Made by a program: the position numbers and the translations under genes
The notes under the pieces: generated by a model
What the model was told of the DNA's origin: nothing
Database searches by the model: none
The model's input: the letters and a program-made list of their open reading frames with translations, nothing else
Shown here: positions 1-64,000 of the stretch, piece after piece
How positions within the stretch are numbered: position 1 is the first letter of the stretch
Layout of the letters: every line of letters begins with the position of its first letter
DNA from: Syntrophomonadales bacterium
GTDB lineage: Bacteria > Bacillota > Syntrophomonadia > Syntrophomonadales > DTU052
DNA: 64,000 bases
Reading direction: 5' to 3'
Assembly: GCA_050951725.1 (NCBI GenBank)
Contig: JBMNJO010000012.1
Location: 355,548 to 419,547 of the forward strand

Positions 1-300
1 ACCAAGGTTTATGCCACTAACGAAAGGATAGAGACCCGCCAGACCCAGGAGAAGGACCAGAGCGGCACCACCCGTAACATAACTGAGCAGAGTTCTGATA
101 GGCAATTGGTGCTTTCCAACAACACTCCGGTATTGGAGGAAAGTAAAACACCAGAGATTGTCGGGGTACTGGTAATTGCTGAGGGCGCAGAAGATCCTGC
201 GGTAGAAGAAAATCTGTCGCAAGCGGTCACCGGACTATTGGGACTTCCTGCATCTCGGGTCACGGTGCTGCCGATGGAGAAAGGGGGCATTGCCCAATGA
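1..300 (+). CDS. spoIIIAG: stage III sporulation protein AG, C-terminal part (5' end outside window)
   Basis: Frame 1 is open from base 1 to TGA 298-300. The tail IVGVLVIAEGAEDPAVEENLSQAVTGLLGLPASRVTVLPM matches the conserved SpoIIIAG C-terminus. The stop overlaps the start of a SpoIIIAH-like gene. Confidence 0.7.
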   Translation, partial: TKVYATNERIETRQTQEKDQSGTTRNITEQSSDRQLVLSNNTPVLEESKTPEIVGVLVIAEGAEDPAVEENLSQAVTGLLGLPASRVTVLPMEKGGIAQ

Positions 301-815
301 TCGTTAAACTAAAACCTATATTAATCATTGCGGCCGTTTTTGTGGTGACATTGGTGGGAATTGGCTGTTGGCAGCTGGTGGATTGGAAAATGGCAGCCAA
401 TACCCCGGAACCACCTGCGGAGCCACCCCAAATATCAGTTACCCAGCGGCAAACCGAAACGACTGAAAAATCCTTTTTCCCTGCTTTCCGTTTACAGAGA
501 GAGAAGGTCCGCAGTCAACAACTGGAATTACTGCAGGAGATAATCAACAATCCCAATACTGATGATACCTCCAAGCAGTCAGCATTGACCCGGCTCTTGA
601 CCATAACCAATGCCATGGAGTTGGAATTAAAGGCCGAGGGTCTGTTACAAGCGCAAGGGTTTAAGGAGGGGGTTGTGATTGTGCAGGATGCAGCTGCTTC
701 CGTAATCATCTCGGGGCCTGAATTGGATGAAACTGAGGAAGAACTGGTCAGGAGCCAGGTGGCTGGGGTCTTGAAAATGAAAAGTCAACAGATAAGTCTT
801 ATCAGAAAGGATTGA
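297..815 (+). CDS. spoIIIAH: stage III sporulation protein AH
   Basis: 172 aa with an N-terminal TM helix, then FFPAFRLQREKVRSQQLELLQEII and a C-terminal domain typical of SpoIIIAH. It follows spoIIIAG as in the spoIIIA operon. Confidence 0.75.
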   Translation: MIVKLKPILIIAAVFVVTLVGIGCWQLVDWKMAANTPEPPAEPPQISVTQRQTETTEKSFFPAFRLQREKVRSQQLELLQEIINNPNTDDTSKQSALTRLLTITNAMELELKAEGLLQAQGFKEGVVIVQDAAASVIISGPELDETEEELVRSQVAGVLKMKSQQISLIRKD

Positions 816-1003
816 GAGTGTAAAAGCTTGAGGTAAGGTACTGCCATTGTGGAACATAAAAGCTATTCCGGAAGATACTCCCTCACTTGGTGAAGGCCCG
901 AAAAAATGCGGTTCGCATATTGTATACATGAGCCGATTCTGTTGAAATAACGTATTCTTATCCCTATAATTAAAATATGCTTTTGATGATCGGCAATAAA
1001 ACG

Positions 1004-1026
1004 CTCAGGCTACGGCCTGAGTTTTT
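1004..1026 (+). terminator. rho-independent terminator candidate
   Basis: Stem CTCAGGC / GCCTGAG with a 4-nt loop, followed by TTTTT. Confidence 0.55.
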
Positions 1027-1076
1027 AATGACAACATATAGGCATACCTTGAAAACTCAAACCAAAACAGCAATCC

Positions 1077-2984
1077 ATGGGGGAGGGCAACCTATTGAAT
1101 CGAATTAAAATTACTGATACTTCACTTCGTGATGGACATCAAAGCCTTTGGGCTACCAGAATGTCCCTGGAAGATATGCATCCGATTCTCGAAAAACTGG
1201 ATAATGTAGGCTATCATTCCCTGGAAGTCTGGGGTGGAGCCACTTTTGATGTGGCAGTTCGCTTTCTTAATGAAGATCCCTGGGAGAGGCTCAGGACAAT
1301 CCGTTCTATCATTACCAAGACCCGGCTGCAGATGTTGCTGCGGGGACAATCCCTGGTAGGCTATGCTCATTATCCTGATGATATAGTGGAAAGGTTTGTT
1401 GAGCGGGCAGCCTATAACGGTATTGACATTTTCCGCATTTTTGATGCTCTGAATGATATCCGTAACCTTGAGGTTCCGATACAATCGGTCAAGAAGGTAG
1501 GAAAGCATGTTCAGGCGTGTGTAGTGTATACTATCAGCCCGGTTCATACTATGGAGTACTTTGTTGAAACGGGCCTTCGTCTGGAGGATATGGGGGCTGA
1601 CAGCCTGTGTATTAAAGACATGGCGGGTCTGCTGGGTCCCTACCAGGCCTACGACCTGATTAAGGCGTTAAAAGCTCGCATTGATATTCCTATACAGCTT
1701 CACACCCATTATATCGGAGGTTTGGCGGTCGGTGCCTGTCTCAAGGGGGCCGAGGCCGGGGTTGATATCGTCGATACTGCCAGTGTTCCATTGGCATTCG
1801 GATCCTCTCAACCTCCAGTGGAAACCATAGTCAGGGCATTGCAGGGTACACCGTGGGATACGGGTCTTGATATCCATGTTTTATTTGAGGTCGCGTCTTT
1901 TTTTGAGGACATCCGCAAGAAAAAGGGTTTTGAACGCGGAGTAACCCGCATCAACGACATGAAGGTGTTCGAACATCAGGTGCCCGGGGGAATGATAACC
2001 AACTTTGTTACCCAGCTTGAGGAACAAAAGGCAGTCCACAAGCTGAACCAGGTTTTAGAGGAGATTCCGCGGGTAAGGGCGGATCTGGGATATCCACCTC
2101 TGGTAACACCTACCAGCCAGATAGTGGGGAATCAGGCGGTATTTAACGTACTGGCTGGAGAACGCTACAAAATGTGTCCTAAAGAGGTAAAAGACTATGT
2201 GCGGGGCTTCTATGGAAAACCGACTGTTCCTATCAGAGACGAGATTAAGAAGAAAATAATTGGGGATGAAGAGATTATCACCATTCGTCCTGCGGATCTT
2301 CTTAACCCCGGTTGGGAAAAAGCCCGGGAAGAGTCGGCGAATCTGGCCAAAAGCGATGAAGATATATTGACCTACGCGCTGTTTCCCCAGGTAGCCCGTA
2401 AGTTTTTTGAATACCGGAATAACAGGGCTGAAGGAGCGGATTTGATTTCTCTCTCTGAGCAGGACAAAAAACCTAAACCATCTGCGCCTCCTGCCAAGCC
2501 AGCTCAAAAAGTAATCAAATCGGATAAGGGGAACGAGGATATGGATGTTGATAGAATAAGAGAACTAATCCTGTTGTTGGATGAAACCAGTCTGGCAGAA
2601 CTGGAATATGAGGGACCCGAGTTCAGACTTAACCTGCGCAAAGGTTTAAAGAATGGGTCTGATGCCGGCTCGGATCAATCCGGATCTGCAGAAAGGCCCC
2701 GCAGCAGAAAGAAGCAAGCCAAAGAGGAAACACCGGATGAGAATCTGATCCAGGTAATTGCACCTATGGTAGGAACCTTTTATCGCAGCCCTTCACCGGA
2801 TTCTCCTCCTTTTGTAGAAGTCGGGAGTTATATTGAAGCTGGACAGACCCTTTGTATAGTCGAGGCTATGAAGCTGATGAATGAGATTAAATCCGAAGTC
2901 AAGGGCAGGGTCGCCGAGATACTGGTGGAGAACGCTCAGCCAGTTGAGTATGGACAGGTGATGTTCTTAATTGCCAAGGAATAG
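1077..2984 (+). CDS. pyruvate carboxylase subunit B / oxaloacetate decarboxylase alpha-like carboxyltransferase fused to a biotin carboxyl carrier domain
   Basis: 635 aa. The N-terminus [18 protein letters not shown] is the HMGL-like 5S carboxyltransferase signature. The C-terminus has the biotinyl motif [12 protein letters not shown]. Confidence 0.85.
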
Positions 2985-2994
2985 AGGTGATGAT

Positions 2995-4347
2995 TTGATC
3001 TCCAAGGTACTAGTCGCTAATCGTGGTGAAATAGCAGTCAGAATTATCAGAGCATGCAAGGAGTTAGGGATTGCCACCGTAGCGGTTTACAGCAAGGCGG
3101 ACGCTAACTCCTTGCACGTAAGGATGGCCGATCAGGCTGTCTGCATCGGTGAAGCACCAGCGACCCAAAGCTACCTTAATATATCTAATGTCATCAGTGC
3201 AGCTATTAACACCGGTTGTCAGGCTGTCCATCCTGGGTATGGGTTTTTGGCGGAAAATGCGTATTTCGCCGAGATGTGTTCCACTCATGGTATAAAGTTT
3301 ATTGGTCCCTCTCCCCATACCATCAAGCTGATGGGAGACAAGATAGCTGCCAGAGAACTGGTCAGCAGCACCGGAGTTCCAGTGGTCCCGGGGAGTGACG
3401 GGGGAATAAGTGATGTGAAAGAAGCTCTTAGAATAGCGGAAGAGATTCAATACCCCGTTCTTATCAAGGCTGCGGCGGGTGGTGGCGGTAAGGGGATGCG
3501 TCTGGTCCACAACCGCAAGGAACTGGCAAAAACCTTGGAAGTGGTCCGGACCGAAGCACAGGCGGCCTTTGGCGACGGCGAGGTCTACATAGAAAAATAC
3601 ATCGAGGAACCTCGTCACATAGAGATACAGATTTTAGGTGATGAACACGGTAATCTGGTTCATCTCGGCGAAAGGGATTGTTCAATCCAGAGACGCAATC
3701 AAAAACTGCTGGAGGAGTCCCCGTCACCGTTTGTAGATGAGGAACTACGGGCCAGAATGGGTCAGATGGCCCTGAAAGTTGCTGAAGCTACGGGTTATTA
3801 CAGCGCAGGTACGGTGGAGTTTCTGGTGGACAGGTACAAAAACTGTTACTTTATAGAGGTTAATACCAGAATTCAGGTCGAACACCCGGTAACCGAGATG
3901 GTGACCGGGGTGGATTTGGTTAATGCCCAGTTAGCCATTGCTGGCGGCGAGAAACTTGGCATATCTCAAGATGAGATCATTCCCCGCGGATGGGCCATCG
4001 AGTGCCGCATCAACGCTGAAGATCCAGGTCAGGAGTTTGTGCCTTCACCTGGTACCGTACTGAATTACCTGCCGGCCGGCGGCCCTGGAGTAAGGGTTGA
4101 CAGTTTCATATATACAGGCTATACCGTACCCTCCTACTACGATAGTCTATTAGGAAAGGTTATTGTTTGGGCTCCGGATCGCAGCCAGGCGATTGACCGC
4201 ATGGACCGGGCCTTGAACGAACACGTAATTGAAGGCATCAAAACCACCATTCCATTTCATCAACGGGTACTGGGCAACAGTTTTTTCCGGCGCGGTGAGG
4301 TATATACCAATTTTATAGCGAGAAGAATAGATATCAGCGGCAAGTAA
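2995..4347 (+). CDS. accC: biotin carboxylase (acetyl-CoA / pyruvate carboxylase subunit A)
   Basis: KVLVANRGEIAVRIIRAC, the ATP-grasp GGGGKGMR loop and an EVNTRIQVEHPVTE motif. TTG 2995 is preferred over the ORF-track start 2971 because GAGGTGA lies just upstream. Confidence 0.9.
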   Translation: MISKVLVANRGEIAVRIIRACKELGIATVAVYSKADANSLHVRMADQAVCIGEAPATQSYLNISNVISAAINTGCQAVHPGYGFLAENAYFAEMCSTHGIKFIGPSPHTIKLMGDKIAARELVSSTGVPVVPGSDGGISDVKEALRIAEEIQYPVLIKAAAGGGGKGMRLVHNRKELAKTLEVVRTEAQAAFGDGEVYIEKYIEEPRHIEIQILGDEHGNLVHLGERDCSIQRRNQKLLEESPSPFVDEELRARMGQMALKVAEATGYYSAGTVEFLVDRYKNCYFIEVNTRIQVEHPVTEMVTGVDLVNAQLAIAGGEKLGISQDEIIPRGWAIECRINAEDPGQEFVPSPGTVLNYLPAGGPGVRVDSFIYTGYTVPSYYDSLLGKVIVWAPDRSQAIDRMDRALNEHVIEGIKTTIPFHQRVLGNSFFRRGEVYTNFIARRIDISGK

Positions 4348-4424
4348 ATAACGGGAATAAGCCCAGAGTTGCCCTCGGCAAATATTTCTAATAGAATGTA
4401 GGTACAAATACAGGGGGTGATGAA

Positions 4425-4823
4425 TTGGAAAATAGCGTGGAGAAAATGAGTAGCAATACTGATATCGGTGCCATACGTATAGCGGAAGAGGTTGTCTCGA
4501 CGATAGCCGGTCTGGCAGCAGTTGAGGTTGAGGGTGTTGCTGCCATGAGCGGCAGTCTTACAGCTGGATTAACTGAAATACTTGGTCGGAAGAACCTGAG
4601 CAAGGGCGTAAAAGTTGAAGTAGGAGACACTGAAGCTGCTATTGAAGCCTTTATTGTCGTTGAATTTGGTTTCCCGATTCCCGGTGTGGCCAAAGCGGTA
4701 CAGAATCAGATCAAGAGCGCAGTAGAAACCATGACCGGTCTTAATGTTACGGCGGTTAATGTCCACGTTGTCGGGGTTTCAATGAAGAAAGGCAAAGTTG
4801 AGGAAGAGTCAGCTGACAAGTAA
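4425..4823 (+). CDS. Asp23/Gls24 family alkaline shock protein
   Basis: 132 aa. IGAIRIAEEVVSTIAGLAAVEVEGVAAM is the typical Asp23 N-terminus. TTG start with a GGGGG RBS. Confidence 0.85.
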   Translation: MENSVEKMSSNTDIGAIRIAEEVVSTIAGLAAVEVEGVAAMSGSLTAGLTEILGRKNLSKGVKVEVGDTEAAIEAFIVVEFGFPIPGVAKAVQNQIKSAVETMTGLNVTAVNVHVVGVSMKKGKVEEESADK

Positions 4824-4835
4824 GAAATATTCTGG

Positions 4836-4870
4836 CAACCCCCTGCTATTAGGGGGTTGTTGTCCTATTT
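4836..4870 (+). terminator. rho-independent terminator candidate
   Basis: Stem CAACCCCCT / AGGGGGTTG followed by a T-rich tract. Confidence 0.5.
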
Positions 4871-4988
4871 TTGGGCTTTTTTCGATGATTTTGTGCATTT
4901 AATCACTAGGAACAGAAGTTTTGCCAAAGCCGGTTTAACCAACCGGCTGCAGCGTTCTATTCCAACCGCTCAAGGAAGGGGGGGTTTG

Positions 4989-5519
4989 ATGTCGGCTCTT
5001 TGGAAGTCAATTCTAGTCCTATATAACCTGGTTTTGATTGGCTTATCAGTGATAATTGTGGGACTGGCTCTTGGAAATACCGAACCGCTGCAGTGGATCA
5101 ATGAGATGGTAAGAACATCCCAAAACCGTCTGATCAGTGGTAGTGCCGGGGTGTTTTTGGCCATTGTCGGTCTGGCTCTTTTGATTCAGTTATTTAGATC
5201 AAGGCCGGAAACCGAGGTGATAGTACAGGAATCCCCTGCGGGCAGAGTAATAATAACCGTTCCCGCCATAAAGCAGATTGTTCTCAAAGCTGTCAAATTG
5301 GTGGAAGGGGTGCGAGAAGTCAAACCGGAAGTGACCAATGGTAAAAACGGAGTGGTGGTTTCCCTGACCTTAATGGTAAATCCCGACTACAAAATCCCTG
5401 AGATGACCTCATCAATTCAAGAAAAGGTCGGAGCCCTCCTGGAAGAAGTCGGTGGTCTTCGAGTAGCAGAGGTCAGGATAAAGGTGGATGACTTTGCTCC
5501 TAAGCCTGCCGTGCGCTGA
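4989..5519 (+). CDS. membrane protein, AmaP-like Asp23 anchor candidate
   Basis: ATG 4989 is preceded by AAGGAAGGGGGG. It has two N-terminal TM helices and a soluble C-terminal domain, and sits next to asp23 as in known asp23 operons. Confidence 0.55.
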   Translation: MSALWKSILVLYNLVLIGLSVIIVGLALGNTEPLQWINEMVRTSQNRLISGSAGVFLAIVGLALLIQLFRSRPETEVIVQESPAGRVIITVPAIKQIVLKAVKLVEGVREVKPEVTNGKNGVVVSLTLMVNPDYKIPEMTSSIQEKVGALLEEVGGLRVAEVRIKVDDFAPKPAVR

Positions 5520-5535
5520 AAGGAGGAGGGAATAA

Positions 5536-5751
5536 GTGTGGGATAAAATGCTCACTTACATAATAGAGAACCACCGCGGTAAGGCTATCGGTTTGGTTTT
5601 GGGATTAATCGCCGGCATACTGGTGATTAATTATGGTTTCTGGAAGGCCTTGTTTATTGTGATGTGCATAATAGGCGGCTTCTTAATAGGTAAGGCAGTT
5701 GACGAACAGGTTGATTTCGATGATTGGTTCAAAAAATTTCGCGGACGATAG
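5536..5751 (+). CDS. small integral membrane protein (DUF2273-like)
   Basis: 71 aa, two TM helices, strong RBS AAGGAGGAGGG, and the third member of the asp23-type cluster. Confidence 0.55.
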   Translation: MWDKMLTYIIENHRGKAIGLVLGLIAGILVINYGFWKALFIVMCIIGGFLIGKAVDEQVDFDDWFKKFRGR

Positions 5752-5765
5752 AAGGAGGACATCGA

Positions 5766-6167
5766 TTGAGCAGAAGAAAAGCCCGGGAAGCAGCATTCAA
5801 GATACTATTCACAGTAGACCTGGTTCAGGCAGATGCAAAAGAGGCTCTTCTGAAACTCAATCAAGATCTCTCCATTAAGGAAGAGAACCGGAAGTTTATT
5901 TCCAGCCTGGTACTGGGAACCTTGGAACACCTGACAGATATTGACCGGCAGATAACCCGGTTTTCTCCCGATTGGCCTCTGGAGAGGATGCCCGTAGTTG
6001 ATAGGAACCTCTTGCGAATGGCCGCTTATGAAATGTTATACGCGGGTGATGTCCACCCGGTGGTAGTTATAAATGAAGCGGTAGAACTGGCCAAAATCTA
6101 TGGGGACAGCAACTCCCATGCGTTTATTAATGCCATCCTGGACCGTATCAAGGGGGTCGGGAATTGA
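5766..6167 (+). CDS. nusB: transcription antitermination factor NusB
   Basis: SRRKAREAAFKILF near the N-terminus and AFINAILD near the C-terminus are NusB hallmarks. An in-frame TTG at 5766 is preferred over ORF start 5724. Confidence 0.9.
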   Translation: MSRRKAREAAFKILFTVDLVQADAKEALLKLNQDLSIKEENRKFISSLVLGTLEHLTDIDRQITRFSPDWPLERMPVVDRNLLRMAAYEMLYAGDVHPVVVINEAVELAKIYGDSNSHAFINAILDRIKGVGN

Positions 6168-7135
6168 ACGTCTTTCTTGGTATAGACACCAGTGCCTATA
6201 CCACCTCGGTGGCGATAGCCGGGGAAACGGGTGAGGTATTGGCTGATGAGCGCATGCTTTTGGAAGTAAAACCAGGAAACAGGGGCCTGCGGCAATCTGA
6301 GGCCCACTTCCAACACATACGCAACCTCCCGGTGTTGATGGAAAAGCTAAGGCCGATTTTAAACAAACACCGGCTTTTGGCGTTGGGTGTGAGCGACCGG
6401 CCCAGAAGGCTTCCCGATAGCTACATGCCGGTTTTCCTTGCCGGATTGGGTGTTGGCAGATGTCTGGCCAGCGTTGGAGATTACCCACTCTATTTATTAA
6501 GCCATCAGGAAGGACATGTTGAGGCCGCATCCTATGAACTGCCGTTAGATGGGCAGGATTTTTTGGCGGTTCATTTTTCCGGGGGGACTTCCGAGATCCT
6601 GCTGGTGAAACGTGATAAGAGCAGGTATGACATTGAATTGCTCCTGGCTACCAAGGATTTGAATGCCGGACAGTTGGTTGACCGGGTGGGGGTGGCTATG
6701 GGGCTGCCCTTCCCATCTGGACCGCATATGGAGAAGGTGGCAAAAGATGTGGCAACCGATCTTACCCTTCCTTCGGCGGTAGATGCGCTGGGGTTCTCTT
6801 TCTCCGGTGCCGAAACCCGAGCGGCTTCCATGCTGGACCAGGGAGTGCCACAGGAAACCGTAGCCTATCTGGTCTTTAAATGTATTGCCAATACCCTGGA
6901 AAAAGGACTCAGATCAGCCGTAAAATCTTGTGGAATTAGCAGTGTGGTTATGGCGGGAGGGGTGATGGCCAACGGAATTATCCGCCTTCGCCTGACAGAA
7001 AGGCTTAAGGGGTCGGGAATTCAGCTTTTCTGGGCACCACCACGTCTTAGCACCGACAACGCTGTGGGTACCGCCATGATGGCCAGTAGATGTTATTATT
7101 ACGAACATGAAATGGGGGTTCGTCTTGAACGGTAA
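6164..7135 (+). CDS. TsaD/Kae1 (peptidase M22) family protein, paralog-like
   Basis: ASKHA-type N-terminus FLGIDTSAYTTSVAI and an SHQEGH metal-site-like motif. 323 aa. Confidence 0.6.
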   Translation: MNVFLGIDTSAYTTSVAIAGETGEVLADERMLLEVKPGNRGLRQSEAHFQHIRNLPVLMEKLRPILNKHRLLALGVSDRPRRLPDSYMPVFLAGLGVGRCLASVGDYPLYLLSHQEGHVEAASYELPLDGQDFLAVHFSGGTSEILLVKRDKSRYDIELLLATKDLNAGQLVDRVGVAMGLPFPSGPHMEKVAKDVATDLTLPSAVDALGFSFSGAETRAASMLDQGVPQETVAYLVFKCIANTLEKGLRSAVKSCGISSVVMAGGVMANGIIRLRLTERLKGSGIQLFWAPPRLSTDNAVGTAMMASRCYYYEHEMGVRLER

Positions 7136-7994
7136 CAATATTTTGTACGGCAAGGAGCCGGCTAATGCAATATTGAAGGAAGTATCAGATAGTTTACTGC
7201 GTTTGAAGACCGCAGGAATAAATCCACGCCTGGTGACCATTCAGGTTGGTGAGGATCCGGCTTCCAAAACATATCTGGCTTCCCAGATGCGCAGTGCTGA
7301 AAAGGTCGGGATCAAGAGCGAACTGGTCAATCTTCCGGATTCCGCTGCGCAGAGAGAGGTTATCGAGACTATTGAACGCATGAATAACGATCCTACAGTC
7401 CATGGCATAATGCTGCACATGCCTGTGCCTAAACACCTCGATGGCCGGGCTTTGCAGTGGGCGATCGATCGCAAGAAAGACGTGGAGGGGGTAACCCCTT
7501 ACAACCTGGGCAGATTATTCCTGGGCCGGCCGGGGTTAGCGCCATGCACCGCGTTAAGCGCTGTTCAATTAATAAAGACTACCGGTGTCAAACTTCGTGG
7601 GCTGGAAGCCGTTGTTATTGGTCGCAGCGACATCGTCGGCAAACCGGTAAGCCTCATGCTTACCAGCCTCGACTGTACAGTGACTGTTTGTCATTCAGGA
7701 ACCAGCGAGCGTGGGGTGCTTAAGGACCACATTCAGCGGGCGGATATTGTGGTGGCTTCGCTGGGCAAACCCAATTTCGTTCGGGGTGAGTGGATCAAAC
7801 CAGGAGCAATTGTGATCGACGTAGGAATCAATTACCTTGACGGCAAACTGGTAGGGGATGTTGAATTTGAGGAAGCAGTTAAATCTGCCGGATTTATAAC
7901 CCCGGTACCAGGAGGGGTTGGCACAGTGACCGTTGCATATCTGTGGAAGAATCTTGTTGACGCCATTAACTGGCAGATTGAACCGGAGGAATGA
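7107..7994 (+). CDS. folD: FolD-family methylenetetrahydrofolate dehydrogenase/cyclohydrolase, catalytic Lys position is Gln
   Basis: VIGRSDIVGKPVSLML, LGKPNF, IDVGIN and PVPGGVGTVT are all present. PASKTYLASQMRS carries Q (7284-7286) where FolD normally has Lys. Confidence 0.85.
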   Translation: MKWGFVLNGNNILYGKEPANAILKEVSDSLLRLKTAGINPRLVTIQVGEDPASKTYLASQMRSAEKVGIKSELVNLPDSAAQREVIETIERMNNDPTVHGIMLHMPVPKHLDGRALQWAIDRKKDVEGVTPYNLGRLFLGRPGLAPCTALSAVQLIKTTGVKLRGLEAVVIGRSDIVGKPVSLMLTSLDCTVTVCHSGTSERGVLKDHIQRADIVVASLGKPNFVRGEWIKPGAIVIDVGINYLDGKLVGDVEFEEAVKSAGFITPVPGGVGTVTVAYLWKNLVDAINWQIEPEE

Positions 7995-7998
7995 GAAA

Positions 7999-8820
7999 AT
8001 GCCAATTATTGACGGAAGTAAGCTGTCCCGGAATCTCAGAGAAGAATTAAAGCAACAGGTGGAGGACTTAAAACATCCTCCGGTATTGGCAATTATTCTG
8101 GTGGGAAATGACCAGGAAAGCGAGCGCTATGTAAGTATGAAGCAGCGGGCGGCGGGCGAAATCGGAGCCCAGTGTCAGGTGCATCATTTGAATGAAGCCA
8201 GCACCAGCGAGGTCGTCGCTCTCGTCAACAGGTTGAACCAGGACCAGGCAATCCATGGTATATTGGTTCAGCTCCCTCTGCCCCCGGGGGTGGACCAGGA
8301 CCAGGTTATTGCTGCCATCGATGTGTCCAAGGATGTTGACGGCTTTCATCCCCTGAATCTGGGCCTGGGCTATATGGGGAAGCAGGTGTTTACGAGTTGT
8401 GCGTCCGCGGCAATCCTTAATCTGATTGAAAACTATGTCCAAACCCCCAGGCCGCGGGTCCTGCTGATCGGAAAATCTTTGGACCTTATCAAACCATTGA
8501 ACTCTTTATTGGTGGGGAGAGAATGCCCGGTAACAGTGGTAGATGAGATGCATCCGTGGATTGATCTATCTCTGTATGAGGTAGCGGTACTGGAAAACGG
8601 CACTCCCCGGTCAGTGTCCGGTTCGGCGTTTGAGGAGGGATCACTGGTAATTGATGCCGGTTTCCACTGGCAGGAAGGGAAGAGTTGCGGAAACGCGATA
8701 ACTGAGGATTTTGAGGCCGATTCACGGCCATGGCTGTTGCCGGTGCCAGGAGGGTTGGGGCCGCTCTTGATTACTATGCTGCTTTCCAATCTGATAAAGG
8801 CGGCAAAGAGGAATGGATAA
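7999..8820 (+). CDS. FolD-family paralog with a degenerate dinucleotide-binding region
   Basis: YVSMKQRAAGEIG (Lys kept), VQLPLP, DVDGFHPLNLG and PVPGGLGP are present. GKSLDLIKP replaces GxSxxVGxP, and the GKPxF and IDVGIN motifs are lost. Confidence 0.75.
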   Translation: MPIIDGSKLSRNLREELKQQVEDLKHPPVLAIILVGNDQESERYVSMKQRAAGEIGAQCQVHHLNEASTSEVVALVNRLNQDQAIHGILVQLPLPPGVDQDQVIAAIDVSKDVDGFHPLNLGLGYMGKQVFTSCASAAILNLIENYVQTPRPRVLLIGKSLDLIKPLNSLLVGRECPVTVVDEMHPWIDLSLYEVAVLENGTPRSVSGSAFEEGSLVIDAGFHWQEGKSCGNAITEDFEADSRPWLLPVPGGLGPLLITMLLSNLIKAAKRNG

Positions 8821-10048
8821 GGGAATGTTGCCAGTTAACCGGATACTTTCGGTGGCGGAGTTGACTTCCCATGTAAAATCGGTTCTGGAAGGCGACCGAA
8901 TGCTGCAGAATGTCTGGGTCAGAGGAGAGATTTCCGATTTTCGGTATTATCAAAAATCGGGGCATATGTACTTCAATTTGAAGGATGAGGTATCCAGTGT
9001 CAACTGTGTAATGTTCCGCAGCCGGACGAAAAATATAGATTTTGAACCTGGTGACGGGTTGAAGGTAATTGCCCGTGGGTACATCTCTATATTCGAGAAG
9101 TATGGGCGTTACCAGTATTATGTGGAAGAAATGGAACCAGACGGTCTTGGCCGTCTATTCTTGTCATTGGCCCAACTCAAGGAGCGTCTGGAAAAGGAAG
9201 GTCTCTTTGATCCCCGTCGTAAGCGACCGATCCCTCCTTTCGTAAACTGCCTGGGAGTGGTCACCTCAAAGGATGGGGCGGCTCTCAGGGATATTGTGCG
9301 AGTGGTTCGCCAGCGCCATCCAGGTTGTCATATAGTGGTTGCCGGGGCTACTGTGCAAGGACCCGAAGCACCGGGGGAGATTGTCCGGGCCATAGAAGCC
9401 CTAAACCAGTGGGGATACCCTGAGGCAATGATTGTAGGCAGGGGTGGGGGCTCTATCGAAGACCTGTGGGCATTTAACAGCGAAAAAGTGGTAAGGGCGA
9501 TAGCTCAATCCCACATACCGGTTATTTCTGCAGTAGGACATGAGGTGGATTTCAGCCTGGCCGACTTTGCAGCCGATGCCCGGGCCGCAACCCCTACCCA
9601 GGCGGCACAGATGGCGGTACCGGACATGATTGCCTATAAGGAACAGCTGCTGACTACTCAACGAAGGCTGCAACGGACAATTGAGAGATACTGCAATCAA
9701 AAATGGGCCCAGTTGGATTACCTCAAAGAAAGAAGGGTCTGGAAAAAGCCCCATCTGCTATTTGAAAATCATCGTCGGGAATTACAGCATCTTATGCAGG
9801 GGATGCAAAATAATATGAAGAATAATCTGAATGCCCGGAAATTACTGCTTCAGCAATTGGCAGTTTCATTGGACGCGCTGAGTCCGCTTAAAGTACTGGA
9901 ACGCGGCTATGCTATTGCTCGCGGGGAAGATGGGGAAGTAATCCGGGTGATTGAGCAGGTAGGGCCAGGTTCGCTGTTGAATCTTATCGTACGCAATGGG
10001 GAAATCAAGGCTGTAGTTCGAGAAAAAAGAACAGGAGACTGGTTATAA
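8813..10048 (+). CDS. xseA: exodeoxyribonuclease VII large subunit
   Basis: 411 aa. It has an OB-fold N-terminus (LSVAELTSHVKSVLE...VWVRGEISDF), GRGGGSIEDLWAFN and a coiled-coil C-terminus. Confidence 0.9.
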   Translation: MDKGMLPVNRILSVAELTSHVKSVLEGDRMLQNVWVRGEISDFRYYQKSGHMYFNLKDEVSSVNCVMFRSRTKNIDFEPGDGLKVIARGYISIFEKYGRYQYYVEEMEPDGLGRLFLSLAQLKERLEKEGLFDPRRKRPIPPFVNCLGVVTSKDGAALRDIVRVVRQRHPGCHIVVAGATVQGPEAPGEIVRAIEALNQWGYPEAMIVGRGGGSIEDLWAFNSEKVVRAIAQSHIPVISAVGHEVDFSLADFAADARAATPTQAAQMAVPDMIAYKEQLLTTQRRLQRTIERYCNQKWAQLDYLKERRVWKKPHLLFENHRRELQHLMQGMQNNMKNNLNARKLLLQQLAVSLDALSPLKVLERGYAIARGEDGEVIRVIEQVGPGSLLNLIVRNGEIKAVVREKRTGDWL

Positions 10049-10284
10049 TGAGTTTTGAACAAGACTTTAACCGGCTGCAGGAAATAGCCAAGCAGCTGGA
10101 GGAAGGTGACTTACCCCTTAGAATTTCATTGGAATTATTTGAAGAGGGAATTGGTCTTTTTCGCCGCTGTCAAGAGGAACTAAGTAAGGCGGAAGGGAAA
10201 ATTTCGCAATTAGTTAAGTCTGTCGATCAAGGTTGGGAGACAGTTCCCCTCGACTTGACCAGTGGTCGCGGTGAACGGGAATAA
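10048..10284 (+). CDS. xseB: exodeoxyribonuclease VII small subunit
   Basis: 78 aa. FEQDFNRLQEIAKQLEEGDLPLRISLELFEEGIGLFRRCQEEL is the XseB pattern. The start overlaps the xseA stop. Confidence 0.85.
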   Translation: MSFEQDFNRLQEIAKQLEEGDLPLRISLELFEEGIGLFRRCQEELSKAEGKISQLVKSVDQGWETVPLDLTSGRGERE

Positions 10285-10675
10285 CTACTTGTATCAACAT
10301 TTCTATTACACCCTCTTTGGTTGCATATTCTGACCTTCCGATACGGGAATCCGCAAGAGTTCCCTGCCAATTGAGCCTCCATCCCGGAGGCCAAAGCTTT
10401 CCACGTCAAAAAAGCTATGATTCTTTTTGCCGTACCCTTCGACGCGTCCTATCTGTTTTAATCTTAAAGGTCAAGCCTTAGCGAGCCTCAATTTCGCATG
10501 GATATATTCATAAATAATAGTGGAAGCTGTTGGTCGAGTCCCGCCATGGAAACCATTATAATTTCTTATAAAAATTACCTTAGAATCTATTTCATTAGCA
10601 GGAATTTATAACCATAAGTAGAAATAGGATGAATATAGAAATAAATCAAAATATTCTATTGGGGGGTGAGGTTGT

Positions 10676-11185
10676 TTGAAAAAGGTCTTGCTGTTGGCAT
10701 TGGTCATCGCAGTACTATTTGGGGCATTCGTGTTCTTAGAGGGTCTGCTTGGGGCCGAAGCGTTTTTCCTGGCTGCTATCGCACTGGCACTATTCGTCAC
10801 ACTGGGGCCATATGGAGAGTTCTTCAAGATGGCCTACAGCATGTTAGCTGGGCTCGTAATTGCTTTGATAGCAATCTTTTTCCTGGCCGTGTCTTTGCCG
10901 CTCCCGCCAGACAACATGGGGTATGTAGCAATTGTCAGTTCCGTTTCCGTATTTCTCGTCGTTCTATTGTCAGCCGTTGGTCTGAGGCTTGATGGACTCC
11001 TAATCGGTTGGGCGGGACTGTTTGCCGCTGTTTATCCAATCTATCTGAGTGACCCAACTGCTCTGGCGACGGCTGGAGTACCTGCGGCGGTAGGTGCCGC
11101 AGTATCCTTACTGGTTGGTCTGGTCTTGGGTTTGCTGGTCTTAAAAATGGCGGTGTCATTTGCTGCCAGAGAAGGAGGGAGCTAG
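10676..11185 (+). CDS. polytopic membrane protein, unknown function
   Basis: 169 aa, hydrophobic throughout (about 5 TM helices). TTG start after GGGGGGTGAGG. Confidence 0.5.
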   Translation: MKKVLLLALVIAVLFGAFVFLEGLLGAEAFFLAAIALALFVTLGPYGEFFKMAYSMLAGLVIALIAIFFLAVSLPLPPDNMGYVAIVSSVSVFLVVLLSAVGLRLDGLLIGWAGLFAAVYPIYLSDPTALATAGVPAAVGAAVSLLVGLVLGLLVLKMAVSFAAREGGS

Positions 11186-11187
11186 AA

Positions 11188-13179
11188 TTGAAAAACCGAG
11201 GCAGAATCCATAAGCTTATGGTTGCCCTTTTGGTCTTTGCCCTGGTTGCTGCAGCTCCACTAGCGGCATTTGGCGCAGGGGGAACCGTTTCCCAGATAAA
11301 GGACCATGAACTGGTGCTTACTACCCTCGATGGCAATGGGAATGTGAGCGGGATCCAGGTGCTGAATCACCTGAGGATCAATGGCGAGGGTCAGGTCCAG
11401 GTTGCCGACAAGGTTGCTTACGGGATTTCGTCAGTACGCAATCTCTACGGTAAAGAGAAACTGGTTGCTGGTGATGGCCAATTAGTAATAAATACAGAGG
11501 TTAAGGGCTCCAAAGATATCTACTACCTGGCAACACTCGAACAGTCGGCAGTGAAAGATATGAAGTTCCCAATCAACCTTGATATTCAATACTTCCTGGA
11601 TGGACAAGAACTAAAACCTGCCGAACTGCTGGGCAAGAGTGGCCACCTCAAAATAGTGGTCACAGTGGAAAACACTTCCGGTGTTCCTAAGGTTCTGGAG
11701 TTCCAGAATGATAAGGGCGAGATATTTACCAAAGAAGCAATAGTATTTACCCCCTATGCTGTTTCTCTGTCAGGCTGGAAGTTTGACAACAAGTATTTTG
11801 ACAACGTAACCGCTCCTGGTGTAGGCGGGGAATCTCCGGAGGGGGTAGTTACGGACATCCAGGGAGTAACCACCGTAAGTTGGACTATTCCTCTAATTCC
11901 TCCTTCCTACCCCTCCAAACAGTACGCGGTTCTGGAAGCAGATGGCAAGAACATTCAGCTGGATTCATTTGACGTCGCTGTGATTCCAGTGCTGCCGGAA
12001 ACCTCTCAAACCGATTCCTTAGGTGGAATCAAAACCGCGTTTGAGAACTTGTATGCGGGATTTGATTCCATAGAAAAGGGTGTTGGTTCACCGTCTCAGC
12101 CCGACACCCTGCTGAACGGCTTTAATACTGTACTCCAGGCGCTGGGTAATGATCGGGCTGAAGGAAGTGTTATTAATGGTCTGAGTCAAATCAGCGGAGG
12201 ATTGGATTCGTTATACGATAATCTGGTTAAGATCAGAATGGGAATTGCAACCCCTGGATTCGATCCAACAACCTTCAATGCCGCTCAAGGCAAGGACGCT
12301 GAAGGAAGAAGTCCCGGAGCCAGGGATGCTATTGATCTGGTGCATTTAAGCGTGGATAACCAACTCATTCCGGCAGTGGAAGCTCAGGAAACACTCGTAA
12401 CGGGTCTGAGTGGTGTAATCGGCAATCCGACGGATGTCGGTCAGACTCCATCTGCCAGCACTTCATTGTTCAATGATTTGAACACCCTGAAGGCAGCTGC
12501 CGGTTCCGGGCCAGCCGCTGACTTGATTAACAAAGCGATCATACCCAAGGTGAGTATACTGTCCGGCAACCTGAATGCCTTGCAGAAAGGCGGCCAAATT
12601 ACCACTTCTGCCGGTCAGGTTGACTTTCCTGCATCAGTCGGAGCGGTCAAAGCAGGATTGGGGCAGGTCGGTGACTCTTTGGGCAAAGCCAGCGCTGGAC
12701 TTGATCAGGTAGTAAAAGGCTTGGGAGACGTAAAGGCAGATGGGACACCAGTCCCTGTACTGATCGAGGGTCGGCCGGGAACGGTGCTGTTCGCCATGGC
12801 AACGCTGAAAGACGGTGGAGCAAAGCTGCATAGTGGTGTCAGCGAGCAATTAGTTCCGGGATTGTTAAAAATGCAAGCAGGTGTTGGTCAGATCGGCGAA
12901 GGTGCATCCACTGCCAAAGTCAGCTTGGCTGCTGGTCTGGTTGATCTGAGTTCAGCGGGGGCGATTAAAGATAGCCTTAAAGCCAATGCCGATGCGGTTG
13001 ATACTTTCCTGGGCAAGCCCGATAATGCATCGGGTGAAGTAATTTATGTGTTCCGGACCGCTCCGGTTCAGCCTCAGGCTGGAGGAATGGTTAACGGCGT
13101 AATTGCTCTGGTAATACTCTTGGGTCTTTTGGCGGCCATCGGCAGAGGAGGAGCACCTTCCGTAACGGTAGAGGCCTAA
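11188..13179 (+). CDS. secreted, C-terminally anchored surface protein with xxxLxxG-type heptad repeats (YhgE/Pip-like)
   Basis: 663 aa with signal peptide ALVAAAPLAAFGAGG, repeated L/G heptad segments (LNGFNTVLQALG, INGLSQISGGLDSLYDNL) and a C-terminal TM VIALVILLGLLAAIG. Confidence 0.55.
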   Translation: MKNRGRIHKLMVALLVFALVAAAPLAAFGAGGTVSQIKDHELVLTTLDGNGNVSGIQVLNHLRINGEGQVQVADKVAYGISSVRNLYGKEKLVAGDGQLVINTEVKGSKDIYYLATLEQSAVKDMKFPINLDIQYFLDGQELKPAELLGKSGHLKIVVTVENTSGVPKVLEFQNDKGEIFTKEAIVFTPYAVSLSGWKFDNKYFDNVTAPGVGGESPEGVVTDIQGVTTVSWTIPLIPPSYPSKQYAVLEADGKNIQLDSFDVAVIPVLPETSQTDSLGGIKTAFENLYAGFDSIEKGVGSPSQPDTLLNGFNTVLQALGNDRAEGSVINGLSQISGGLDSLYDNLVKIRMGIATPGFDPTTFNAAQGKDAEGRSPGARDAIDLVHLSVDNQLIPAVEAQETLVTGLSGVIGNPTDVGQTPSASTSLFNDLNTLKAAAGSGPAADLINKAIIPKVSILSGNLNALQKGGQITTSAGQVDFPASVGAVKAGLGQVGDSLGKASAGLDQVVKGLGDVKADGTPVPVLIEGRPGTVLFAMATLKDGGAKLHSGVSEQLVPGLLKMQAGVGQIGEGASTAKVSLAAGLVDLSSAGAIKDSLKANADAVDTFLGKPDNASGEVIYVFRTAPVQPQAGGMVNGVIALVILLGLLAAIGRGGAPSVTVEA

Positions 13180-13204
13180 ATGCTATAAAACAAATTTAGT
13201 AACA

Positions 13205-13236
13205 GAGCCCCCCTTTAGGGGGGTTCACCTTTTTGT
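13205..13236 (+). terminator. rho-independent terminator candidate
   Basis: GCCCCCC / GGGGGGT stem followed by CCTTTTTG. Confidence 0.5.
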
Positions 13237-13549
13237 CCCGTGAAAGCGGCCGGGAAAAAGAAGGTGTAAGGGCTCATTGCTGTATATCCAAGCCGCCACA
13301 TCACCATCTCCATAACGAAAGACACTTCACTATGTTTCTCCCAACATATCATAAGGATGTCCATCACACTGCAGGTATATCGGGGTTAGGCTTTCCGGAA
13401 GAACCCGTGTTAATTTCCGGTAGTTGCGAAAACCCCTTGGGATGCAGCTCAGTATACTCATTACTCGCGGGTTTTGATAAAATAAGTGTGGTCCATGGTT
13501 TGAACAGTTCTGAAACTCTGGGGGTCAAAAAAACCCAGCGGCAAGAAAG

Positions 13550-13999
13550 GTGATGGAGGTAGTGATGCAAGGTTTGTTTAATATGAAGTTTCTTGGCAAG
13601 GAAGACCATCTAATGATGCCTTCTCTGACTAAACTGGTGGTAACCCAAACGTTGTACGACATACTGTTTCAGTATGTATTTACACCCGAAAAGGAGCAAA
13701 AGCTCCTGGATTTCATCAACCGGATTCGGACCCACATGAGCGATAATGCTTACCGCAATACTCCGTTCTCGGTCCCCGTAAATGAAATGCAGTTCTTGGA
13801 GGAAGGTATAGAAGAGCTTAAACTGCTTTGCTGGCAAGTTGTACCGGTTTATGTATTCGAAATCGAATTCTCGGTACCAGTATCATCTTCTGAATTTGAG
13901 GCTGTTAAAGACCAGGTAGATCTGGTACTATCTGATTTATTCGTTTACAACTGGCAGGGAGAAAACCGAATTCTAGTTTACAGCACCATCCCATTGTGA
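13550..13999 (+). CDS. hypothetical protein
   Basis: 149-aa ORF with no recognisable motif. Confidence 0.3.
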   Translation: MMEVVMQGLFNMKFLGKEDHLMMPSLTKLVVTQTLYDILFQYVFTPEKEQKLLDFINRIRTHMSDNAYRNTPFSVPVNEMQFLEEGIEELKLLCWQVVPVYVFEIEFSVPVSSSEFEAVKDQVDLVLSDLFVYNWQGENRILVYSTIPL

Positions 14000-14545
14000 T
14001 ATAACCTTTCCGGTGGTTCCATCAATGCAGGTAATCTGCGGATTCATGTTGGAATAACTGAGGTAAACCCGCATAACGAGAGATTGCTGACTAACGAGTT
14101 CGAAATGAACCTTGCCGGGAGACTGGTTTTTTGACGTCAATCGTGAGATTACCTCGGTGGAATCGAACCTGAGATCGGTTAGATCGATAGGATGTTTAAA
14201 CGCCATCAGGAGTTCCTTAGTATAGGCCATTCTACCCTGACGTACTGCGACCAGAAGGTTGCGCCCTGTTTTCTGTTCAACAAAGATAACATTCCAGTTT
14301 GACCAGAGTCCACCTTTTCCTTGACTGCCGGCAGGGGAGTATTCGCCGGCTTCCGTACTGATAGCGTAGGCCAAACGTGCATCCGACGACCAGCGCAACG
14401 CTTGCGGCAAACACACCTCAATAGCCTGTTTGAGGCTGATTTCTTCGGGATAACAATCCTGTTGAAAAGTCCCGCCGATAAAAGCTGCCATAGCTGTTAA
14501 CACCAGAGAAATTGCCGGTATCAGTATCCTTCGGTTCATCCCCAA
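13973..14545 (-). CDS. secreted hypothetical protein
   Basis: 190 aa with signal-like N-terminus NRRILIPAISLVLTAMAAFIGG. AGGAG lies 10 nt upstream of the TTG start. Confidence 0.5.
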   Translation of the reverse strand: MGMNRRILIPAISLVLTAMAAFIGGTFQQDCYPEEISLKQAIEVCLPQALRWSSDARLAYAISTEAGEYSPAGSQGKGGLWSNWNVIFVEQKTGRNLLVAVRQGRMAYTKELLMAFKHPIDLTDLRFDSTEVISRLTSKNQSPGKVHFELVSQQSLVMRVYLSYSNMNPQITCIDGTTGKVISQWDGAVN

Positions 14546-14735
14546 AACATATCATCTCCTGACGAAGTGGCATCTTCAATCCCTATGAAACCATTTAGCT
14601 TGTTTGAGTGCATTAGCCGACTGCATTGCCCGATGAAGATATTGACCATCTTGCTTACAAAGATTGACAGCCGGTCTTGCCGGTTGTTCGTCATATTTTC
14701 AGTCAAAGGTCGTTATGATGTATGGGGGGAGTTGT

Positions 14736-15404
14736 ATGAACAGGAGTACAATTTATTGGGTTTTAATAACCTTCACGTTATTAACGGGGGTTGTTTATTT
14801 TTACGAATCCCGGATAGCCGCTCTATCCGCAGCAAATATAGAGCTTCGCCAACGTCTTACTTACCTGGAACCGCCCTCACCTCAAATTATCTGGTCGCAA
14901 GATTTGCCAACACTTCCCCACTCCATTGATGAGGTCATGAAAAAGGGATCGAGAATCAAATTCCGCACTTTGGAGATAAACGATAAATGGAATCGCCCTA
15001 TTTATATCCCTTTATGGCATAGTAAAGCCTGGAACAGCGGTAGATTCTGTTACGTTCCGCACCTGATCGAAAGTAACCGTCACCGGGTATTTATTTATCA
15101 GGGAGGAGGTTCTTACTGGTTTGACATAAGCCCAAGTATGGGATTTACGGATGATACCGCACCAGTTGGCATAGCTTTTAAAGTTAGAGAAGAGGTTGCG
15201 ATTATCGCACTGGAAGCGAAAATCAAAGATATCTTTAAACTTGGGAATCAATTACAGATTGTAATAGAGCCTGTCCGAAAAGGTTACCATATTGCTGCTA
15301 TCCCTCTACGTGATTACCAGGACAGTCTCTGTCAGGTGGTAACCCCCGATGGTTTCGAGATCGAGATTCCCTTGAGTGCTTATTCCAGTGGTTCATACCA
15401 GTAA
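14736..15404 (+). CDS. membrane-anchored hypothetical protein
   Basis: ATG 14736 follows GGGGGGA. N-terminal TM STIYWVLITFTLLTGVVYFY. Confidence 0.45.
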   Translation: MNRSTIYWVLITFTLLTGVVYFYESRIAALSAANIELRQRLTYLEPPSPQIIWSQDLPTLPHSIDEVMKKGSRIKFRTLEINDKWNRPIYIPLWHSKAWNSGRFCYVPHLIESNRHRVFIYQGGGSYWFDISPSMGFTDDTAPVGIAFKVREEVAIIALEAKIKDIFKLGNQLQIVIEPVRKGYHIAAIPLRDYQDSLCQVVTPDGFEIEIPLSAYSSGSYQ

Positions 15405-15889
15405 TAGTCAATGGTACGTTGCCCATATTTACGAGCTTCCTGATTGCTCCAGTAGTTGCCAACACCGAAGTAAAAATCAACCCAGTACGGGGAATCCCCA
15501 TACCTGCTCCAATTGGCATCCCCAGTATCAATTACAGTAAAGGCGTTCAATTTTTGGCCCTGGATGGTAATGCTTTTTGGGTTCTCCAACATTATCACCG
15601 TACCAAATGGTATTATGGGATCAAGATGATTTCCTCCAGGTACCTTAGGATGAACCGCAACTCCTCCGATAAAATATGGACGACCACTGGAAGAAACCGG
15701 GGCGCCTGGGAGTTCGGTGTAAGCGGTAGAAACCTGGTTTGTAGCCCGGTTTACCAAGTACCACTGCGGTTTTCGATCAGGAACAGCCAACTTTTTCGGT
15801 GTCTCTACCTCTTGTCGGGAAAAAACCAATACAAGTACCAGTACCAAAGCACCTGCCAATACAGCCAGATGCCGCCAGGTTATTTTCAT
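15380..15889 (-). CDS. 3D domain-containing (MltA/RlpA-like barrel) secreted protein
   Basis: N-terminal TM/signal HLAVLAGALVLVLVLV and C-terminal FTVIDTGDANWSRYGDSPYWVDFYFG, typical of the 3D domain. Confidence 0.65.
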   Translation of the reverse strand: MKITWRHLAVLAGALVLVLVLVFSRQEVETPKKLAVPDRKPQWYLVNRATNQVSTAYTELPGAPVSSSGRPYFIGGVAVHPKVPGGNHLDPIIPFGTVIMLENPKSITIQGQKLNAFTVIDTGDANWSRYGDSPYWVDFYFGVGNYWSNQEARKYGQRTIDYYWYEPLE

Positions 15890-16252
15890 TCGTAAAGCCC
15901 CCTTTGCCTTTAGTATTTGTTGCAAATAATTTTTTAAAGGGTCTGTCAGATGGCAGTTAGGGGCAATAATTACAAGGATTGGTTATTCGACAACAGCCCT
16001 GCTGGAGGATCACTTAGCGGGAAAAATTGTCTGCTGTTGCTGAAAGGTTCCTTCCCATTCTTGACGAAGATATATACTTGAGGATAAGCTTTGCTATACG
16101 ACATACCACCAGATCAGGTTCACACCCACGAGGCTTTTTGGAAAACTTATCCGCATATAATCGTAGTGGGGCAGGTTTGGTAGACAGTGAACTCAGTTTC
16201 AGGTATACTTAAACACTGATGTTTTTACAGCTGAGATTTGGAGGTGGTTAGG

Positions 16253-16663
16253 ATGAGGGACAAATGGGAAAAAGGGGACCCCGTAAATCTTTCAGACCTA
16301 TTGAAGATTACTCCAGTGGCTAACGAGATTATTCGCTTGGGCCAGGAACTTGATATGAAACATTCAGATATTATGTGGATTGTAACTGAGATCATTAGGG
16401 ACTGCGATTGGGAGCGGGACTCTGGTCTGCCAATTAGCCCGACTGACCTGGAACTCGATGCCGAAGATGACCCTGAGATGTTTGAGGAAGAGTGGGATCA
16501 GTATGAAGACGCGAAGGAAGAAACCTATTACCGGGTATCTTTAAAGGTAAATTCCAAAGGGAAATTCCCTGAGATTAGTTTTAAAGCCGGGATTAATGAT
16601 AGAGAAGACTTAAAAGGTTTCCTTACCACAGTATTAGATATAATGGGAAAAATGGATATCTAA
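16253..16663 (+). CDS. acidic hypothetical protein
   Basis: ATG 16253 follows GGAGGTGG. Very acidic with no known motif. Confidence 0.45.
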   Translation: MRDKWEKGDPVNLSDLLKITPVANEIIRLGQELDMKHSDIMWIVTEIIRDCDWERDSGLPISPTDLELDAEDDPEMFEEEWDQYEDAKEETYYRVSLKVNSKGKFPEISFKAGINDREDLKGFLTTVLDIMGKMDI

Positions 16664-16678
16664 ACACTGTAAGAATCA

Positions 16679-16707
16679 GGGCTGCTCCGTTTCGGGGCAG
16701 CCCTTTT
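16679..16707 (+). terminator. rho-independent terminator
   Basis: GGGCTGCTCCG / CGGGGCAGCCC stem followed by TTTT. Confidence 0.6.
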
Positions 16708-16808
16708 GATTGATATTCGCTTAGACAGATATGTCCGCAGGAAATTAGGTTTGTGTGTTGAAACTAAGAATTGTAGTAATCATTTGAGTTTGGGGGGAGG
16801 GTACTGGC

Positions 16809-17249
16809 TTGAAAAAGATAGGAAATCCACGGCTGGTGTTGTGGATTTTGATTGCAGCCTTACTGGTGTATGTTGGCTATATATACAAAACGGGAGAAAA
16901 CCAACCCGGTTTAACTACACCAACGGTGAGCCAGGCTACAGTAATCAATGATTTCAGGGAGATGAAGAATATTCAGGTGCCGACGGAAGCTGAATTGGGC
17001 GGCCACTTTTTCGCAACTGAACTGCTGTTTCCCGCGGAGTTTGAAGGTCGGGTGGGTGATGTGTTCTATGTTCGGATGGAAGATGGACACATCCTGGCGA
17101 CCATAAGCTACCGTGTCGAAGAGGTAACCGATGAGGTTCCAGCCAAAGCCACATATACGCCGTTGAAGGATCATGGCCCAGACTATGTACCTGAAGGGGA
17201 TTATACAACTAGAAGTATAGAAGAACAGTTGGTTGAGGCCGAGGATTAA
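16809..17249 (+). CDS. membrane-anchored hypothetical protein
   Basis: 146 aa. TTG start after GGGGGGAGGG. N-terminal TM LVLWILIAALLVYVGYIY. Confidence 0.45.
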   Translation: MKKIGNPRLVLWILIAALLVYVGYIYKTGENQPGLTTPTVSQATVINDFREMKNIQVPTEAELGGHFFATELLFPAEFEGRVGDVFYVRMEDGHILATISYRVEEVTDEVPAKATYTPLKDHGPDYVPEGDYTTRSIEEQLVEAED

Positions 17250-17340
17250 TCAAAATCGTAATCGTGCTTATGCTGTTTGCATTTGGAAGGTTAATAGGAT
17301 GTGTTCTGCTGGGCGGTTTCCAGTGATAGGTGGGGGGAGG

Positions 17341-18072
17341 CTATTTTGCCTCCCCCATCTTAATCAGTTCTGAAACGGTTACGAATTTGTAACCCTGTTT
17401 TTTAAGTTCCTGAAGAATGACCGGCAGAGCTTCGGTAGTCTGTTTACAGGTATCGCTGGCATGCATTAAAACAATAGATCCGGGCTTAACCCGCTTGATA
17501 ACCCGTTCGGCTATGGTGGCAGCACCGGGATTCATCCAGTCCAGGCTGTCGACACTCCACTGTATAACCGTATATCCGCATTCCTCAGCGCCTTTGATTA
17601 CCTCATCATTGTAATCACCATTGGGGGTACGTATCAGCGTCGGTGTGGTTTCGGTCACTTCTTTGAGGGCCTCGTGGGCCTTCATGATTTCCTCTTTGAT
17701 TTCTGTTCGGCTGAGTGTGCTCAAATTAATGTGACGGTAACCATGACTGGCGATTTCATGCCCGTCTTTTTTTATCCGCTGTGGTATCTCTGGATACTGT
17801 CTGGCCCAAGGTCCCGATAAAAAGAAAGTCGAACGGATTTCATTCTTCTTGAGAATTTCGATCACCGGCTCCGGGGTCTGGTTACCCCAACTGATATCAA
17901 AGGTCAAGGCAATGACCTTTTCTTTGACGGGGACTTCGTATACTGGTTTGAGACGGTGATACGCGTTTACATATATAACCGAGCTGACTGTAAAAAAAAT
18001 GACGGCTACCGCCAGGAGAACTATTTTGGTGCGCTTCGTTAAATGGTAAAAGCCAACTACAGTGGGCCTCAA
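17341..18072 (-). CDS. polysaccharide deacetylase (NodB domain), PdaB-like sporulation type
   Basis: IALTFDISWG, ASHGYRH and a LMHA region are NodB motifs, preceded by an N-terminal TM anchor. Confidence 0.85.
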   Translation of the reverse strand: MRPTVVGFYHLTKRTKIVLLAVAVIFFTVSSVIYVNAYHRLKPVYEVPVKEKVIALTFDISWGNQTPEPVIEILKKNEIRSTFFLSGPWARQYPEIPQRIKKDGHEIASHGYRHINLSTLSRTEIKEEIMKAHEALKEVTETTPTLIRTPNGDYNDEVIKGAEECGYTVIQWSVDSLDWMNPGAATIAERVIKRVKPGSIVLMHASDTCKQTTEALPVILQELKKQGYKFVTVSELIKMGEAK

Positions 18073-18126
18073 ATCCCAACACCCCCACGGTTTTTATACA
18101 AGGTTATTGTAAGGGTGCTTCCTTTA

Positions 18127-18867
18127 TTACTTGTTTTTCATTGCCAGGAGTTCGCTGACTGTCACAAATCGATAACCAAGTTCGGACAACTTCGGTAAGG
18201 CGAGGGAAAGCGCACGAATCATTACCTGACGGTTTTCGCCTCCGTCATGCAGCAGAATGATTTGTCCGGGCTCAACCCCCGCGACAATCTTGTCGGCCAG
18301 CGAATCGGCATTGGTGGCCTTCCAGTCCTTGTAGTCAGCATTCCAGGTCCAGGAGACGATAGTAAGTTTCTCTTGTTTACAATAATTGACCAGATCATGA
18401 GACAGGAAACCACCTGGTGGTCGCAAGAGGCGGGGTCGGGTGCCGGTTATTGAGGTAATAACCTCCAGACTGCGTTGAACATCGGAACGCGCAAACTCTG
18501 AGTTATTGTACTGTCTGATGTTGTGAGTATAGCCGTGGCTGCCGATTTCGTGTCCATGGATTTGAATCTCTTCAACCAGAGTCGGGTGGTCTTTGGCATA
18601 TACCCCCAATACGAAGAAGGTGGCTCGAGCCTGGTTCTCTTGAAGTACCCTCAAAACCTCAGGGGTCGCTTCAGGGTTAGGTCCGTCATCAATAGTTAGA
18701 GCAATCGCCTTTTCATTGGTGTCGACCGAGGAAACAACGATACCCTGCCGTTGCCACTCCTTCAGATTTGGATGTAACGCGAACAAATATACCCCGAAGG
18801 AAGCTACCAGGAAACAGCAGGAAAACAAGAACATGACTACATGGTTTCGACGCAGAATTACCATCAT
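18127..18867 (-). CDS. polysaccharide deacetylase (NodB domain)
   Basis: IALTIDDGPNP, GSHGYTH, LLRPPGG and ILLHDG are NodB motifs, preceded by an N-terminal TM anchor. Confidence 0.85.
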   Translation of the reverse strand: MMVILRRNHVVMFLFSCCFLVASFGVYLFALHPNLKEWQRQGIVVSSVDTNEKAIALTIDDGPNPEATPEVLRVLQENQARATFFVLGVYAKDHPTLVEEIQIHGHEIGSHGYTHNIRQYNNSEFARSDVQRSLEVITSITGTRPRLLRPPGGFLSHDLVNYCKQEKLTIVSWTWNADYKDWKATNADSLADKIVAGVEPGQIILLHDGGENRQVMIRALSLALPKLSELGYRFVTVSELLAMKNK

Positions 18868-19257
18868 TTCAATCCTTCTCCTTAAACAAATGTGATGGCG
18901 CCGCGGGAAGGGTCTGTTTAGATATCGCGCAGGAACATGATCCTACTATTACCGGCTTAGGGCAGAATGCTGGCAAAGCATTACAGGCTTCCTTCCAATA
19001 AGTACGTGAAAATATCCTATTCTAGAATAAAGAAGGCGCATGAAATGGTTCTTAGTGCAACCAAAATGTGTCATTCCGGGCAACTGGGTCCAGGTTGAGC
19101 AGCGGAACCTTACGGTCTATAGACCTAAGATCGTACTCGATGGGGCTTTCTTAGGACGCAGACTTGATATTTTTATTTTTCGTGATATTATTAAAACTGG
19201 CTATTGACTGCGGCGCATACTTGCGTTTAAGCTTTTTTCGCTTTACAATTATACTTG

Positions 19258-19325
19258 GTTAACTCAGAGGAAGAGTTCTCCTTGACGCGGAGGGGGTCGC
19301 AAGAACGACCCGCCCGAAACAGGTT
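19258..19325 (+). other. tRNA-Val-like remnant (D arm and anticodon arm only)
   Basis: GGTTAACTCAGAGGAAGAGTTCTCCTTGACGCGGAGG parallels the first 45 nt of the adjacent tRNA-Val, with compensatory D-stem changes. No canonical T arm and no pairing acceptor stem. Confidence 0.4.
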
Positions 19326-19337
19326 GCACAAAAATAT

Positions 19338-19412
19338 GCGCGGTTAGCTCAGAGGAAGAGCACCTCCTTGACGCGGAGGGGGCCATAGGTTCAAGTCCTA
19401 TACCGCGCACCA
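19338..19412 (+). tRNA. tRNA-Val (anticodon GAC)
   Basis: Hand-folded 75-nt cloverleaf. Acceptor GCGCGGT/ACCGCGC, D arm GCTC-AGAGGAA-GAGC, anticodon arm CCTCC-TTGACGC-GGAGG, T arm ATAGG-TTCAAGT-CCTAT, encoded CCA. Confidence 0.9.
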
Positions 19413-20891
19413 TTAGAATGTCAGAGTGCCCCTGGTTTGATTAGCCGGGGGTACTTTTATTTTGAAGTGAAAGAAGTCTATCTCAATTGAATCCTGCAAT
19501 ACATTGATATGTTTTACTACCAGTCTTATTGCAGTTCTCTTTTCTTCGGGCGTTAGATACTCCCACTCCCGAGTTATTGCTACCAACTCAGTCTGTAGCT
19601 GTTGAATATTGATGTCGATTGCCTCACCCTGCGAGTCTATCTGTTCTATTTCTTCAATCCTTGCTTTCAGATTTGCCTCTTTCTGTTGCAGATCAGCGTT
19701 CTTTGATATAAATTGTTCTCGGCTGATAATGCGGTGGTCGTAATAGTCCTGAAACAGTTCCCGTATTGAGCGTTGAACCTTATCTAATTCTTTAGTTAGT
19801 TTGGGGCGACTGGCAGGGATTGCCTTGACCCGTTTTTTATACTCCTCGACCAGTTCCATTCTGGCCCGTTCTAATCCCTCTCTGTTTGCTGCCAGGTTGA
19901 ATACTTCCTCGACCAAGCGTCTTTCTATGCTATCGGCATCTAAGAGGCATGAGGGACAATCTGAGAACGATTTACGCCGCTTGGTTTGGCACACGTAGCG
20001 CCTTAACCGGCGTCTACCGTGGTATTGGATCTGAAATCCGTGTACATCGCAAAAAGAGCAATACAAAAGTCCTGATAAAAGGTGAGTTGTTCCCTGGCTG
20101 CGGTTGGGCAGTTTACTGGTTTTTTGCGCGGCGTCAAAAAGATCCTGGGTAATTATAGCCGGAAAAACGTTTGGGATTGTCTCGCCGGAGTACACCAATT
20201 CTCCTAAATAGACGCGATTTTTAAGCATATACTTTATTGATCCCTCAGACCAATAGTCCCCCCACTTTGAACCACGTCTTGGCTTGTACCCTGACCGGTC
20301 CAGTTCTTTTGCAATCGCGAGAACCCCTTTACCCTGAGCTCTCCACTTAAAAGATAGGCGGATTGCCTCAGCCTCCGGCTCGTAGACCACAAACTGCTTA
20401 TCATCCTTTCGATACCCATAGGGTACATGCCCGCCGTTCCAACGGCCTCTTTTGGCGTTTGCCAGTTTGTTATCCTTAATTCTTTCTCCTATCATTTCAC
20501 TCTCAAACTGCGCGAAATCAGCGAGGATATTTCGGAGTAACCGGCCTACTGGTGTTGAGGTGTCTATATTCTGTGATATCGAGATCAAGCGGCATCCATT
20601 AGACTCGAGAATTTCGGCATAGTGGTGGAAATCCTTTACATTGCGACAGAAACGATCCAGCTTGTACACCAGACAGGCAGTATATTTTCCTTCGGTTATA
20701 TCAGAGATCATTGCCTGAAAGGCTGGGCGCTTATCGCTCCTTCCGGATATGTCCAGATCCTGATATACGTGCACGAGATCCAGTCCGAGCAATTTAGCCT
20801 GCAATTCGGCTTTTTCCTTTTGTTGTTCAGGGGACACCCCATCTTCTTTTTCACGTGATACCCTTATATAAGCACAAGCGATTGGTGTCAT
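19413..20891 (-). CDS. large serine recombinase (integrase)
   Basis: N-terminal resolvase catalytic domain (AYIRVSREKEDGVSPEQQ), recombinase domain, Cys-rich zinc ribbon (CSFCDV...CQTKRR...C) and C-terminal coiled coil. AGGAGG lies 8 nt upstream of ATG 20891. Confidence 0.9.
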   Translation of the reverse strand: MTPIACAYIRVSREKEDGVSPEQQKEKAELQAKLLGLDLVHVYQDLDISGRSDKRPAFQAMISDITEGKYTACLVYKLDRFCRNVKDFHHYAEILESNGCRLISISQNIDTSTPVGRLLRNILADFAQFESEMIGERIKDNKLANAKRGRWNGGHVPYGYRKDDKQFVVYEPEAEAIRLSFKWRAQGKGVLAIAKELDRSGYKPRRGSKWGDYWSEGSIKYMLKNRVYLGELVYSGETIPNVFPAIITQDLFDAAQKTSKLPNRSQGTTHLLSGLLYCSFCDVHGFQIQYHGRRRLRRYVCQTKRRKSFSDCPSCLLDADSIERRLVEEVFNLAANREGLERARMELVEEYKKRVKAIPASRPKLTKELDKVQRSIRELFQDYYDHRIISREQFISKNADLQQKEANLKARIEEIEQIDSQGEAIDINIQQLQTELVAITREWEYLTPEEKRTAIRLVVKHINVLQDSIEIDFFHFKIKVPPANQTRGTLTF

Positions 20892-20970
20892 GGTTTGCAC
20901 CTCCTGCATAAAATTCAGCCCGGCGGATAGCCGGGCTTATGAATTCTATGAAAAATGAATCTCCATAAAT

Positions 20971-21183
20971 CTAGTTTGATGCGGATACGTAAACCGATTG
21001 AGATGTTGGCTCCGGAATGGGAAGACCATCTTCCCGTAATCCCTCAACGTGCATAACAAGGGCCTTTTTTAATCTATTAAGAACGTCTTCTTTGGTGTCT
21101 CCTGTGGCAATACACCCCGGGATGTCAGGTAAATAAGCGGAATAGTTTTTGTCCGTCTTCTCAATGATAACCAGGTATTCCAT
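20971..21183 (-). CDS. hicB: HicB family antitoxin
   Basis: MEYLVIIEKTDKNYSAYLPDIPGCIATGDTKEDV is the HicB/UPF0150 pattern. It lies immediately downstream of hicA. Confidence 0.8.
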   Translation of the reverse strand: MEYLVIIEKTDKNYSAYLPDIPGCIATGDTKEDVLNRLKKALVMHVEGLREDGLPIPEPTSQSVYVSASN

Positions 21184-21188
21184 GAACG

Positions 21189-21386
21189 TTACCTCCTTTT
21201 TAAATCGGCCTGTTTCAGTATGCTGTTTAGCGTACCAGGCGCGATATCGTCGCTCATCTTACCGGCAATCGTAACCCGCCCACTCTTGGTAGGGTGTTTA
21301 AATTGCCGATGGCTGCCAACCTGTTTAACCAAATACCACCCATCATCACTGATCATCTTAATAACTTCTCTCACTTTTAAAGGCAT
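21189..21386 (-). CDS. hicA: HicA family mRNA interferase toxin
   Basis: 65 aa. DGWYLVKQVGSHRQFKHPTKSGRVTIAGK...PGTLNSILKQA is the HicA pattern. Confidence 0.85.
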   Translation of the reverse strand: MPLKVREVIKMISDDGWYLVKQVGSHRQFKHPTKSGRVTIAGKMSDDIAPGTLNSILKQADLKRR

Positions 21387-21410
21387 TGTGCCTCCTAAGG
21401 TTTATGTTTG

Positions 21411-22172
21411 TTACACCGCTTCCCGATCAAGGTATGACCTACCGTTCTTTTTAAAGTCCTCTAAGTCAAAAAAGTGCTTATCGACGGCGCTAGTTATCCG
21501 CTGTTTATCTTTCTTTGGTAAAGCCTCCATGTCCTCATGGACCGCCATGCTTCTAAATGGTATATTCGACTTTTGAAACTCAAGGCATGAAATCGTGGCT
21601 ATTCTTGCTTTGGCTTCATCACGTATCCCAAAAAGGTAAATTGGTTTTTGCGCAAAATTAAACGAATAGTCAACCTCCAGGTCATCACGTGTGGGAATAG
21701 GGTACACTTTAGCCTTCGGCTGATAAAGAGTAAGGTTGACTTCGATAAACTCAGCCAACTGCTCATAGAAAAGGCTACGAATGACTTCTCGCTTAAAATA
21801 CTGCATACTGGATACTTTTCCGACTGTCTGTGAAAACTGAAAGATATATGGGTACAGCATATCGGGTGCAACGTCAACAAAAATGTTCCCGTCTTCTCTT
21901 TGCAACCCATTTTCACTGATGATGTTATCCAGAATTCTTTCCTTGTTTGGGGTATCGATATCATAAGTGTAGGATAAATGCATTAACGTTAGCCCATAAT
22001 CGCAGATGCGAATCTTACCTGGTGACGAAGGTGATTCCGTTATGAATATATCAATCATATCCCCATCTTCATGAAAAAATGGCGCGATAAGCTGTTTAAC
22101 GCCCTTGCGTTTTTCACGGAATTCAACCTTGTCATTAAACTGTTTTTTTAATTTTTGCAGGTAAATCTCCAC
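21411..22172 (-). CDS. hypothetical protein (possibly DUF1828/DUF1829-like; not verifiable here)
   Basis: 253-aa ORF in an operon-like arrangement with 22185-22670. The family guess is from memory only. Confidence 0.5.
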   Translation of the reverse strand: MEIYLQKLKKQFNDKVEFREKRKGVKQLIAPFFHEDGDMIDIFITESPSSPGKIRICDYGLTLMHLSYTYDIDTPNKERILDNIISENGLQREDGNIFVDVAPDMLYPYIFQFSQTVGKVSSMQYFKREVIRSLFYEQLAEFIEVNLTLYQPKAKVYPIPTRDDLEVDYSFNFAQKPIYLFGIRDEAKARIATISCLEFQKSNIPFRSMAVHEDMEALPKKDKQRITSAVDKHFFDLEDFKKNGRSYLDREAV

Positions 22173-22184
22173 GATTATCCTTCC

Positions 22185-22670
22185 TTAAAATAGGCTTCCT
22201 TGCCTCAGCCTAGTGAAATACTCATGATTACCACTAATATTACAGTACCTCAAAAAGTACAAAAGCGCATCATTATAATTAGAGTATTCCGTGGTTAATT
22301 CGGCGTAAACCTCAGCACGCTTCCCCTTATCCAGACTTTCCTGGTTGGCTTTATGAATATGATACCCATAATGATGGGAGTCAAAATTATCCAAGCCATC
22401 AATGTGTTCGTGAGGCCCATTAAAACGGACTAATATAAATGACCCGGGAGTAGACGTTGGGTGGTATCTTAATCCGATTGAAAAGTTTTCTGTGAAAAAA
22501 TCATGCCTGCGCATAAAAACCGAAAAGAAGTGCTGACCATCGACCGATTGTAATTCCATATTATTGCGATAATGTCCTCTGTCGTAACTATCTGTATGCT
22601 TAGGCGGTACAGATATTTCCTTTGGACAGTGTATCAAATACTCCAGTTCGGCCTCAGTATAACTTATCAT
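22185..22670 (-). CDS. His-rich hypothetical protein
   Basis: 161 aa from the internal ATG. It contains the FNGPHEHIDGLDNFDSHHYGYHIHKA cluster and no known family. Confidence 0.45.
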   Translation of the reverse strand: MISYTEAELEYLIHCPKEISVPPKHTDSYDRGHYRNNMELQSVDGQHFFSVFMRRHDFFTENFSIGLRYHPTSTPGSFILVRFNGPHEHIDGLDNFDSHHYGYHIHKANQESLDKGKRAEVYAELTTEYSNYNDALLYFLRYCNISGNHEYFTRLRQGSLF

Positions 22671-22823
22671 TTGCAGCCCCCCCAACCTGTAATAACCATT
22701 CTGAGCCTGTAAGCACAGGGCATCAACTGTTCTGCTTTAAAAGAAAAATTGATGCCCTACGTAGTGGTTAATGGATTGTTAACGCGTGAAAGATAGGTTG
22801 ACGCCCTGCGGGACAATCTGACC

Positions 22824-23027
22824 TCATATTCTCTTTTGTCTGCTGAAATCATCCAGACTCACCCAGTCACCGCGTTCTATTTCTTCCTGGCCGGCTTCAA
22901 TGTCGGCAATATCCTGCGGCGATAATTCTTCATTTTCAATATCCCTTGCTATTTCAAGCAGGATTTCAAGCTTTTCGGCGGGTAACCGCTTAATTATCTC
23001 TTCAATCTTTTGAATTGCAGTAGCCAT
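22824..23027 (-). CDS. small acidic protein, antitoxin/addiction-module-component-like
   Basis: 67 aa. Helical, acidic and short, resembling small antitoxin components. No adjacent recognisable toxin. Confidence 0.35.
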   Translation of the reverse strand: MATAIQKIEEIIKRLPAEKLEILLEIARDIENEELSPQDIADIEAGQEEIERGDWVSLDDFSRQKRI

Positions 23028-23209
23028 GCTGATCAGCCTTTCTGGCCGCTTTTTAATAATCTATGGTAATCTGGGTAAAATGATTTGCCCGTATATCATA
23101 TGCGCTCGCTTTTTTGTTACTATCGACGATTTCTCTCTATCTTGTGATAGGTCTTTCCTTGCCACATCGGCTAACTCCATTTGAGGTGCCCCCCCTGCTC
23201 CCCCCCTTC

Positions 23210-23887
23210 TTATATGTAGTCGAAGTTAACTTGAACAACTATCCCGATAATCCTTAGCTCCTCCTGCCTAAAAACCTGCAGCGGATAATTCTGATTACCG
23301 GGAGAAAGGATAATGTCACCATTGTTGGTGCGGTTTGCCTTGCGAATAATGAAGGAACCGTCAGTTATTCTAACTAATACCGTCTGACCATCAACAAAAG
23401 TCTGTTGTTCACGAATAATAGCACGATCCCCTTTGTTAATGCGACTGCCAGACATGCTTTCATCGTCGATTTTGATAGCGAATTGCGCCAAAGTATCCGC
23501 AGGGACAGGCTCCCAACCAATGATGTTATCCGGGGCAAATAGTTCTTTCCTATTTTTTGGCTTTAGGCTGTAAATAGGAATTTTTCTTACTTCCCCCAGG
23601 GGGAGATTTTTACTTCCTTCCGGATCATCATGACCTGGCTCTCTTAACTTTTCAGTGCCTTGTGACACGGAAATTAGATATGGCGTGGGGTCGTCTGTAC
23701 GACCAAGGAGGTAGTCTAACGGTACATTGAAGTAATCTGCAATTTGTTTCAGCTTTTCATGATCGGGTTGACGTCTCCCCTGCTCATACATCCCTATTGT
23801 GCTTGGAGATACCGACAATATCTTAGCCAGTTCTTCTTGATTCAAATTTGCTTGCTCTCGTAATTTTCTCAACTTTTTAGCAAACAT
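23210..23887 (-). CDS. CI/LexA-like phage repressor (XRE HTH + S24 peptidase)
   Basis: N-terminal HTH (LNQEELAKILSVSPSTIGMYEQGRRQP) and a C-terminal S24 domain with MSGSRINKGD and a later K (IIRKA). Confidence 0.85.
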   Translation of the reverse strand: MFAKKLRKLREQANLNQEELAKILSVSPSTIGMYEQGRRQPDHEKLKQIADYFNVPLDYLLGRTDDPTPYLISVSQGTEKLREPGHDDPEGSKNLPLGEVRKIPIYSLKPKNRKELFAPDNIIGWEPVPADTLAQFAIKIDDESMSGSRINKGDRAIIREQQTFVDGQTVLVRITDGSFIIRKANRTNNGDIILSPGNQNYPLQVFRQEELRIIGIVVQVNFDYI

Positions 23888-23917
23888 TGTGATACGCCCC
23901 CAGTAAATTTAGGTTAG

Positions 23918-24033
23918 CACACAAGATGTGTAGAGGGAATTTATTACACGAAATGTGCAAAAAAAATAAAATCAAGGTTGACCCCCACACAAAGCGTGTG
24001 TTAATATGAGTTTACCCACAACACGTATCGTGT
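23918..24033. promoter_or_regulatory. divergent lysogeny-switch region with ACAC-N-GTGT operators
   Basis: Inverted repeats CACACAAGATGTGT (23918-23931), CACGAAATGTG (23947-23957), CACACAAAGCGTGTG (23986-24000) and CACAACACGTATCGTGT (24017-24033). TTGACC at 23978 and TAATAT at 24002 flank the third operator. Confidence 0.5.
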
Positions 24034-24052
24034 AATAAGGGGGGGTGATAAC

Positions 24053-24304
24053 GTGAAAAACGAGGCGTTAATCAATTTCAGAGAGTCTAATAATCTGACT
24101 CAACAGCAAATGGCCGATAAAATAGGTGTTTCACTTTCTCTTTATCAAAAGGTTGAAAAGGGAGAAAGAAACAGCAGTTTCAATTTTATTTGTCGTTTCA
24201 AGCATATTTATCCAAACGCCGATATTGAATCCATTTTTTTTGCCCAAAAACCACACGGTACGTGTAGTGGGTGTGGGATTCAGAACACCGGCACCGAGGG
24301 ATAG
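24053..24304 (+). CDS. Cro-like XRE-family HTH regulator
   Basis: 83 aa. NNLTQQQMADKIGVSLSLYQKVEKGER is an XRE HTH. It is divergent from the repressor, with GTG after AAGGGGGGGTGA. Confidence 0.75.
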   Translation: MKNEALINFRESNNLTQQQMADKIGVSLSLYQKVEKGERNSSFNFICRFKHIYPNADIESIFFAQKPHGTCSGCGIQNTGTEG

Positions 24305-24389
24305 TACCCCACCAGGGGATTCCAGGGTATAGGGTTCAGGTTCAAGACTCCCAGATCTTTGGCAACTGAATATTACCCGGCAAATTCAA

Positions 24390-24680
24390 ATGAAAGGAGG
24401 TATTTATATCAACGAACTTTTGATTAGTACAGGCGATGTTGTGATTAACCTGACCGCCGTCATCCAAGGAATCATGGGGGTTATATGCTTTTTCCTGGCT
24501 ATATCTTGCTTAGACAAATTGATTAGGCTATTCGATGTTTTTGTTCACCACAACGGCACGGGTCTTTGGACTGATAATTGGAACTCCTTCATGGACAAAT
24601 ACCGCTATTACCGGTTCGGTAGCTTTAGGTATCGCAAGCACAGCCGTTATTGGAAAGTGCGTAATTATTTTGGAATCTAA
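24390..24680 (+). CDS. hypothetical small membrane protein
   Basis: 96-aa ORF with one TM helix. The start is uncertain. Confidence 0.3.
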   Translation: MKGGIYINELLISTGDVVINLTAVIQGIMGVICFFLAISCLDKLIRLFDVFVHHNGTGLWTDNWNSFMDKYRYYRFGSFRYRKHSRYWKVRNYFGI

Positions 24681-24732
24681 GTGTTATCTCTTTTTTGTTC
24701 ACAGTAATCCCTCTACCTGGGATTTTTGAACA

Positions 24733-25269
24733 TTACTTCCGCAGCCACTCAATGTACTTGCTATACCATGTTTTCCTTGATTCCTTGATACCTTCCACCT
24801 TGGCGAGTTCATCAACCAGTCGTTGCCGGTCCCATAGCTCAATATCAGGATAATACGATGCTTCTTCCTTCATTTCTTTGGTGAAATACTGGTTGGTGAC
24901 AACTATCCCTTTAGGGGTTTCATAGTATCGCATAGCACGAAGGATATCACCTAAGGCTGCGACACCAATGTTCTGCTTTCCTCTTTTTTTGGCCTGAACA
25001 CATATTCGTTCACCGGATTTGGCCTTAAGGATTAAATCGGCTCCTTGGTCTTTGGTGCCCGATTTTAGGTGAACCTGATAACCCATTTTCCCAAATTTTA
25101 TGCCCAGCCATTTTTCGAACTCGCGGCCTTTCATAGTATCTGTGGCGTCTACGCCGGTTATCCGGGCCTTATGTCTAAATATTGCTTCTTTGACTTCGCT
25201 TTTACGTTTAGTTTTTTTAGTTCTTCGGTTTGTAATTCTCGAAAAGATTTCATTTAGAGCACGATCCAT
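24733..25269 (-). CDS. Mrr-like restriction endonuclease domain protein
   Basis: GREFEKWLGIKFGKMGY...DQGADLIL...VQAKK...GIVVTNQYFT follows the Mrr catalytic (PD-(D/E)xK) pattern. It is antisense to the surrounding early genes. Confidence 0.75.
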   Translation of the reverse strand: MDRALNEIFSRITNRRTKKTKRKSEVKEAIFRHKARITGVDATDTMKGREFEKWLGIKFGKMGYQVHLKSGTKDQGADLILKAKSGERICVQAKKRGKQNIGVAALGDILRAMRYYETPKGIVVTNQYFTKEMKEEASYYPDIELWDRQRLVDELAKVEGIKESRKTWYSKYIEWLRK

Positions 25270-25555
25270 GATTATGTGGGCATTTGATGGCCTAATTCAA
25301 GGTATATCAGCCGTTCAGTCAGCCATTGCCGATCTGGATAATTGCGGGATGGGTGTGATTGATATAAAAATCGATAATAACTTTCATGAAGTCGTAGTTC
25401 ATGTTTTTAATGCTGATCGGTTTATAAAACTGTTCCCCAACCATAAGACCACCCCCATGAAACCTAATGAATATGGTCATTCACATCTATTAACGGCAGA
25501 AATGAATGGTATAAAAATAATCGCGCTACGCTCTGTCGAGAAAGAGGTGGTCTAG
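25268..25555 (+). CDS. hypothetical protein
   Basis: 95 aa from ATG 25268, in frame with track ORF 25100-25555. Confidence 0.4.
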   Translation: MIMWAFDGLIQGISAVQSAIADLDNCGMGVIDIKIDNNFHEVVVHVFNADRFIKLFPNHKTTPMKPNEYGHSHLLTAEMNGIKIIALRSVEKEVV

Positions 25556-25853
25556 ATGGCGCGTGGAGATTGCGAAACCTGTATTCACCACAATGACAAC
25601 GATTATTGCTTTGACTGTGACCACTTTGACCACATTACGTACGACAAATACGAAGAAGCGTCACCTGAGAAGGTGGCCGAGATCGAGGCCGAGAGACAAA
25701 AGCAAATGATAGAAAACGCTATTGATCTATACATTCCAATGGTAATCTCCGATGATTTCCGTAATGCATTCAATACAGCGAAACAATTTGCGGCCAAAGA
25801 GCATTTTAAGCCCCATTTTATTTGTGTTTATGCATCAGCGGATAATCACCTAG

Positions 25854-27367
25854 CAGCTTGTGTGAATAACAAATTGTGAGACATCAAGTTAAGCTTTTTC
25901 AAGCCTTCTAACTGTATGTCACATTAATTGGCCCAAAATGAGGGTCTACTTGGCCCACGACAACCGGTATACCTTCATGAAATTGACCACTGCACATGTA
26001 AATCGCCAATAGTTTCGCACCTTATCTAAGCCCCGGTGGAGAAACTGGCGCAATTTAAGCTGCTCTTTAATAAATCCAAATACTGGTTCTACAGACGTTT
26101 GCCTGAGTCGATAGCGGGCGCGGCCATGTTTAGTCCTAAGTTTTCTGCGCATTAAGTATCTTCGGTTGGCATTTTTAGGAATACGTCCGCGTGGCGGCTT
26201 TGCTTCCCGCCATTCACTGTGTTTAACCTTATCGGGTGGGATGAATGCCTCTATTTTGGCTTCTTCCAGAAATATCAGGTTATCTTCGCTATAGTAACCG
26301 GCATCAGCACTAAGTTCCTTGATCTTTCTTCCTGTGTTTGCTATCGCTTGACTGACTACTGGTGGTAGATGAGTTACATCAGCCGCTTGGTTACTGATGT
26401 CAGAGGCAACGATTACATGGGTTTCAGCGTCTACGGCAATCTGACAATTGTAACCCTGGATGAATGCCTTATCTGAATTGCGCATAATTCGAGATTCCAT
26501 ATCCGTGAAATTTCGCTGGGATTTGTCCTTGGGAACCGACGCCTTGGCTGTTTTGCGCGGCCTGTGCTGTTTGCCCTTTTTCTCAGCCTTCTCTTTTTGG
26601 GCTATTTGTTCTTTCTCAGCTTTTTCACGTGCTTCTGCTTCGAGTTCAGCCATAGCCTTGCGGATGGCTTCCCGCCGCTTTTCGGCAGTGGAGAGTTCTT
26701 CCGGTAACGACCATCCGTTACCTTGGCCATAACGGGCATCTTCCTCCTGATCGATGCGGTCGGCTTCTTTCAGGTAGTCATTGATGTATTTGGTCAAACG
26801 GTCTTCTTCTTTTTTCATTCGAGCATAACTCATGGCGCTGTGTTTGGAGGCGCTTGCCTTGATCTTGGTTCCATCGACAGCAATCTGGTTCAACCTAACC
26901 AGACCAGCTTTATCGGCCAGTACAACACTTTGCACGAATAGGTCTCCTAAAGCTTTGAGGTGTCGCCTCCGGAACTCTGAGATAGTCCAGTGGTCTGGTT
27001 GCTGATTGGCTGAAAGATATCGAAAACCGATGTCATCGTGTAGTGCCTTTTCAATTTTCCTGGAGGAATGTATGCCTTTTGATACCGCGTAAAACAGGAC
27101 TTTCACCATCATAACCGGTGAGTATGGCGGATACCCTTTCGACTCAGTATAGCTTTCATAAATGGCCGAAAGATCGAGGGTCCCCACAACCTCGTCAATG
27201 AATTTGGCCGGATGATCATCGGGTATCCAGTCATGCATAGAAGGTGGAAAAAGCATTATCTGATGTTGGTCGTACTCTCTAAATTTCTTCATATTGGATA
27301 ATTCGCTATTTGAAGGGATATTCCTTCTTGTAAAAGTATTTTTATGCATGGTTATTCACACAAGCTG
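25854..27367 (-). mobile_element. IS element, IS1182/IS5-superfamily-like, flanked by CTAG duplication
   Basis: Perfect inverted match CTAGCAGCTTGTGTGAATAAC at 25850-25870 versus the reverse complement of 27351-27371. The outer CTAG on each side is read as a 4-bp TSD. It carries a single DDE transposase. Confidence 0.8.
25946..27349 (-). CDS. IS1182-family-like DDE transposase
   Basis: 467 aa with a DUF772-type N-terminus (PYSPVMMVKVLFYAVSKGIHSSRKIEKAL...HWTISEFRRRH), a charged coiled-coil linker and a DDE C-terminal domain. Confidence 0.85.
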   Translation of the reverse strand: MHKNTFTRRNIPSNSELSNMKKFREYDQHQIMLFPPSMHDWIPDDHPAKFIDEVVGTLDLSAIYESYTESKGYPPYSPVMMVKVLFYAVSKGIHSSRKIEKALHDDIGFRYLSANQQPDHWTISEFRRRHLKALGDLFVQSVVLADKAGLVRLNQIAVDGTKIKASASKHSAMSYARMKKEEDRLTKYINDYLKEADRIDQEEDARYGQGNGWSLPEELSTAEKRREAIRKAMAELEAEAREKAEKEQIAQKEKAEKKGKQHRPRKTAKASVPKDKSQRNFTDMESRIMRNSDKAFIQGYNCQIAVDAETHVIVASDISNQAADVTHLPPVVSQAIANTGRKIKELSADAGYYSEDNLIFLEEAKIEAFIPPDKVKHSEWREAKPPRGRIPKNANRRYLMRRKLRTKHGRARYRLRQTSVEPVFGFIKEQLKLRQFLHRGLDKVRNYWRFTCAVVNFMKVYRLSWAK

Positions 27368-27791
27368 CTAGTAGCCAGCGATACGAGAGTTTTGATCGAA
27401 TACTCGTGTGAAGTTCCTCTGTCGTTGCATGATAAGTCTATTGTGCGGCTGGAGGATGATTGCGTAGCAGTGCATGATAAGCCGTTCCCGAGTTATAAGT
27501 CACTGTTTGACTTTCTTGGCGTTACTGAGCCACTCTCTGGGATTGAAACCCACATATATAAACTCGCCTACCCAGAATTCCTCGTTGAGGGATTCATCCT
27601 GAATTATCATTTTGTTTACTTCAACAAAACATATCTAGACCTAATACGTTCTACTCTGACGGGTCAAATAACAATCAAATATTCAACTCTTTTCGAGTTC
27701 TCTTCTGTCCTGTTTACCGGTGATAATGCAAGAGTATTGCTTATGCCACTAAGAGTAAAATCTACTGATAGCTGGAAGGAGGTCAAGTCCA

Positions 27792-28373
27792 ATGACATGG
27801 ATTGAGACCTATTCTGGCCAGAAGGTCAGTTTCCCCTTCCCAGAACCTAGAGCAATCAAGATCCAGGATATAGCGCATGGCCTGTCTCATGTTTGCCGGT
27901 TCTCAGGTCAGTGTTCACATTTCTACTCAGTTGCTCAGCATTCAATCAACATGACAATCGAACTAAATAAGCGTGGCTGCGGTCCCCGGTTGCTTTTACT
28001 GGCATTACTCCACGATGCGTCTGAGGCTTATATTGGAGATATGCCGAGTCCCCTTAAACGATTGATACCGGCATATCGTGAAATTGAAAAGACTGTACAG
28101 CAGGCTATTTGGAATGGCCTGCAGATTACCCCTCCCGCTCAATGGGAAAAAGCAGTCATAAAACGTGCTGATGAATTGCTTCTTGGCTATGAGGCTGAAG
28201 CACTTATGAGGTGTAGCGATTCATGGAACCAGAGATACATCAAGGGAAAAACTCTGTTATCCCCCAAGTACTTTGATTACACCCAACCGGAAATAATTGA
28301 ATCGCAATTCCTTGCCGCCTTCAACAGTTTAACCTCTCCCCATATAAAGAAGGGCGGTGTTTCTTCATGTTAG
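27792..28373 (+). CDS. HD-domain phosphohydrolase (YfbR-like 5'-deoxynucleotidase type)
   Basis: Motifs SVAQHS and ALLHDASEAYIGDMPSP. Confidence 0.7.
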   Translation: MTWIETYSGQKVSFPFPEPRAIKIQDIAHGLSHVCRFSGQCSHFYSVAQHSINMTIELNKRGCGPRLLLLALLHDASEAYIGDMPSPLKRLIPAYREIEKTVQQAIWNGLQITPPAQWEKAVIKRADELLLGYEAEALMRCSDSWNQRYIKGKTLLSPKYFDYTQPEIIESQFLAAFNSLTSPHIKKGGVSSC

Positions 28374-30226
28374 AATACACCGTCCTTCACTTGTTTTCCG
28401 GCATCGGGGGGGCTGCTCTCGGATTTCAGGAGGCAAAGGCAGAATATAAAGGATTGTTGGGGAGCTTTCGCACACTGGCAGGTATCGACTGTGATCCGGA
28501 GGCCTGCCGGGATTTTGAAACCATTACCGGAGCACCCGCGGTTGAGATGGACCTATTCAGCCGCAAAGACTACATAGAATTTCATGGCAAGCAACCTCCC
28601 AGGGAATGGGTGGAAGTTACTCCGCATGAAATAGTTGATGTAACGAACGGGGAGTATCCAGATGTCATATTCTTATCTCCACCTTGCAAGGGGTTTTCTG
28701 GACTGCTGCCAAACAAAAAGGCGAAAAGTGAAAAGTACCAAGCTTTGAACCGCCTTGTGTTGCGAGGACTGAAACTGATCCTTGATGCCTATATGGATGA
28801 CCTGCCATCAGTGATTATGTTGGAGAACGTGCCCAGGATTACGTCCCGGGGTGACTTCCTTCTCCGTCATGTCAAACAGCTGCTGGGCAGACACGGATAC
28901 GTCTTTCACGAGGGCACCCATGACTGTGGGGAGCTGGGCGGCCTTGGTCAGCACCGGAAGCGGTACCTGCTCATTGCTAGGCTTCCAGATAAGATGCCAA
29001 GTTTCATCTACCGACCACCTACTCGCCGGGTAAAATCCATAGGAGAAATTATTGGTCCGCTTGCCTTTCCGGATGATCCGACCATGGGGCCCATGCACAG
29101 ACTTCCCCGGTTGCAGTGGAAAACCTGGGTTCGGCTTGCGATTATACCCGCAGGCGGCGACTGGCGGGATATGGAGAATGTGGGCTCGTACCAAATCGAG
29201 CATGTCAAAAGGGGAAGCGGTTCTTTTGGAGTACAGGAGTGGGACAATCCTGGTCATACCGTCATAGGTAATTCTACTGTAGGAGGAACGTCTCCAGTAT
29301 CAATATCTGATCCACGGCTTACTAATCGTGAGTCCAGGCATCCAGGGGTTTATCAGGTCCTGAATATGGATGAACACGCTCCGTGCGTCACTGGTACTAG
29401 GTTTGGTTCAGGAGCCCCTGCAGTAGCAGACAACAGAGTGCCTTTTAACAACGTCTTTCGGATCACCAAATGGGATGATACCCCAGGAGCAGTGACCAGC
29501 GGAAACGGACAAACCGGAACCATAGTTGGAGATCCCCGACTTAATATCACAAACGGGCACCAAGCACTATACCGGGTGAGCCCATGGCAGGAACCCGCCA
29601 ATACGGTTACAGGTGCCCATGGTCCAAATAATGGTGCTATAACGGTGGCTGATCCGCGGGTTAAGGCTGGGCAATACCCGGGCGGTTACGGTGTCATAGA
29701 CTGGGATGATCCCGCCCCAACAGTCAGATCAGCGGGAAGGGTCGTGAATGCTCCGATTTCAGTTGCTGATCCACGCCTTTCATGTGAACCCCGAAACGGC
29801 ACCATGGGAGTCCAACCATGGAATCAGCCATCAAAGACAATCATCGGATCTGGTGACATCCACGCAGGCGCTGCGGCCGTAGCAGACCCGCGTATTCCAA
29901 AAGATACCGAAGTATTGGACCCACCACCTATCATCATTGCATTGGATGGTACTTGGCATCGGCCTTTGACTACATTGGAGCTTGTAGCTCTGCAAGGTTT
30001 TCCGATCATTCTGGCCAATGGTCAACCCTTACAATTGGCGGGTAATTCGGATGCTAGGTGGCGGGAAAGGATCGGCAACGCGGTCCCACCTCCAACAGCA
30101 CGTGCAATAGGTGAGGAAATCCTATTGGCTCTTATGTCAGCCAAAGATAACCTGTGGATGCTTTCAAGTGCCGGCATTTGGGTTCACAGTGAAACCGTTG
30201 TTGAGAATGCGGAGGTGTTGCAGTGA
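28367..30226 (+). CDS. DNA (cytosine-5)-methyltransferase with six tandem TRD-like repeats
   Basis: Motif I LFSGIGGAALGF, IV PPCKGFS, VI LENVPRI, VIII QHRKRYLLIA, IX LTTLELVALQGFP and X GNAVPPP. Six repeats ending in (A/S/G)D(P/N)R lie between VIII and IX. Confidence 0.9.
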   Translation: MLEYTVLHLFSGIGGAALGFQEAKAEYKGLLGSFRTLAGIDCDPEACRDFETITGAPAVEMDLFSRKDYIEFHGKQPPREWVEVTPHEIVDVTNGEYPDVIFLSPPCKGFSGLLPNKKAKSEKYQALNRLVLRGLKLILDAYMDDLPSVIMLENVPRITSRGDFLLRHVKQLLGRHGYVFHEGTHDCGELGGLGQHRKRYLLIARLPDKMPSFIYRPPTRRVKSIGEIIGPLAFPDDPTMGPMHRLPRLQWKTWVRLAIIPAGGDWRDMENVGSYQIEHVKRGSGSFGVQEWDNPGHTVIGNSTVGGTSPVSISDPRLTNRESRHPGVYQVLNMDEHAPCVTGTRFGSGAPAVADNRVPFNNVFRITKWDDTPGAVTSGNGQTGTIVGDPRLNITNGHQALYRVSPWQEPANTVTGAHGPNNGAITVADPRVKAGQYPGGYGVIDWDDPAPTVRSAGRVVNAPISVADPRLSCEPRNGTMGVQPWNQPSKTIIGSGDIHAGAAAVADPRIPKDTEVLDPPPIIIALDGTWHRPLTTLELVALQGFPIILANGQPLQLAGNSDARWRERIGNAVPPPTARAIGEEILLALMSAKDNLWMLSSAGIWVHSETVVENAEVLQ

Positions 30227-30450
30227 GAGTAAGTCGAATATCAGCAACCCAGCATACTGAGAATTTCCACACCCCCAACTCGAATCGCCGCCGAAAGTGC
30301 GGTTCATGCGGACATTGGTATGGTTGCAAAAGTGACGAAACGGCCATTTGCGGGATATCAAAGCAGTGTAAGCCTCGTAATCGGGAGGCTTGCAGAATGT
30401 ACATTACAAAAGCGGAAATGGCGAAAAGAGCGAAAAGGAGGCTGGTTTGA
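30223..30450 (+). CDS. small Cys-rich basic protein
   Basis: 75 aa containing CGSCGHWYGC...C...C...C. Tightly coupled to its neighbours. Confidence 0.35.
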   Translation: MRVSRISATQHTENFHTPNSNRRRKCGSCGHWYGCKSDETAICGISKQCKPRNREACRMYITKAEMAKRAKRRLV

Positions 30451-31370
30451 TGCCTACAAAGATAGAGTGGTGCGACGAAACGTGGAACCCCATACGTACT
30501 GCGGACAGCGGGTACCACTGTACGAAGCTATCCGAAGGGTGCCAGAACTGCTATGCAGAACGCATGAATAAACGCTTTGGCAACCTCAAGCCTTTTGACA
30601 ATGCACCTGCTGAATTTGTACTAAACCAGAAGCAATTGCACAAACCTCTGCACTGGAAGAAACCGCGCCGGGTATTTGTCCAGAGTATGGGGGATTTGTT
30701 TCATGAGGATGTACCATTTATGGTAATCGCCAAAGTTTTTAGGATTATGCACACTTCCAAACATCATACTTTCATGGTTCTTACAAAGCGGCCAAAGCGC
30801 ATGAAAGAGTTTATTGAGTGGTTCATTGGTCCTGAATGGCGTGGTGCATGGCCGCAGGAATACCCCCATGTTTGGCTTGGCGTGACCTGCGAGAACCAGA
30901 CTAGGGCGGATGAAAGAATTCCGGTCCTGCTACAGATACCAGCCGCGAAACGCTTCGTTTCGGTGGAACCGATGCTGGGGACGGTAGATTTAATTCAAGC
31001 CATCGATGTCGCAATTGAGATCAATGGAGAAATTGAAGTGCCGACAGTCGATGGCATTGGGCAATGGCTGAAGTGGGTTATCTGCGGTGGCGAGACAGGC
31101 CCCGGTGCCCGGCCCATGCATCCTGATTGGGTACGGTCGATCAGGGATCAGTGTCGGGATGCAGGGACACCATTCTTCTTCAAGCAATGGGGTGATTGGG
31201 CACCAATACCAACAAAAGATGTCCCCGTCATTGGGTGTGCAGACGGCGGACGATTCCATGACGGACCTAATCCCTCTAGAGGTTTAGCAATGTACCGTGT
31301 AGGCAAAAAAGCCGCTGGGTACCTGATCGACGGCCAGGAGTGGCGGCAGTTTCCGGAGGTGGAGATATGA
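30450..31370 (+). CDS. phage Gp37/Gp68 family (DUF5131) protein
   Basis: MPTKIEWCDETWNP and the three-Cys motif CTKLSEGCQNCYAE are characteristic. ATG 30450 is preferred over 30390. Confidence 0.8.
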   Translation: MPTKIEWCDETWNPIRTADSGYHCTKLSEGCQNCYAERMNKRFGNLKPFDNAPAEFVLNQKQLHKPLHWKKPRRVFVQSMGDLFHEDVPFMVIAKVFRIMHTSKHHTFMVLTKRPKRMKEFIEWFIGPEWRGAWPQEYPHVWLGVTCENQTRADERIPVLLQIPAAKRFVSVEPMLGTVDLIQAIDVAIEINGEIEVPTVDGIGQWLKWVICGGETGPGARPMHPDWVRSIRDQCRDAGTPFFFKQWGDWAPIPTKDVPVIGCADGGRFHDGPNPSRGLAMYRVGKKAAGYLIDGQEWRQFPEVEI

Positions 31371-31588
31371 AGCCAGCGACTCAACGTTATTGGTACAGCC
31401 AGGAATCAGGGAAAGTAATCAGTCTGGCCGAATATCGCGAGGCCAAGCAGGTAGTCGAGGAGCATCAGTCCTTGGTTCTGAATTTCTTTGACAACGTGAG
31501 CAGGCTTATGAGATCGTTATTCCTTGTTATCTTTGCAGGCAGTGTCAGTTACATTTTAGCCCAATTATTAAGGTGGTACCTGATATGA
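31367..31588 (+). CDS. small membrane protein
   Basis: 73 aa from ATG 31367, with C-terminal TM LFLVIFAGSVSYILAQLL. Confidence 0.35.
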   Translation: MKPATQRYWYSQESGKVISLAEYREAKQVVEEHQSLVLNFFDNVSRLMRSLFLVIFAGSVSYILAQLLRWYLI

Positions 31589-32301
31589 ATTGGAAACATG
31601 ACAAATTAGCTGAGGATCTTGCTGCTCATTTAAGCACACCATGGTTGCAGGTTCCCTTGGGTAGTGTATGGCTAGAAAGGCCACAGTTGGCTGATGTTAT
31701 TACAATCCAACCGTCCTACACCAGGTTTTGCTTGCACATTTACGAGGTGAAAGTCTCCCGGGCTGACTTCTTAGGCGACCTCAGGCGGGATAAATGGCGT
31801 GGTTACTTAAACCACTGCCATCGGCTAACGTTTGCTGTCCCAGCCGGAATGATAAAGAAAGAAGAGGTTCCCCGGGAGGCTGGCTTAATTGTTCGTGGTC
31901 CTAAAGGGTGGCAGGTTCAGAAAGCAGCCCCCAAAATGGACATCGAAATCCCGGACAACACACTATTATCAATGCTATTCATTAAAGGGCGTACAACAGT
32001 CAGACAAAGGAATCTGGATGCGGCCCTTGGTTATTCCGCTTCATATGGTGATTGGGATGGCAAAAAACGTCAAGCACGACATTTAGGAAAGCGCATTGCA
32101 AAAGCCCTTCGCGTCCATCAGGAATTAGAAGAAACTAAAATGCGCTATGAATCGGCAAATAAGTATTTCGCAAGCCTGGTACGCGAAGCGCTTGAATTGG
32201 AACCAGACGAATCTTATTGGCCGCTATGGAAAGTTGGGGATCTAGTCCGGGAAATACAGCGAAAGGCTATGGAAAGGGGTGATCCTATCGAACATCATTG
32301 A
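31585..32301 (+). CDS. MmcB-like PD-(D/E)xK family protein
   Basis: NWKHDKLAEDLAAHL and YEVKVSRADFLGDLRRDKWRGYLNHCHRLTFAVP match the MmcB-type nuclease-fold pattern. Confidence 0.6.
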   Translation: MNWKHDKLAEDLAAHLSTPWLQVPLGSVWLERPQLADVITIQPSYTRFCLHIYEVKVSRADFLGDLRRDKWRGYLNHCHRLTFAVPAGMIKKEEVPREAGLIVRGPKGWQVQKAAPKMDIEIPDNTLLSMLFIKGRTTVRQRNLDAALGYSASYGDWDGKKRQARHLGKRIAKALRVHQELEETKMRYESANKYFASLVREALELEPDESYWPLWKVGDLVREIQRKAMERGDPIEHH

Positions 32302-32366
32302 TGCTACCTGGGTGACTTTCACACGCGCCTTGAATTCATAGCAGTTGTAACAGAGGAGGGAACAGC

Positions 32367-33086
32367 TTGAAGAACATATTCCACGAGTTGAAAGCGTTCA
32401 GGGATTGGACAATTATAAACCGTCCAACATCAGGCGAAATTGCTTTATGGTATGTGTTACTCACCATAAACAATATGGTCGGATGGAGTGACCAGTTTAC
32501 TGCGTCGAATCCAACGCTGCAACTTTTGACTGGATTGTCCAAATCAAGCTTCGATCGCGCAAGAAATAAATTGGTGCAAAGGGGGCTTATAGAATACCAA
32601 CCAGGTACAACTCGCCAATCCGGTACCTATAGATTAGTTTCAATATGGAACCAATCATGGGAACAACCACGAAACCAATCGCGGGAACAATGCGGGTCTA
32701 ATGTGAGACTAATCCGGGACCAATCCGGGTCTAATAGTGGGAACATTAATAAACATATATATAACATAACAAAACAGAGTGTGTATCCCCCTGACCCCCC
32801 AGCGGGGGAAGACACACAAAAGATTCAGTACGCTAATTGTGTTTCCATGACCGAGAAAGAACATCAGGAATTGGTTGACCTCTTTGGCGAGGAAAAAACA
32901 CAGGAATGGATTAACAGGCTCAACCTATGGAAATCCAGCAAGGGTCGGAAAACGCACTCTGACTATTACACGATCTTAGACTGGCATAACCGGGAAAAAG
33001 ACAAACAAAAGGAGCGCGCTATTACTTCTGGATCTAAGACAAGTCTGGATGATCGTGAAATATACATACCTCCAAACGTGACATGA
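32367..33086 (+). CDS. phage replication protein, DnaD/replisome-organizer-like N-terminal wHTH
   Basis: IALWYVLLTINNMVGWSDQFTASNPTLQLLTGLSKSSFDRARNKLVQRGLIEY is typical of phage replisome organizers. The gene contains repeat DNA (next feature). Confidence 0.55.
   Translation: MKNIFHELKAFRDWTIINRPTSGEIALWYVLLTINNMVGWSDQFTASNPTLQLLTGLSKSSFDRARNKLVQRGLIEYQPGTTRQSGTYRLVSIWNQSWEQPRNQSREQCGSNVRLIRDQSGSNSGNINKHIYNITKQSVYPPDPPAGEDTQKIQYANCVSMTEKEHQELVDLFGEEKTQEWINRLNLWKSSKGRKTHSDYYTILDWHNREKDKQKERAITSGSKTSLDDREIYIPPNVT
32648..32778. repeat. candidate replication origin: iterons plus AT-rich tract inside the replication gene
   Basis: GAACCAATCATGGGAACAA / GAAACCAATCGCGGGAACAA, two CGGGTCTAAT and two AATCCGGG copies, then ATTAATAAACATATATATAACATAACAAAACA. 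Confidence 0.4.
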
Positions 33087-33180
33087 AAGGGGTGATTAAG
33101 TTGAATAAATCCAGCGATTTGGACAAGGGAAAGCGTTTATGGGAGGTTTTGAATAACCACTATGACGGAATTGAAAGTAA

Positions 33181-35084
33181 GATTCCACTGCAAAAACAGG
33201 TTGTTTAACCCCTATGGGGGTTTTCAATAGTAAAAATTGTCTTGAGCAGATAGCTCAAAAAGTTCTTTTTCAACTGAAGATCGCTAATTTAGACCTCCAT
33301 TACTATGGTTTTGTGTTCGTTAACCTAAATTTGGGCATAATATCCCTGCTTTTGGCCTTTTCGGCTTCCTTAGCTTGCCCAGAGCCATCCGGGAAAACTG
33401 CTTAATATTTCGGGCTATAATTTTGTAAGCAGTGACCAAGTAAGTTTTTAGCACGCCACGTGTGTAAAGGTTATTCAGATCTTCCCCTCTTTTTAGAGCG
33501 GAGTTGGTTGCTTCGATTCCAGCACGATAACTGGTGTTTTCACGTCTGACCGCAATATTGTGTATTTGATCTCTAACCCGGTCAGCCTGGATGGTTTTTA
33601 AACTAACCCGTAATATCCGGTCTTTCTTCTGGGTCTTTACTGGACATATATCAAAATTCGGGCATCCTTGGCAATCCTCGTGTTTGAAGTGGCAACTGCT
33701 AGTCTTGGAACCGGGATTGAAATCGCTTCTAAATGGGATCTTGCCCTGGGGACAACTGATTATTTTCATATCATCATCAAACTTAAAACTGGTTGTGGAA
33801 AGTTTATCTGATGGAGCCTTACGTCCGGTCATATCTGTATAGTGTAGGTTAACCTCTAGCTCATCTGCCATTTCTATGACCTCTTGGCCGTAGTAACCTC
33901 CATCTAAGTAGATGTCCTTTACATCCGTCCTTTGTTTGATGATGGGTATGCGCTCCTTAGCCATCTCTACATCGCTGATGTTATTGGGTTGTACTGAAAA
34001 GTCGGTAATCACCTGAATCGGGTTTTCTTTGCTACTGGTTTCGCTCACGTTTAAAACGTAGCCGCTATGGTTCTTACCCGCTTTGTTACGGAAGGTAGCG
34101 TCACTATCATAAGCTGATTGCAGGGAACCGCTTTCAATTTCACTACTGGGCTTGGCGAGCCATATTCCCTTAGATTCATCGAAGGCAGCCTGTTCGCCTA
34201 GAAAACGCTTAAGCAGAACCATTTCTCGTTTTGAAGCAAGGTTACGATCCTTATTTGCCAAGTTATCTACCTCTTGCATGAGGTTAAGGACTTTCTGGAA
34301 CCTGCTTTCCAGTTCCTGATTTCTAGTTCTGTATAGTAAATCAGTTCTGAAGCTATCTCTTAACACTTGTTTGAGATTATCGGAAAGCATGTTAGAAGCA
34401 ATGCCTCTTACCGCTTGAACCAATACATCCAGGGCTAACGAGAGTCTACCGGCTTTCTTGATATTGGGAGAAATCAAGGTAGAATCCATACGCTGGTCAT
34501 CGGTTTTTATCCCGGCTTGTTCGATAAAATTCTTGGTTAGGATTTCAAACTGTTGGAAAATCACTTCATCTTGCTCGGGATACTCTAATATGTGCCTATA
34601 AACTCTTTCTCTGAATTCGTAAAGGGTACGTTCAGCCAGGTAAACCTCACCCAGGTTTCTTATACCTAGGGCATAATTGACCTGGAAGTTAAAGTAGAAC
34701 TGCTCGATTAATTCTTGATCAGTATAACCAAACATGTTTTTGATAATCTCTAATGACATCAGTATATTAACTGGAACATTGGGTCTGCCGGTATCAAGAC
34801 AATACATGGGGGCAAACAGATCTTCGTTGATTTTACAAAAAACATGTTCATAGAAAACTGGTGCCCAGGTTTTGTTTAGTAGTTTGGCTACACTTGGTCT
34901 CATGGACTGGTAATGGCTAAAAAGTTCATCTTGATAGTGACTATCGTTTTTACGGAACATACTGCAAAACCACCCTAAAGTTAGTTTATCTTTTATTTGC
35001 TTTAAATATCTAACTATTACTTCAATATTCACAGTGGTTTATCCTGCTGTTTTACAATATTTTTGGGGTTTTTGCAGTGGAATC
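33181..35084 (-). mobile_element. IS element (IS5/IS1182 superfamily-like) with 17-bp terminal IRs and a 6-bp TSD
   Basis: GATTCCACTGCAAAAAC at 33181-33197 equals the reverse complement of 35068-35084. AAGTAA flanks both ends (33175-33180 and 35085-35090). Confidence 0.8.
33320..35032 (-). CDS. DDE transposase (DUF772-type N-terminus, Cys-rich C-terminal region)
   Basis: 570 aa. GRPNVPVNILMSLEIIKNMFGYTDQELIEQ is DUF772-like, and the C-terminus carries CPQGK...C..C..C. Confidence 0.8.
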   Translation of the reverse strand: MNIEVIVRYLKQIKDKLTLGWFCSMFRKNDSHYQDELFSHYQSMRPSVAKLLNKTWAPVFYEHVFCKINEDLFAPMYCLDTGRPNVPVNILMSLEIIKNMFGYTDQELIEQFYFNFQVNYALGIRNLGEVYLAERTLYEFRERVYRHILEYPEQDEVIFQQFEILTKNFIEQAGIKTDDQRMDSTLISPNIKKAGRLSLALDVLVQAVRGIASNMLSDNLKQVLRDSFRTDLLYRTRNQELESRFQKVLNLMQEVDNLANKDRNLASKREMVLLKRFLGEQAAFDESKGIWLAKPSSEIESGSLQSAYDSDATFRNKAGKNHSGYVLNVSETSSKENPIQVITDFSVQPNNISDVEMAKERIPIIKQRTDVKDIYLDGGYYGQEVIEMADELEVNLHYTDMTGRKAPSDKLSTTSFKFDDDMKIISCPQGKIPFRSDFNPGSKTSSCHFKHEDCQGCPNFDICPVKTQKKDRILRVSLKTIQADRVRDQIHNIAVRRENTSYRAGIEATNSALKRGEDLNNLYTRGVLKTYLVTAYKIIARNIKQFSRMALGKLRKPKRPKAGILCPNLG

Positions 35085-35360
35085 AAGTAAAGTTTACTTT
35101 TTTCATCAAATCACTGAGAATCCATTGGATTACGTTAAGATGCTAGTTCAAGGGTTGCATACGGACTTACTTCTGCTGAAAAAGGATGGGCTAGATATAT
35201 GGCCTGAATCCATCCGGAGCGCAAGCATGGCGGCCCGGATTCTGGAGGTTATAACGGGGGAGGACACGCCACCGAGGTACCAAGGCACTAAGTGGCGCAG
35301 TTGGGATTGAACTGACGAAGCCTTATAAAGCTTTTATCTACCATGGGAGGTGATATAACC

Positions 35361-35657
35361 GTGAGGCAGATTATGTCTATCCGTCGGGGGGACCAAGGGG
35401 AAATAAATCTTGATAAAGCCGAAGAATCCCTAAAAGATTACCGTTTTCTGAAAACTCCTATTCGCAACGAAATAGACGAATTTTTCACGCGACTCCCCGA
35501 GCCTTATAGTTCCTTCGCCCGATTTCGCTATCAACATTCTGAAACCATGGAAGAGGTTGCAGATAAACTGGGATATAGCACCCGCACATGCTATAACTTC
35601 CGGCTGAAAGTACTGAAGTGGTGGGTGTTGTTCCTGACCGGGAAAAAGTGCAGCTAA
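35361..35657 (+). CDS. phage transcriptional regulator, sigma-70 region-4-like HTH (ArpU/RinA-type position)
   Basis: ETMEEVADKLGYSTRTCYNFRLKVLKWW looks like a region-4 HTH. GTG 35361 follows GGAGGTGA. Confidence 0.45.
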   Translation: MRQIMSIRRGDQGEINLDKAEESLKDYRFLKTPIRNEIDEFFTRLPEPYSSFARFRYQHSETMEEVADKLGYSTRTCYNFRLKVLKWWVLFLTGKKCS

Positions 35658-35680
35658 GCGTTAACGAGGGGAGGGATAAC

Positions 35681-36730
35681 GTGACTGCAACCGTCAAACA
35701 CGTACCACAGGAACAAATAGAACGATTCCGAGAATTACAGAATCTGCCGTACAAAATCAAAGTTCAGTATGCTTTGGGCAAAGCTCAAGAGTTTTACGAA
35801 ACGATGGAAGGTAAAGTATTCTGCAGTGTTGGTGGTCTTGATAGCATTACACTACTTTTGTTTTTACGGATGTACATTGATCCTGATATTCCGGGTGTTT
35901 CCGTGTCGGTATTAGAGGACAAAACCGTTCGGGGTGTACACAAACAGTTAGATAACATGGTCTTCTTAAAACCCTATAAATCAAAGGTTAAGGTCATCCA
36001 GGAACATGGGTACCCGGTAATTTCGAAGGAAAAGGCCGGGAAGATACAGTTACTCCAGAACCCGACCGTTAAAAATGAAACTGTGCGCCACGCAATCATG
36101 ACCGGTGAAACTGGAGCTTACGGCGGCTATAGAAAAGGGACCAGGATGAAGTTACCGCAGAAGTGGCTTGAACTATTTGGCGGACCGGAAAACGAGAAGT
36201 ATGGAACCAACTACAAGACCGCACCATTCAAGGTTAGTCCCGATTGCTGTTATTACATGAAGGAAAAGCCGGCTGACGACTGGGCGAAGCAACACGGCCT
36301 GTACCCCTATATGGGCCTTATGGCAAGCGAAGGCGGTCAGCGGGAGAAGGCCCTAATTAAGAACGGTTGTAACTACTACGGAAAGACCGTAACCCGGTCC
36401 TGCCCCTTTGCGATCTTTCAACGGCAGGATATATTGCAACTGGCCCTTGATCTTGAAGTCCCAGTACCTGCGATATACGGCGAAATAGTCCGAGATCCGG
36501 ACGGCAAACTGCGGACAACAAAGGCGCAGCGCACGGGCTGTACAATGTGCGGGTTTGGAATTCACATCGAGCCAAGGCCCCACCGTTTCGACCGACTCAG
36601 GGAAACGAATTACAAGGAATGGCGGTTCTGGATGTACGACATGGGGTGGGGCAAGGTTTTGAACTATATCGGTGTCAAATGGGAGGATGAATATGTTGCG
36701 CCACCCCAACAGATTGCCCTGTTCGGGTAG
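35681..36730 (+). CDS. PAPS reductase-family (PP-loop ATP pyrophosphatase) protein
   Basis: PP-loop-like FCSVGGLDSITLL and a C-terminal CTMCGF cysteine pair. GTG 35681 follows GAGGGGAGGG. Confidence 0.65.
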   Translation: MTATVKHVPQEQIERFRELQNLPYKIKVQYALGKAQEFYETMEGKVFCSVGGLDSITLLLFLRMYIDPDIPGVSVSVLEDKTVRGVHKQLDNMVFLKPYKSKVKVIQEHGYPVISKEKAGKIQLLQNPTVKNETVRHAIMTGETGAYGGYRKGTRMKLPQKWLELFGGPENEKYGTNYKTAPFKVSPDCCYYMKEKPADDWAKQHGLYPYMGLMASEGGQREKALIKNGCNYYGKTVTRSCPFAIFQRQDILQLALDLEVPVPAIYGEIVRDPDGKLRTTKAQRTGCTMCGFGIHIEPRPHRFDRLRETNYKEWRFWMYDMGWGKVLNYIGVKWEDEYVAPPQQIALFG

Positions 36731-36767
36731 CCGCACATTCTGTTAAAGATGCGAAGGAGTGAGAAAT

Positions 36768-37352
36768 ATGACAGCTATGGCGATAAGTACGCCGATGCTA
36801 AACAAAATGAAACATGCTATTGGTTATGAACCAAACCGGGTTAGGCGCGGGAAATATCTTTATTACAGGAATTACTATGGAGCAGCCCCAAGGGATATTG
36901 GCGAATGGGAATTCCTCGTTAGCAAAGGATTTGCTTTTAGGGACGGGGATTCAAAAATATTTTCCTTAACCGAGCGAGGGCTTGATTACTTGGAAGATGT
37001 GCTTAGGATTACGATTGAGAATAGGGATGTAACGGAATACGATGTCTTAGATGTACTTATTAGTAACGAGTTAGATGCTTCCAATTTCGAGTCAATAGTA
37101 AATGTGGTTTTCGTAGCAGAGGCATTGAGAATAAGCAGACATAAAGCTAAGAAGCTCATAGGCTCATTGCGAAAGGAAGGGTTAGTGGAATTGCATTGCG
37201 TTAGCTTTTGCGATGCCCATGATGACCATGTAAGCCCTCCATATTGGGGATATATGATCACAGAAAAAGTTAAAGAAACAGAGCAGTACAAGACACGAGC
37301 CGAGGAGCACAATAAGTTCTGTGACATAAGAGAGGAGAATTTAAATGCCTGA
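36768..37352 (+). CDS. hypothetical protein
   Basis: ATG 36768 is preceded by GAAGGAG. 194 aa, no motif recognised. Confidence 0.4.
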   Translation: MTAMAISTPMLNKMKHAIGYEPNRVRRGKYLYYRNYYGAAPRDIGEWEFLVSKGFAFRDGDSKIFSLTERGLDYLEDVLRITIENRDVTEYDVLDVLISNELDASNFESIVNVVFVAEALRISRHKAKKLIGSLRKEGLVELHCVSFCDAHDDHVSPPYWGYMITEKVKETEQYKTRAEEHNKFCDIREENLNA

Positions 37353-37596
37353 GAAGGTAATTGGTGATATTGAACTGTTAACGCCAAAACAACTTGAAAA
37401 AGACCTGGTGGAGGATTTTATGCAGATGACAGTTGAAGCCAGGAATCATCTTGCAGACCGAGTTACCAGCCTTGAATCCCAACTCCAAAAGACACAACTA
37501 GCATTAAAAGTAATTTATGAATTATTAGAAGAACAGCAACCACCGTGGTACTTGAGCAAACACTCCCAACTTATAAGGGAAACATTACAGTTGTAG
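37345..37596 (+). CDS. hypothetical coiled-coil protein
   Basis: 83 aa. The start overlaps the previous stop. Confidence 0.4.
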   Translation: MPEKVIGDIELLTPKQLEKDLVEDFMQMTVEARNHLADRVTSLESQLQKTQLALKVIYELLEEQQPPWYLSKHSQLIRETLQL

Positions 37597-37639
37597 TTGA
37601 AACCCACGAAAGGGCGCGATTAGGAGAAAGGGGAAAACG

Positions 37640-38632
37640 ATGACCAAGGTTCTTCTGTTTGACGATGGAAAACTGCCAAACCTTGCCTTAATGAAACTAT
37701 CCACCTTTTACAAACATCAGGGTTTTCAAGTGGTTTTAGAACACATAGATAACCCTTCCGGACAGAAGGCTGATATGGTACTTTGTTCCGTTTTATTTAC
37801 ATGGAATAAGCAAAAAGCCGAAAAACTACGCAAATTATATTCCAATATAGTTTTCGGAGGCACCGGATGGGATCTATCAATCAAACTGCCTCCTGAGGTT
37901 GAGTCCTGTAAACCTGATTATGACCTGTATGGTGTCGGCCACATTTACCCCCGTATTAAAGGGATCATGACGCGAGAAGCCAGAGAAAGAAAGGCTCAAG
38001 AAATTGTTTATGCGGGGATAGGGTTTACCAGTCGGGGATGTGTCCGGAAATGCGGCTTTTGCGTTGTGCCTAGAAAGGAAGGCCGGTTGCACCAGGACGC
38101 TCCCATAAAAGATTTAATCAATCCCAGGTCCAATGTAATTATTCTCCTGGACAATAACCTGACCGCCGATCCGGATTGCATTGAAAAACTCAAGGAAATT
38201 AAAGAACGGAATTTGATTATTGACATTACCCAGGGGATTGATGTCCGGCTGATGACCCCGGAAATAGCCAAGGCTTTGTCCGAAGTAAACCATTTGAGAA
38301 GCCTGCATTATGCCTGGGATCTGATGCCATACGAACACCAGGTCATGAATGGGATACAGACGCTATCGAAATTCGTGAACAAACACCGCCATATGTGTTT
38401 TATGCTGGTCGGGTATAACACCACCTTTGAAGAAGATATGTATCGCTATCGGAGATTAAGGGAAATCGGCGTCGATCCATATGTAATGATCTACAACAAA
38501 AGATCAACCTACCAGCTCCACCACTTTGCCAGATGGGTTAACGGTCGGTTTTACAAGAAGTGCAGCTTTGAAGATTATGCTCCATGGATTAAGGCCAGAC
38601 AAGAGGGGGAGTTGTTGTTTAACTATAGTTAA
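37640..38632 (+). CDS. radical SAM protein with B12-binding-like N-terminal domain
   Basis: CX3CX2C motif in TSRGCVRKCGFCVVP. The N-terminal VLLFDDGKLPNLALMKLSTFYK is Rossmann-like. Confidence 0.7.
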   Translation: MTKVLLFDDGKLPNLALMKLSTFYKHQGFQVVLEHIDNPSGQKADMVLCSVLFTWNKQKAEKLRKLYSNIVFGGTGWDLSIKLPPEVESCKPDYDLYGVGHIYPRIKGIMTREARERKAQEIVYAGIGFTSRGCVRKCGFCVVPRKEGRLHQDAPIKDLINPRSNVIILLDNNLTADPDCIEKLKEIKERNLIIDITQGIDVRLMTPEIAKALSEVNHLRSLHYAWDLMPYEHQVMNGIQTLSKFVNKHRHMCFMLVGYNTTFEEDMYRYRRLREIGVDPYVMIYNKRSTYQLHHFARWVNGRFYKKCSFEDYAPWIKARQEGELLFNYS

Positions 38633-38657
38633 CAGGTACAGAAAAGGGGGGACGGAT

Positions 38658-38924
38658 TTGAGCAATTACATAAACATGATAAACAAAGCCAATAAGACGC
38701 TGACAAAGAAAAACGAAGAGCTTGTTTCGGAGAATAAGGTTCTTAAAAGCAGTATATCGTCATTAAAGGCGGAGATTAGCCAATTGAAAGAGGAAAAACG
38801 AATGCTTGAAAGGCGGAGATGCAAGCATAACCGCAGGTGTGAATCGCTGGAACGGACTCTGGGCAGCAGTATAGCCATGTTCGCGCCCCTGGTCACAGCA
38901 ATGCGTGAAAATACTTATGACTAG
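38658..38924 (+). CDS. small coiled-coil protein
   Basis: TTG 38658 follows AAAGGGGGGA. The heptad-rich NEELVSENKVLKSSISSLKAEISQLKEEKRMLE is present. Confidence 0.4.
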   Translation: MSNYINMINKANKTLTKKNEELVSENKVLKSSISSLKAEISQLKEEKRMLERRRCKHNRRCESLERTLGSSIAMFAPLVTAMRENTYD

Positions 38925-38956
38925 CGAAATAGGGGCTCAATAAGAAGAACCACCCG

Positions 38957-38990
38957 GAAGTGTGCAAGAACATTGCACACTTCTTTCATT
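38957..38990 (+). terminator. rho-independent terminator separating the early and late modules
   Basis: 11-bp stem GAAGTGTGCAA / TTGCACACTTC with a 5-nt loop, followed by TTTCATT. Confidence 0.6.
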
Positions 38991-39036
38991 GTGGAGCCAG
39001 AATCTTATTAATAGAGTTTAGGTGAGGGGTGAGGAA

Positions 39037-39192
39037 ATGATTTACAGGGTTTTCACTCCCGAGGGTTTTTTCGAGGTTTTACAGCAACTAACCTACGGAG
39101 ACATGATCATCGCGGGAATTCTGATTATCATCTTAGCGGTTGTAACGTTTAAGGTGATTTACGATATAGCAGACCGGGAGGGATTTATCTGA
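39037..39192 (+). CDS. small single-pass membrane protein (51 aa), absent from ORF track
   Basis: Hand translation MIYRVFTPEGFFEVLQQLTYGDMIIAGILIIILAVVTFKVIYDIADREGFI. GAGGGGTGAGG lies upstream. Confidence 0.5.
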   Translation: MIYRVFTPEGFFEVLQQLTYGDMIIAGILIIILAVVTFKVIYDIADREGFI

Positions 39193-39305
39193 TGTGGGAT
39201 TCCTTTAATCTGCACTCATTAGTGGCCATTTACGCGGCTGTGATTCTGATGCCGATCTCGATAGCCTATTTTATTCAGCGCATAGCAGGTTGGTGGATGA
39301 GATGA
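39192..39305 (+). CDS. small membrane protein (37 aa), absent from ORF track
   Basis: MWDSFNLHSLVAIYAAVILMPISIAYFIQRIAGWWMR. The ATG overlaps the previous TGA (ATGA-type coupling). Confidence 0.4.
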   Translation: MWDSFNLHSLVAIYAAVILMPISIAYFIQRIAGWWMR

Positions 39306-39424
39306 TAGATAATTTCGGGTACTGTGTGATGTGGTTTCTGAGCTATCCTTTACTGATTTGGGCCGTTGCCCTGACTTGCTTATCACTGGCAATCCTAACC
39401 GCCTTTTTAACTCTGGTTAGGTAG
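39302..39424 (+). CDS. small membrane protein (40 aa), absent from ORF track
   Basis: MIDNFGYCVMWFLSYPLLIWAVALTCLSLAILTAFLTLVR. It overlaps the previous stop. Confidence 0.4.
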   Translation: MIDNFGYCVMWFLSYPLLIWAVALTCLSLAILTAFLTLVR

Positions 39425-39439
39425 AGGAGGGGGATTTGA

Positions 39440-39595
39440 ATGTCCTTCAACGTTGATATGGTCGAGGTATACCAACAGTTTGCCAACGTTTTCGGCTCAC
39501 TGACTCCACTATTGTGGCCGTTTATCGGGGTGTTACTGGCCTTGTTTGTTTTTGGGGGTCTGATTACGATTTTCAAGCATTACGCACAGAGGTAG
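39440..39595 (+). CDS. coat-protein-like small membrane protein (51 aa), absent from ORF track
   Basis: MSFNVDMVEVYQQFANVFGSLTPLLWPFIGVLLALFVFGGLITIFKHYAQR. GAGGAGGGGG RBS. Acidic N-terminus, TM helix and basic tail. Confidence 0.55.
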   Translation: MSFNVDMVEVYQQFANVFGSLTPLLWPFIGVLLALFVFGGLITIFKHYAQR

Positions 39596-39598
39596 GCC

Positions 39599-39760
39599 AT
39601 GCCGCATATTACGCTTGATTACAATATCGATTACCTGTACCAGGTCATAGTGGACATCATCTATTCGCTCTGGCCGATCATAGCGGCAGCATTAGGGATA
39701 GCGATGGCGGGATTTCTGCTCTACGCAATCGTACGAGCTTTTAGACAGTGGGTTGATTGA
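39599..39760 (+). CDS. coat-protein-like small membrane protein (53 aa), absent from ORF track
   Basis: MPHITLDYNIDYLYQVIVDIIYSLWPIIAAALGIAMAGFLLYAIVRAFRQWVD. It starts 3 nt after the previous stop. Confidence 0.5.
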   Translation: MPHITLDYNIDYLYQVIVDIIYSLWPIIAAALGIAMAGFLLYAIVRAFRQWVD

Positions 39761-39816
39761 TTGTTTTAGGTACCAAATACCTTAAACATAACCTGAACGC
39801 AAAGGAGGTGAAGTAG

Positions 39817-39963
39817 TTGAGTCTGAACATCATTCCAACCGATGTTATCGGTTACCTGGTTGACGTTTTTGGCGCTCTGTGGCCGATCCTGGCTCTCGGG
39901 TTGGGTATCGCTGCTGTGCCCAAACTCATCGGCTCTACCAAGGCCGTTTTTTCCCGGAGATAA
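39817..39963 (+). CDS. coat-protein-like small membrane protein, paralog A (48 aa), absent from ORF track
   Basis: TTG follows AAAGGAGGTG. MSLNIIPTDVIGYLVDVFGALWPILALGLGIAAVPKLIGSTKAVFSRR, with 39/47 residues identical to paralog B. Confidence 0.65.
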   Translation: MSLNIIPTDVIGYLVDVFGALWPILALGLGIAAVPKLIGSTKAVFSRR

Positions 39964-40183
39964 TTCGGGGTACGACCGCCGTGTAAATGGTATGGAAGGA
40001 GGTGAAACGGGACCACTCGGCAAACCGAATGCTGGTGCAGCGACACCTTCACTACCAGAATTATACGGCGGTCGGAACCGGTTATCCGCTAACGCCAGAC
40101 GGCTGATCACCTACGAACCCGATTAACGTCCTTGCCAGTTGGTGGGGGCGATTGGGATAAAAAACAAAAAAGGAGGGACCCCT

Positions 40184-40327
40184 GTGAGCTTAAACATTGT
40201 GCCCGCAGAAGTTATTACTTACCTGGTTGACATCTTTGGCGCTCTGTGGCCGATCCTGGCTCTTGGGTTAGGTATCGCGGCTGTACCCAGGCTCATTAGC
40301 TCTGCCAAGGCCGTGTTTTCACGGTAG
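40184..40327 (+). CDS. coat-protein-like small membrane protein, paralog B (47 aa)
   Basis: GTG follows AAAGGAGGGA, within track ORF 40139-40327. MSLNIVPAEVITYLVDIFGALWPILALGLGIAAVPRLISSAKAVFSR. Confidence 0.65.
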   Translation: MSLNIVPAEVITYLVDIFGALWPILALGLGIAAVPRLISSAKAVFSR

Positions 40328-40427
40328 TTGCTAGTTGGGTGGGGACGTTAAATGAAAATGCTTGCATGGGCGCCCTTTGCCTGAGAAGACCGAGGGCGCT
40401 TATGGCAAGAAGAGGTGAAGAATAGCT

Positions 40428-40730
40428 ATGTTTACAACTAATGCGGGTGATGTAATTGGTCAGATGATGTCGGTGATGTCCATATTAGGGCCAATATATG
40501 CCTTCTTTTTTGGCCTAATGGCCCTTCGGGCTCTAATGGACACAGTTGCAAACAAGATATTCCCTAAACCTGTAAAAAAGAAAGCCGCAAAAAGACCCCG
40601 AACGAGAGTTAGATATGACCGTAAGCAATATCCCGGACTCCGAGTCAATTATAACAAGACCGGTTTCACCGTCTCATACTTCGATGATGTAAAAAAGGCT
40701 CAAACCCAGAAATTACGGAAAGCCAAGTAA
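40428..40730 (+). CDS. single-pass membrane protein with a highly basic C-terminal half
   Basis: 100 aa. TM ILGPIYAFFFGLMALRALM followed by KPVKKKAAKRPRTRVRYDRK. GAGGTGA RBS. Confidence 0.55.
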   Translation: MFTTNAGDVIGQMMSVMSILGPIYAFFFGLMALRALMDTVANKIFPKPVKKKAAKRPRTRVRYDRKQYPGLRVNYNKTGFTVSYFDDVKKAQTQKLRKAK

Positions 40731-40744
40731 AGGTGGAATAAACA

Positions 40745-41881
40745 ATGGAGATCGTATTGGTGTTTTACCTTTATCACTTTTTTATATTCCTGCTTAGTTT
40801 AGGGTTTATCAGACACCGGCGCACTCTTAAACAAGGTGACCAAGTGCACCGGCTGGCGGTGGTAATACCGGCTCACAATGAACAGAACGTAATCCGTGAT
40901 TCCGTGCGCTCAATTAAGAACGTTAACTATCCTGCAGAGAGATTTGACGTTTATGTAATCGCTGACAACTGTTCTGATCGGACGGCTGAGTATGCCAAAT
41001 CAGCCGGAGCCAAAGTATTAAAGCGCTTTAATAGAACTTTAGCTGGAAAACAACACGCCTTAAAATGGGCGTTTGGACAGATAAATCTTGATGAATATGA
41101 TGCCGTAGTTATCCTGGATGCTGACAATCATGTAGATCCTGATTTCTTAGGTGTCATGGATGATGAACTATCTAAAGGGAACAAGGTAATTCAAGGATAC
41201 CTGGACGCCAAGAACCCGTGTGAATCATGGGTAACGGCAAACTATGCTTACATGGCCTGGTATGGGTGCAGGCTGCTGATGGCCCGTAAGTTCCTGGGGT
41301 TGTCAGCCTGGCTGGGCGGTACCGGGATGTGTATAAGAACCGATGTGATTCGCCGTGTAGGATGGAACCTCCATACATTGACCGATGATGTTGAGTACAC
41401 CTGCCAGTTACTTATAGCCGGGGAAAAGGTCGCGTTTGCCGAAGATGCTATTGTATACGACCAGAAACCCGCCAAATTAAAGGATTCAATGAGGCAACGT
41501 CTCCGCTGGATGCGCGGCCAGACGCAAACCTGCATCAGATACATACCGCAAATTCTAGTGTCAATGGGTCGGTTCTGGTTAAAGGGCAATCTCGGCCAGG
41601 TCGCCCGGTTGTTCGATGCGCTGATGTGGATCCCCATGCACGTGATGATATTTGCCGCCGTAGCCTTGTCAATTCATCAAGGCTGGTGGCAGTACCTGTT
41701 ATCGGTATTCCTATCTGTACCGGTGTTGTACACCTTACCCATGGCTGCAGACCAGATAAAGAAAAGCCGCGCCTGGGCGTACCTGATAACTGGCGGTGCC
41801 TTTTTCCTAACCTGGATACCGGTTACCGCCTACGGAGTGATCAGCTGCGGAAACAAACAATGGCGGAGAACGCCACACTAA
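40745..41881 (+). CDS. membrane-integrated family-2 glycosyltransferase, processive synthase type
   Basis: VVIPAHNE, the DxD-like ILDADNH, and QRLRWMRGQ (the Q(R/Q)xRW motif of processive beta-glycan synthases). One N-terminal and several C-terminal TM helices. Confidence 0.8.
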   Translation: MEIVLVFYLYHFFIFLLSLGFIRHRRTLKQGDQVHRLAVVIPAHNEQNVIRDSVRSIKNVNYPAERFDVYVIADNCSDRTAEYAKSAGAKVLKRFNRTLAGKQHALKWAFGQINLDEYDAVVILDADNHVDPDFLGVMDDELSKGNKVIQGYLDAKNPCESWVTANYAYMAWYGCRLLMARKFLGLSAWLGGTGMCIRTDVIRRVGWNLHTLTDDVEYTCQLLIAGEKVAFAEDAIVYDQKPAKLKDSMRQRLRWMRGQTQTCIRYIPQILVSMGRFWLKGNLGQVARLFDALMWIPMHVMIFAAVALSIHQGWWQYLLSVFLSVPVLYTLPMAADQIKKSRAWAYLITGGAFFLTWIPVTAYGVISCGNKQWRRTPH

Positions 41882-41888
41882 TAAAGGA

Positions 41889-44276
41889 GTGACGGGGGTT
41901 GTGAGTATTGTCAACAAAGTAAAGAATTCTAGAATCCGGTACCTGCTAGTTGGGGTGCTGGTGGTGGGGCTGGTGTTTGGTGTACTGTCGCTGACCTATG
42001 CCGCGGAGACTGCTCTACACGATGAGGCACCGGGGACGATCATTACATTTTCGGGAAAACAGTGGATAATCCTTGAGCAGATGCCTAATGGGGAGACGTA
42101 TATCTTACTGTACGACAAGGGTAGCGGGATGGCATTTGACCCCGATAAAACCCAGTTGTTTGATCCCTCGGATCCTAACAACATTGCCTATTACCTAAAT
42201 AACGATTTTCTCAACAGTCTGTCGCAAAGGCACTTAATTAGCGAGCATTCCTGGGATCGAGTATCAGTTAATTTTAGCGATAGTCTTGATGGGACTGATT
42301 ATGGAAATGTTACCTGTAGCATTGGCTTAATTAGCTATCGAGAAGCAGAAAAATATTCAACCTACTACCCCATAAACTACTGGGGATGGTGGTGGACTCG
42401 GACTCCTCGTACTGAGAGCTCCGTCACGGTGTGGTGCGTAAATCGGGATGGCAGCATAGGCGGTAGCACTGCCTCCGATACTAACGGGAGAGTCCAGCCC
42501 TCTTTGTATCTTAAATCTAATATCCTAATAGATCATAACAAAGTAGTGGTAGGCAAGGGAATCGTAAACAAGCCGGATACACCAGCGGAGTTGTCAGCCA
42601 ATAATCAATCCTCCAACGAAGTAACTCTAACCTGGCAGGCAAATACGGAAGAAGACCTAGCTGGCTATAGAGTATATCGAGGTACTAGCATGATTGCTGA
42701 GACAGCATCGACCACCTACACCGATGATACTGTACAGCCCGGCATGACATACAGCTACTCCATATCCGCTTACAATACTGATGACCACGAAAGCGATAGG
42801 AGCGCACCGGTTACGGTGACTACTCCACCGGCCACACCAACCGGTTTAAGCGGAAACGCAGTCGAGAGAACGGTTACTCTAACCTGGGAAGGTCCGGGGA
42901 ATCCATGCTATATAGTCCAGCGAAGTTCCAACGGAACTGACTACACCCAAGTGGCCGAAGTCACGGAAGAATCGTTTACCGAGACAAACGACCTATGGGG
43001 GACAACGTACTATTACCGTGTGGCCCAAAAAGGCCAGGATGGGAATATATCAGCATACTCTGAGGCGGTACAGGTTACTACAGAACCGGTACCTGCACCA
43101 ACAGGGTTAATCGCTGCCATGGAGGGTATGAACATAAACCTATCCTGGCAGCCGGTTGACGGAGTAGATACATACATAGTGGAAAAGAGTATTGGCGGAG
43201 AAACCTGGGAGACGATAGCAACGGTTACATCCACCACGTACACAGATACGGTTGAAGATGGCGATATACAATACCTGTACCGTGTAAGGGCGGACGCTGG
43301 AAACCAGGTGTCCGATCCCTCTAATGTTGCGGGGGTTGCACTGCCTCCAAGTCCTCCCGGCAACGCACAGGCTAACGTGGACGGGAAAAATGTAACCCTG
43401 ACTTGGGAAGCGTCAAGTAACGCAGTGGCCTACATAATAGAACGCAGCACGGATGGGATCACTTGGGAACAAATTATAGAGCAGAGCGAGTTAACATATC
43501 AGGAAGCCGCGCCCCGGTGGGATACCAGCTACCAATACCGTGTTAAATCCAAGAACGCAGAGGGACTTATATCTGTTGCATCGGACCCGGTGCAGGTGAC
43601 CACATCCAGCGTACCGATCCCGGAGAACCTGGAGGCCAGTGTAACGGACAATCAAATCACAATCACGTGGGATGAGGCACCAGGAATTAGCCTCTACCGG
43701 ATACAGCGCAGCGATAACAGTATCTTTTGGGATGACCTGGCCGAAGTTGAGGGCACGAGTTACACCGACAGTGACCTCGAATGGGAAGAAAGATACTATT
43801 ACCGGATTAAATCGGTTGATGGCGACCAGGAATCCGATTATACGGCGTTTATAATGGCGCAGACCAAACCCAAACCGGTACCGGTTGCGCCCCGGTTGTC
43901 CTACTCCGTAGATAACACGAATATCGGCTTGGCCTGGAATACCCAGAACGTACCGATCAGTGGATACCGGATATACGTTAATGATGAACTAAAGGACGAA
44001 ATACCCGGTAACGTTAGTAAGTACAGCTTTGCCGGCGAGAGCGGGAAAAGCTACAAAGTAAAAGTAGAAGTCTACAACATATATGGGACTGCGAGCTCCA
44101 CCGTAACCATAAAGGTAGGCACTTTTACCACTCCGGGAGCTGCCAAAATGGTTGGCGATGTAACCACCAATGCCGTTGCGGTATTTGGCTCCCTGGGGGG
44201 ACTGTTGGCGTTGTCATTGGCATTCAAGGGAGCGGGACCGTTGATTGATGCGGCACGTAAGGTTATAGGACTATAA
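41889..44276 (+). CDS. secreted DUF6273-like domain + FN3-array protein with C-terminal membrane anchor
   Basis: 795 aa. Signal peptide, N-terminal domain (FSGKQWIILEQ...WWWTRTP...RVQPSLYLK), a long array of FN3-like repeats (LTW..., Y.Y.V) and C-terminal TM AVAVFGSLGGLLALSLAF. Confidence 0.75.
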   Translation: MTGVVSIVNKVKNSRIRYLLVGVLVVGLVFGVLSLTYAAETALHDEAPGTIITFSGKQWIILEQMPNGETYILLYDKGSGMAFDPDKTQLFDPSDPNNIAYYLNNDFLNSLSQRHLISEHSWDRVSVNFSDSLDGTDYGNVTCSIGLISYREAEKYSTYYPINYWGWWWTRTPRTESSVTVWCVNRDGSIGGSTASDTNGRVQPSLYLKSNILIDHNKVVVGKGIVNKPDTPAELSANNQSSNEVTLTWQANTEEDLAGYRVYRGTSMIAETASTTYTDDTVQPGMTYSYSISAYNTDDHESDRSAPVTVTTPPATPTGLSGNAVERTVTLTWEGPGNPCYIVQRSSNGTDYTQVAEVTEESFTETNDLWGTTYYYRVAQKGQDGNISAYSEAVQVTTEPVPAPTGLIAAMEGMNINLSWQPVDGVDTYIVEKSIGGETWETIATVTSTTYTDTVEDGDIQYLYRVRADAGNQVSDPSNVAGVALPPSPPGNAQANVDGKNVTLTWEASSNAVAYIIERSTDGITWEQIIEQSELTYQEAAPRWDTSYQYRVKSKNAEGLISVASDPVQVTTSSVPIPENLEASVTDNQITITWDEAPGISLYRIQRSDNSIFWDDLAEVEGTSYTDSDLEWEERYYYRIKSVDGDQESDYTAFIMAQTKPKPVPVAPRLSYSVDNTNIGLAWNTQNVPISGYRIYVNDELKDEIPGNVSKYSFAGESGKSYKVKVEVYNIYGTASSTVTIKVGTFTTPGAAKMVGDVTTNAVAVFGSLGGLLALSLAFKGAGPLIDAARKVIGL

Positions 44277-44294
44277 CGGGCCGGGGAGGACGCC

Positions 44295-44921
44295 ATGAAC
44301 ATAAAGGGATTGTTTGTAATAGCAATAGTGGGGGCCGTCCTTATGGGCGGTCCTGTTGCCGTTGGTCAGACCACAATTGATTGCACAAAAGCAATCAAGG
44401 CCGAACCTCGCGAGGTATTATGTGGGCAGTTAGTCAGACCTATCAATACGAAAGTGGATATAAAAACCCGGACGATTAACCCCTTTTGGACTCTTCCACG
44501 CACAGCCTCAAGTAACCAAAAACTTAGCATAAACCGATCCCTGCCGGTTAAGGTGCGCGATCTTATAGACGCAACCTCGGAGAAATTGAAACTTGACCCG
44601 GCGTTGGTCCGGGCTGTGGCTATGGCCGAATCAAGCGGAAACCAGGGAGCGGTGTCCCGGGTTGGAGCAGTAGGCGTTATGCAATTAATGCCTGGCACTG
44701 CCCGAGGCCTGGGAGTTAATCCCTACGATTTGGAGCAGAACATTCTCGGGGGAGCTATGTATTTAAGACGGCAATTGGACAAATACCAAGGGAATATCCA
44801 ACTTGCCCTGGCGGCCTATAACGCGGGACCAGGGGCGGTTGATAAGTACCAGGGAGTCCCGCCTTTTCAGGAGACCCGTGAGTACATTGCCCGGGTGATA
44901 AACGCAATGGGGAGGGTTTAG
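44295..44921 (+). CDS. lytic transglycosylase (SLT domain), secreted
   Basis: [28 protein letters not shown] and [10 protein letters not shown] are SLT motifs, preceded by an N-terminal signal. Confidence 0.85.
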
Positions 44922-44922
44922 T

Positions 44923-45957
44923 GTGAGATCGATTTTGTCATTCCTGCTGAGTGCAGTATTTCTCATGATTATGGTGCCCATAGCTTTAGCTGAGGAACCG
45001 ACCGAGCCGGTGCTGATACCGCCTTCCTCTCCCAGCCAGGTAACAGTATCTGGGATACAGGAAACCAGGGCAACGGTATCATGGTCACCGGTTCCTACGG
45101 CCACACAGTACACCGTGTGGGTTGACGGTCAGCGGTGGTCTGGCAGCAACCATCCCGGGGTTGATATCACCGGATTGCAGCCTTATATGGAGTATACCGT
45201 GCATGTTACCGCTGCCAACGATGCAGGGGAAAGTTCGTCATCTCCGACAGTGATGTTTACAACACTTCCCCCGGTACCGAGCGCACCGGAACGACCGGTA
45301 GTAACTGAGGTAACGGATACAAAGGCGACAATTGAGTGGCAGCCACTCCCGGTATGGCAATACATACAGTGCTACAGGATTTATGTTGACGGTCAGGCTG
45401 TAGCTGACATTGAACCGTCCGAGGGGATACAGGCGGCAGAACTGACCAACCTGGAGGCCGGGGTGCATTATGTGACCGTATCCGGGATTAATGAGAACCA
45501 GGAAAGTCCCACTTCCAGACCAGCGAAGTTTACGGTCCAAGCAATCCCAGCACCAACGGGCTTACTTGTTGCCAACCGCAGCCACGACCAGGTTTTGCTA
45601 ACCTGGGATGAAGTCCCGGGGGCCGACCGATATATGGTCCAATTGGACGGGAACCTGGTTGGAGAATCCAAGGAAAACTCCTATTTTCTCGGAGGGTTGA
45701 CCGGGGAAACCAATTACCAGGTGAGCGTTTACGCCGTATTGAGCGATGGAAACGAATCAGCGAACGCTAACCTTGATATACAAACACCGTCACCGGCAGC
45801 AGAATTAACCCTAGACACAGTAATATCCTCAGCCTATGAATACATACCGGATGTGATGCCGGGAATAGTAGTCATATTTGTAATTGGCGCAGCTTTGAAA
45901 ATAGCGCGTGCCGGAAAGTTCTCGATTGGTCGGCAGTTCGTTTTTAGGAGGTTTTAG
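44923..45957 (+). CDS. secreted three-FN3 protein with C-terminal membrane anchor
   Basis: 344 aa. Signal peptide, three FN3-like units and C-terminal TM PGIVVIFVIGAALKIA followed by a basic tail. Confidence 0.7.
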   Translation: MRSILSFLLSAVFLMIMVPIALAEEPTEPVLIPPSSPSQVTVSGIQETRATVSWSPVPTATQYTVWVDGQRWSGSNHPGVDITGLQPYMEYTVHVTAANDAGESSSSPTVMFTTLPPVPSAPERPVVTEVTDTKATIEWQPLPVWQYIQCYRIYVDGQAVADIEPSEGIQAAELTNLEAGVHYVTVSGINENQESPTSRPAKFTVQAIPAPTGLLVANRSHDQVLLTWDEVPGADRYMVQLDGNLVGESKENSYFLGGLTGETNYQVSVYAVLSDGNESANANLDIQTPSPAAELTLDTVISSAYEYIPDVMPGIVVIFVIGAALKIARAGKFSIGRQFVFRRF

Positions 45958-45959
45958 GT

Positions 45960-47225
45960 TTGTTGAGAAATAGGATTATCAGAGCCAATATTCTGCTAAT
46001 TCTAATGGTTGTCTTCGTTTTGTCACCGCATGAAATTGCTAAAGCGGATATATGGAATTATGACTATACCGTGGAGGCATATGGATATTACCCTAATGAA
46101 TCGGCGTTCTCTTATCCATTTATAACAGCTGACACACAACATCGACTTGGACGGGAAATATCAGTGGTGAGATTATCATGGGAGATAAAGGCTGGGGACA
46201 CCATACAAATGTTGTTTTATGACAAAAACGCTGTTGAGATGGCACCGGTAAAAGTAACCTCAAGTAGCTTGAGTGCCAGGAAGTTTGCAGTCACAGCTCC
46301 TAAAGGAGCTTGTACCGGCCAGGTGGAACTAATGGCTGGAAATGATACTGGCAGTAGACAAGTCTGGATAAAAGAATTTGATGCGACAAGTTACGGTGAT
46401 TATTGGGGGACAGCCATTTTTGCCGACCCAGAGATCATAGAAGATCCTCCAGATCCACCAGACCCCCCGGATCCGCCAGACCCCCCGGATCCACCTCTAT
46501 ATGATCCAGGAGACCCAGCTGGGGGGGCCGACTTAATAAACGAAATGCGGTCGATACGAGGCGCAATAAATGGCCTAAGTGAGGGGGTAGTAACTGGATT
46601 TCAAGGCGTAAGTAATCAACTTGCTACTTTGACCACGGATATAAATGAACAGTTTGATGAGGTAAAAAGTAAGTTAGATACCATTTCTACGGACGTTGAT
46701 GTCATTAAATCAGATGTCGGAGTCATCAAAGGTGACGTGGCGGCGATGAAAGACTATTTCACAACGCCACGTTCACCCTCCCCCTTACAAGTAAATACAC
46801 TACCGCAACCGACCATGGACAGTACCGTGCCTGATTTAACCGAACCATATCAGAATCCATATACCTACGACCGTGGGGAACCCACGTATCCACCCGCAGC
46901 ATTCGGGCCAGAACCGTTGCCGTTCGCGCCCGATCCCCAGGTGATGCCGCACGATGACCCACTGATAGCGGAAACACCGCAGCAATTAGATCCACCGGTT
47001 ACACGGGAAGACCCGCGCCCTACAGACCCGGTCATTAAAGAAGAACCGCGTCAGATGGACCCGGTGAACATGGACCCACCTCGGGACAAGGATGAGCCCA
47101 TAGCGAGACAAAACCCTTTTGGCAAAGAGACGCCAATAACACCTAAAAACCCATTGACGCCTCAAACACCAATAAACCGGACAACTCCATTAACGCCGCA
47201 ACCGCCGCGTACACCGGGAGGATAG
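45960..47225 (+). CDS. membrane-anchored or secreted protein with (PPD)n linker, coiled segment and Pro-rich C-terminus
   Basis: 421 aa. N-terminal TM/signal, DPPDPPDPPDPPDPPDPP at about 46441-46500, TDINEQFDEVKSKLDTISTDVDVIKSDVGVIKGDV, then a P-rich tail. Confidence 0.6.
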   Translation: MLRNRIIRANILLILMVVFVLSPHEIAKADIWNYDYTVEAYGYYPNESAFSYPFITADTQHRLGREISVVRLSWEIKAGDTIQMLFYDKNAVEMAPVKVTSSSLSARKFAVTAPKGACTGQVELMAGNDTGSRQVWIKEFDATSYGDYWGTAIFADPEIIEDPPDPPDPPDPPDPPDPPLYDPGDPAGGADLINEMRSIRGAINGLSEGVVTGFQGVSNQLATLTTDINEQFDEVKSKLDTISTDVDVIKSDVGVIKGDVAAMKDYFTTPRSPSPLQVNTLPQPTMDSTVPDLTEPYQNPYTYDRGEPTYPPAAFGPEPLPFAPDPQVMPHDDPLIAETPQQLDPPVTREDPRPTDPVIKEEPRQMDPVNMDPPRDKDEPIARQNPFGKETPITPKNPLTPQTPINRTTPLTPQPPRTPGG

Positions 47226-47236
47226 GGGGATAAGCC

Positions 47237-47689
47237 ATGTATGAGTTCTTTCAAGGCCTATTCCAGAATGGCATAAATGCACTGCATGTGTTTTTCACAT
47301 GGATAGGATTGCTGCTAGAGAGCTTCTTCGGAGCACTTAAAACTGTTCTTATTACCTTATTTCAGCCGGTCGTTGCCTTCTTTCTGGGTATAGCCTACCT
47401 TTTGTCAAAATGCTTTTATATAGCGGTTTTGGTTGTCCAAGTGATCTTTGGGATATTTAAGGTCGTGCTGGGCGTGATCATGGGGGTGTTTAATACCTTT
47501 GCCCAGCTGCTGGGATTCAGTGGTAGCACCGATTACTATTACCTGCCGACTGCCTATCAACCAGGATGGAGTGCGGTGACTGATGTGCTTAACAGTACCG
47601 GAGTCCATACGATTGCAATACTTATGACCGTTTTTGTCTGGCTGATTACGGCCTACGCTGTCATACGTATAGCAGGGGGTGAACGCTAA
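47237..47689 (+). CDS. polytopic membrane protein (about 4 TM)
   Basis: 150 aa, hydrophobic throughout. Confidence 0.55.
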   Translation: MYEFFQGLFQNGINALHVFFTWIGLLLESFFGALKTVLITLFQPVVAFFLGIAYLLSKCFYIAVLVVQVIFGIFKVVLGVIMGVFNTFAQLLGFSGSTDYYYLPTAYQPGWSAVTDVLNSTGVHTIAILMTVFVWLITAYAVIRIAGGER

Positions 47690-47955
47690 TGTTTCAGCGC
47701 ATTATTGACACTGTATTTGACCCGATAATACAGATCTTGATATCAGCTAGGGACCACCTGGATACTGCCGCACTGGTAGCCGCACAGGGCCTGAACCTGG
47801 ATTATTTCTTAGGACCAATTGCCATGATGGGTTGGCAGTGGCAGGCGTTGGTAACCAGCGTGGTAGCCAGCGCGTTTTTATTATTGAGTATCTTAGTGGC
47901 CCGTAAAGGGTATGGTCTCTATTTGGCTTTAAAGGAAGGTGTTAAGTGGTGGTAA
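47689..47955 (+). CDS. membrane protein (2 TM)
   Basis: 88 aa. The ATG overlaps the previous TAA. Confidence 0.5.
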   Translation: MFQRIIDTVFDPIIQILISARDHLDTAALVAAQGLNLDYFLGPIAMMGWQWQALVTSVVASAFLLLSILVARKGYGLYLALKEGVKWW

Positions 47956-50273
47956 GGAAGATACGGCGATACATAAAGGGAATTGAGATAAGGATGCCGT
48001 CTAAACCGTTACTGCTGGCAGGGTTGATAGGCACTCTATTGTTCGGATTTATGTCACTGGCGCAAGCGCAGACTCCATTGCAAAACGTTGCACCGGGGAC
48101 GGTTATTACTTTTAGTGGCAAGCAATGGATCGTCCTTGAGCACAAGGCAAATGGGGAAACTCTCATTCTTTTAAAAGGTTTTCTCACCTCGCAAAGAGCA
48201 TTTGACGAAGACAGAACGAACCGTTTTGACCCAACGGATTCAAACAATATTGCATACTACTTGAATAATAGTTATTACAATTCTCTGGGACAAAAAAACC
48301 TAATAAGTGAGCACACCTGGGATTTGGGACATCACGGAAGTCTTGCATGTAAAGTTGGTCTGCTGTCAGTGGATGAATACATAAGTTACAGCACGGTCTA
48401 TTCCGGGAGTGTATTGCCCTACAATCACTCGGACCGCCAATGGTGGCTTATAACGCCATATTCTCAAAGTTCGCCGACTGAAGATTTTATATATATAGTC
48501 GATGATTGGACTGAAGGGCATTGGAGTAGCAGCAATGCTGACTACTCATATGCTTATGTCAGGCCAGCTATATATCTACAATCCGGGTTAGTTTTGGGCC
48601 AGGACAATACGGTGGAAGAGGGGACAACTCCCCCCCAGGTACCAGCCGGCTTGTCAGCGGTTGCAACTTCGCCAACCTCAGTAGACCTGAACTGGCAGGC
48701 CAACACGGAAACGGATCTGGCGGGATATAAAATCTTTCGGAATGGGGTTGAGATAGCAACCGTTGGAAAAGTTACCTCGTGGACGGATAGCGGCGTATCA
48801 CCGGGCACCACTTACACCTATGAACTGGTGGCCTACAATACATCCGGCCAGGATAGTGGACGAAGCAACCAGGCGACTGTAACCACACCATCCGGGGGTG
48901 GTGGCGATAGTATGTTACATGACAAAGCCCCGGGCACGATTATTAGGTTTAGTGGCCAGGAATGGATTATCCTAGAGCAGATGGAAAACGGTGAGACGTA
49001 TCTCATTTTAAAAGAACCCGACTGTCAAAGGGCGTTTGACCCCGACCAAATTGGTCTGTTTGCGCCAAATGATTCGAATAATATAGCTTATTACTTGAAT
49101 AATACTTTTCACAATAGTCTTAGCCAAAAGGAATTCATCAGCGAACACTCATGGGATCGTGTTTCATACGATCTTTATGGAAATGTAGGCACTGACCATG
49201 GGAGTGTGAACTGTAAAGTAGGACTCATAAGCTATACTGAATACAAGGAGTATAGCACCTACTATGATGGAAACGTCCTCCCGAGTAGTTATAGTTACTG
49301 GTGGTGGACTCGTTCGCCCAGAACGGAATATTCGTATACTGCTTGGGAGGTTGATGCTACTGGCAATCTGGGCGATACCAATACCGCCAATGCCAGCGGT
49401 AGTGTACGCCCGACTATATACCTCCAGGCGGGATTGTCATTGGATGAGAACGGCAATGTGGTGGATGGCACTCCTGGTATCCCCCCAGCAGCGCCCATTG
49501 GTTTGTCCGCAGTCGCAACCTCCCCGACCTCAGTAAACCTGACCTGGCAGGCCAACACCGAGCAGGATCTAGCCGGGTATAAAATATACCGGAATGGGGT
49601 TGTGATAGAAACCGTTGGAAAATTAAGCTCATGGACTGACAATACCGCATCCCCGGGCACCACTTACACCTATGAGTTGGTGGCCTATAACACTTCCGGC
49701 CAGGATAGCCAGCGAAGCAACCCGGCGACTGTAACAACGCCGAACCTGCCCACACCCACACAGTTAGGGGTTGTCTGGAAAGGAAACTATGTTGAGGTGT
49801 CCTGGGAAGCAGGAGACACCCAACTCGGTAGCCAGGCGGTACTTTGGAGACAAATGGACAATGGCCCATGGACGCCAATCAAAACCCTAACCAATGCGGA
49901 AAAGACCGGATTTACATATAACGACAGGAATGTGAGCGTAGGATTAAACTGCCGGTATGAGATCCGGGAATGTGGTATAGACAATTACTATCGCTGGACT
50001 GTAGCCGCAGAATCGGGCTGGGCAACGGGTGACAGGCCAATAAAAGCCCCTGCAGGTCTGCGTATAGCATCAGTGGACGATAACGCCGCAGTGATAACCT
50101 GGAATCCTATAATCAGCGTAAGTAGCTATATGGTGCAGTACAGCGTAAACGGCCAGGATTGGCAAGCTGGGACAGCATCCGGCACCAGCGCAAATGTGCC
50201 TCGACCGTCACGGGTCAGGGTGAAGGCCGAAGGCTCATATAGCCACTGGAGTGGAGTCCTTACTGTCAGGTAG
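47946..50273 (+). CDS. secreted protein with two DUF6273-like + FN3 modules and further FN3-like units
   Basis: 775 aa. Signal peptide, two copies of a (FSGKQWI.LE...WW..P...RP.IYLQ domain + FN3) module, with 68/81 residues identical between the two FN3 units. No C-terminal TM. Confidence 0.75.
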   Translation: MVVRKIRRYIKGIEIRMPSKPLLLAGLIGTLLFGFMSLAQAQTPLQNVAPGTVITFSGKQWIVLEHKANGETLILLKGFLTSQRAFDEDRTNRFDPTDSNNIAYYLNNSYYNSLGQKNLISEHTWDLGHHGSLACKVGLLSVDEYISYSTVYSGSVLPYNHSDRQWWLITPYSQSSPTEDFIYIVDDWTEGHWSSSNADYSYAYVRPAIYLQSGLVLGQDNTVEEGTTPPQVPAGLSAVATSPTSVDLNWQANTETDLAGYKIFRNGVEIATVGKVTSWTDSGVSPGTTYTYELVAYNTSGQDSGRSNQATVTTPSGGGGDSMLHDKAPGTIIRFSGQEWIILEQMENGETYLILKEPDCQRAFDPDQIGLFAPNDSNNIAYYLNNTFHNSLSQKEFISEHSWDRVSYDLYGNVGTDHGSVNCKVGLISYTEYKEYSTYYDGNVLPSSYSYWWWTRSPRTEYSYTAWEVDATGNLGDTNTANASGSVRPTIYLQAGLSLDENGNVVDGTPGIPPAAPIGLSAVATSPTSVNLTWQANTEQDLAGYKIYRNGVVIETVGKLSSWTDNTASPGTTYTYELVAYNTSGQDSQRSNPATVTTPNLPTPTQLGVVWKGNYVEVSWEAGDTQLGSQAVLWRQMDNGPWTPIKTLTNAEKTGFTYNDRNVSVGLNCRYEIRECGIDNYYRWTVAAESGWATGDRPIKAPAGLRIASVDDNAAVITWNPIISVSSYMVQYSVNGQDWQAGTASGTSANVPRPSRVRVKAEGSYSHWSGVLTVR

Positions 50274-50280
50274 TTACAAG

Positions 50281-50309
50281 CCCCGTCTTTCGACGAAAGA
50301 CGGGTTTTT
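50281..50309 (+). terminator. rho-independent terminator
   Basis: CCCGTCTTTCG / CGAAAGACGGG stem followed by TTTTT, immediately after the 775-aa gene. Confidence 0.7.
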
Positions 50310-50338
50310 CTGTGCATGAATATTGCACATAACATTCA

Positions 50339-50629
50339 TTGTGCGAAGTCTCTGACCGGCCAATAATTAACATGGAGGTGAGCGAATTGCCAAGAACATC
50401 GTTGTCAAATTGGGAACCGCTCATGAATACCTTGATGGGACTGTTCATGTTCGTTGGATGCGCGACATCTTCAAAGGGTGACCAAATCTATCTATATAAG
50501 CATATCTGGACCCGTCGATATCTCAACCTGGACGGCAAAGGACAGGCATATCAATATACGGATGGCAGTTACCAACCTGTTCAGATGTTGGATGCCTTAT
50601 CTTATGTATTTTCGAAAATGGAGGGATGA
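50339..50629 (+). CDS. hypothetical protein (start uncertain)
   Basis: 96-aa ORF. An internal MNTLMGLFMFVGC could be a lipobox-type start. Confidence 0.3.
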   Translation: MCEVSDRPIINMEVSELPRTSLSNWEPLMNTLMGLFMFVGCATSSKGDQIYLYKHIWTRRYLNLDGKGQAYQYTDGSYQPVQMLDALSYVFSKMEG

Positions 50630-50631
50630 TC

Positions 50632-50751
50632 ATGGTATTTGAGTTCTTTTTTGGCGCTGCTGCCGGTATCAGTTTGGGGGTAGCGATAGTGGTGATACCT
50701 TGTCTACTGCTTTATAACCGGGTAGTGGCCGGGCGAAGGGGGAGACAGTAA
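50632..50751 (+). CDS. small single-pass membrane protein (39 aa), absent from ORF track
   Basis: MVFEFFFGAAAGISLGVAIVVIPCLLLYNRVVAGRRGRQ. GGAGGGA RBS. The stop overlaps the next ATG. Confidence 0.45.
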   Translation: MVFEFFFGAAAGISLGVAIVVIPCLLLYNRVVAGRRGRQ

Positions 50752-51098
50752 TGTTTTTCAAAAAGAAGAATCTATCACCCGATGTGGTGATACTTATAAA
50801 CGAACGCGAAATCCGGGAATTGCCCGTGGACGATGAAAACGAGGAAGCTATATCGGCAGGTGGGCTATCTCTCCCGAAAGCGGATGCCGAGGTAAGATAC
50901 TTTCCCTCCGGTGGCCGCGCATTTATCTATGGCTGCACACCTGCCTATCTGGCCGAATGTGAAAACGTTGCCCGGCTCGAACAGTCCACGGTCCTGCGAA
51001 ACCTCTTTGACTACGGCGCAACGGGAAAGACCGCTAATATCCAATTCTATGTAATGATGGCGGTCCTAATTATAACGATATTCCTCCTGAGGGGGTGA
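50751..51098 (+). CDS. hypothetical protein with C-terminal TM helix
   Basis: 115 aa, C-terminal IQFYVMMAVLIITIFLL. Confidence 0.45.
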   Translation: MFFKKKNLSPDVVILINEREIRELPVDDENEEAISAGGLSLPKADAEVRYFPSGGRAFIYGCTPAYLAECENVARLEQSTVLRNLFDYGATGKTANIQFYVMMAVLIITIFLLRG

Positions 51099-51102
51099 GA
51101 AG

Positions 51103-51447
51103 ATGGCAGATCCACAACAACCGCAACAAAAATCGATACAGGACATAATGAGTGGGGAACTCTTCGCCAGCTCCCGCAGTGATATGGTAGAGACCCTTAA
51201 ATTCATGGAAAAGCACGGAACCCCGCTGTCAGAGAGACAGGTCGCAGCCGTGGGCCTCCTGAGGGTGCTACAAAAAAAGCGGAATAACAAGGTATATGAA
51301 CCAATAATCCAAGCCATGTCTGATATGTCAAAAGAGATCACACCTCCGGGCCTCTTCGTGGACGTGATCGAGAAGATGACCCTAGGGGGATTCGTGACTG
51401 GCAAGGTCCGAATGTCTAAGCTATTTGGGAACGGGGGCGACAGGTAA
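51103..51447 (+). CDS. hypothetical protein
   Basis: 114 aa. GAGGGGGTGAG RBS. The stop overlaps the ATPase start. Confidence 0.45.
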   Translation: MADPQQPQQKSIQDIMSGELFASSRSDMVETLKFMEKHGTPLSERQVAAVGLLRVLQKKRNNKVYEPIIQAMSDMSKEITPPGLFVDVIEKMTLGGFVTGKVRMSKLFGNGGDR

Positions 51448-52097
51448 TGTACGTGTGGGTATTTCAAGGCAACCTGGGCGAAGGTAAGACCTTTGGCATG
51501 TGCGTCCTGGGTTGGCACTTCGTGGCGAAAGCCCGAAAGCAGGGCATTAACGCCGATATTTACGCCAATTTTGACCTCCTGGGAGCTAAACCCCTGCATA
51601 GTTACCGGGACTTCTACCATGTTGCGAAGTCCGATGCCTCTATATGCCTGATGGACGAAGCCCACATAAACCTGGATAGCCGCCTGTTTGCCCGAGGCTC
51701 TAATATCTATATGACCCAGTTCATGTTCTATCTGCGAAAGCTTAACACCAGTCTTTTTATGACCACCCCAAACATCCGGAACCTAGACTCCAGGATGAGG
51801 CAACTCACAAACATTCTCGTGGACTGCCATAAAATCGCCGGCGGATTCATGTACGAGATATATGACTTCCAGTCAGAACGTCTACTCCGGAAGAAATTCC
51901 TCCCGAGGTATATCGCTGAACAGATCTTCGCTACCGGCATGTATGATTCCCATGCAATAATCAGGGCGGTAAACTTCCCCTCGAATGAACGGGCGTTTGA
52001 ACGCTTCCTGGATACGATTGTTGAGATCAGAGAAGGGGGAACCGCCCCCCTGGAGGATGAGGATGTACTCGAAGGGAAGGAAGCCCGAGCTCGTTAG
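51447..52097 (+). CDS. Zot/pI-like P-loop NTPase
   Basis: Walker A GNLGEGKT at the extreme N-terminus, Walker B ICLMDEAH, then FYLRKLNTSLFMTTPNIRNLDSRMRQL, matching the Zot-domain layout (HRH-like, then Q...ID..IR). No TM segment. Confidence 0.55.
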   Translation: MYVWVFQGNLGEGKTFGMCVLGWHFVAKARKQGINADIYANFDLLGAKPLHSYRDFYHVAKSDASICLMDEAHINLDSRLFARGSNIYMTQFMFYLRKLNTSLFMTTPNIRNLDSRMRQLTNILVDCHKIAGGFMYEIYDFQSERLLRKKFLPRYIAEQIFATGMYDSHAIIRAVNFPSNERAFERFLDTIVEIREGGTAPLEDEDVLEGKEARAR

Positions 52098-52110
52098 AAG
52101 GGAGGGCCCT

Positions 52111-52326
52111 ATGGAATACCGACCGCATGTTAACACGAATATTGGGCCAGGCCGGCTTTTTCGCATTGATGGGAACATGGCACATGTAGAATTTGATTAC
52201 ATGTACCTAGTAGAGATCCCCATAACCGATGTTGACCTGGATGGAATTGATCCGGACATGATCGAGGGAGGTGTCAATACTAATGAAGCGCTGGACAGAG
52301 GAAAAGATGATAGAAAAGGCGGTTGA
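52111..52326 (+). CDS. hypothetical protein
   Basis: 71 aa from ATG 52111, after AAGGGAGGG. Confidence 0.4.
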   Translation: MEYRPHVNTNIGPGRLFRIDGNMAHVEFDYMYLVEIPITDVDLDGIDPDMIEGGVNTNEALDRGKDDRKGG

Positions 52327-52747
52327 CACAGTGTTTGAGTACGCCCAGAAGCCCGCCAACCCCTATTCATACCTATATCACAACCCTCGGGCAATTCATA
52401 CGCCGCAATACTTCGCCCACTGGACCCAGAAATGGCAGAACCACCGGGTATATATGACCTTGGTACGGGCCGCAAAGGTGACAGGCTACGAACCGGTACC
52501 CTCTATCCTGCTCCACCGTAACGCGAAAAGGGACGGTTATGGAGATAGGTCGGTACAGGTGGGCCAACTCGCATTCTATTTGATAAAGCCAGAAGAAATG
52601 AGTCCGGCACTCAGAAGGCGGTACTATGCCTTCAAGGATATGCTTTTTGATGATATCAGGCAAAATATCCGGGACCATTACGAGGGAAAAGAGAAGGAAA
52701 AGGCGCTCAGATTGTTTTCGGACGATGCGCCTAACACTGGCGCGTAA
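52283..52747 (+). CDS. hypothetical protein
   Basis: 154 aa from ATG 52283, after GAGGGAGG. Confidence 0.4.
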   Translation: MKRWTEEKMIEKAVDTVFEYAQKPANPYSYLYHNPRAIHTPQYFAHWTQKWQNHRVYMTLVRAAKVTGYEPVPSILLHRNAKRDGYGDRSVQVGQLAFYLIKPEEMSPALRRRYYAFKDMLFDDIRQNIRDHYEGKEKEKALRLFSDDAPNTGA

Positions 52748-52909
52748 TAGCTGTTAGGCGAAGTTGTCCCGCGATTATGGAGCTGATTTTAAGGGAAAGC
52801 CCTGTATTAATCTTCGTTTTTCACTTCGCATAACAGGAGGGGCGCATTATTTAGGTAAAGACCAACTGTATTCCGTTAATTATGCGACATAGAGGGGAGG
52901 GTTTAAATC

Positions 52910-53305
52910 TTGTTTTGTGCCTTTCTGTCGGGATCAGCACAATTCAATTGTATTGATGGGCGTCTCTTTTTTCAAAGATCGTTCTTAAGGATTACAGGAA
53001 TGCTCCTTCAAAATATAGACATGTTCCCGCCGGAGTCATTTTTGATAGCTGCCACAAATCACGGCCACTTATTGGATTCAGCCATATGGAGACGTTTTAC
53101 AACGGTAAATATGGACTTACCAGGCCCCGAGGAAAGGCGAAGATTGATACATTACTACAAAAAGGGCCTACCTATCGATATACATATAGCCGACTGGGTT
53201 GATAAGACCGATGGCATGAGCGGGGCTCAAATAAAGACCAAGCTCCACAATGAAGCCAAGAAACAGATTCTTTGTTTAGAAAAGACAAAGCTACAGTTGG
53301 TTTAA
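52910..53305 (+). pseudogene. AAA+ ATPase C-terminal fragment (Walker A/B missing)
   Basis: LIAATNHGHLLDSAIWRRFTTVNMDLPGPEERRRL carries sensor-1, the Arg finger and a lid. No P-loop exists upstream in any frame that I could join. Confidence 0.5.
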
Positions 53306-53331
53306 GCGTACACTAGGGAAGAGGCGATAAT

Positions 53332-54162
53332 ATGACCTTTGAACTATACATATCAGAACTCAATTCGGGCACCGCCCGGGCATACCGCGAGGATCTAACC
53401 GACTTTTCGCGTTGGTTTGATGATACTAATGGCGAGGATCTCTCTCCGGATCGGGTGACCTCGATCGATCTCAAAGAGTACCAGGCTCACATGATCCTAA
53501 ACAGGGGGCTTAGTCCGGCCACTGTTAACAGACGGTTGGCTGCTATAAGATCCTGGCTCAAATGGTGCGTGGAGCAAGGGGAAATTGAATCCCTCCCCCG
53601 CTGGCCGAAGCGAACCCAACAGGTGAAACAAGCACCCAAGGCCTTGGACAAAAAGGAGCAGGACCGATTCCTCCGGGCAGTAGAGCGCGAAGGATCTCTC
53701 CGGGACATGGCACTTGTTGGACTCATGATGTTCGCGGGATTACGAGTCAGCGAGGCGGCCAAAACCCGGGTCAGGGACATCACACTGTCCGATCGCAAAG
53801 GTCAGGTGACTGTGATTGGGAAAGGATCTAAACAGCGCGTGGTCCCCCTAGGCCTGGATGCCCGGAATATGATCAGGAGTTGGCATGATCAGTCCAGGGG
53901 CGAATGGCTTTTCCCCGGCCAAAACAGTCGGCCTATATCATCCAGGGCAGTGCAGCACATGATAAAGAAATATGCCTGGCAAGCAAAGATCGATCCTGAA
54001 AAAGTAACACCTCATGTCTTGCGTCACACCTTCGCCACCAATCTTCTCCGAGATGGGGCGGACATCGTTTTGGTGGCTGCTCTTTTAGGGCACTCACGCC
54101 TTGATACCACCGCCATCTACACCCTGCCATCCTATCCCCAGATGGAGAATGCAGTCGAATAA
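53332..54162 (+). CDS. tyrosine recombinase (XerC/XerD-like integrase)
   Basis: SAM-like N-terminal domain, ARV...R region, HVLRHTFAT and LLGHSRLDTTAIY catalytic motifs. Confidence 0.85.
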   Translation: MTFELYISELNSGTARAYREDLTDFSRWFDDTNGEDLSPDRVTSIDLKEYQAHMILNRGLSPATVNRRLAAIRSWLKWCVEQGEIESLPRWPKRTQQVKQAPKALDKKEQDRFLRAVEREGSLRDMALVGLMMFAGLRVSEAAKTRVRDITLSDRKGQVTVIGKGSKQRVVPLGLDARNMIRSWHDQSRGEWLFPGQNSRPISSRAVQHMIKKYAWQAKIDPEKVTPHVLRHTFATNLLRDGADIVLVAALLGHSRLDTTAIYTLPSYPQMENAVE

Positions 54163-54404
54163 CAAAAACGTCACCACAGGGCAAATAAGGCCGATTCCGG
54201 CGATTTTAAAATTTCAAGACCGATCACCTTCGGAGTGTTTAAAACGCGTCTCTGTGAAGGCGCTAGAAGCAGGCAAATAACAACTTGCACCATCTAGAAC
54301 CAGTTGTTTTGTAATTCCAAAACATCATTATATAAAATTAGATAATAACCCTTGCGTTATATAAAATTATACAATATAGTGAGCATATAAGGAGGGCTTG
54401 CAAC

Positions 54405-54587
54405 ATGAAACCAAAGGAACTTATGAAAATCCTAGCCGAAGACGGTTGGAATATTGTAAGGATTCAAGGTTCGCACCACATACATAAGCATCCAACAAAA
54501 CCCGGAACTATACCAGTGGCCCTCCATAATAAGGACTTGGCTCCGGGAACTTTAAATAAAATACTTAAGGCAGCGGGTTTGAAATAG
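54405..54587 (+). CDS. hicA: HicA family toxin (second copy)
   Basis: DGWNIVRIQGSHHIHKHPTKPGTIPVALHNKDLAPGTLNKILKAAGL. Confidence 0.85.
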   Translation: MKPKELMKILAEDGWNIVRIQGSHHIHKHPTKPGTIPVALHNKDLAPGTLNKILKAAGLK

Positions 54588-54626
54588 TCTCCTGCCTAAA
54601 GGTACGAACAGAAGGAGTTGACGAAA

Positions 54627-55034
54627 ATGATTTATATTTACCCGGCCATTTTTACCCCTGAAAAGACAAAAAAGCGAGGAACTGTATATACTGTTGAGAT
54701 ACCAGATATCCCTGGTTGCATCACTGAGGGGGAATCAATTCCGGAGGCACTATTAATGGTCAGGGAAGCTTTGGCCGGATGTATATTAGCCATGAAGAAG
54801 GCTAATGAGGAAATCCCCGCGCCATCAAACTGCAACGATATTCGAACTGAGTCAAAACAGGAATTCGTTACCTTGATTGATGTTGACCTTAATGAGTACC
54901 TGCGCAAGAAGGAGACAAAATCAGTTATCAAAACAGTCAGTCTCCCCCAATGGCTAGCAATCATGGCTGAAGAAGCCGGAATAAGTTATTCGCAAATCCT
55001 CCAAGAAACTCTTAAAGAGCGGTTGGGGCTATAA
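54627..55034 (+). CDS. hicB: HicB family antitoxin (second copy) with C-terminal DNA-binding-like extension
   Basis: IYPAIFTPEK...YTVEIPDIPGCITEGESIPEAL is the HicB core. ATG 54627 lies 9 nt after GGAG. Confidence 0.8.
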   Translation: MIYIYPAIFTPEKTKKRGTVYTVEIPDIPGCITEGESIPEALLMVREALAGCILAMKKANEEIPAPSNCNDIRTESKQEFVTLIDVDLNEYLRKKETKSVIKTVSLPQWLAIMAEEAGISYSQILQETLKERLGL

Positions 55035-55060
55035 CGCCAGCGCGTTAAGGTTTAAAATAT

Positions 55061-55108
55061 AACCTGTTTCGGGCGGCTTGTTAGTTCGAGTCTTGCACGA
55101 CCCACCAG
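55061..55108 (+). other. junction remnant: 16-nt inverted copy of 19310-19325, followed by a tRNA 3'-end-like sequence
   Basis: AACCTGTTTCGGGCGG equals the reverse complement of CCGCCCGAAACAGGTT at 19310-19325. It is followed by GTTAGTTCGAGTCTTGCACGACCCACCA (T-loop-like TTCGAGT and terminal CCA). Confidence 0.4.
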
Positions 55109-55124
55109 TTTGAAATAAAGGGTG

Positions 55125-55155
55125 CCTTTTATCTTTCGAGATAAGGTTACTTTTT
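55125..55155 (+). terminator. rho-independent terminator candidate
   Basis: TTATCT-TTCG-AGATAA hairpin followed by GGTTACTTTTTGTTT. Confidence 0.5.
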
Positions 55156-55267
55156 GTTTGAGCAGATTATAATCGTTAAATGGCAGCTCCGGGACACGGG
55201 GCAATCAGCCAGAGCAACTGCCTGAAAGGTAATAAAGTCTTTAGCATTCTTAGTTTATTTCTTTTGA

Positions 55268-55302
55268 AAATCAATTTGATTTAATTAAATACTTGATATA
55301 AT
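55268..55302 (+). promoter_or_regulatory. promoter with perfect palindrome operator candidate
   Basis: AAATCAATTTGATTT (7-1-7 palindrome, 55268-55282) overlaps the -35 region. The extended -10 is TGATATAAT, ending at 55302. Confidence 0.4.
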
Positions 55303-55343
55303 GGAGTGAAGAAAAACCAAAAATTCATGAAAGAAGGATAAAA

Positions 55344-55646
55344 ATGTCAAGAAAATTGATATTTAATGAAGTAAAGGAAAACCATTTTCCAACATTGGAG
55401 CAATATGTGCCGATTGTAGCAAGAGTCCATGGAGGTAGTCACCCAGAATTCCATGAAGTTCGTAAATTGTTTGAAGCAATCAATGAGAAAATAAAAGAAG
55501 CGGGAACTGAAAGACCTGATTTAAGCGAAGAATTTGCTAAATTACGTGAAATTACAGCCAACTACACAGTTCCGGGAGATGTATGCGAAAGTTACGAAGC
55601 AGTGTACAACATGTTAGCTGAAGTAGACGAAGCATATCAAGATTAA
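55344..55646 (+). CDS. hypothetical 100-aa protein
   Basis: Good RBS GAAGGA, AT-rich codon usage like the downstream ATPase, no family recognised. Confidence 0.5.
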   Translation: MSRKLIFNEVKENHFPTLEQYVPIVARVHGGSHPEFHEVRKLFEAINEKIKEAGTERPDLSEEFAKLREITANYTVPGDVCESYEAVYNMLAEVDEAYQD

Positions 55647-55756
55647 TTGGACAATTCGTTATAAAATGGTCTGTCAGCGGTAGTGAATCCAGAAAGTAGT
55701 TTGCTTTCTGGATTCATTAACAGGAAAGAGCAAAAAATAGATGAAGAGAGTACAGA

Positions 55757-57607
55757 ATGCAAAGGTTTATCTTAAGCAAGAAAAATCAAATAACGTTAAT
55801 TAATGCAACCTTAATTGTAATTGCATTTGTCAGCAAATTAGGTTTTAAGAATGTAGACCTGTTTGTTTGGGCGTTGATTGTTGCTTCTATTTTCGGGGTT
55901 GCACCTATCGCGATCCAAGCGTATCAAGCATTAAGAGTCAAAGTAGTCAGTATAGATGTTTTAGTTACTATCGCCGTGGTTGGGGCATTATTAATCAGTA
56001 ATTACGAAGAATCAGCCATTGTTACCTTCTTATTCTTATTTGGAGCTTACCTCGAACAACGTACATTAAATAAAACCCGATCTGCGATTAAAGAATTAAC
56101 TGAAATGGCACCAGAAAGTGCTTTAAAACAAATGGAAAATGGAGAATTTGAAGAAGTAGACGTGGATGAAGTTGATGTAGGTGATGTTTTACTGGTCAAA
56201 ACTGGCGCCAAAGTGCCGGTTGACGGTACTGTTTTAACCGGAGAAGGTCACATTAATGAAGCAAGTATTACCGGTGAATCTGTACCGGTAAGTAAAAAGA
56301 CGAATTCCGAGGTCTATGCTGGTACGATTTTGGAAAACGGAACCATTCAAATTGTTGCTGATCGCGTCGGAGAGGATACTACTTTTGGCAAGATTATTGA
56401 GTTAGTCGAAGAAGCGCAGGATTCAAAATCAGAAGCCGAACGTTTTATTGATAGATTCTCTAAATACTACACTCCGGCGGTTTTAGCCCTGGCGATTATT
56501 GTATGGTTAGTTTCACGAGATATTAAACTGGCGATTACAATCTTGGTTATAGGATGCCCGGGAGCATTGGTCATTGGTGTACCTGTTTCAAACGTTGCCG
56601 GCATTGGTAACGGGGCGCGAAATGGTGTTCTTCTCAAAGGCAGTGAAGTCATCCACGATTTTAGTAGAGTTGATGCCGTAATATTTGACAAAACAGGTAC
56701 ATTAACAATAGGGAATCCTAAGGTAGCGGACACTGAATTCTATGGGGACAACATTGACGAGGTATTAGGTTACTTGGCCAGCGTCGAAAGTGAATCCGAC
56801 CATCCATTGGCTAAAGCAGTGGTCGAGAAAATTGGGGACACAAAATTATATACTGTTGAAAACACTGATGTTGTAAAAGGTGGCGGAATTATCGCTTCTG
56901 TGGACGGCCGTAGAGTTGCAGTTGGTAATGTTGCATTAATGGAACGAGAAAACGTTCCCCTGAATGAAAAGGTTCGTGAAGATATTGCTCGATTTGAAAA
57001 AATGGGAAATTCACTTGTTCTGACGTCAGTTGATGGTGAATTAAGAGTACTAATGGGAATTCGTGATCAGATTCGTCCCGGTATTAAAGAAGATCTTCAA
57101 AAGCTAAAACGTTTAGGTGTCAAGAATCTAGTAGTTCTTTCAGGCGATAACCAAGGAACAGTTGATTTGGTAGCACGTGAAATTGGATTGACAGAAGCCC
57201 ACGGAAACATGTTACCAGAAGATAAATCAGCCTATATTGCAGAGATGCAAGCCAAAGATAAAATTGTCGCATTCGTTGGTGATGGAGCAAACGATAGTCC
57301 TTCACTGGCTCTGGCAGATATCGGCATTGCTATGGGAAGTGGTACTGACGTTGCCATTGAAACTTCGGATGTTGTATTAATGAATTCGGACTTCAGCCGC
57401 TTACCGCACGCGTTAGGTCTAACCAAAGCAACAGCTAATAATATGCTGCAAAATATTATAATCGCAGTCGGAGTGGTACTAACTCTACTTGCCGCCGTAT
57501 TCTTCAGCGATTGGATGAATATGTCAATAGGTATGTTGGTTCACGAACTTAGTATCTTAGTCGTAATCTTGAACGGTATGAGACTTCTTGGGTATAAATT
57601 GAGATAA
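55757..57607 (+). CDS. heavy-metal-translocating P1B-type ATPase lacking an N-terminal HMA domain; CPG in the TM6 motif
   Basis: TGES actuator motif, DKTGTLT phosphorylation site, GDGANDSPSLALADIGIAMGSGTDVA hinge. The transmembrane motif reads VIGCPGALVIG instead of CPC. Confidence 0.85.
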   Translation: MQRFILSKKNQITLINATLIVIAFVSKLGFKNVDLFVWALIVASIFGVAPIAIQAYQALRVKVVSIDVLVTIAVVGALLISNYEESAIVTFLFLFGAYLEQRTLNKTRSAIKELTEMAPESALKQMENGEFEEVDVDEVDVGDVLLVKTGAKVPVDGTVLTGEGHINEASITGESVPVSKKTNSEVYAGTILENGTIQIVADRVGEDTTFGKIIELVEEAQDSKSEAERFIDRFSKYYTPAVLALAIIVWLVSRDIKLAITILVIGCPGALVIGVPVSNVAGIGNGARNGVLLKGSEVIHDFSRVDAVIFDKTGTLTIGNPKVADTEFYGDNIDEVLGYLASVESESDHPLAKAVVEKIGDTKLYTVENTDVVKGGGIIASVDGRRVAVGNVALMERENVPLNEKVREDIARFEKMGNSLVLTSVDGELRVLMGIRDQIRPGIKEDLQKLKRLGVKNLVVLSGDNQGTVDLVAREIGLTEAHGNMLPEDKSAYIAEMQAKDKIVAFVGDGANDSPSLALADIGIAMGSGTDVAIETSDVVLMNSDFSRLPHALGLTKATANNMLQNIIIAVGVVLTLLAAVFFSDWMNMSIGMLVHELSILVVILNGMRLLGYKLR

Positions 57608-57649
57608 CGATGCAAAATACCCCAATAATGAATAAAAGGAGAGATAAAA

Positions 57650-57883
57650 ATGCAAAAAGCAACTATCCAATTGGAAACTTTAACTTGTCCGTCATGTATG
57701 CAAAAGATTAACAATGCAGTGAAATCCTTGAATGGTGTGGACAAAGAAAGTGTAAATGTACTGTTTAACTCAAGTAAAGTAAAATTAGACTTTGACGATG
57801 AAAAACTATCGGTTAAAGAGATCGAAAATGCTATCACTGCACTAGGATATGAAGTGAAAAAGTCACAAGTAAGAGTTAAATAG
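57650..57883 (+). CDS. CopZ-like heavy-metal-associated (HMA) metallochaperone
   Basis: 77 aa. LETLTCPSCMQKINNAV is the CxxC HMA motif. AAAAGGAGAG RBS. Confidence 0.8.
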   Translation: MQKATIQLETLTCPSCMQKINNAVKSLNGVDKESVNVLFNSSKVKLDFDDEKLSVKEIENAITALGYEVKKSQVRVK

Positions 57884-58034
57884 CAACTGTTCCCTGTCAA
57901 GCAGACAGACGAAAAAAATCTTTACCTGGACTCCGTCAATGGCGGGGTCCGGCGTTTTATGAGGCGGCCGGTAGCCGCCAGCTGTAACCGGTCAAGTGTT
58001 TTGGAGAATTTTTGGCCAATAATTTTCCATAGGA

Positions 58035-58784
58035 CTATTGTCTTAGTATAGAATCTCGATGCTTCAGTCGGTAGCTTTCCCCGGACAGGTTAAAAATCTC
58101 ACTGTGATGAGCGATTCTATCAAGAATTGCGGTCGTAATAACGGGATCGCCCATCAGCTCGGCCCAATCTTCAAAACCCTTGTTTGATGTTATGATTAAT
58201 GATGCCTGTTCATAAAGTGCCGATATCAACTGGAAGAACAAATTGGCTTCCTGGCGCGAGATAGGGACAAAACCTATCTCGTCAATAATCACCAAGTCCG
58301 AAGCCATGAGCCGTTTTACCTTCTGCCGGCTGCGTGGGGAAGTGGCTTCCAGCTTCAAGTGCTTCATCAATTCATCCATGTTTACGAAGCTCACCCTGTA
58401 CCCCTTTTTGACTGCCTCATATCCAATAGCCACTGACATGTGGCTCTTGCCGACCCCGGGAGGGCCCAAAAAAATCAGATTGTAGCATTTTTCTATCCAC
58501 TGCATATCCAATAACTGATTAACCTGTTTCCGGGTAATAGAACGCTGAAATACGAAATCAAACTCGTCAATTGTTTTGATAAAGGGGAACCCGGCCATCT
58601 TCATTCTGCGTTCCTCAGCCCGCTTTTCCTTGTATGTCAGCTCTCCTCGCAAAAGGCGGTTCAAGAACTCCAAGTACGACATATCGGTAATGTTAGCCTC
58701 TTGGAGTGCCTGATCCAGGTTGTCCCGGCTCCAAGAAAGATTAAGGCTTTTCATGTAACCTCTGGTTTCTTCGGCCTTGTTCAA
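58035..58784 (-). CDS. istB: IS21 helper ATPase IstB
   Basis: Walker A GPPGVGKSH and Walker B LVIIDEIG, with the IstB-type ending RLKHR. Confidence 0.9.
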   Translation of the reverse strand: MNKAEETRGYMKSLNLSWSRDNLDQALQEANITDMSYLEFLNRLLRGELTYKEKRAEERRMKMAGFPFIKTIDEFDFVFQRSITRKQVNQLLDMQWIEKCYNLIFLGPPGVGKSHMSVAIGYEAVKKGYRVSFVNMDELMKHLKLEATSPRSRQKVKRLMASDLVIIDEIGFVPISRQEANLFFQLISALYEQASLIITSNKGFEDWAELMGDPVITTAILDRIAHHSEIFNLSGESYRLKHRDSILRQ

Positions 58785-60300
58785 CGTTCACACCTCCATA
58801 AATAGCGGCATACTCGCTAATATTTCTTACCTCTGTTTTGATTCGGTAGGCGGGAGGTATGGCCGATGTATCAAGTATGGATCCACTTGTCTTGCTCTCT
58901 TTGGTTTGGGCAACGTAATCGAGAGCTATTGCGAACTCGACGGCACTAAAAATCCGTCTTTCTAAGCAATGGCTTAATGCCTGAAATATCGTTTCTGCGT
59001 CATGATTTGCAATCGTTCGATTGATAAGATCATACTGGTCACGAATGTATCTGGGCTTTTCTTTACGAATGCCCTTCAAGAAAGCAACTGCTGTCTCACT
59101 TCCTCCCAAGTTAGCCAGTGTATTCTCAAAAAATTCGGCTATCTTTGCTGAATGGTCACGCTTATGGTTGTTGTTGCTGATCAGTTTGCCTTTTTCAAGC
59201 GCTATCCTGTGAATGGCCAACTGCTCACCTGTATTCAGGTCAAATATACTGAGAAGACCCTGGTCTTCTTTAATTACTACCTCCCTTTCGGGATAATAAC
59301 TGCCAAGGGGCAGAGTATACCGATTGCCGTTGAACCATATGGTATTGTCTTTACGCACCTGCCTTGTTACAATTTCTTCAGGTTGATTAATTATGTTCGG
59401 TATCGGTTTTAAGTGTTTTTGCTCTTCCTTAAACACTTCTGCCGGTACCATTTTTGTTGTGCCATGTATATTGGCGTTTCCGGTTCTTGCTAGCCATTCT
59501 ATACACCCCTGATTAAAATCCGTGATGTTATCAAAGATCCGGTGCCGGGCGTAATTGTTCTTTGCGTATTTGATAACCGCTTCAATTTTACCTTTGGTCT
59601 CGGGATCGTTTTTGCGACAGAGATATACTCTGAATCCCATCTGTTGCCGGAACCTCTCAAACTCGGCCGTAAATATGACATCACCAGAGTTTTCGCTTAT
59701 GGCCAAGAGCCTATCCTGGTCGTAGACTATTTCTTCTGGCACCCCTCCCATAAATTCAAATGCCCGATAATGCATATGTATGAACCTGGCCGTGGTTAGT
59801 GGTTTGTCCTCCCATTCAACGTACTTTTGACGGCTGCGTGATAGGACTAGCCCGAATCCAGTAAGCTTTACCTTCTGACCCTCAGTATTCTTAAGGTTGA
59901 TAAATCCTAGATCAACCTGGGCCTGGTAACCCATGGGCAGCTCTTCTGTTGCCTGATACTGGCGGACCTTAACAGATTTCTTAATTCCATGCTTTATTCG
60001 CAAACTGGCTACGTATCGTCTAAGTGTCCTCTCCTTTCCGTGGTAATCGGGATAATGCTCTTTGAGCCAGTCATGTACTTGGGCTGACGAGATATCAGGA
60101 TGTTCTTGTAACCACCTCACTATCTGATCTTCGTATTTTTCTAGTTTCTTTGTTCTTTGGTTGTTCCGCCTCATTTCCGAAAACTCGTCTGGCGTCACCT
60201 TCCAATAACGGTCAACGGTTTTCCAATCTATCCCTAATCGTCGCTTAACCTGTGATTTGTTAAGTCCCATCGCTTTTAGTTGCTGCAGATCTTGATACAT
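58741..60300 (-). CDS. istA: IS21 transposase IstA
   Basis: N-terminal HTH (MGLNKSQVKRRLGIDWKTV), DDE core (QVDLG...) and an overlap with istB. ATG 60300 is preferred over ORF start 60357. Confidence 0.9.
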   Translation of the reverse strand: MYQDLQQLKAMGLNKSQVKRRLGIDWKTVDRYWKVTPDEFSEMRRNNQRTKKLEKYEDQIVRWLQEHPDISSAQVHDWLKEHYPDYHGKERTLRRYVASLRIKHGIKKSVKVRQYQATEELPMGYQAQVDLGFINLKNTEGQKVKLTGFGLVLSRSRQKYVEWEDKPLTTARFIHMHYRAFEFMGGVPEEIVYDQDRLLAISENSGDVIFTAEFERFRQQMGFRVYLCRKNDPETKGKIEAVIKYAKNNYARHRIFDNITDFNQGCIEWLARTGNANIHGTTKMVPAEVFKEEQKHLKPIPNIINQPEEIVTRQVRKDNTIWFNGNRYTLPLGSYYPEREVVIKEDQGLLSIFDLNTGEQLAIHRIALEKGKLISNNNHKRDHSAKIAEFFENTLANLGGSETAVAFLKGIRKEKPRYIRDQYDLINRTIANHDAETIFQALSHCLERRIFSAVEFAIALDYVAQTKESKTSGSILDTSAIPPAYRIKTEVRNISEYAAIYGGVNVEQGRRNQRLHEKP

Positions 60301-60492
60301 CGGCCACCCTTTCACCTGATTCCTCTCCCTGCTAAATTGTTGTCTTTCAACAAACAATTTTAGCTGGTCTGGAACATTGCGGTAAATATTATCCGTTTTT
60401 ATTGGCCAATTTTTCTCCCTTTTATTTTACCGTTCACACCAGCGTGGCTCTAGATTACTGCAACAAATTATTTGCCATTGAAAAGCAGCTTA

Positions 60493-61106
60493 AGTCACAT
60501 TCCTCTATGGACGATGGCTACGAAAGATAAACGGGCATTAACACGTGCCCAAAAAAGACGTTCACATTCCTCTATGGACGATGGCTACGTAGGTCCACCT
60601 TGACGGGGTCTTTATGACAGGAGTCAGTTCACATTCCTCTATGGACGATGGCTACTCGACGGAGCTGCAGCCCCCATGTTTCCTTGTAATGTTCACATTC
60701 CTCTATGGACGATGGCTACGATTCCGACAAAGATGTAGATAAGGGCGAGTACATCGTTCACATTCCTCTATGGACGATGGCTACGCCTGCCTCATCTGCT
60801 GTCTTTCCTTGTTGAACACAAGTTCACATTCCTCTATGGACGATGGCTACCTAGACACTCCGTAAAGCAGGTGTGCCTTAAACTGGTTCACATTCCTCTA
60901 TGGACGATGGCTACGAGACGGTTGCATAACCAACGAGTAAACCTTTGTGCGTTCACATTCCTCTATGGACGATGGCTACTTGTGATCTCCCCGGCCTTCT
61001 CCAGCAGTTTCAGTGTTCACATTCCTCTATGGACGATGGCTACTCTGGTTACAATATGACCGCCGCGAGTTTATTAGGTTCACATTCCTCTATGGACGAT
61101 GGCTAC
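60493..61106 (-). CRISPR. CRISPR array, 10 repeats of 29 nt and 9 spacers of 34-38 nt; no cas genes in window
   Basis: Repeat GTTCACATTCCTCTATGGACGATGGCTAC starts at 60493 (degenerate, AG for GT), 60560, 60627, 60691, 60756, 60822, 60886, 60951, 61015 and 61078. The minus orientation is inferred only from the degenerate repeat at the low-coordinate end. Confidence 0.9.
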
Positions 61107-61626
61107 CGCAAAATAAATGCAGATATATTGGCTTCGAAGGGTGCAAACAAAGGCACATCTGCGTCAAACCTCCGGTTAAGCATAACAGAAAATTGCCGGT
61201 TAGATCAGGAATATCGGTTAAGGATATTCTGTTCCTATTTAGCATACCAATTTGCCCCTAGTTAGTCTCCATTTGCTCAGCGGATTGCCTGTTGGTGATT
61301 CTGAATGTCAACGAAAAAGTTTACCACGTGATATTGAATTTGTTTACCACTAATGATCACCAAAAAGTTTACCAACACTGATACTGAATTTGTTTACCAC
61401 CTTGATAATGAAAAAGTTTACCACCAGGGAGTTAAGAAAGGGGAACGACTCCTAGAGAGTCATTTCCCCTCACGGAATCCTTAAATCAGGTTAGGCTCGG
61501 TTCGGCTCTGTAAGGATGCTCTGAATTCATGTTTAATACATGAGATCTAAAGGTCAGCCTGTCAACTAGAGCCGTTTGTAACTGTCAAGTAAAAATGAAC
61601 AAAAAGTGATAAACAACCTTGGACAC

Positions 61627-62382
61627 CTAATTGTTTCCAAAAATGGTTTGGCGGTGTTTTAAACGATAACTGTCACCGGTTAGGTGGATAACCTCACTTT
61701 TGTGGATTAAGCGATCCAGAATAGCTGTTGTAATCGCCGGGTCACCCAGAATATCTCCCCAGTCTTCCGGTCCCTTGTTTGATGTAATGATGACAGAGGC
61801 CTGGCCGTAGAGCTTGTTGATTAATTGAAAAAAGAGGTTGGCCTCATGTCGGTCAATAGCCATAAACATCAAGTCATCAATGATTACTAGGTCAGAGCCG
61901 ACGATTCGTTTTATCTTTGCCCTGGAGTTGCGACTGATTTCCTCGGTTTTGAGGAGGCGAATTAGTTCATCCATCTGAACGAAAGTAACCCGGTAACCCC
62001 GGCTAACGGCTTCGATCCCCAGGCCAATGGATAAACAGGTCTTCCCCACCCCGGGAGGTCCCAGTAAAATTAGGTTGTAGGCCTGTTCTAGCCAGATAAG
62101 CTCCCGTAGCTGTGTTAATTGTTTTTTACTTAAGGACTGTTGTTCTGAAAGATCAAAATCATCCAGGGTTTTGTACTCAGGGAAAGATGCAAGCTTGTAG
62201 AGCCTCGCGGACTGCTTTTCCTCCCGTTTTTTTATCTCATGTTGCACAAGCTCCATTAGAAATACTAGGTAACTAGGCTCCTTCAGCTGGGCATTATGTA
62301 GTCTCTCTTCTACTACCGCGGCCGCTTCCGTTATCTTTAAACGCTTCATATCTGTTTTGAGTTGTTCGAGTTCTGTTGACAC
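61627..62382 (-). CDS. istB: IS21 helper ATPase IstB (second, divergent copy)
   Basis: GPPGVGKTC, LVIIDDLM, and a RLKHR-type ending. Confidence 0.9.
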   Translation of the reverse strand: MSTELEQLKTDMKRLKITEAAAVVEERLHNAQLKEPSYLVFLMELVQHEIKKREEKQSARLYKLASFPEYKTLDDFDLSEQQSLSKKQLTQLRELIWLEQAYNLILLGPPGVGKTCLSIGLGIEAVSRGYRVTFVQMDELIRLLKTEEISRNSRAKIKRIVGSDLVIIDDLMFMAIDRHEANLFFQLINKLYGQASVIITSNKGPEDWGDILGDPAITTAILDRLIHKSEVIHLTGDSYRLKHRQTIFGNN

Positions 62383-63926
62383 TTTCTCACTCCCAGCAAT
62401 TCTTCTATGTAGATGTTAAGATCTCGTATTTCTACATGGGTTTTAAGCACTGACTGATTAGTTTCGTGAAGTGGCTTAACATTATGATTTTCAGTCCTGG
62501 GTTCTTCTTTTGCCAGGTGATAAATATGGTCAAAATGGTTTAATGAATCCACAAAATCAGTTGCGCCATACAGCCTATTTTTCAAGCAATAATCAAGTGC
62601 CTTGTTGATAATCCCAGGAGATTTATCCAGGCTGTGATCCTTGATTATCTTTAACTGGTCCCGTATGTAGCGGGGTTTTTCCTGCTTTACCAGGTCGAGA
62701 AAATTGTTAGCTTCGGGGGAATCATTAAGAAGTTTCGCCACTTCTTGCAGATAGGCCTCAATGCCCTTTCCTTTTTCCCTGTGGCAATCACTGCTCTTAA
62801 TAAGTCGGCCTTTTTCAAGGCACACGGGATAACGGATAATCTCCAGTTCGGTATCGGGATTTGCAATGATTAATATCCCTTCACCTTCCTTGATAACAAC
62901 CCTTCGGTCGGGGGCATAGGTTCCTAAAGGCAGAGCATAACGGTTACCCTGATAGACAATGGTGTTGTCTTTGCGGACCACTCTAGTTATAATCTTGGTA
63001 GTTGAAATACTTATCTTGTGGGGTACCGGGACGAGGTGTTGTTTTTCTAGGGCAAACACTTCCGCCGGTATCTTTTTTGTCGTATTGTGAACTTTGCCAT
63101 TACCGGTCCTTTCCAACCAGGCCAAACAGTCTTCATTTAGTTTTTCTAGGTTGTGGAAGGTGCGGTTTTTAGCAAAGTTCCTTTTCACATATTTCACTAC
63201 ATTTTCAACCTTTCCCTTGGTTTCCGGATCCGCTTTTCTACACATGTAAATCCTGAATTTACGGGTCTTTTGGTATTCGCCAAACTCTTTGGTAAGTACT
63301 ATATCCCCGCCGTTCTCACTGACCAGTATAAGATGGTCCTGATCGTATACAATTTCCCTGGTCATCCCTCTGTAGTATTCAAACGCGTTTTCGTGAACGT
63401 TTATTAAATCTCGGGTTGTAAATGGACGATCCAGCCACTCCACATATTTATGTCGGGAGTGGGCCAGCACGAAGGTTGCAAAGTAAAGGGTTACTATCCT
63501 GTCAAGCCTGCTGTGTAGGGCGGTTTGTCCAAAATCCATCTGCATTTGCAGTCCGGCAGGTAATTCATCAACGGCTTCATATTGACGCATGTACTTAACC
63601 TGGGGAATACCACACTCCTTTCGTAATTGTCTGACATAATTTCTAACTGTCCCTTCGCTAACACCTCCATCAAGTTCTTTTTCCAGTAGCCAGTCGAATA
63701 CCTGTGCGCTAGTCATATCCTGGTACTGCTTCAACCAGGATTTAATGAGATCCCGATGTTTATCGAGTTTCTTGGCCCTGGTTTTTCGATTTTCTAAAAC
63801 TTGCTCCATTTCCTCCGGAGTCATATCCAGATACTTATATACTGTGGTTCGGGATAGATCAAGGCGCCGGGATATTTGGCTTACGTTAAAATGCATTTTC
63901 TTAAGATCCTGGATATCTAAATACAT
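62346..63926 (-). CDS. istA: IS21 transposase IstA (second, divergent copy)
   Basis: HTH (FNVSQISRRLDLSRTTVYKYL), DDE core and an overlap with istB. ATG 63926 is preferred. Confidence 0.9.
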   Translation of the reverse strand: MYLDIQDLKKMHFNVSQISRRLDLSRTTVYKYLDMTPEEMEQVLENRKTRAKKLDKHRDLIKSWLKQYQDMTSAQVFDWLLEKELDGGVSEGTVRNYVRQLRKECGIPQVKYMRQYEAVDELPAGLQMQMDFGQTALHSRLDRIVTLYFATFVLAHSRHKYVEWLDRPFTTRDLINVHENAFEYYRGMTREIVYDQDHLILVSENGGDIVLTKEFGEYQKTRKFRIYMCRKADPETKGKVENVVKYVKRNFAKNRTFHNLEKLNEDCLAWLERTGNGKVHNTTKKIPAEVFALEKQHLVPVPHKISISTTKIITRVVRKDNTIVYQGNRYALPLGTYAPDRRVVIKEGEGILIIANPDTELEIIRYPVCLEKGRLIKSSDCHREKGKGIEAYLQEVAKLLNDSPEANNFLDLVKQEKPRYIRDQLKIIKDHSLDKSPGIINKALDYCLKNRLYGATDFVDSLNHFDHIYHLAKEEPRTENHNVKPLHETNQSVLKTHVEIRDLNIYIEELLGVRKCQQNSNNSKQI

Positions 63927-64000
63927 ATTCCACCCTTCTGCTACGTTCATTTGTTCCTCCTCTGCTATGATAAAAGCTGTTTAATTTCCAGCTCTATCAT

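Follow-up and report, generated by a model that had tools for sequence, protein, structure and literature searches.

The stretch of DNA analysed here (64,000 nt, hereafter the window) carries an integrated element of about 36 kb in the genome of a Syntrophomonadales bacterium, with serine and tyrosine recombinases, a CI-like repressor and a RepO/DnaD-like initiator (Table 1). Both ends are bracketed, just inside, by a 16-nt inverted repeat that encloses 35.8 kb, and tRNA-like fragments lie outside both copies; the left copy, immediately within the left junction, may be a half-site derived from attP. IS elements occur in the early half, and the two IS insertions and one gene fragment found in this copy suggest that it may be inactive. 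Two polysaccharide deacetylases flank the element, both here and in a related locus (L013).

Table 1. Features of the integrated element, by position in the window.
Feature	Position	Strand	Remarks
16-nt inverted repeat, left copy CCGCCCGAAACAGGTT	19310..19325	.	partner at 55061-55076
tRNA-Val(GAC), intact	19338..19412	+	left end; abuts recombinase stop codon
Large serine recombinase (integrase)	19413..20909	-	Pfam Resolvase, Recombinase, Zn_ribbon_recom
CI-like repressor	23210..23887	-	HTH_3, Peptidase_S24
Replication initiator/helicase loader, DnaD / phage O type	32367..33086	+	PHROG replisome organizer and DnaD-like matches
Small regulator	35343..35657	+	phrog_36 match
Hairpin, modest terminator-like site	38956..38984	+	ahead of late block
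s1, 51-aa single-pass membrane protein	39037..39192	+	conserved across family
s2, 37-aa single-pass membrane ORF	39192..39305	+	
s2b, 40-aa single-pass membrane ORF	39302..39424	+	ATGA overlap with s2
s3, 51-aa coat-like protein	39440..39595	+	acidic N, TM, basic C
s4, 53-aa coat-like paralog	39599..39760	+	
s5, 48-aa coat-like protein	39817..39963	+	strong RBS, +4 C-terminal flank
s6, 47-aa duplicate of s5	40184..40327	+	83% identical
s7, 100-aa protein	40428..40730	+	coat-like N-terminal TM segment, +17 basic tail
Membrane GT2 glycosyltransferase, 378 aa	40745..41881	+	EpsU / PgaC / NodC type; conserved in most relatives
795-aa protein	41889..44276	+	signal peptide, DUF6273, FN3 array, C-terminal TM anchor
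SLT lytic transglycosylase, 208 aa	44295..44921	+	secreted
344-aa protein	44923..45957	+	signal peptide, three FN3 domains, C-terminal TM anchor
421-aa secreted protein	45960..47225	+	beta domain, PDPP repeats, coiled coil, Pro-rich tail
150-aa core protein	47237..47689	+	4 TM; in 24 loci
88-aa membrane core protein	47689..47955	+	best-conserved small protein
775-aa secreted protein	47946..50273	+	two DUF6273 domains and FN3; no anchor
Strong intrinsic terminator	50282..50304	+	10-bp stem and T-run; much stronger than 38956-38984 hairpin
41-aa single-pass membrane ORF	50626..50751	+	
115-aa core protein	50751..51098	+	soluble N-domain, C-terminal TM; in 32 loci
114-aa soluble core protein	51103..51447	+	predicted all-helical; translationally coupled to ATPase
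216-aa Zot-like P-loop ATPase	51447..52097	+	Walker A GNLGEGKT, Walker B ICLMDEA; no TM segment
158-aa conserved protein	52271..52747	+	downstream of ATPase
Tyrosine recombinase	53332..54162	+	syntenic in most relatives
HicA/HicB toxin-antitoxin pair	54405..55034	+	right end; homologs in L005 and L006 are HicA_toxin and HicB (Pfam)
16-nt inverted repeat, right copy	55061..55076	.	followed by tRNA 3'-end-like fragment, 55078-55108

From 38.96 to 52.75 kb every sizeable ORF lies on the + strand and the ORFs are separated by small gaps or overlap, as the initial annotation had described. This late block comprises eight small ORFs and, after them, the GT2 glycosyltransferase, FN3 proteins with the SLT transglycosylase, multi-TM proteins and the Zot-like ATPase. 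The GT2 and SLT enzymes were recovered as annotated, and the FN3 proteins, put at about 1,900 aa, total 1,914 aa. The strong intrinsic terminator divides the block into two operons. A terminator had also been placed ahead of the block: a hairpin is found there, but it is only a modest match to a terminator.

ORF reading and hydropathy bore out the eight small single-pass membrane ORFs between 39037 and 40730: each protein (37-100 aa) has one strong hydrophobic segment. An acidic N-terminal flank and a basic C-terminal flank were found in seven of the eight, and five look paralogous, with pairwise E-values that may be inflated by TM composition. This is the pattern of inovirus coat proteins (single TM, 40-55 aa, acidic N-terminus, basic C-terminus). 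The best candidate for a major coat protein is s5, homologs of which occur in 24 loci, pHT11 among them; s7 is a candidate membrane-anchored DNA binder. No coat, pIII or pVI family was detected, and the small proteins match no coat family. The parallel drawn with the g7/g9/g8-g3-g6-g1 order of Ff phages is an analogy only.

The 795-aa protein has the signal peptide and C-terminal membrane anchor attributed to it and is a candidate adsorption or surface protein. Further FN3 proteins had been described as anchored or secreted; the 344-aa protein is anchored, whereas the 775-aa protein is secreted and not anchored. The latter is a variable, second receptor-binding-like protein, and relatives carry Kelch propellers at its position. 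The 421-aa secreted protein is conserved down to pHT11. Four TM segments were confirmed by hydropathy in the 150-aa protein; of the two proposed for the 88-aa protein one is strong and the other weak. The 115-aa protein may tether the ATPase to the membrane.

About 45 ORFs between 19.4 and 55.1 kb, all but a few early ones of less than 85 aa, were scanned with Pfam and PHROG and revealed no terminase, portal, capsid, tape-measure or tail family, in agreement with the absence of tailed-phage structural genes reported for 19.4-55.1 kb. PHROG matches labelled 'tail' or 'Hoc' fell solely on FN3 repeats or on the SLT domain. The 'central tail fiber J' annotation of the homolog of the 344-aa protein in Moorella phage MCACPph1 is an FN3 artefact, and FN3-domain annotations are the reason why this phage was misassigned to Caudovirales.

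The ATPase had been assigned a Zot/pI motif layout. In the Pfam Zot search proposed for it, the window protein fell just below the threshold (19.2 bits against 20.3, E 9e-4), while 33 of 34 homologs matched PF05707. The top PDB fold match of its AF2 model was the Zot N-domain 2R2A (E 1.5e-6); the models of the ATPase and the 114-aa protein reach pLDDT values of 64 and 58, a moderate to low confidence. Short 'Zot' proteins of uncultured Inoviridae were among the top viral matches, and a 36%-identical relative matched PHROG 'Zot-like toxin' (4.7e-7) and 'protein I of M13'. Membership of a Zot-like family was thus upheld; the likeness to pI was not, since pI is defined by a TM anchor, which this ATPase lacks. 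The second-best structural match was STIV B204 (E about 5e-5, TM about 0.5), and A32-like packaging ATPases appeared among the viral fold matches. Among deposited viruses, the sequence matches that ranked highest outside the family were archaeal: an unannotated Muninn virus ATPase (E 6e-8) and ORF1 of Halorubrum spindle-shaped virus BLv25. Because STIV B204 and the archaeal spindle-virus ATPases match nearly as well as Zot, the ATPase by itself is no sign of extrusion.

Comparison of gene order showed that at least 10 late genes are homologous to, and colinear with, those of 11-15 kb Bacillus rolling-circle "plasmids" such as pHT11. ORFs of pHT11 and pSCSIO05746 match, in the same order, s1, s3-s5, the 421-aa and FN3 proteins, the 4-TM, 88-aa, 41-aa, 115-aa and 114-aa proteins and the ATPase. 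In pHT11 (11.8 kb) this core fills most of the replicon, with little else, and a circular contig of 12.8 kb (30-bp terminal overlap) is also little more than core. Roux et al. propose a candidate inovirus family, "Densinoviridae", to which the pHT11-type replicons appear to belong; their supplement cites the HD73 and CT-43 genomes. The claim that the late region is colinear with an inovirus-type module was therefore sustained as homology to these replicons, which are apparently among the proposed inoviruses.

The late block is conserved in 14 genome loci and several metagenome contigs, and at all 36 loci the ATPase keeps strict synteny with the core. Wherever the early side is visible the small regulator abuts s1 (L015, L016 and L021). 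Its position immediately upstream of the first small ORF in relatives makes it a candidate late activator, and its MCACPph1 homolog gave weak Sigma70 region-4 matches.

The closest named relative is MCACPph1 (19,989 bp), with 23 genes in common in the same order: the serine recombinase, in matching integrase position, Mrr, CI, the regulator, the whole late block and the tyrosine recombinase. In a further relative (contig L006) the order is ATPase, tyrosine integrase, HicAB, serine recombinase and repressor, so that the equivalents of 55.0 and 19.4 kb, the two ends of the element in the window, are joined. These gene orders show that the early lysogeny half and the late half form a single unit, and the junction with a lambda-like lysogeny module described earlier is real.

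MCACPph1 is the only active region of M. carbonis ACPs; the 'intact' prophage called by PHASTEST is not the active region. Its DNA was detected in DNase-treated, ultracentrifuged culture supernatant, in a study with Nextera XT genomic libraries, which require dsDNA (PMC11328732). A close relative is thus exported in DNase-protected form, although membrane vesicles could explain the protection. The host is a cultured Moorella strain, in which this type of element is directly testable.

We favour, with a probability of roughly 0.6, a single temperate, virus-like element without a tail, which reaches from about 19.31 to about 55.08 kb (35.8 kb) and in which the late block serves to form the particle. 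Replication genes are of dsDNA-phage type, and Pfam and PHROG scans and a homolog search found no rolling-circle Rep and no Rep_trans homolog in the window; an ssDNA filament is therefore not implied. The genome of the element is likely dsDNA, and the indirect evidence favours dsDNA as the packaged form.

A variant of this reading that differs in particle shape only replaces the filament by a spindle-shaped or pleomorphic enveloped virus that buds, the equivalent in bacteria of archaeal viruses of the His1 or pleolipovirus type. We consider it unlikely, even though the ATPase finds its best outside matches in archaeal viruses, C-anchored spike-like proteins are present and Muninn virus shows five genes of matching order and topology (4-TM, multi-TM, C-anchored, soluble, ATPase). 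The four partner proteins gave hhalign probabilities below 1% with their Muninn counterparts, as did the 88-aa protein with a spindle-virus MCP, and the small proteins follow the inovirus coat pattern. Among pleolipoviruses, ssDNA and dsDNA genomes are housed in the same type of virion. Release of enveloped viruses by budding is not known from walled bacteria.

It is rather improbable that the element is a satellite or island with no particle of its own, moved by a helper phage or vesicles, whose late block would act in lysogenic conversion by supplying a surface or matrix system of adhesins, exopolysaccharide synthase and wall remodelling. No capsid is recognisable, DNase protection is not in itself proof of a dedicated virion, and the EpsU / PgaC type GT2, the FN3 adhesin-like proteins, the SLT and the neighbouring deacetylases are typical of, or fit, a cell-surface system, which counts against the favoured reading. 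A system of benefit to the host is hard to reconcile, however, with small replicons consisting mostly of the core. The strict synteny of a DNA-pump-family ATPase also speaks against this reading, as does the M. carbonis particle fraction, in which only the 20-kb element was enriched.

An icosahedral virus with an internal membrane (PRD1 / STIV or sphaerolipovirus type) would need a jelly-roll capsid protein too divergent to detect, with the ATPase packaging DNA and the small TM proteins serving as vertex and membrane proteins like PRD1 P20 and P22. The ATPase, its soluble partner and the small TM proteins do resemble the PRD1 packaging vertex, and the B204 and A32-like fold matches agree with it; some STIV-like ATPase clusters were removed as false inoviruses by Roux et al. 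Yet Zot ranks above B204 in sequence and fold searches. A capsid protein would be cytoplasmic, whereas every conserved late protein longer than 220 aa carries a membrane anchor or a signal peptide. Those core proteins that are cytoplasmic are small (that of 114 aa is predicted all-helical), and in pHT11 the only cytoplasmic ORF longer than 140 aa, among those without an assignment to the core, is Rep. This architecture seems quite improbable.

Least probable is an arrangement of two neighbouring elements, a small classical ssDNA inovirus prophage that has a tyrosine recombinase of its own (38.9-54.2 kb) and a defective lambda-like prophage (19.4-38.9 kb): the inovirus-like size of the former (about 15 kb), its autonomous Rep-bearing relatives and the IS elements of the early half would fit, but the late half has no Rep or other replication gene, the 20 kb of MCACPph1, an element defined by experiment, include both halves, the block recurs with the regulator against s1, L006 joins the HicAB end to the serine recombinase end, and the inverted repeats bracket the whole.

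For a single tailless virus-like element, the genes suggest the following life cycle. The CI-like repressor would silence the element until the large serine recombinase excises a circle, which would replicate as dsDNA via the RepO/DnaD-type initiator, and the sigma-region-4-like regulator would switch on the two late operons. The 37-100 aa proteins would enter the cytoplasmic membrane such that the N-terminus faces outward and the basic C-terminus inward. On a platform of the 115-aa C-anchored, 150-aa 4-TM and 88-aa proteins, the soluble ATPase and its coupled 114-aa partner may dock and drive DNA into the particle as it forms, with the small proteins as its coat. The particle, be it filament, spindle or pleomorphic and with ds (favoured) or ss DNA, would leave by extrusion or budding, not lysis, through peptidoglycan opened locally by the secreted SLT. 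The C-anchored FN3 / DUF6273 proteins would end on it as adsorption proteins; the conserved GT2 may modify surface glycans, contribute a particle sheath or exclude superinfection.

The Bacillus relatives of 11-15 kb are autonomous and carry a rolling-circle Rep, whereas the element described here is temperate, measures 35.8 kb and lacks this Rep. According to its description in 2026, the analogous lineage Dehalococcoides IME1 is confined to Chloroflexota. The present element probably represents an unrecognised kind of tailless phage of Gram-positive anaerobes.

The substantial ORFs of the late block (38.96-52.75 kb) are all encoded on the + strand and are closely packed, beginning with eight small membrane ORFs. 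This arrangement, described in the initial annotation, was confirmed by the ORF layout and a hydropathy scan, with minor corrections. The eight ORFs (s1-s7 and s2b) encode proteins of 37-100 aa with one strong hydrophobic segment apiece; in seven of them the N-terminal flank is acidic and the C-terminal flank basic, the orientation expected for N-out, C-in insertion. ORFs s5 and s6 are duplicates, 83% identical and each preceded by a strong ribosome-binding site, and the tail of s7 has a charge of +17. ORFs s3 to s6 look like paralogs of one another and of the N-terminus of s7, similarity scores of transmembrane (TM) segments being unreliable. On the basis of size, topology and charge, the small ORFs would code for structural or coat proteins, and they correspond to the 30-90 aa single-TM structural proteins by which inoviruses are recognized. 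The features of the region are collected in the table.

Features of the element and of its immediate flanks, in window positions
Feature	Position	Strand	Description or placement
Polysaccharide deacetylase genes, two in tandem	17341-18867	-	Immediately outside the left end
Degenerate tRNA-Val-like 5' fragment	19247-19300		Left of the element
16-nt inverted repeat	19310-19325 and 55061-55076		tRNA-like fragments immediately beyond both copies
tRNA-Val, intact	19338-19412		Left end, inside the element; abuts large serine recombinase
Early genes			CI-like S24 repressor, Mrr nuclease, two IS transposases; HD protein, C5 methyltransferase, DUF5131, MmcB-like nuclease; RepO/DnaD-like replication initiator, small regulator, PAPS-reductase-like protein, radical-SAM protein
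DDE transposase (IS) insertions	25946-27349 and 33320-35032	-	Early region
DNA-modification set	28367-31370 and 35618-38632		C5 methyltransferase, DUF5131, PAPS-reductase-like, radical-SAM
Small ORFs	39037-39192, 39192-39305, 39302-39424, 39440-39595	+	DNA reading and hydropathy scan
Small ORFs	39599-39760, 39817-39963, 40184-40327, 40428-40730	+	DNA reading and hydropathy scan
GT2, membrane			EpsU / PgaC / NodC type; first of the larger late proteins
795-aa protein			Signal peptide, DUF6273, FN3 array, C-terminal anchor; after GT2
SLT transglycosylase			Secreted; after the 795-aa protein
344-aa protein			Three FN3 domains, C-terminal anchor; after SLT
421-aa protein			Secreted, Pro-rich; after the 344-aa protein
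150-aa 4-TM protein, then 88-aa membrane protein			After the 421-aa protein
775-aa protein			Secreted, two DUF6273 domains and FN3; end of first late operon
Terminator, strong	50282-50304		Divides the late block into two operons
Second late operon			In order: 41-aa TM ORF, 115-aa C-terminal-TM protein, 114-aa soluble protein, 216-aa P-loop ATPase (51447-52097), 158-aa protein
AAA-lid gene fragment	52910-53305		Downstream of the 158-aa gene, before the tyrosine recombinase
Genes 3' of late block			AAA-lid gene fragment, tyrosine recombinase, HicAB
tRNA 3'-end-like fragment (T-arm, CCA)	55078-55108		Right of the element

In relatives, Kelch beta-propeller proteins of similar size replace the 775-aa DUF6273 protein (6100-8424 in locus L005, 6808-8865 in locus L008). 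Such an exchange at one position points to a swappable distal module, as expected of a receptor-binding protein.

Pfam and PHROG searches of the approximately 45 ORFs at 19.4-55.1 kb yielded no terminase, portal, capsid, tape-measure or tail family, in agreement with the earlier reading, and the gene set that identifies Caudoviricetes (terminase large subunit, portal, HK97-fold capsid, tail proteins) is missing. The PHROG 'tail' and 'Hoc-like' matches align solely to FN3 repeats or to the SLT domain. No coat, holin or SSV1-VP1 family was matched by the eight small proteins or by the 41-, 88- and 150-aa proteins (PHROG, E up to 5), no NCBIfam match was obtained for the core proteins, and the whole late block gave no megablast match among GenBank phages. 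A conjugation or T4SS function (Gram-positive ICE) was rejected because no VirB4, VirD4 or relaxase family was found within the element by Pfam or PHROG, the sole ATPase being the 216-aa protein.

The inverted repeat suits the two half-sites of a serine-integrase attP, bounding an element of 35.8 kb; it is the one solid part of the boundary. A split tRNA rebuilt from 19247-19300 and 55078-55108 was ruled out, the acceptor stems being unpaired. Since the two fragments fail to form one tRNA, they may be remnants of earlier integrations. The window copy itself may be partly decayed and possibly inactive, given its two IS insertions and the gene fragment. In the closest relative, L013, copies of the deacetylases (69% identical; 12719-14101) lie inverted beyond the tyrosine-recombinase end; these genes may mark an integration neighbourhood common to both copies, or they may be cargo with a functional tie to the PgaC-like GT2.

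The element has a RepO/DnaD-like initiator in place of the rolling-circle Rep of inoviruses. No match to Rep_trans or Phage_CRI was found in the element by Pfam or PHROG, and no homolog of the Rep of the Bacillus replicon pHT11 was found by tblastn in the window or in the other fetched loci. At 35.8 kb the element also exceeds the small (~5-15 kb) circular ssDNA genomes of inoviruses.

The Moorella phage MCACPph1 (OR602863.1, 19,989 bp) has 23 genes in common with the window element, in the same order and from both the early and the late halves. Shared are both recombinases, the repressor, the regulator, the small TM ORFs, GT2, the FN3 proteins, SLT and the core membrane proteins; the ATPases are 71% identical, and MCACPph1 is likewise temperate. 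It encodes a G39P-like helicase loader, and a compact relative encodes a phage-O-like protein. To the gene set of MCACPph1 (20 kb) the 35.8-kb window element adds two IS elements, the DNA-modification cluster, a second large DUF6273 protein, HicAB and tRNA-Val. Relative to MCACPph1, which lacks them, the PAPS-reductase-like and radical-SAM genes and 36759-37596 form an insertion that separates the late regulator from the first small ORF. In another relative, L006, the order is ATPase, Tyr integrase, HicAB, Ser recombinase and repressor, that is, the right end of the window element fused to its left. The join of the late block to a lysogeny and replication module, already proposed, is therefore real: MCACPph1 spans both halves and L006 joins the ends.

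In M. carbonis ACPs, the MCACPph1 region was the only active region, a separate predicted 'intact' prophage of the strain not being the active one; MCACPph1 DNA was sequenced from filtered, DNase/RNase-treated and ultracentrifuged supernatant, and Nextera XT was used for the genomic libraries (Boer et al. 2024, PMC11328732). What is shown for this relative is the export of DNase-protected DNA. Its placement in Caudovirales was based on two Pharokka labels, 'central tail fiber J' and 'Hoc-like head decoration' (Boer et al. 2024, PMC11328732). In OR602863.1 these two labels (13162-14187 and 10694-12520, respectively) are FN3-domain artefacts. Judged from its sequence, MCACPph1 was misread as a tailed phage, and the published assignment rests on these artefacts.

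An ATPase 37-39% identical to that of the window is encoded by 60 'plasmids' (~11-25 kb) of Bacillus, Paenibacillus and related bacteria. One of them, the 11.8-kb pHT11 (NC_020250.1, B. thuringiensis HD73), carries homologs of eleven window proteins in the same order: s1, s3-s5, the 421-aa, FN3, 4-TM, 88-aa, 115-aa and 114-aa proteins and the ATPase. In iterative profile searches, 11 window proteins found counterparts, in conserved order, among the ORFs of loci L035 and L036 (E 1e-12 to 1e-78). The window thus contains the pHT11-like module, which runs colinearly from small ORFs through a short Zot-like ATPase, and the earlier proposal of an inovirus-type late block gains homology and colinearity over eleven proteins. 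Rolling-circle replicons of the pHT11 kind, 11-15 kb in Bacillus, share with the window two ~115-120-aa proteins and a Zot-like ATPase that is short, lacks a TM segment and is 38% identical. The replicons differ in having a Rep_trans / Phage_CRI initiator (Rep_trans / Rol_Rep_N / Phage_CRI in pHT11) and neither integrase nor repressor, whereas the window has dsDNA-phage-type replication and lysogeny genes and an element three times larger; GT2 and SLT are present in the window and missing from pHT11.

Roux et al. (2019) report their candidate inovirus family 'Densinoviridae' chiefly from Bacilli and Chloroflexi; it takes in replicons of Bacilli formerly regarded as 'cryptic plasmids', and the genomes of HD73 and CT-43 are cited. 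From the text and reference list of that survey, the pHT11-like replicons appear to belong to this family. IMG/VR contains a 5-kb fragment of a Syntrophothermus relative, whose genome is also cited in the supplement of Roux et al. (2019). The survey appears to have taken in the present lineage solely as this 5-kb 'inovirus' fragment. By sequence, the late module is homologous to small rolling-circle replicons that have been proposed, not demonstrated, to be inoviruses, and the window combines it with lysogeny and replication of the dsDNA-phage type.

Zot was the only Pfam match of the window ATPase, just below threshold (19.2 vs 20.3 bits). Among aligned homologs, 33 of 34 matched Zot (PF05707; best E 1.5e-6), with no FtsK/HerA family scoring above it, and a 36%-identical relative matched the PHROG families 'Zot-like toxin' and 'protein I of M13'. 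For the AF2 model, which is of moderate confidence (pLDDT 64), the best PDB match was the Zot N-domain 2R2A (E 1.5e-6) and the second the STIV B204 packaging ATPase (E about 5e-5). Its viral fold matches were headed by AMDV2_16 of an uncultured virus, and short 'Zot' proteins of uncultured Inoviridae were among the best. For the soluble 114-aa protein, the ATPase partner, the AF2 model was all-helical (pLDDT 58), and Foldseek found nothing significant in the PDB; an all-helical fold would exclude both an OB-fold and a jelly-roll. Both models are of modest confidence.

The initial annotation had assigned the ATPase to the Zot/pI type and likened the neighbouring genes to those of Ff phages. The Zot assignment holds, by the Pfam homologs and the 2R2A fold, the domain being closest to Pfam Zot and not to other FtsK/HerA families. 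The pI anchor is absent: no segment reaches the hydropathy threshold and the protein stops after the ATPase domain. A TM anchor is a criterion for pI (Roux et al. 2019), and the window ATPase fails it. A 115-aa protein with a C-terminal TM segment is encoded two genes upstream. The Ff counterparts found no support, the late proteins of the window giving no sequence match to coat, pIII or pVI families. An exhaustive profile search with the ATPase gave 947 clusters at E ≤ 1e-3, and all 150 of those listed were short, mostly 160-270 aa; against PDB sequences the family profile returned P-loop noise only (SRP54 at E 0.2). Taken together, sequence and model place the ATPase in the Zot / pI neighbourhood of the FtsK-HerA superfamily, a position that cannot by itself tell a filament from a spindle or an icosahedron.

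The temperate element behaves as one unit, and we consider it probable (about 0.6) that the late block is its particle-forming module. All functional roles of the late proteins given here are putative. Membrane-associated assembly is the most likely mechanism: the small proteins would gather in the membrane, the 115-, 150- and 88-aa membrane proteins would form the docking site of the soluble ATPase and the 114-aa protein, and DNA would be driven into a particle for which the small proteins provide the coat. The particle would leave without lysis, the wall being opened by SLT, and adsorption would be due to the anchored FN3 / DUF6273 proteins. The packaged DNA is presumably double-stranded, since the element has no rolling-circle Rep and the libraries were made by tagmentation, neither point being conclusive.

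A variant of this model, in which the particle is a spindle or pleomorphic and buds, has a small chance of being correct. Among GenBank phages, the matches of the ATPase beyond its own family were solely archaeal, an unannotated ORF of Muninn virus (E 6e-8) and ORF1 of Halorubrum spindle-shaped virus. In Muninn virus (OM716000.1, ~8230-10134) this ORF (Walker A VIGNIRTGKT) is preceded by genes for a 4-TM 152-aa, a multi-TM 87-aa, a C-anchored 124-aa and a soluble 107-aa protein, which match the window 150-, 88-, 115- and 114-aa genes in size, topology and order, a five-gene parallel in favour of this variant. Against it, sequence similarity to Muninn is limited to the ATPase: in hhalign comparisons the 4-TM, 88-aa, 115-aa and 114-aa families reached probabilities below 1% with the Muninn counterparts and with the Halorubrum spindle-virus MCP, so that no two-helix MCP of the His1 / SSV1 type was recognized in the 88-aa and 150-aa families. 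The archaeal spindle-shaped viruses (Muninn, Halorubrum BLv25, His1-like) thus share homologous short ATPases with the window and differ in their archaeal hosts and His1-type two-helix capsid protein, and Muninn also in its protein-primed polymerase.

Homologs were found in Syntrophomonadaceae, Syntrophothermus, Moorellaceae, Thermoanaerobacter, Desulforamulus, Desulfosporosinus, Desulfoscipio and Peptococcaceae, with identical late gene order throughout, and relatives extend to Desulfotomaculia; homology and synteny hold across 36 loci. The 12,837-bp contig L029 is the sole locus with a terminal overlap (30 bp, from which it is taken to be circular). Its content is the five-gene core (the 150-, 88-, 115- and 114-aa proteins and the ATPase), two large proteins, a small resolvase, small TM ORFs and a few further small ORFs. 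That the late block is a satellite or a surface-conversion island is somewhat less likely than a budding particle; it is hard to square with circular 12-kb genomes made almost wholly of the core, and no helper was co-enriched in the Moorella experiment.

Loci L030 and L031 form a distant branch (69% GC) that keeps the core, the gene next to the ATPase being GT2, followed by one for a tyrosine integrase; the association with GT2 therefore reaches well beyond the low-GC Bacillota members. At 3272-5964 of L004, a serine recombinase at the element end is followed by a 375-aa PrkA ORF, DUF444 and SpoVR. PrkA is normally longer than 375 aa. The arrangement suggests insertion in or beside the sporulation gene prkA, like skin- or SPbeta-type intervening elements. 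Complete modules also occur in archaea-labelled assemblies, L034 (Salarchaeum sp. III) and L025/L026 (Thermoplasmatales MAG JAVYSX010000006.1, two copies ~20 kb apart on one contig). L034 is probably a bacterial contaminant, in view of its 38% GC and non-acidic cytoplasmic proteins, and archaeal hosts of the module are doubtful.

An icosahedral virus like PRD1 or STIV is improbable. The ATPase is compatible with it, since B204 is the second-best fold match and B204 / PRD1 P9-type ATPases are of similar size (about 205-230 aa) and without a TM segment; yet Zot ranks above B204 in both sequence and fold, and these systems carry a jelly-roll capsid for which no cytoplasmic candidate was found in the window, the large late proteins being all secreted or anchored and the 114-aa core protein being modelled as all-helical. 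Two adjacent elements are very improbable, being contradicted by MCACPph1 and L006 and by a late half that holds no replication gene.

A broader picture may be proposed, tentatively and at less than even odds. One conserved membrane-assembly module would package ssDNA in small rolling-circle replicons like pHT11, and dsDNA of 20-36 kb in relatives that are temperate and theta-replicating, such as this element and MCACPph1. These would be Bacillota-wide, non-lytic dsDNA 'giant inovirus-like' or pleomorphic viruses, parallel to the IME1 lineage of Dehalococcoides elements and to archaeal pleolipo- and spindle viruses, with an ancient five-gene ATPase core in common with an Asgard archaeal virus.

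To our knowledge, all characterised filamentous phages package a small ssDNA genome produced by rolling-circle replication, and for Gram-positive bacteria with a wall we know of no established dsDNA virus that is both tailless and non-lytic. What would be new here is an inovirus-type assembly module joined to a complete dsDNA-phage lysogeny and replication module. In the literature this Bacillota lineage is represented only by a short 'inovirus' fragment, Bacillus 'plasmids' and a misassigned 'tailed' Moorella phage. A cultured host is available, Neomoorella carbonis DSM 116161, which carries the 20-kb MCACPph1 and releases it spontaneously, and particle shape, nucleic-acid type and exit route are therefore directly testable. 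The link of the ATPase to archaeal spindle-virus genes bears on the kinship of bacterial and archaeal extrusion and budding viruses.

With classical inoviruses (Ff, Pf3, CTXphi; Tubulavirales) the window shares a Zot-domain ATPase, the lack of a lysis cassette, a large C-anchored secreted protein and a small multi-TM protein; its short single-TM coat-like proteins, acidic at the N-terminus, basic at the C-terminus and without signal peptide, resemble those of Pf3. It differs in its ATPase, which has neither the TM anchor nor the periplasmic domain of pI, in that neither a rolling-circle Rep nor an ssDNA-binding protein was found in the element, in a genome 3-6 times larger, and in GT2, SLT and FN3 arrays, which are not inovirus genes.

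The closest concept is IME1, with which the likeness is architectural only and was compared by description. IME1 elements are 21-28 kb of dsDNA, integrated or episomal, without tailed-phage genes, and encode a pI-like ATPase beside several small TM proteins, secreted adhesin-like proteins, a lambda-like repressor and Tyr and Ser recombinases (Nesbo et al. 2026, 10.64898/2026.09.15.751708). They are abundant or dominant in viral fractions that also hold filaments, and were proposed to be dsDNA budding, probably filamentous viruses, so far restricted to Chloroflexota according to the authors (10.64898/2026.09.15.751708). The window element is from a member of Bacillota, and differs from IME1 also in replication genes (primase-helicase in IME1) and in the position of the TM genes, which in IME1 lie downstream of the ATPase. 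Common to both are the absence of tailed-phage genes, the pI-like ATPase with small TM proteins, the repressor and both types of recombinase.

Follow-up and report, generated by a model that had tools for sequence, protein, structure and literature searches.

Eight small membrane-protein genes of a tRNA-Val prophage probably encode coat proteins of an inovirus-like virus

Eight consecutive small open reading frames (ORFs), each specifying a protein with one hydrophobic helix, lie within a 64,000-nucleotide stretch of a Syntrophomonadales bacterium assembly (GCA_050951725.1, contig JBMNJO010000012.1; hereafter the window, whose coordinates are used throughout). The locus raises the question of whether such short frames are genes at all and, if so, what their products do. 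The eight tiny ORFs are real, conserved genes, and they probably encode the virion coat proteins of an inovirus-like, membrane-assembled virus. The array is as follows:

38956..38984, + strand: terminator-like 12-bp hairpin just 5' of O1
39037..39192, + strand: O1, 51 aa, ATG start, single transmembrane (TM) segment (ACOX4Q_09030)
39192..39305, + strand: O2, 37 aa, single TM, overlaps the O1 stop and is translationally coupled to O1
39302..39424, + strand: O3, hydrophobic, 40 aa, start overlapping the O2 stop (ATGA)
39440..39595, + strand: O4, 51 aa, coat-like paralogue
39599..39760, + strand: O5, 53 aa, coat-like paralogue
39817..39963, + strand: O6, 48 aa, TTG start, coat-like paralogue, candidate major coat protein
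40184..40327, + strand: O7, 47 aa, GTG start, old tandem paralogue of O6
40428..40730, + strand: O8, 100 aa, divergent coat-like N-terminus and basic tail

With the hairpin in front of O1 a new transcription unit probably begins. All eight ORFs are present with the sizes, the ribosome-binding site or coupling and the single helix that the original prediction had given them: a Shine-Dalgarno-like sequence or a start/stop overlap was found for every ORF, and each contains a single hydrophobic 19-residue window (Kyte-Doolittle mean 1.85-2.89 in 8/8). The ordered array O1-O2-O3-O4-O5-O6(-O6')(-O8)-glycosyltransferase was found again in 16 other loci, including Moorella phage MCACPph1, Desulfosporosinus sp. 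OT and an IMG/VR contig, and the changes between these related islands are mainly synonymous. Against a 94%-identical relative, changes at codon positions 1/2/3 number 0/1/5 in O1, 0/0/9 in O4, 0/1/9 in O5, 2/0/7 in O6 and 1/2/9 in O7. Across 12-25 loci pN/pS of the array ORFs is 0.13-0.49, in a similar range to the neighbouring glycosyltransferase (0.30). O4 is the most conserved member (78-100% amino acid identity, pN/pS 0.13), and O1 retains 65-98% identity across 12 loci. In the close relative, indels of 1, 5, 3 and 1 nt disrupt the longer overlapping ORFs at 39766-40110 (minus) and 39842-40126 (plus). It is thus the short frames, as had been argued, that are under selection.

The genes had also been called mostly invisible to the ORF track, which is true of a length-thresholded ORF list but not of public annotation, as the NCBI record of this metagenome-assembled genome already annotates six of the eight (O1, O4, O5, O6, O7 and O8; ACOX4Q_09030 to _09055). 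O2 is called by JGI and Logan only. O3 is unannotated in every source looked up (NCBI record, JGI, Logan) and is the sole ORF that the protein collection lacks. Annotation of such arrays, with their genes of 37-53 aa, is only partial: the NCBI record omits O2 and O3.

Profile comparisons show that O4 to O8 form one paralogous family to which O1-O3 are unrelated. Among 1,492 window ORFs the O6-family HMM detected O5 (2e-7), O4 (1e-5), the C-terminus of a large downstream protein, fn3_795 (8e-4), and O8 (1e-3). In hhalign the probabilities were 97.6% for O4-O5, 97.3% for O5-O6 and 91.7% for O6-O8, while O1-O3, which are TM proteins of similar composition and served as internal controls, stayed below 4%. 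The acidic N-terminus, TM helix and basic tail attributed to several of the proteins are seen across the coat-like ORFs, where N-flanks are acidic and C-flanks basic (O6 has a 4+ tail), but not in O1, whose C-flank has a net charge of -2. The AF2 model of O6 is one continuous 40-residue helix (residues 7-46), and the gene has a consensus ribosome-binding site, AAAGGAGGTGA. O8 carries a 67-residue tail with 21 K/R and is present in only some relatives.

Neither by sequence nor by fold could the proteins be assigned to a known coat-protein family. None of the eight proteins matched Pfam or PHROG coat families at E up to 10, a PDB profile search with the O6 family returned nothing relevant, and a BLASTP comparison of O6 with a Pf3 coat sequence was not significant (E 0.06). 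The best hit of the O6 model in a BFVD fold search had an E of 5, a single helix being uninformative. An O6-family profile run against 1.84 billion representatives found only 8 clusters, 0 of them annotated, so the family is narrow. A defined coat-like protein family without database annotation is one handle on the system.

O6 and O7 had been described as a recent tandem duplicate sharing 39 of 47 residues and an identical 29-nt core. Both figures were verified, and the DNA is 81% identical over 140 nt, with the similarity ending at the ORF borders. The duplication is not recent, however: dS is ~0.69, and it is older than the split of the four sampled lineages, across which both copies are orthologous. 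The proposed comparison of synonymous and non-synonymous changes between the paralogues gave a dN/dS of 0.15. The N-terminal exposed segment of O7 is copy-specific and the TM core has been homogenised by gene conversion, which accounts for the identical 29-nt core. Tandem amplification of the O6 gene has occurred repeatedly.

The 220 nt between the two copies (39964-40183) had been left unexplained. The spacer is real, and most of it is now resolved into a non-coding hairpin and the O7 leader. It and the region 3' of O7 contain the following features:

39968..40079, + strand: long, imperfect, non-coding RNA hairpin within the spacer's 5' half
40132..40183, + strand: 3' part of the spacer, a 20-nt stretch resembling the post-O7 sequence, then the A-rich leader and ribosome-binding site of O7
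40360..40409, + strand: GC-rich stem-loop 3' of O7

The basal 14-bp stem of the long hairpin is kept in four lineages with G.U changes only. A hairpin or terminator stands 3' of the O6-type gene in all loci; the spacer hairpin matches this element in every relative, and the stem-loop after O7 is the positional equivalent of the one after the last O6-type gene. A coding role for the spacer, whether through a 39-aa ORF (39987-40106) or the long overlapping ORFs, was rejected on the 1-, 5-, 3- and 1-nt indels seen in the 94%-identical relative. The spacer had no match in the phage collection or the rest of the window and is unique, and an Rfam search of 38800-40800 gave just one chance sub-threshold plastid match.

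The genes that follow the array, and a block further downstream, supply most of the context for its function:

40745..41881, + strand: membrane GT2 glycosyltransferase
41889..44276, + strand: fn3_795, fn3/DUF6273 secreted protein, 795 aa, signal peptide, C-terminal anchor
44295..44921, + strand: SLT lytic transglycosylase, N-terminal hydrophobic segment
44923..45957, + strand: fn3_344, 344 aa, signal peptide, C-terminal coat-like TM anchor, basic tail
45960..47225, + strand: 421-aa secreted or anchored protein with PDPP linker, coiled segment and proline-rich tail
47237..47689, + strand: family-wide conserved protein of 150 aa, four hydrophobic segments
50751..52097, + strand: assembly block of a 115-aa protein with C-terminal TM (p115), a 114-aa soluble protein (p114) and the ATPase
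51447-52097, + strand: Zot/pI-like ATPase, 216 aa

GT2 comes after the O6/O8 gene in all 14 loci with downstream sequence. The two fn3 proteins combine a signal peptide with a C-terminal membrane anchor, as g3p does, and in both the anchor is homologous to O6 (hhalign 95-96%, E 2e-8, for fn3_795, whose anchor spans nt 44151-44267; 87.6% for fn3_344). This is evidence for a coat module common to adhesins, a second handle on it.

A pI/Zot-like FtsK-HerA ATPase is encoded in the same element as the array. Its Pfam Zot score falls just short of the cut-off (19.2 bits vs 20.3), and many of its 92 homologue clusters carry PF05707, one cluster being named a Zot-domain protein by NCBI. The AF2 model (pLDDT 84) found the Neisseria Zot N-domain 2r2a as its best PDB match in Foldseek (E 7.5e-8) and 'Zonular occludens toxin [Inoviridae sp.]' as its best viral match (E 9e-11). 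The STIV B204 packaging ATPase is matched nearly as well (TM 0.50-0.52), and BFVD also returned the uncultured-virus protein AMDV2_16. A tblastn search of 50,697 phage records gave weak matches to Halorubrum spindle-shaped virus BLv25 and Muninn virus, and none to a tectivirus. No TM segment was found in the ATPase.

The array is housed in a prophage of ~35 kb (~19.4-54 kb of the window) with the following ends:

19338..20909: left end, tRNA-Val (+) abutting a large serine recombinase (-)
53332..54162, + strand: tyrosine recombinase near the right end, in the same layout as in MCACPph1

The serine recombinase at tRNA-Val, a CI-like repressor and the tyrosine integrase are its lysogeny genes. 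No capsid, portal, terminase or tail protein was found in the prophage, in which all ORFs of at least 250 aa are accounted for, and the virus carrying the array is most likely tail-less and probably filamentous. Close relatives encode DnaB and a G39P-like loader, which suggests dsDNA replication; neither an RCR Rep nor Rep_trans was found in the window genes scanned or in close relatives. The prophage has two IS elements inserted in it, and this copy may therefore be defective.

Characterised bacterial filamentous viruses have small ssDNA genomes of ~4-11 kb. In the present family the relatives measure 20-41 kb, and a small (~4-15 kb) rolling-circle ssDNA genome is absent here and present only in a distant Bacillus plasmid relative. 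The family has hardly been characterised, and its genomes far exceed those of the classical filamentous phages in size. These 20-41 kb temperate elements combine inovirus assembly logic with the lysogeny and replication genes of dsDNA phages, and bear on the size limits, chimerism and origin of membrane-extruded viruses.

The likeness to inoviruses (Ff, Pf, CTXphi, B5-type) extends over several features: a Zot/pI-like ATPase as best structural match, a cluster of 37-100 aa single-TM proteins with acidic N-terminus and basic C-terminus, a major-coat candidate (O6) modelled as one long helix, with a hairpin or terminator downstream of its gene, and adhesins of g3p-like topology with signal peptide, ectodomain and C-terminal coat-like anchor. 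The Ff gene VIII is also followed by a terminator. Inoviruses were detected by Roux et al. 2019 through a pI-like ATPase together with single-TMD proteins of 30-90 aa (PMC6813254); here several such proteins are present, seven ORFs having 37-53 aa and one 100 aa. The same study describes Gram-positive pI proteins without a C-terminal extension (PMC6813254), and the ATPase here likewise has none. The differences are also marked. The array proteins could be assigned to no known coat family by sequence; inoviruses have one major coat whereas five coat-like paralogues occur here; and the ATPase is without a TM segment of its own. The elements are of 20-41 kb, with a CI repressor, serine and tyrosine recombinases and (in relatives) DnaB/G39P-type replication in place of an RCR Rep, and they add GT2, SLT and, in relatives, DGR genes. 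The proposed analogy with filamentous-phage coats is strongly supported by context (the Zot/pI-like ATPase, the lack of tailed-phage genes and the g3p-like adhesins) but not by membership of a known coat family.

On this basis the eight ORFs would supply the small coat and assembly proteins of an inovirus-like virus that is temperate, has no tail and is integrated at tRNA-Val. Gene reality, paralogy, synteny and the kinship of the ATPase are established, whereas incorporation into the virion, a filamentous shape and the form of the packaged DNA are predictions. The array products, whose architecture is observed, are predicted to insert into the cytoplasmic membrane so that the acidic N-terminus faces outwards and the basic C-terminus inwards. 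O6 and O7 are likely the major, highly expressed coat species, because of the consensus ribosome-binding site, the downstream hairpin or terminator and the repeated tandem amplification. The poly-basic tail of O8 could bind DNA, and O1-O3 are probably minor or tip components or assembly factors. As the fn3 adhesin-like proteins share the coat-like anchor module, they would join the coat during assembly, in the manner of g3p in Ff phage, and could mediate adsorption. Assembly and export would be driven by a membrane-associated block made up of p115 with its TM segment, p114 and the Zot/pI-like ATPase, with the SLT transglycosylase presumably opening the peptidoglycan.

The same genes could instead encode the envelope of a budding, pleomorphic or spindle-like virion (plasmavirus- or pleolipovirus-like), with TM proteins and type-I fn3 spikes set in host lipid around dsDNA. 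This is unlikely. In its favour, the genome is large, its replication is dsDNA-like (DnaB, G39P-like loader), each spike-like protein combines a signal peptide with a TM anchor at the C-terminus, and the ATPase also matches BLv25, Muninn virus, AMDV2_16 and STIV B204. The preprint on IME1, an analogous lineage, leaves the choice between budding and filamentous particles open (10.64898/2026.09.15.751708). However, the ATPase matches inovirus Zot proteins best, O6 is modelled as one 40-residue helix with a basic (4+) tail, resembling the major coats of inoviruses, and the same assembly block and coat-like module occur in 12-kb Rep_trans replicons of classic inovirus architecture. Vesicle budding would also be harder than filament extrusion through Gram-positive-type host walls. 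A membrane-containing icosahedral particle, in which the 421-aa protein would form a double jelly-roll capsid, was considered and rejected, since this protein is secreted, with PDPP repeats and a proline-rich tail, and the ATPase matches no tectivirus. No other Tectiviridae-like major capsid candidate was found, all ORFs of at least 250 aa being assigned.

Phage holins and exclusion proteins are likewise small single-pass TM proteins, and the array might consist of such non-structural prophage peptides (holins or antiholins, superinfection-exclusion factors, toxin/immunity-type peptides). Compatible with this are an SLT-type muramidase 3.5 kb downstream, the weak PHROG match of O1 to a 'moron' membrane protein (E 0.005) and a 29-30 aa TM family of inoviruses linked to superinfection exclusion by Roux et al. 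2019 (PMC6813254). It is nevertheless improbable. Eight strictly ordered genes, five of them paralogous, are unlike a lysis cassette; GT2 and the 795-aa protein lie between SLT and the array; neither capsid genes nor the structural genes of a tailed phage, for whose release a holin would be required, are present; the array module doubles as the membrane anchor of two large adhesin-like proteins; and the repeated tandem amplification of O6, followed by a terminator, fits an abundant structural product. The chance is smaller still that the element is non-autonomous (a satellite, an integrative mobilisable element, or a surface apparatus resembling secretion or conjugation systems, with the small proteins as machine parts). 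It lacks a capsid and has two recombinases; its adhesin-like proteins, peptidoglycan hydrolase and polytopic membrane protein superficially resemble Gram-positive conjugation modules; and IME1 elements were once proposed as satellites (10.64898/2026.09.15.751708). But no VirB4, coupling-protein or relaxase homologue was seen among the prophage genes scanned, and the ATPase is Zot-like and only 216 aa long. Moreover, relatives of the element are deposited as viral records in IMG/VR and GenBank, and a 41-kb contig joins both prophage ends, as in an excised circle.

A compact relative of the element is Moorella phage MCACPph1 (OR602863.1, unclassified virus), deposited as a complete genome of 19,989 bp. 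It has the same order of O1-O6, GT2, fn3, SLT, fn3, 150-aa membrane protein, ATPase (70.6% identity) and tyrosine integrase, and a left-end serine integrase as here. All six of its small genes are annotated as hypothetical proteins, and no publication or morphology for it was found in the literature. It differs in size (20 kb vs ~35 kb), carries only one O6-type gene, lacks O7 and O8, and is without the radical SAM and methylase genes and the IS insertions of the window prophage.

IME1 elements of Dehalococcoides are integrative, 21-28 kb long and without tailed-phage hallmarks; they have a pI-like ATPase adjoining several small TM proteins, and tyrosine and serine recombinases (10.64898/2026.09.15.751708). 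They are proposed to be dsDNA viruses, budding or filamentous, and filamentous particles were seen; they are reported only in Chloroflexota, with Bacillota not mentioned (10.64898/2026.09.15.751708). The present element, from a different host phylum, agrees with that description in having at least 20 kb, no Caudoviricetes hallmarks, a pI-like ATPase and small TM proteins. The small TM genes of IME1, which are SSV1 VP1-like, lie immediately 3' of the ATPase, whereas here they lie ~11 kb upstream of it.

A more distant relationship leads to Rep_trans plasmids of the B. cereus group (11-15 kb), which carry the ATPase block and the coat-like module. pAH187_12 of B. cereus (CP001178.1) is a 12.5-kb circle with one coding strand and a Rep_trans of 98.9 bits. 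The p115, p114 and ATPase genes all have homologues on it in conserved order (37% identity and E 7e-44 for the ATPase). It also encodes a 57-aa coat-like protein, an fn3 adhesin whose C-terminal anchor is coat-like and, as in the window, a proline-rich protein of ~430 aa. Homologues of O1-O3, GT2 and SLT were not detected, and it is, unlike the window prophage, a rolling-circle replicon with all genes on one strand. It is catalogued as a plasmid, not a phage, and nothing was found in the literature on it as a phage.

Taken further, these relationships tentatively suggest that the element belongs to an uncharacterised temperate virus lineage of anaerobic Clostridia (Syntrophomonadaceae, Moorella, Desulfosporosinus, Syntrophothermus) in which an inovirus-type assembly module has been fused to a siphovirus-type module for lysogeny and dsDNA replication. 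That assembly module would comprise the Zot ATPase, a family of five paralogous helical coat proteins and adhesins anchored by coat-like segments; the particles would be filamentous or budding, with 20-41 kb of possibly dsDNA. Such a lineage could be a Bacillota counterpart of IME1 and share descent with 12-kb 'plasmids' of the B. cereus group that are inovirus-like but have gone unrecognised. Culturable entry points are Bacillus cereus AH187 with pAH187_12, Moorella sp. ACPs and Desulfosporosinus sp. OT.

All eight small ORFs predicted between 39037 and 40730 were found on the + strand in a listing of ORFs of 25 aa or more. As had been proposed, every one of them follows a Shine-Dalgarno-like sequence or overlaps the stop codon of the ORF before it; the motifs closest to consensus, AAAGGAGGTGA and AAAGGAGGG, lie upstream of O6 and O7. 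Each protein contains a single 19-residue hydrophobic window (Kyte-Doolittle mean 1.85-2.89), corresponding to the one helix originally described. N-flanks are net acidic and C-flanks net basic, with the exception of O1, whose C-flank is not basic. The description of the genes as mostly invisible is true of a length-thresholded ORF list only. O3 is absent from the protein collection with both possible starts tried, and O2 was called by JGI and Logan only. The six others are in the NCBI annotation of a Syntrophomonadales MAG, O6 as ACOX4Q_09045 and O1, O4, O5, O7, and O8 likewise under tags _09030 to _09055 (exact-sequence look-ups).

Small single-TM ORFs and the adjoining glycosyltransferase gene, with substitutions relative to a closely related locus (L008, codon positions 1/2/3) and median pN/pS against related loci
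39037-39192, + strand: O1; substitutions 0/1/5; pN/pS 0.20
39192-39305, + strand: O2; pN/pS 0.49
39302-39424, + strand: O3; pN/pS 0.33
39440-39595, + strand: O4; substitutions 0/0/9; pN/pS 0.13
39599-39760, + strand: O5; substitutions 0/1/9; pN/pS 0.33
39817-39963, + strand: O6, TTG start; substitutions 2/0/7; pN/pS 0.27
40184-40327, + strand: O7, tandem paralogue of O6, GTG start; substitutions 1/2/9
40428-40730, + strand: O8; pN/pS 0.44
40745-41881: GT2, glycosyltransferase; pN/pS 0.30

O1-O8 are genuine genes under selection. L008, a JGI contig, has an identical O1 to O8 layout and is 93.8% identical to window positions 38875-40988, with substitutions concentrated at third codon positions; in contrast, the spacer between O6 and O7 shows 13 mismatches and 11 gap columns. 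At intermediate divergence pN/pS falls to 0.10 for O2 and 0.02-0.11 for O3. In L008 indels break both of the longer overlapping frames (39766-40110 minus, 39842-40126 plus), which were rejected as genes; the short frames are the selected ones, as the original prediction held. Searches with one HMM per ORF recovered the ordered array O1-O2-O3-O4-O5-O6(-O6')(-O8)-GT2 in 16 further loci, drawn from IMG/VR, JGI, and ENA metagenomes, a Syntrophomonadaceae MAG, Desulfosporosinus sp. OT, and Moorella phage MCACPph1. This synteny is conserved. One metagenomic locus (L021, 1448-1591) carries an extra divergent O6-like gene between O3 and O4 beside its tandem O6 pair, giving three O6-type genes. In the IMG/VR locus L001 an O8-like gene (14362-14532, E 2e-7) follows a 670-aa fn3 gene and does not adjoin O6; the O8-type gene is thus mobile within the module.

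O6 and O7 have 39 of 47 residues in common and both contain the 29-nt core that had been noted. Their DNA is 81% identical over 140 nt and the likeness is confined to the ORF borders. The duplication had been called recent, which did not hold: Nei-Gojobori dS is 0.69 (dN 0.10, dN/dS 0.15; 17 of 27 differences at third codon positions), and the copy-1 genes of the window, L008, L009, and L012 cluster together, as do the copy-2 genes, so the duplication is older than these lineages. O6-type genes number 1 to 3 per locus. In L017 and L021 the two copies within a locus are nearest each other (89%), a sequence pattern that indicates either independent duplications or concerted evolution. The TM core has synonymous variants that differ between loci but agree between the two copies of a locus (GGC/ATC in the window, GGT/ATT in L012, GGA/CTT in L009); the identical core therefore reflects gene conversion rather than recency. 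N-terminal codons 6-12 are copy-specific (IIPTDVIG in copy 1, IVPAEVIT in copy 2), and the putatively exposed N-terminus is kept distinct between the copies.

The 220-nt spacer (39964-40183) had been left unexplained. It is non-coding, a coding spacer being ruled out by indels of 1, 5, 3, and 1 nt relative to L008; the best reading is a 3' hairpin belonging to copy 1, followed by the copy-2 leader. The main feature in the fold of 233 nt around it (-89.6 kcal/mol, z-score -3.9, matched by 0 of 200 shuffles) is a long hairpin at 39968-40079. Its basal 14-bp stem is kept in four lineages: six one-sided changes all produce G.U or U.G pairs and none breaks a pair, which argues for a structure formed in the sense transcript. 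The hairpin interior is deleted in L009. A strong stem-loop follows the last O6-type gene in every relative (at 40360-40409 in the window, after O7), often as a canonical terminator with a T-run (L001, L002, L017, L018, and L022). Towards its 3' end the spacer has 20 nt similar to sequence past the O7 stop codon (3 of 500 shuffles score equally), followed by the O7 leader and RBS. There was no Rfam match, and the hairpin may be a terminator, an attenuator, or a transcript stabiliser.

Among 1,492 six-frame window ORFs, an O6-family HMM detected O6, O7, O5 (2e-7), O4 (1e-5), O8 (1e-3), and the last 40 residues of the adhesin-like fn3_795 (8e-4). Profile-profile comparison (hhalign on multi-locus alignments) gave the following probabilities.

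hhalign probabilities between small-ORF families and adhesin anchors
O4 and O5: 97.6%
O5 and O6: 97.3%
O4 and O6: 92.7%
O6 and O8: 91.7%
O6 and the fn3_795 anchor: 95-96% (E 2e-8)
O6 and the fn3_344 anchor: 87.6%
O1, O2, or O3 and anything: below 4%

Because O1-O3 are also TM proteins and have a similar composition, they serve as internal controls for matches driven by composition alone. O4-O8 and the anchors of the adhesins are paralogous. Both fn3_795 and fn3_344 have a signal-like segment at the N-terminus and end in a TM followed by a basic tail, and the g3p of Ff phages has the same topology of N-terminal signal and C-terminal anchor. In relatives a diversity-generating retroelement (bAvd + RT) sits after GT2, directly 5' of the fn3/DUF6273 gene (L001 4724-6593, L002 1514-3266), a position that fits a receptor-binding role; the window lacks the cassette and GT2 leads directly to the 795-aa gene. 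O6 was modelled as a single helix (residues 7-46, pLDDT 86), and its family comprises just 8 clusters among 1.84 billion representative proteins, two of them with O8-like basic extensions. Known coat families gave no sequence or fold match to O1-O8, which are therefore placed in no coat-protein family, only as proposed functional analogues.

The 216-aa P-loop ATPase (51447-52097) is kin to Zot/pI proteins. It has 92 homologue clusters in Clostridia, many with PF05707 (Zot) and one named a Zot-domain protein by NCBI. The best PDB match of its AF2 model (pLDDT 84) is the Neisseria Zot N-terminal domain 2r2a (E 7.5e-8, TM 0.51/0.56), followed by STIV B204; in BFVD it is 'Zonular occludens toxin [Inoviridae sp.]' (E 9e-11), followed by the uncultured-virus protein AMDV2_16. 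Weak tblastn matches to Halorubrum spindle-shaped virus BLv25 (E 3e-3) and Muninn virus of Odinarchaeia (E 6e-8) hint at possible kinship with archaeal-virus ATPases. Roux et al. 2019 (PMC6813254) take a pI-like ATPase with single-TMD proteins of 30-90 aa as the inovirus signature, note that the C-terminal extension is missing from Gram-positive pI, and report that inovirus prevalence in Desulfosporosinus exceeds 15%. Two IMG/VR fragments of roughly 5 kb (L003, L005) have the ATPase at their centre, consistent with detection by that pipeline.

The prophage, roughly 35 kb in size, lies between two landmarks.

19338-19412: tRNA-Val, abutting a large serine recombinase, then a CI-like repressor
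53332-54162: tyrosine recombinase, at the end of the + strand gene run

All its ORFs of at least 250 aa were assigned: recombinases, a DUF1828 protein, two IS transposases, a C5 methylase, DUF5131, PAPS-reductase-like, and radical SAM proteins, GT2, three fn3 proteins, and a 421-aa secreted proline-rich protein. None of these is a capsid, portal, terminase, or tail gene. The order 3' of the array is GT2, fn3/DUF6273 (795 aa), the lytic transglycosylase SLT, fn3 (344 aa), the 421-aa protein, a 150-aa protein with four hydrophobic segments, fn3 (775 aa), a 115-aa protein with a C-terminal TM, a 114-aa protein, and the ATPase. GT2 is membrane-embedded and follows the O6 or O8 gene in all 14 loci with downstream sequence; it may act in virion glycosylation, receptor masking, or polysaccharide synthesis.

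Moorella phage MCACPph1 (19,989 bp, a complete-genome deposit under 'Viruses') shows the gene order of the window in more compact form. In the 41-kb L004 (IMGVR_UViG_3300034520_000280) the end with the tyrosine integrase runs directly into the one with the serine recombinase (12357-13202, 18794-20485), a circular permutation consistent with an excised circular form. Sixty plasmids of 11-25 kb, found in Bacillus and related genera of the Bacillales, encode ATPase homologues at 37-38% identity; gene content beyond the ATPase comes from pAH187_12 alone (CP001178.1, B. cereus AH187). This circular plasmid of 12,481 bp with a single coding strand encodes Rep_trans (98.9 bits), homologues of the 115-aa (E 1.5e-6), 114-aa (1.5e-7), and ATPase (7e-44) proteins in window order, a 57-aa coat-like protein (O5 HMM 6e-7), an fn3 adhesin with a coat-like anchor, and a proline-rich protein of ~430 aa. 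An 87-aa protein is of gVp-like size. Judged by its genes, pAH187_12 resembles the replicative form of an inovirus that has gone unrecognised and is listed as a plasmid; this content places the same morphogenesis module within a replicon of textbook inovirus architecture, whereas the window lineage joins it to CI, recombinase, and DnaB/G39P-type functions.

In the best-supported reading, O1-O8 are small proteins with structural and assembly roles in an inovirus-like virus that is assembled at the membrane. The coat would consist of several paralogues, O4-O8, with O6 and O7 as its abundant species; the O1-O8 products would be incorporated into virions and the particle would be filamentous, and the roles of SLT and GT2 and the form of the packaged DNA are likewise inferred. 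The main rival is a budding, enveloped particle in place of a filament, a possibility likewise left open for IME1, the analogous elements in Dehalococcoides (2026 preprint, 10.64898/2026.09.15.751708). Cryptic inoviruses of Clostridia were already known, as was the pairing of a pI-like ATPase with small TM coat genes, and a close relative was on deposit. The new elements are the five-paralogue coat family that also serves as adhesin anchor, the repeated amplification of the O6 gene in tandem, with core gene conversion, the conserved post-gene hairpin, the non-RCR genome context of 20-41 kb, and the connection to Bacillus cereus group plasmids.

The early prophage region contains two DDE transposase (IS) genes (25946-27349 and 33320-35032, both on the - strand). 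At the second site L008 has two small genes and no IS, so the window copy of the prophage may be damaged. A DNA-modification-type cluster (28367-31370, 35618-36730, 37640-38632) comprises C5 cytosine methylase, DUF5131, PAPS-reductase-like, and radical SAM genes. L008 lacks the radical SAM gene and the coiled-coil ORF at 38526-38924; genes of 172 aa and 54 aa precede O1 instead. Between a 158-aa gene and the integrase, a 131-aa ORF (52910-53305) is apparently what is left of a truncated ATPase; its sole match is to the AAA+ lid domain PF23902, at a score below cut-off. Past the tyrosine integrase, 54405-54587 and 54618-55034 encode a putative HicA/HicB toxin-antitoxin pair.
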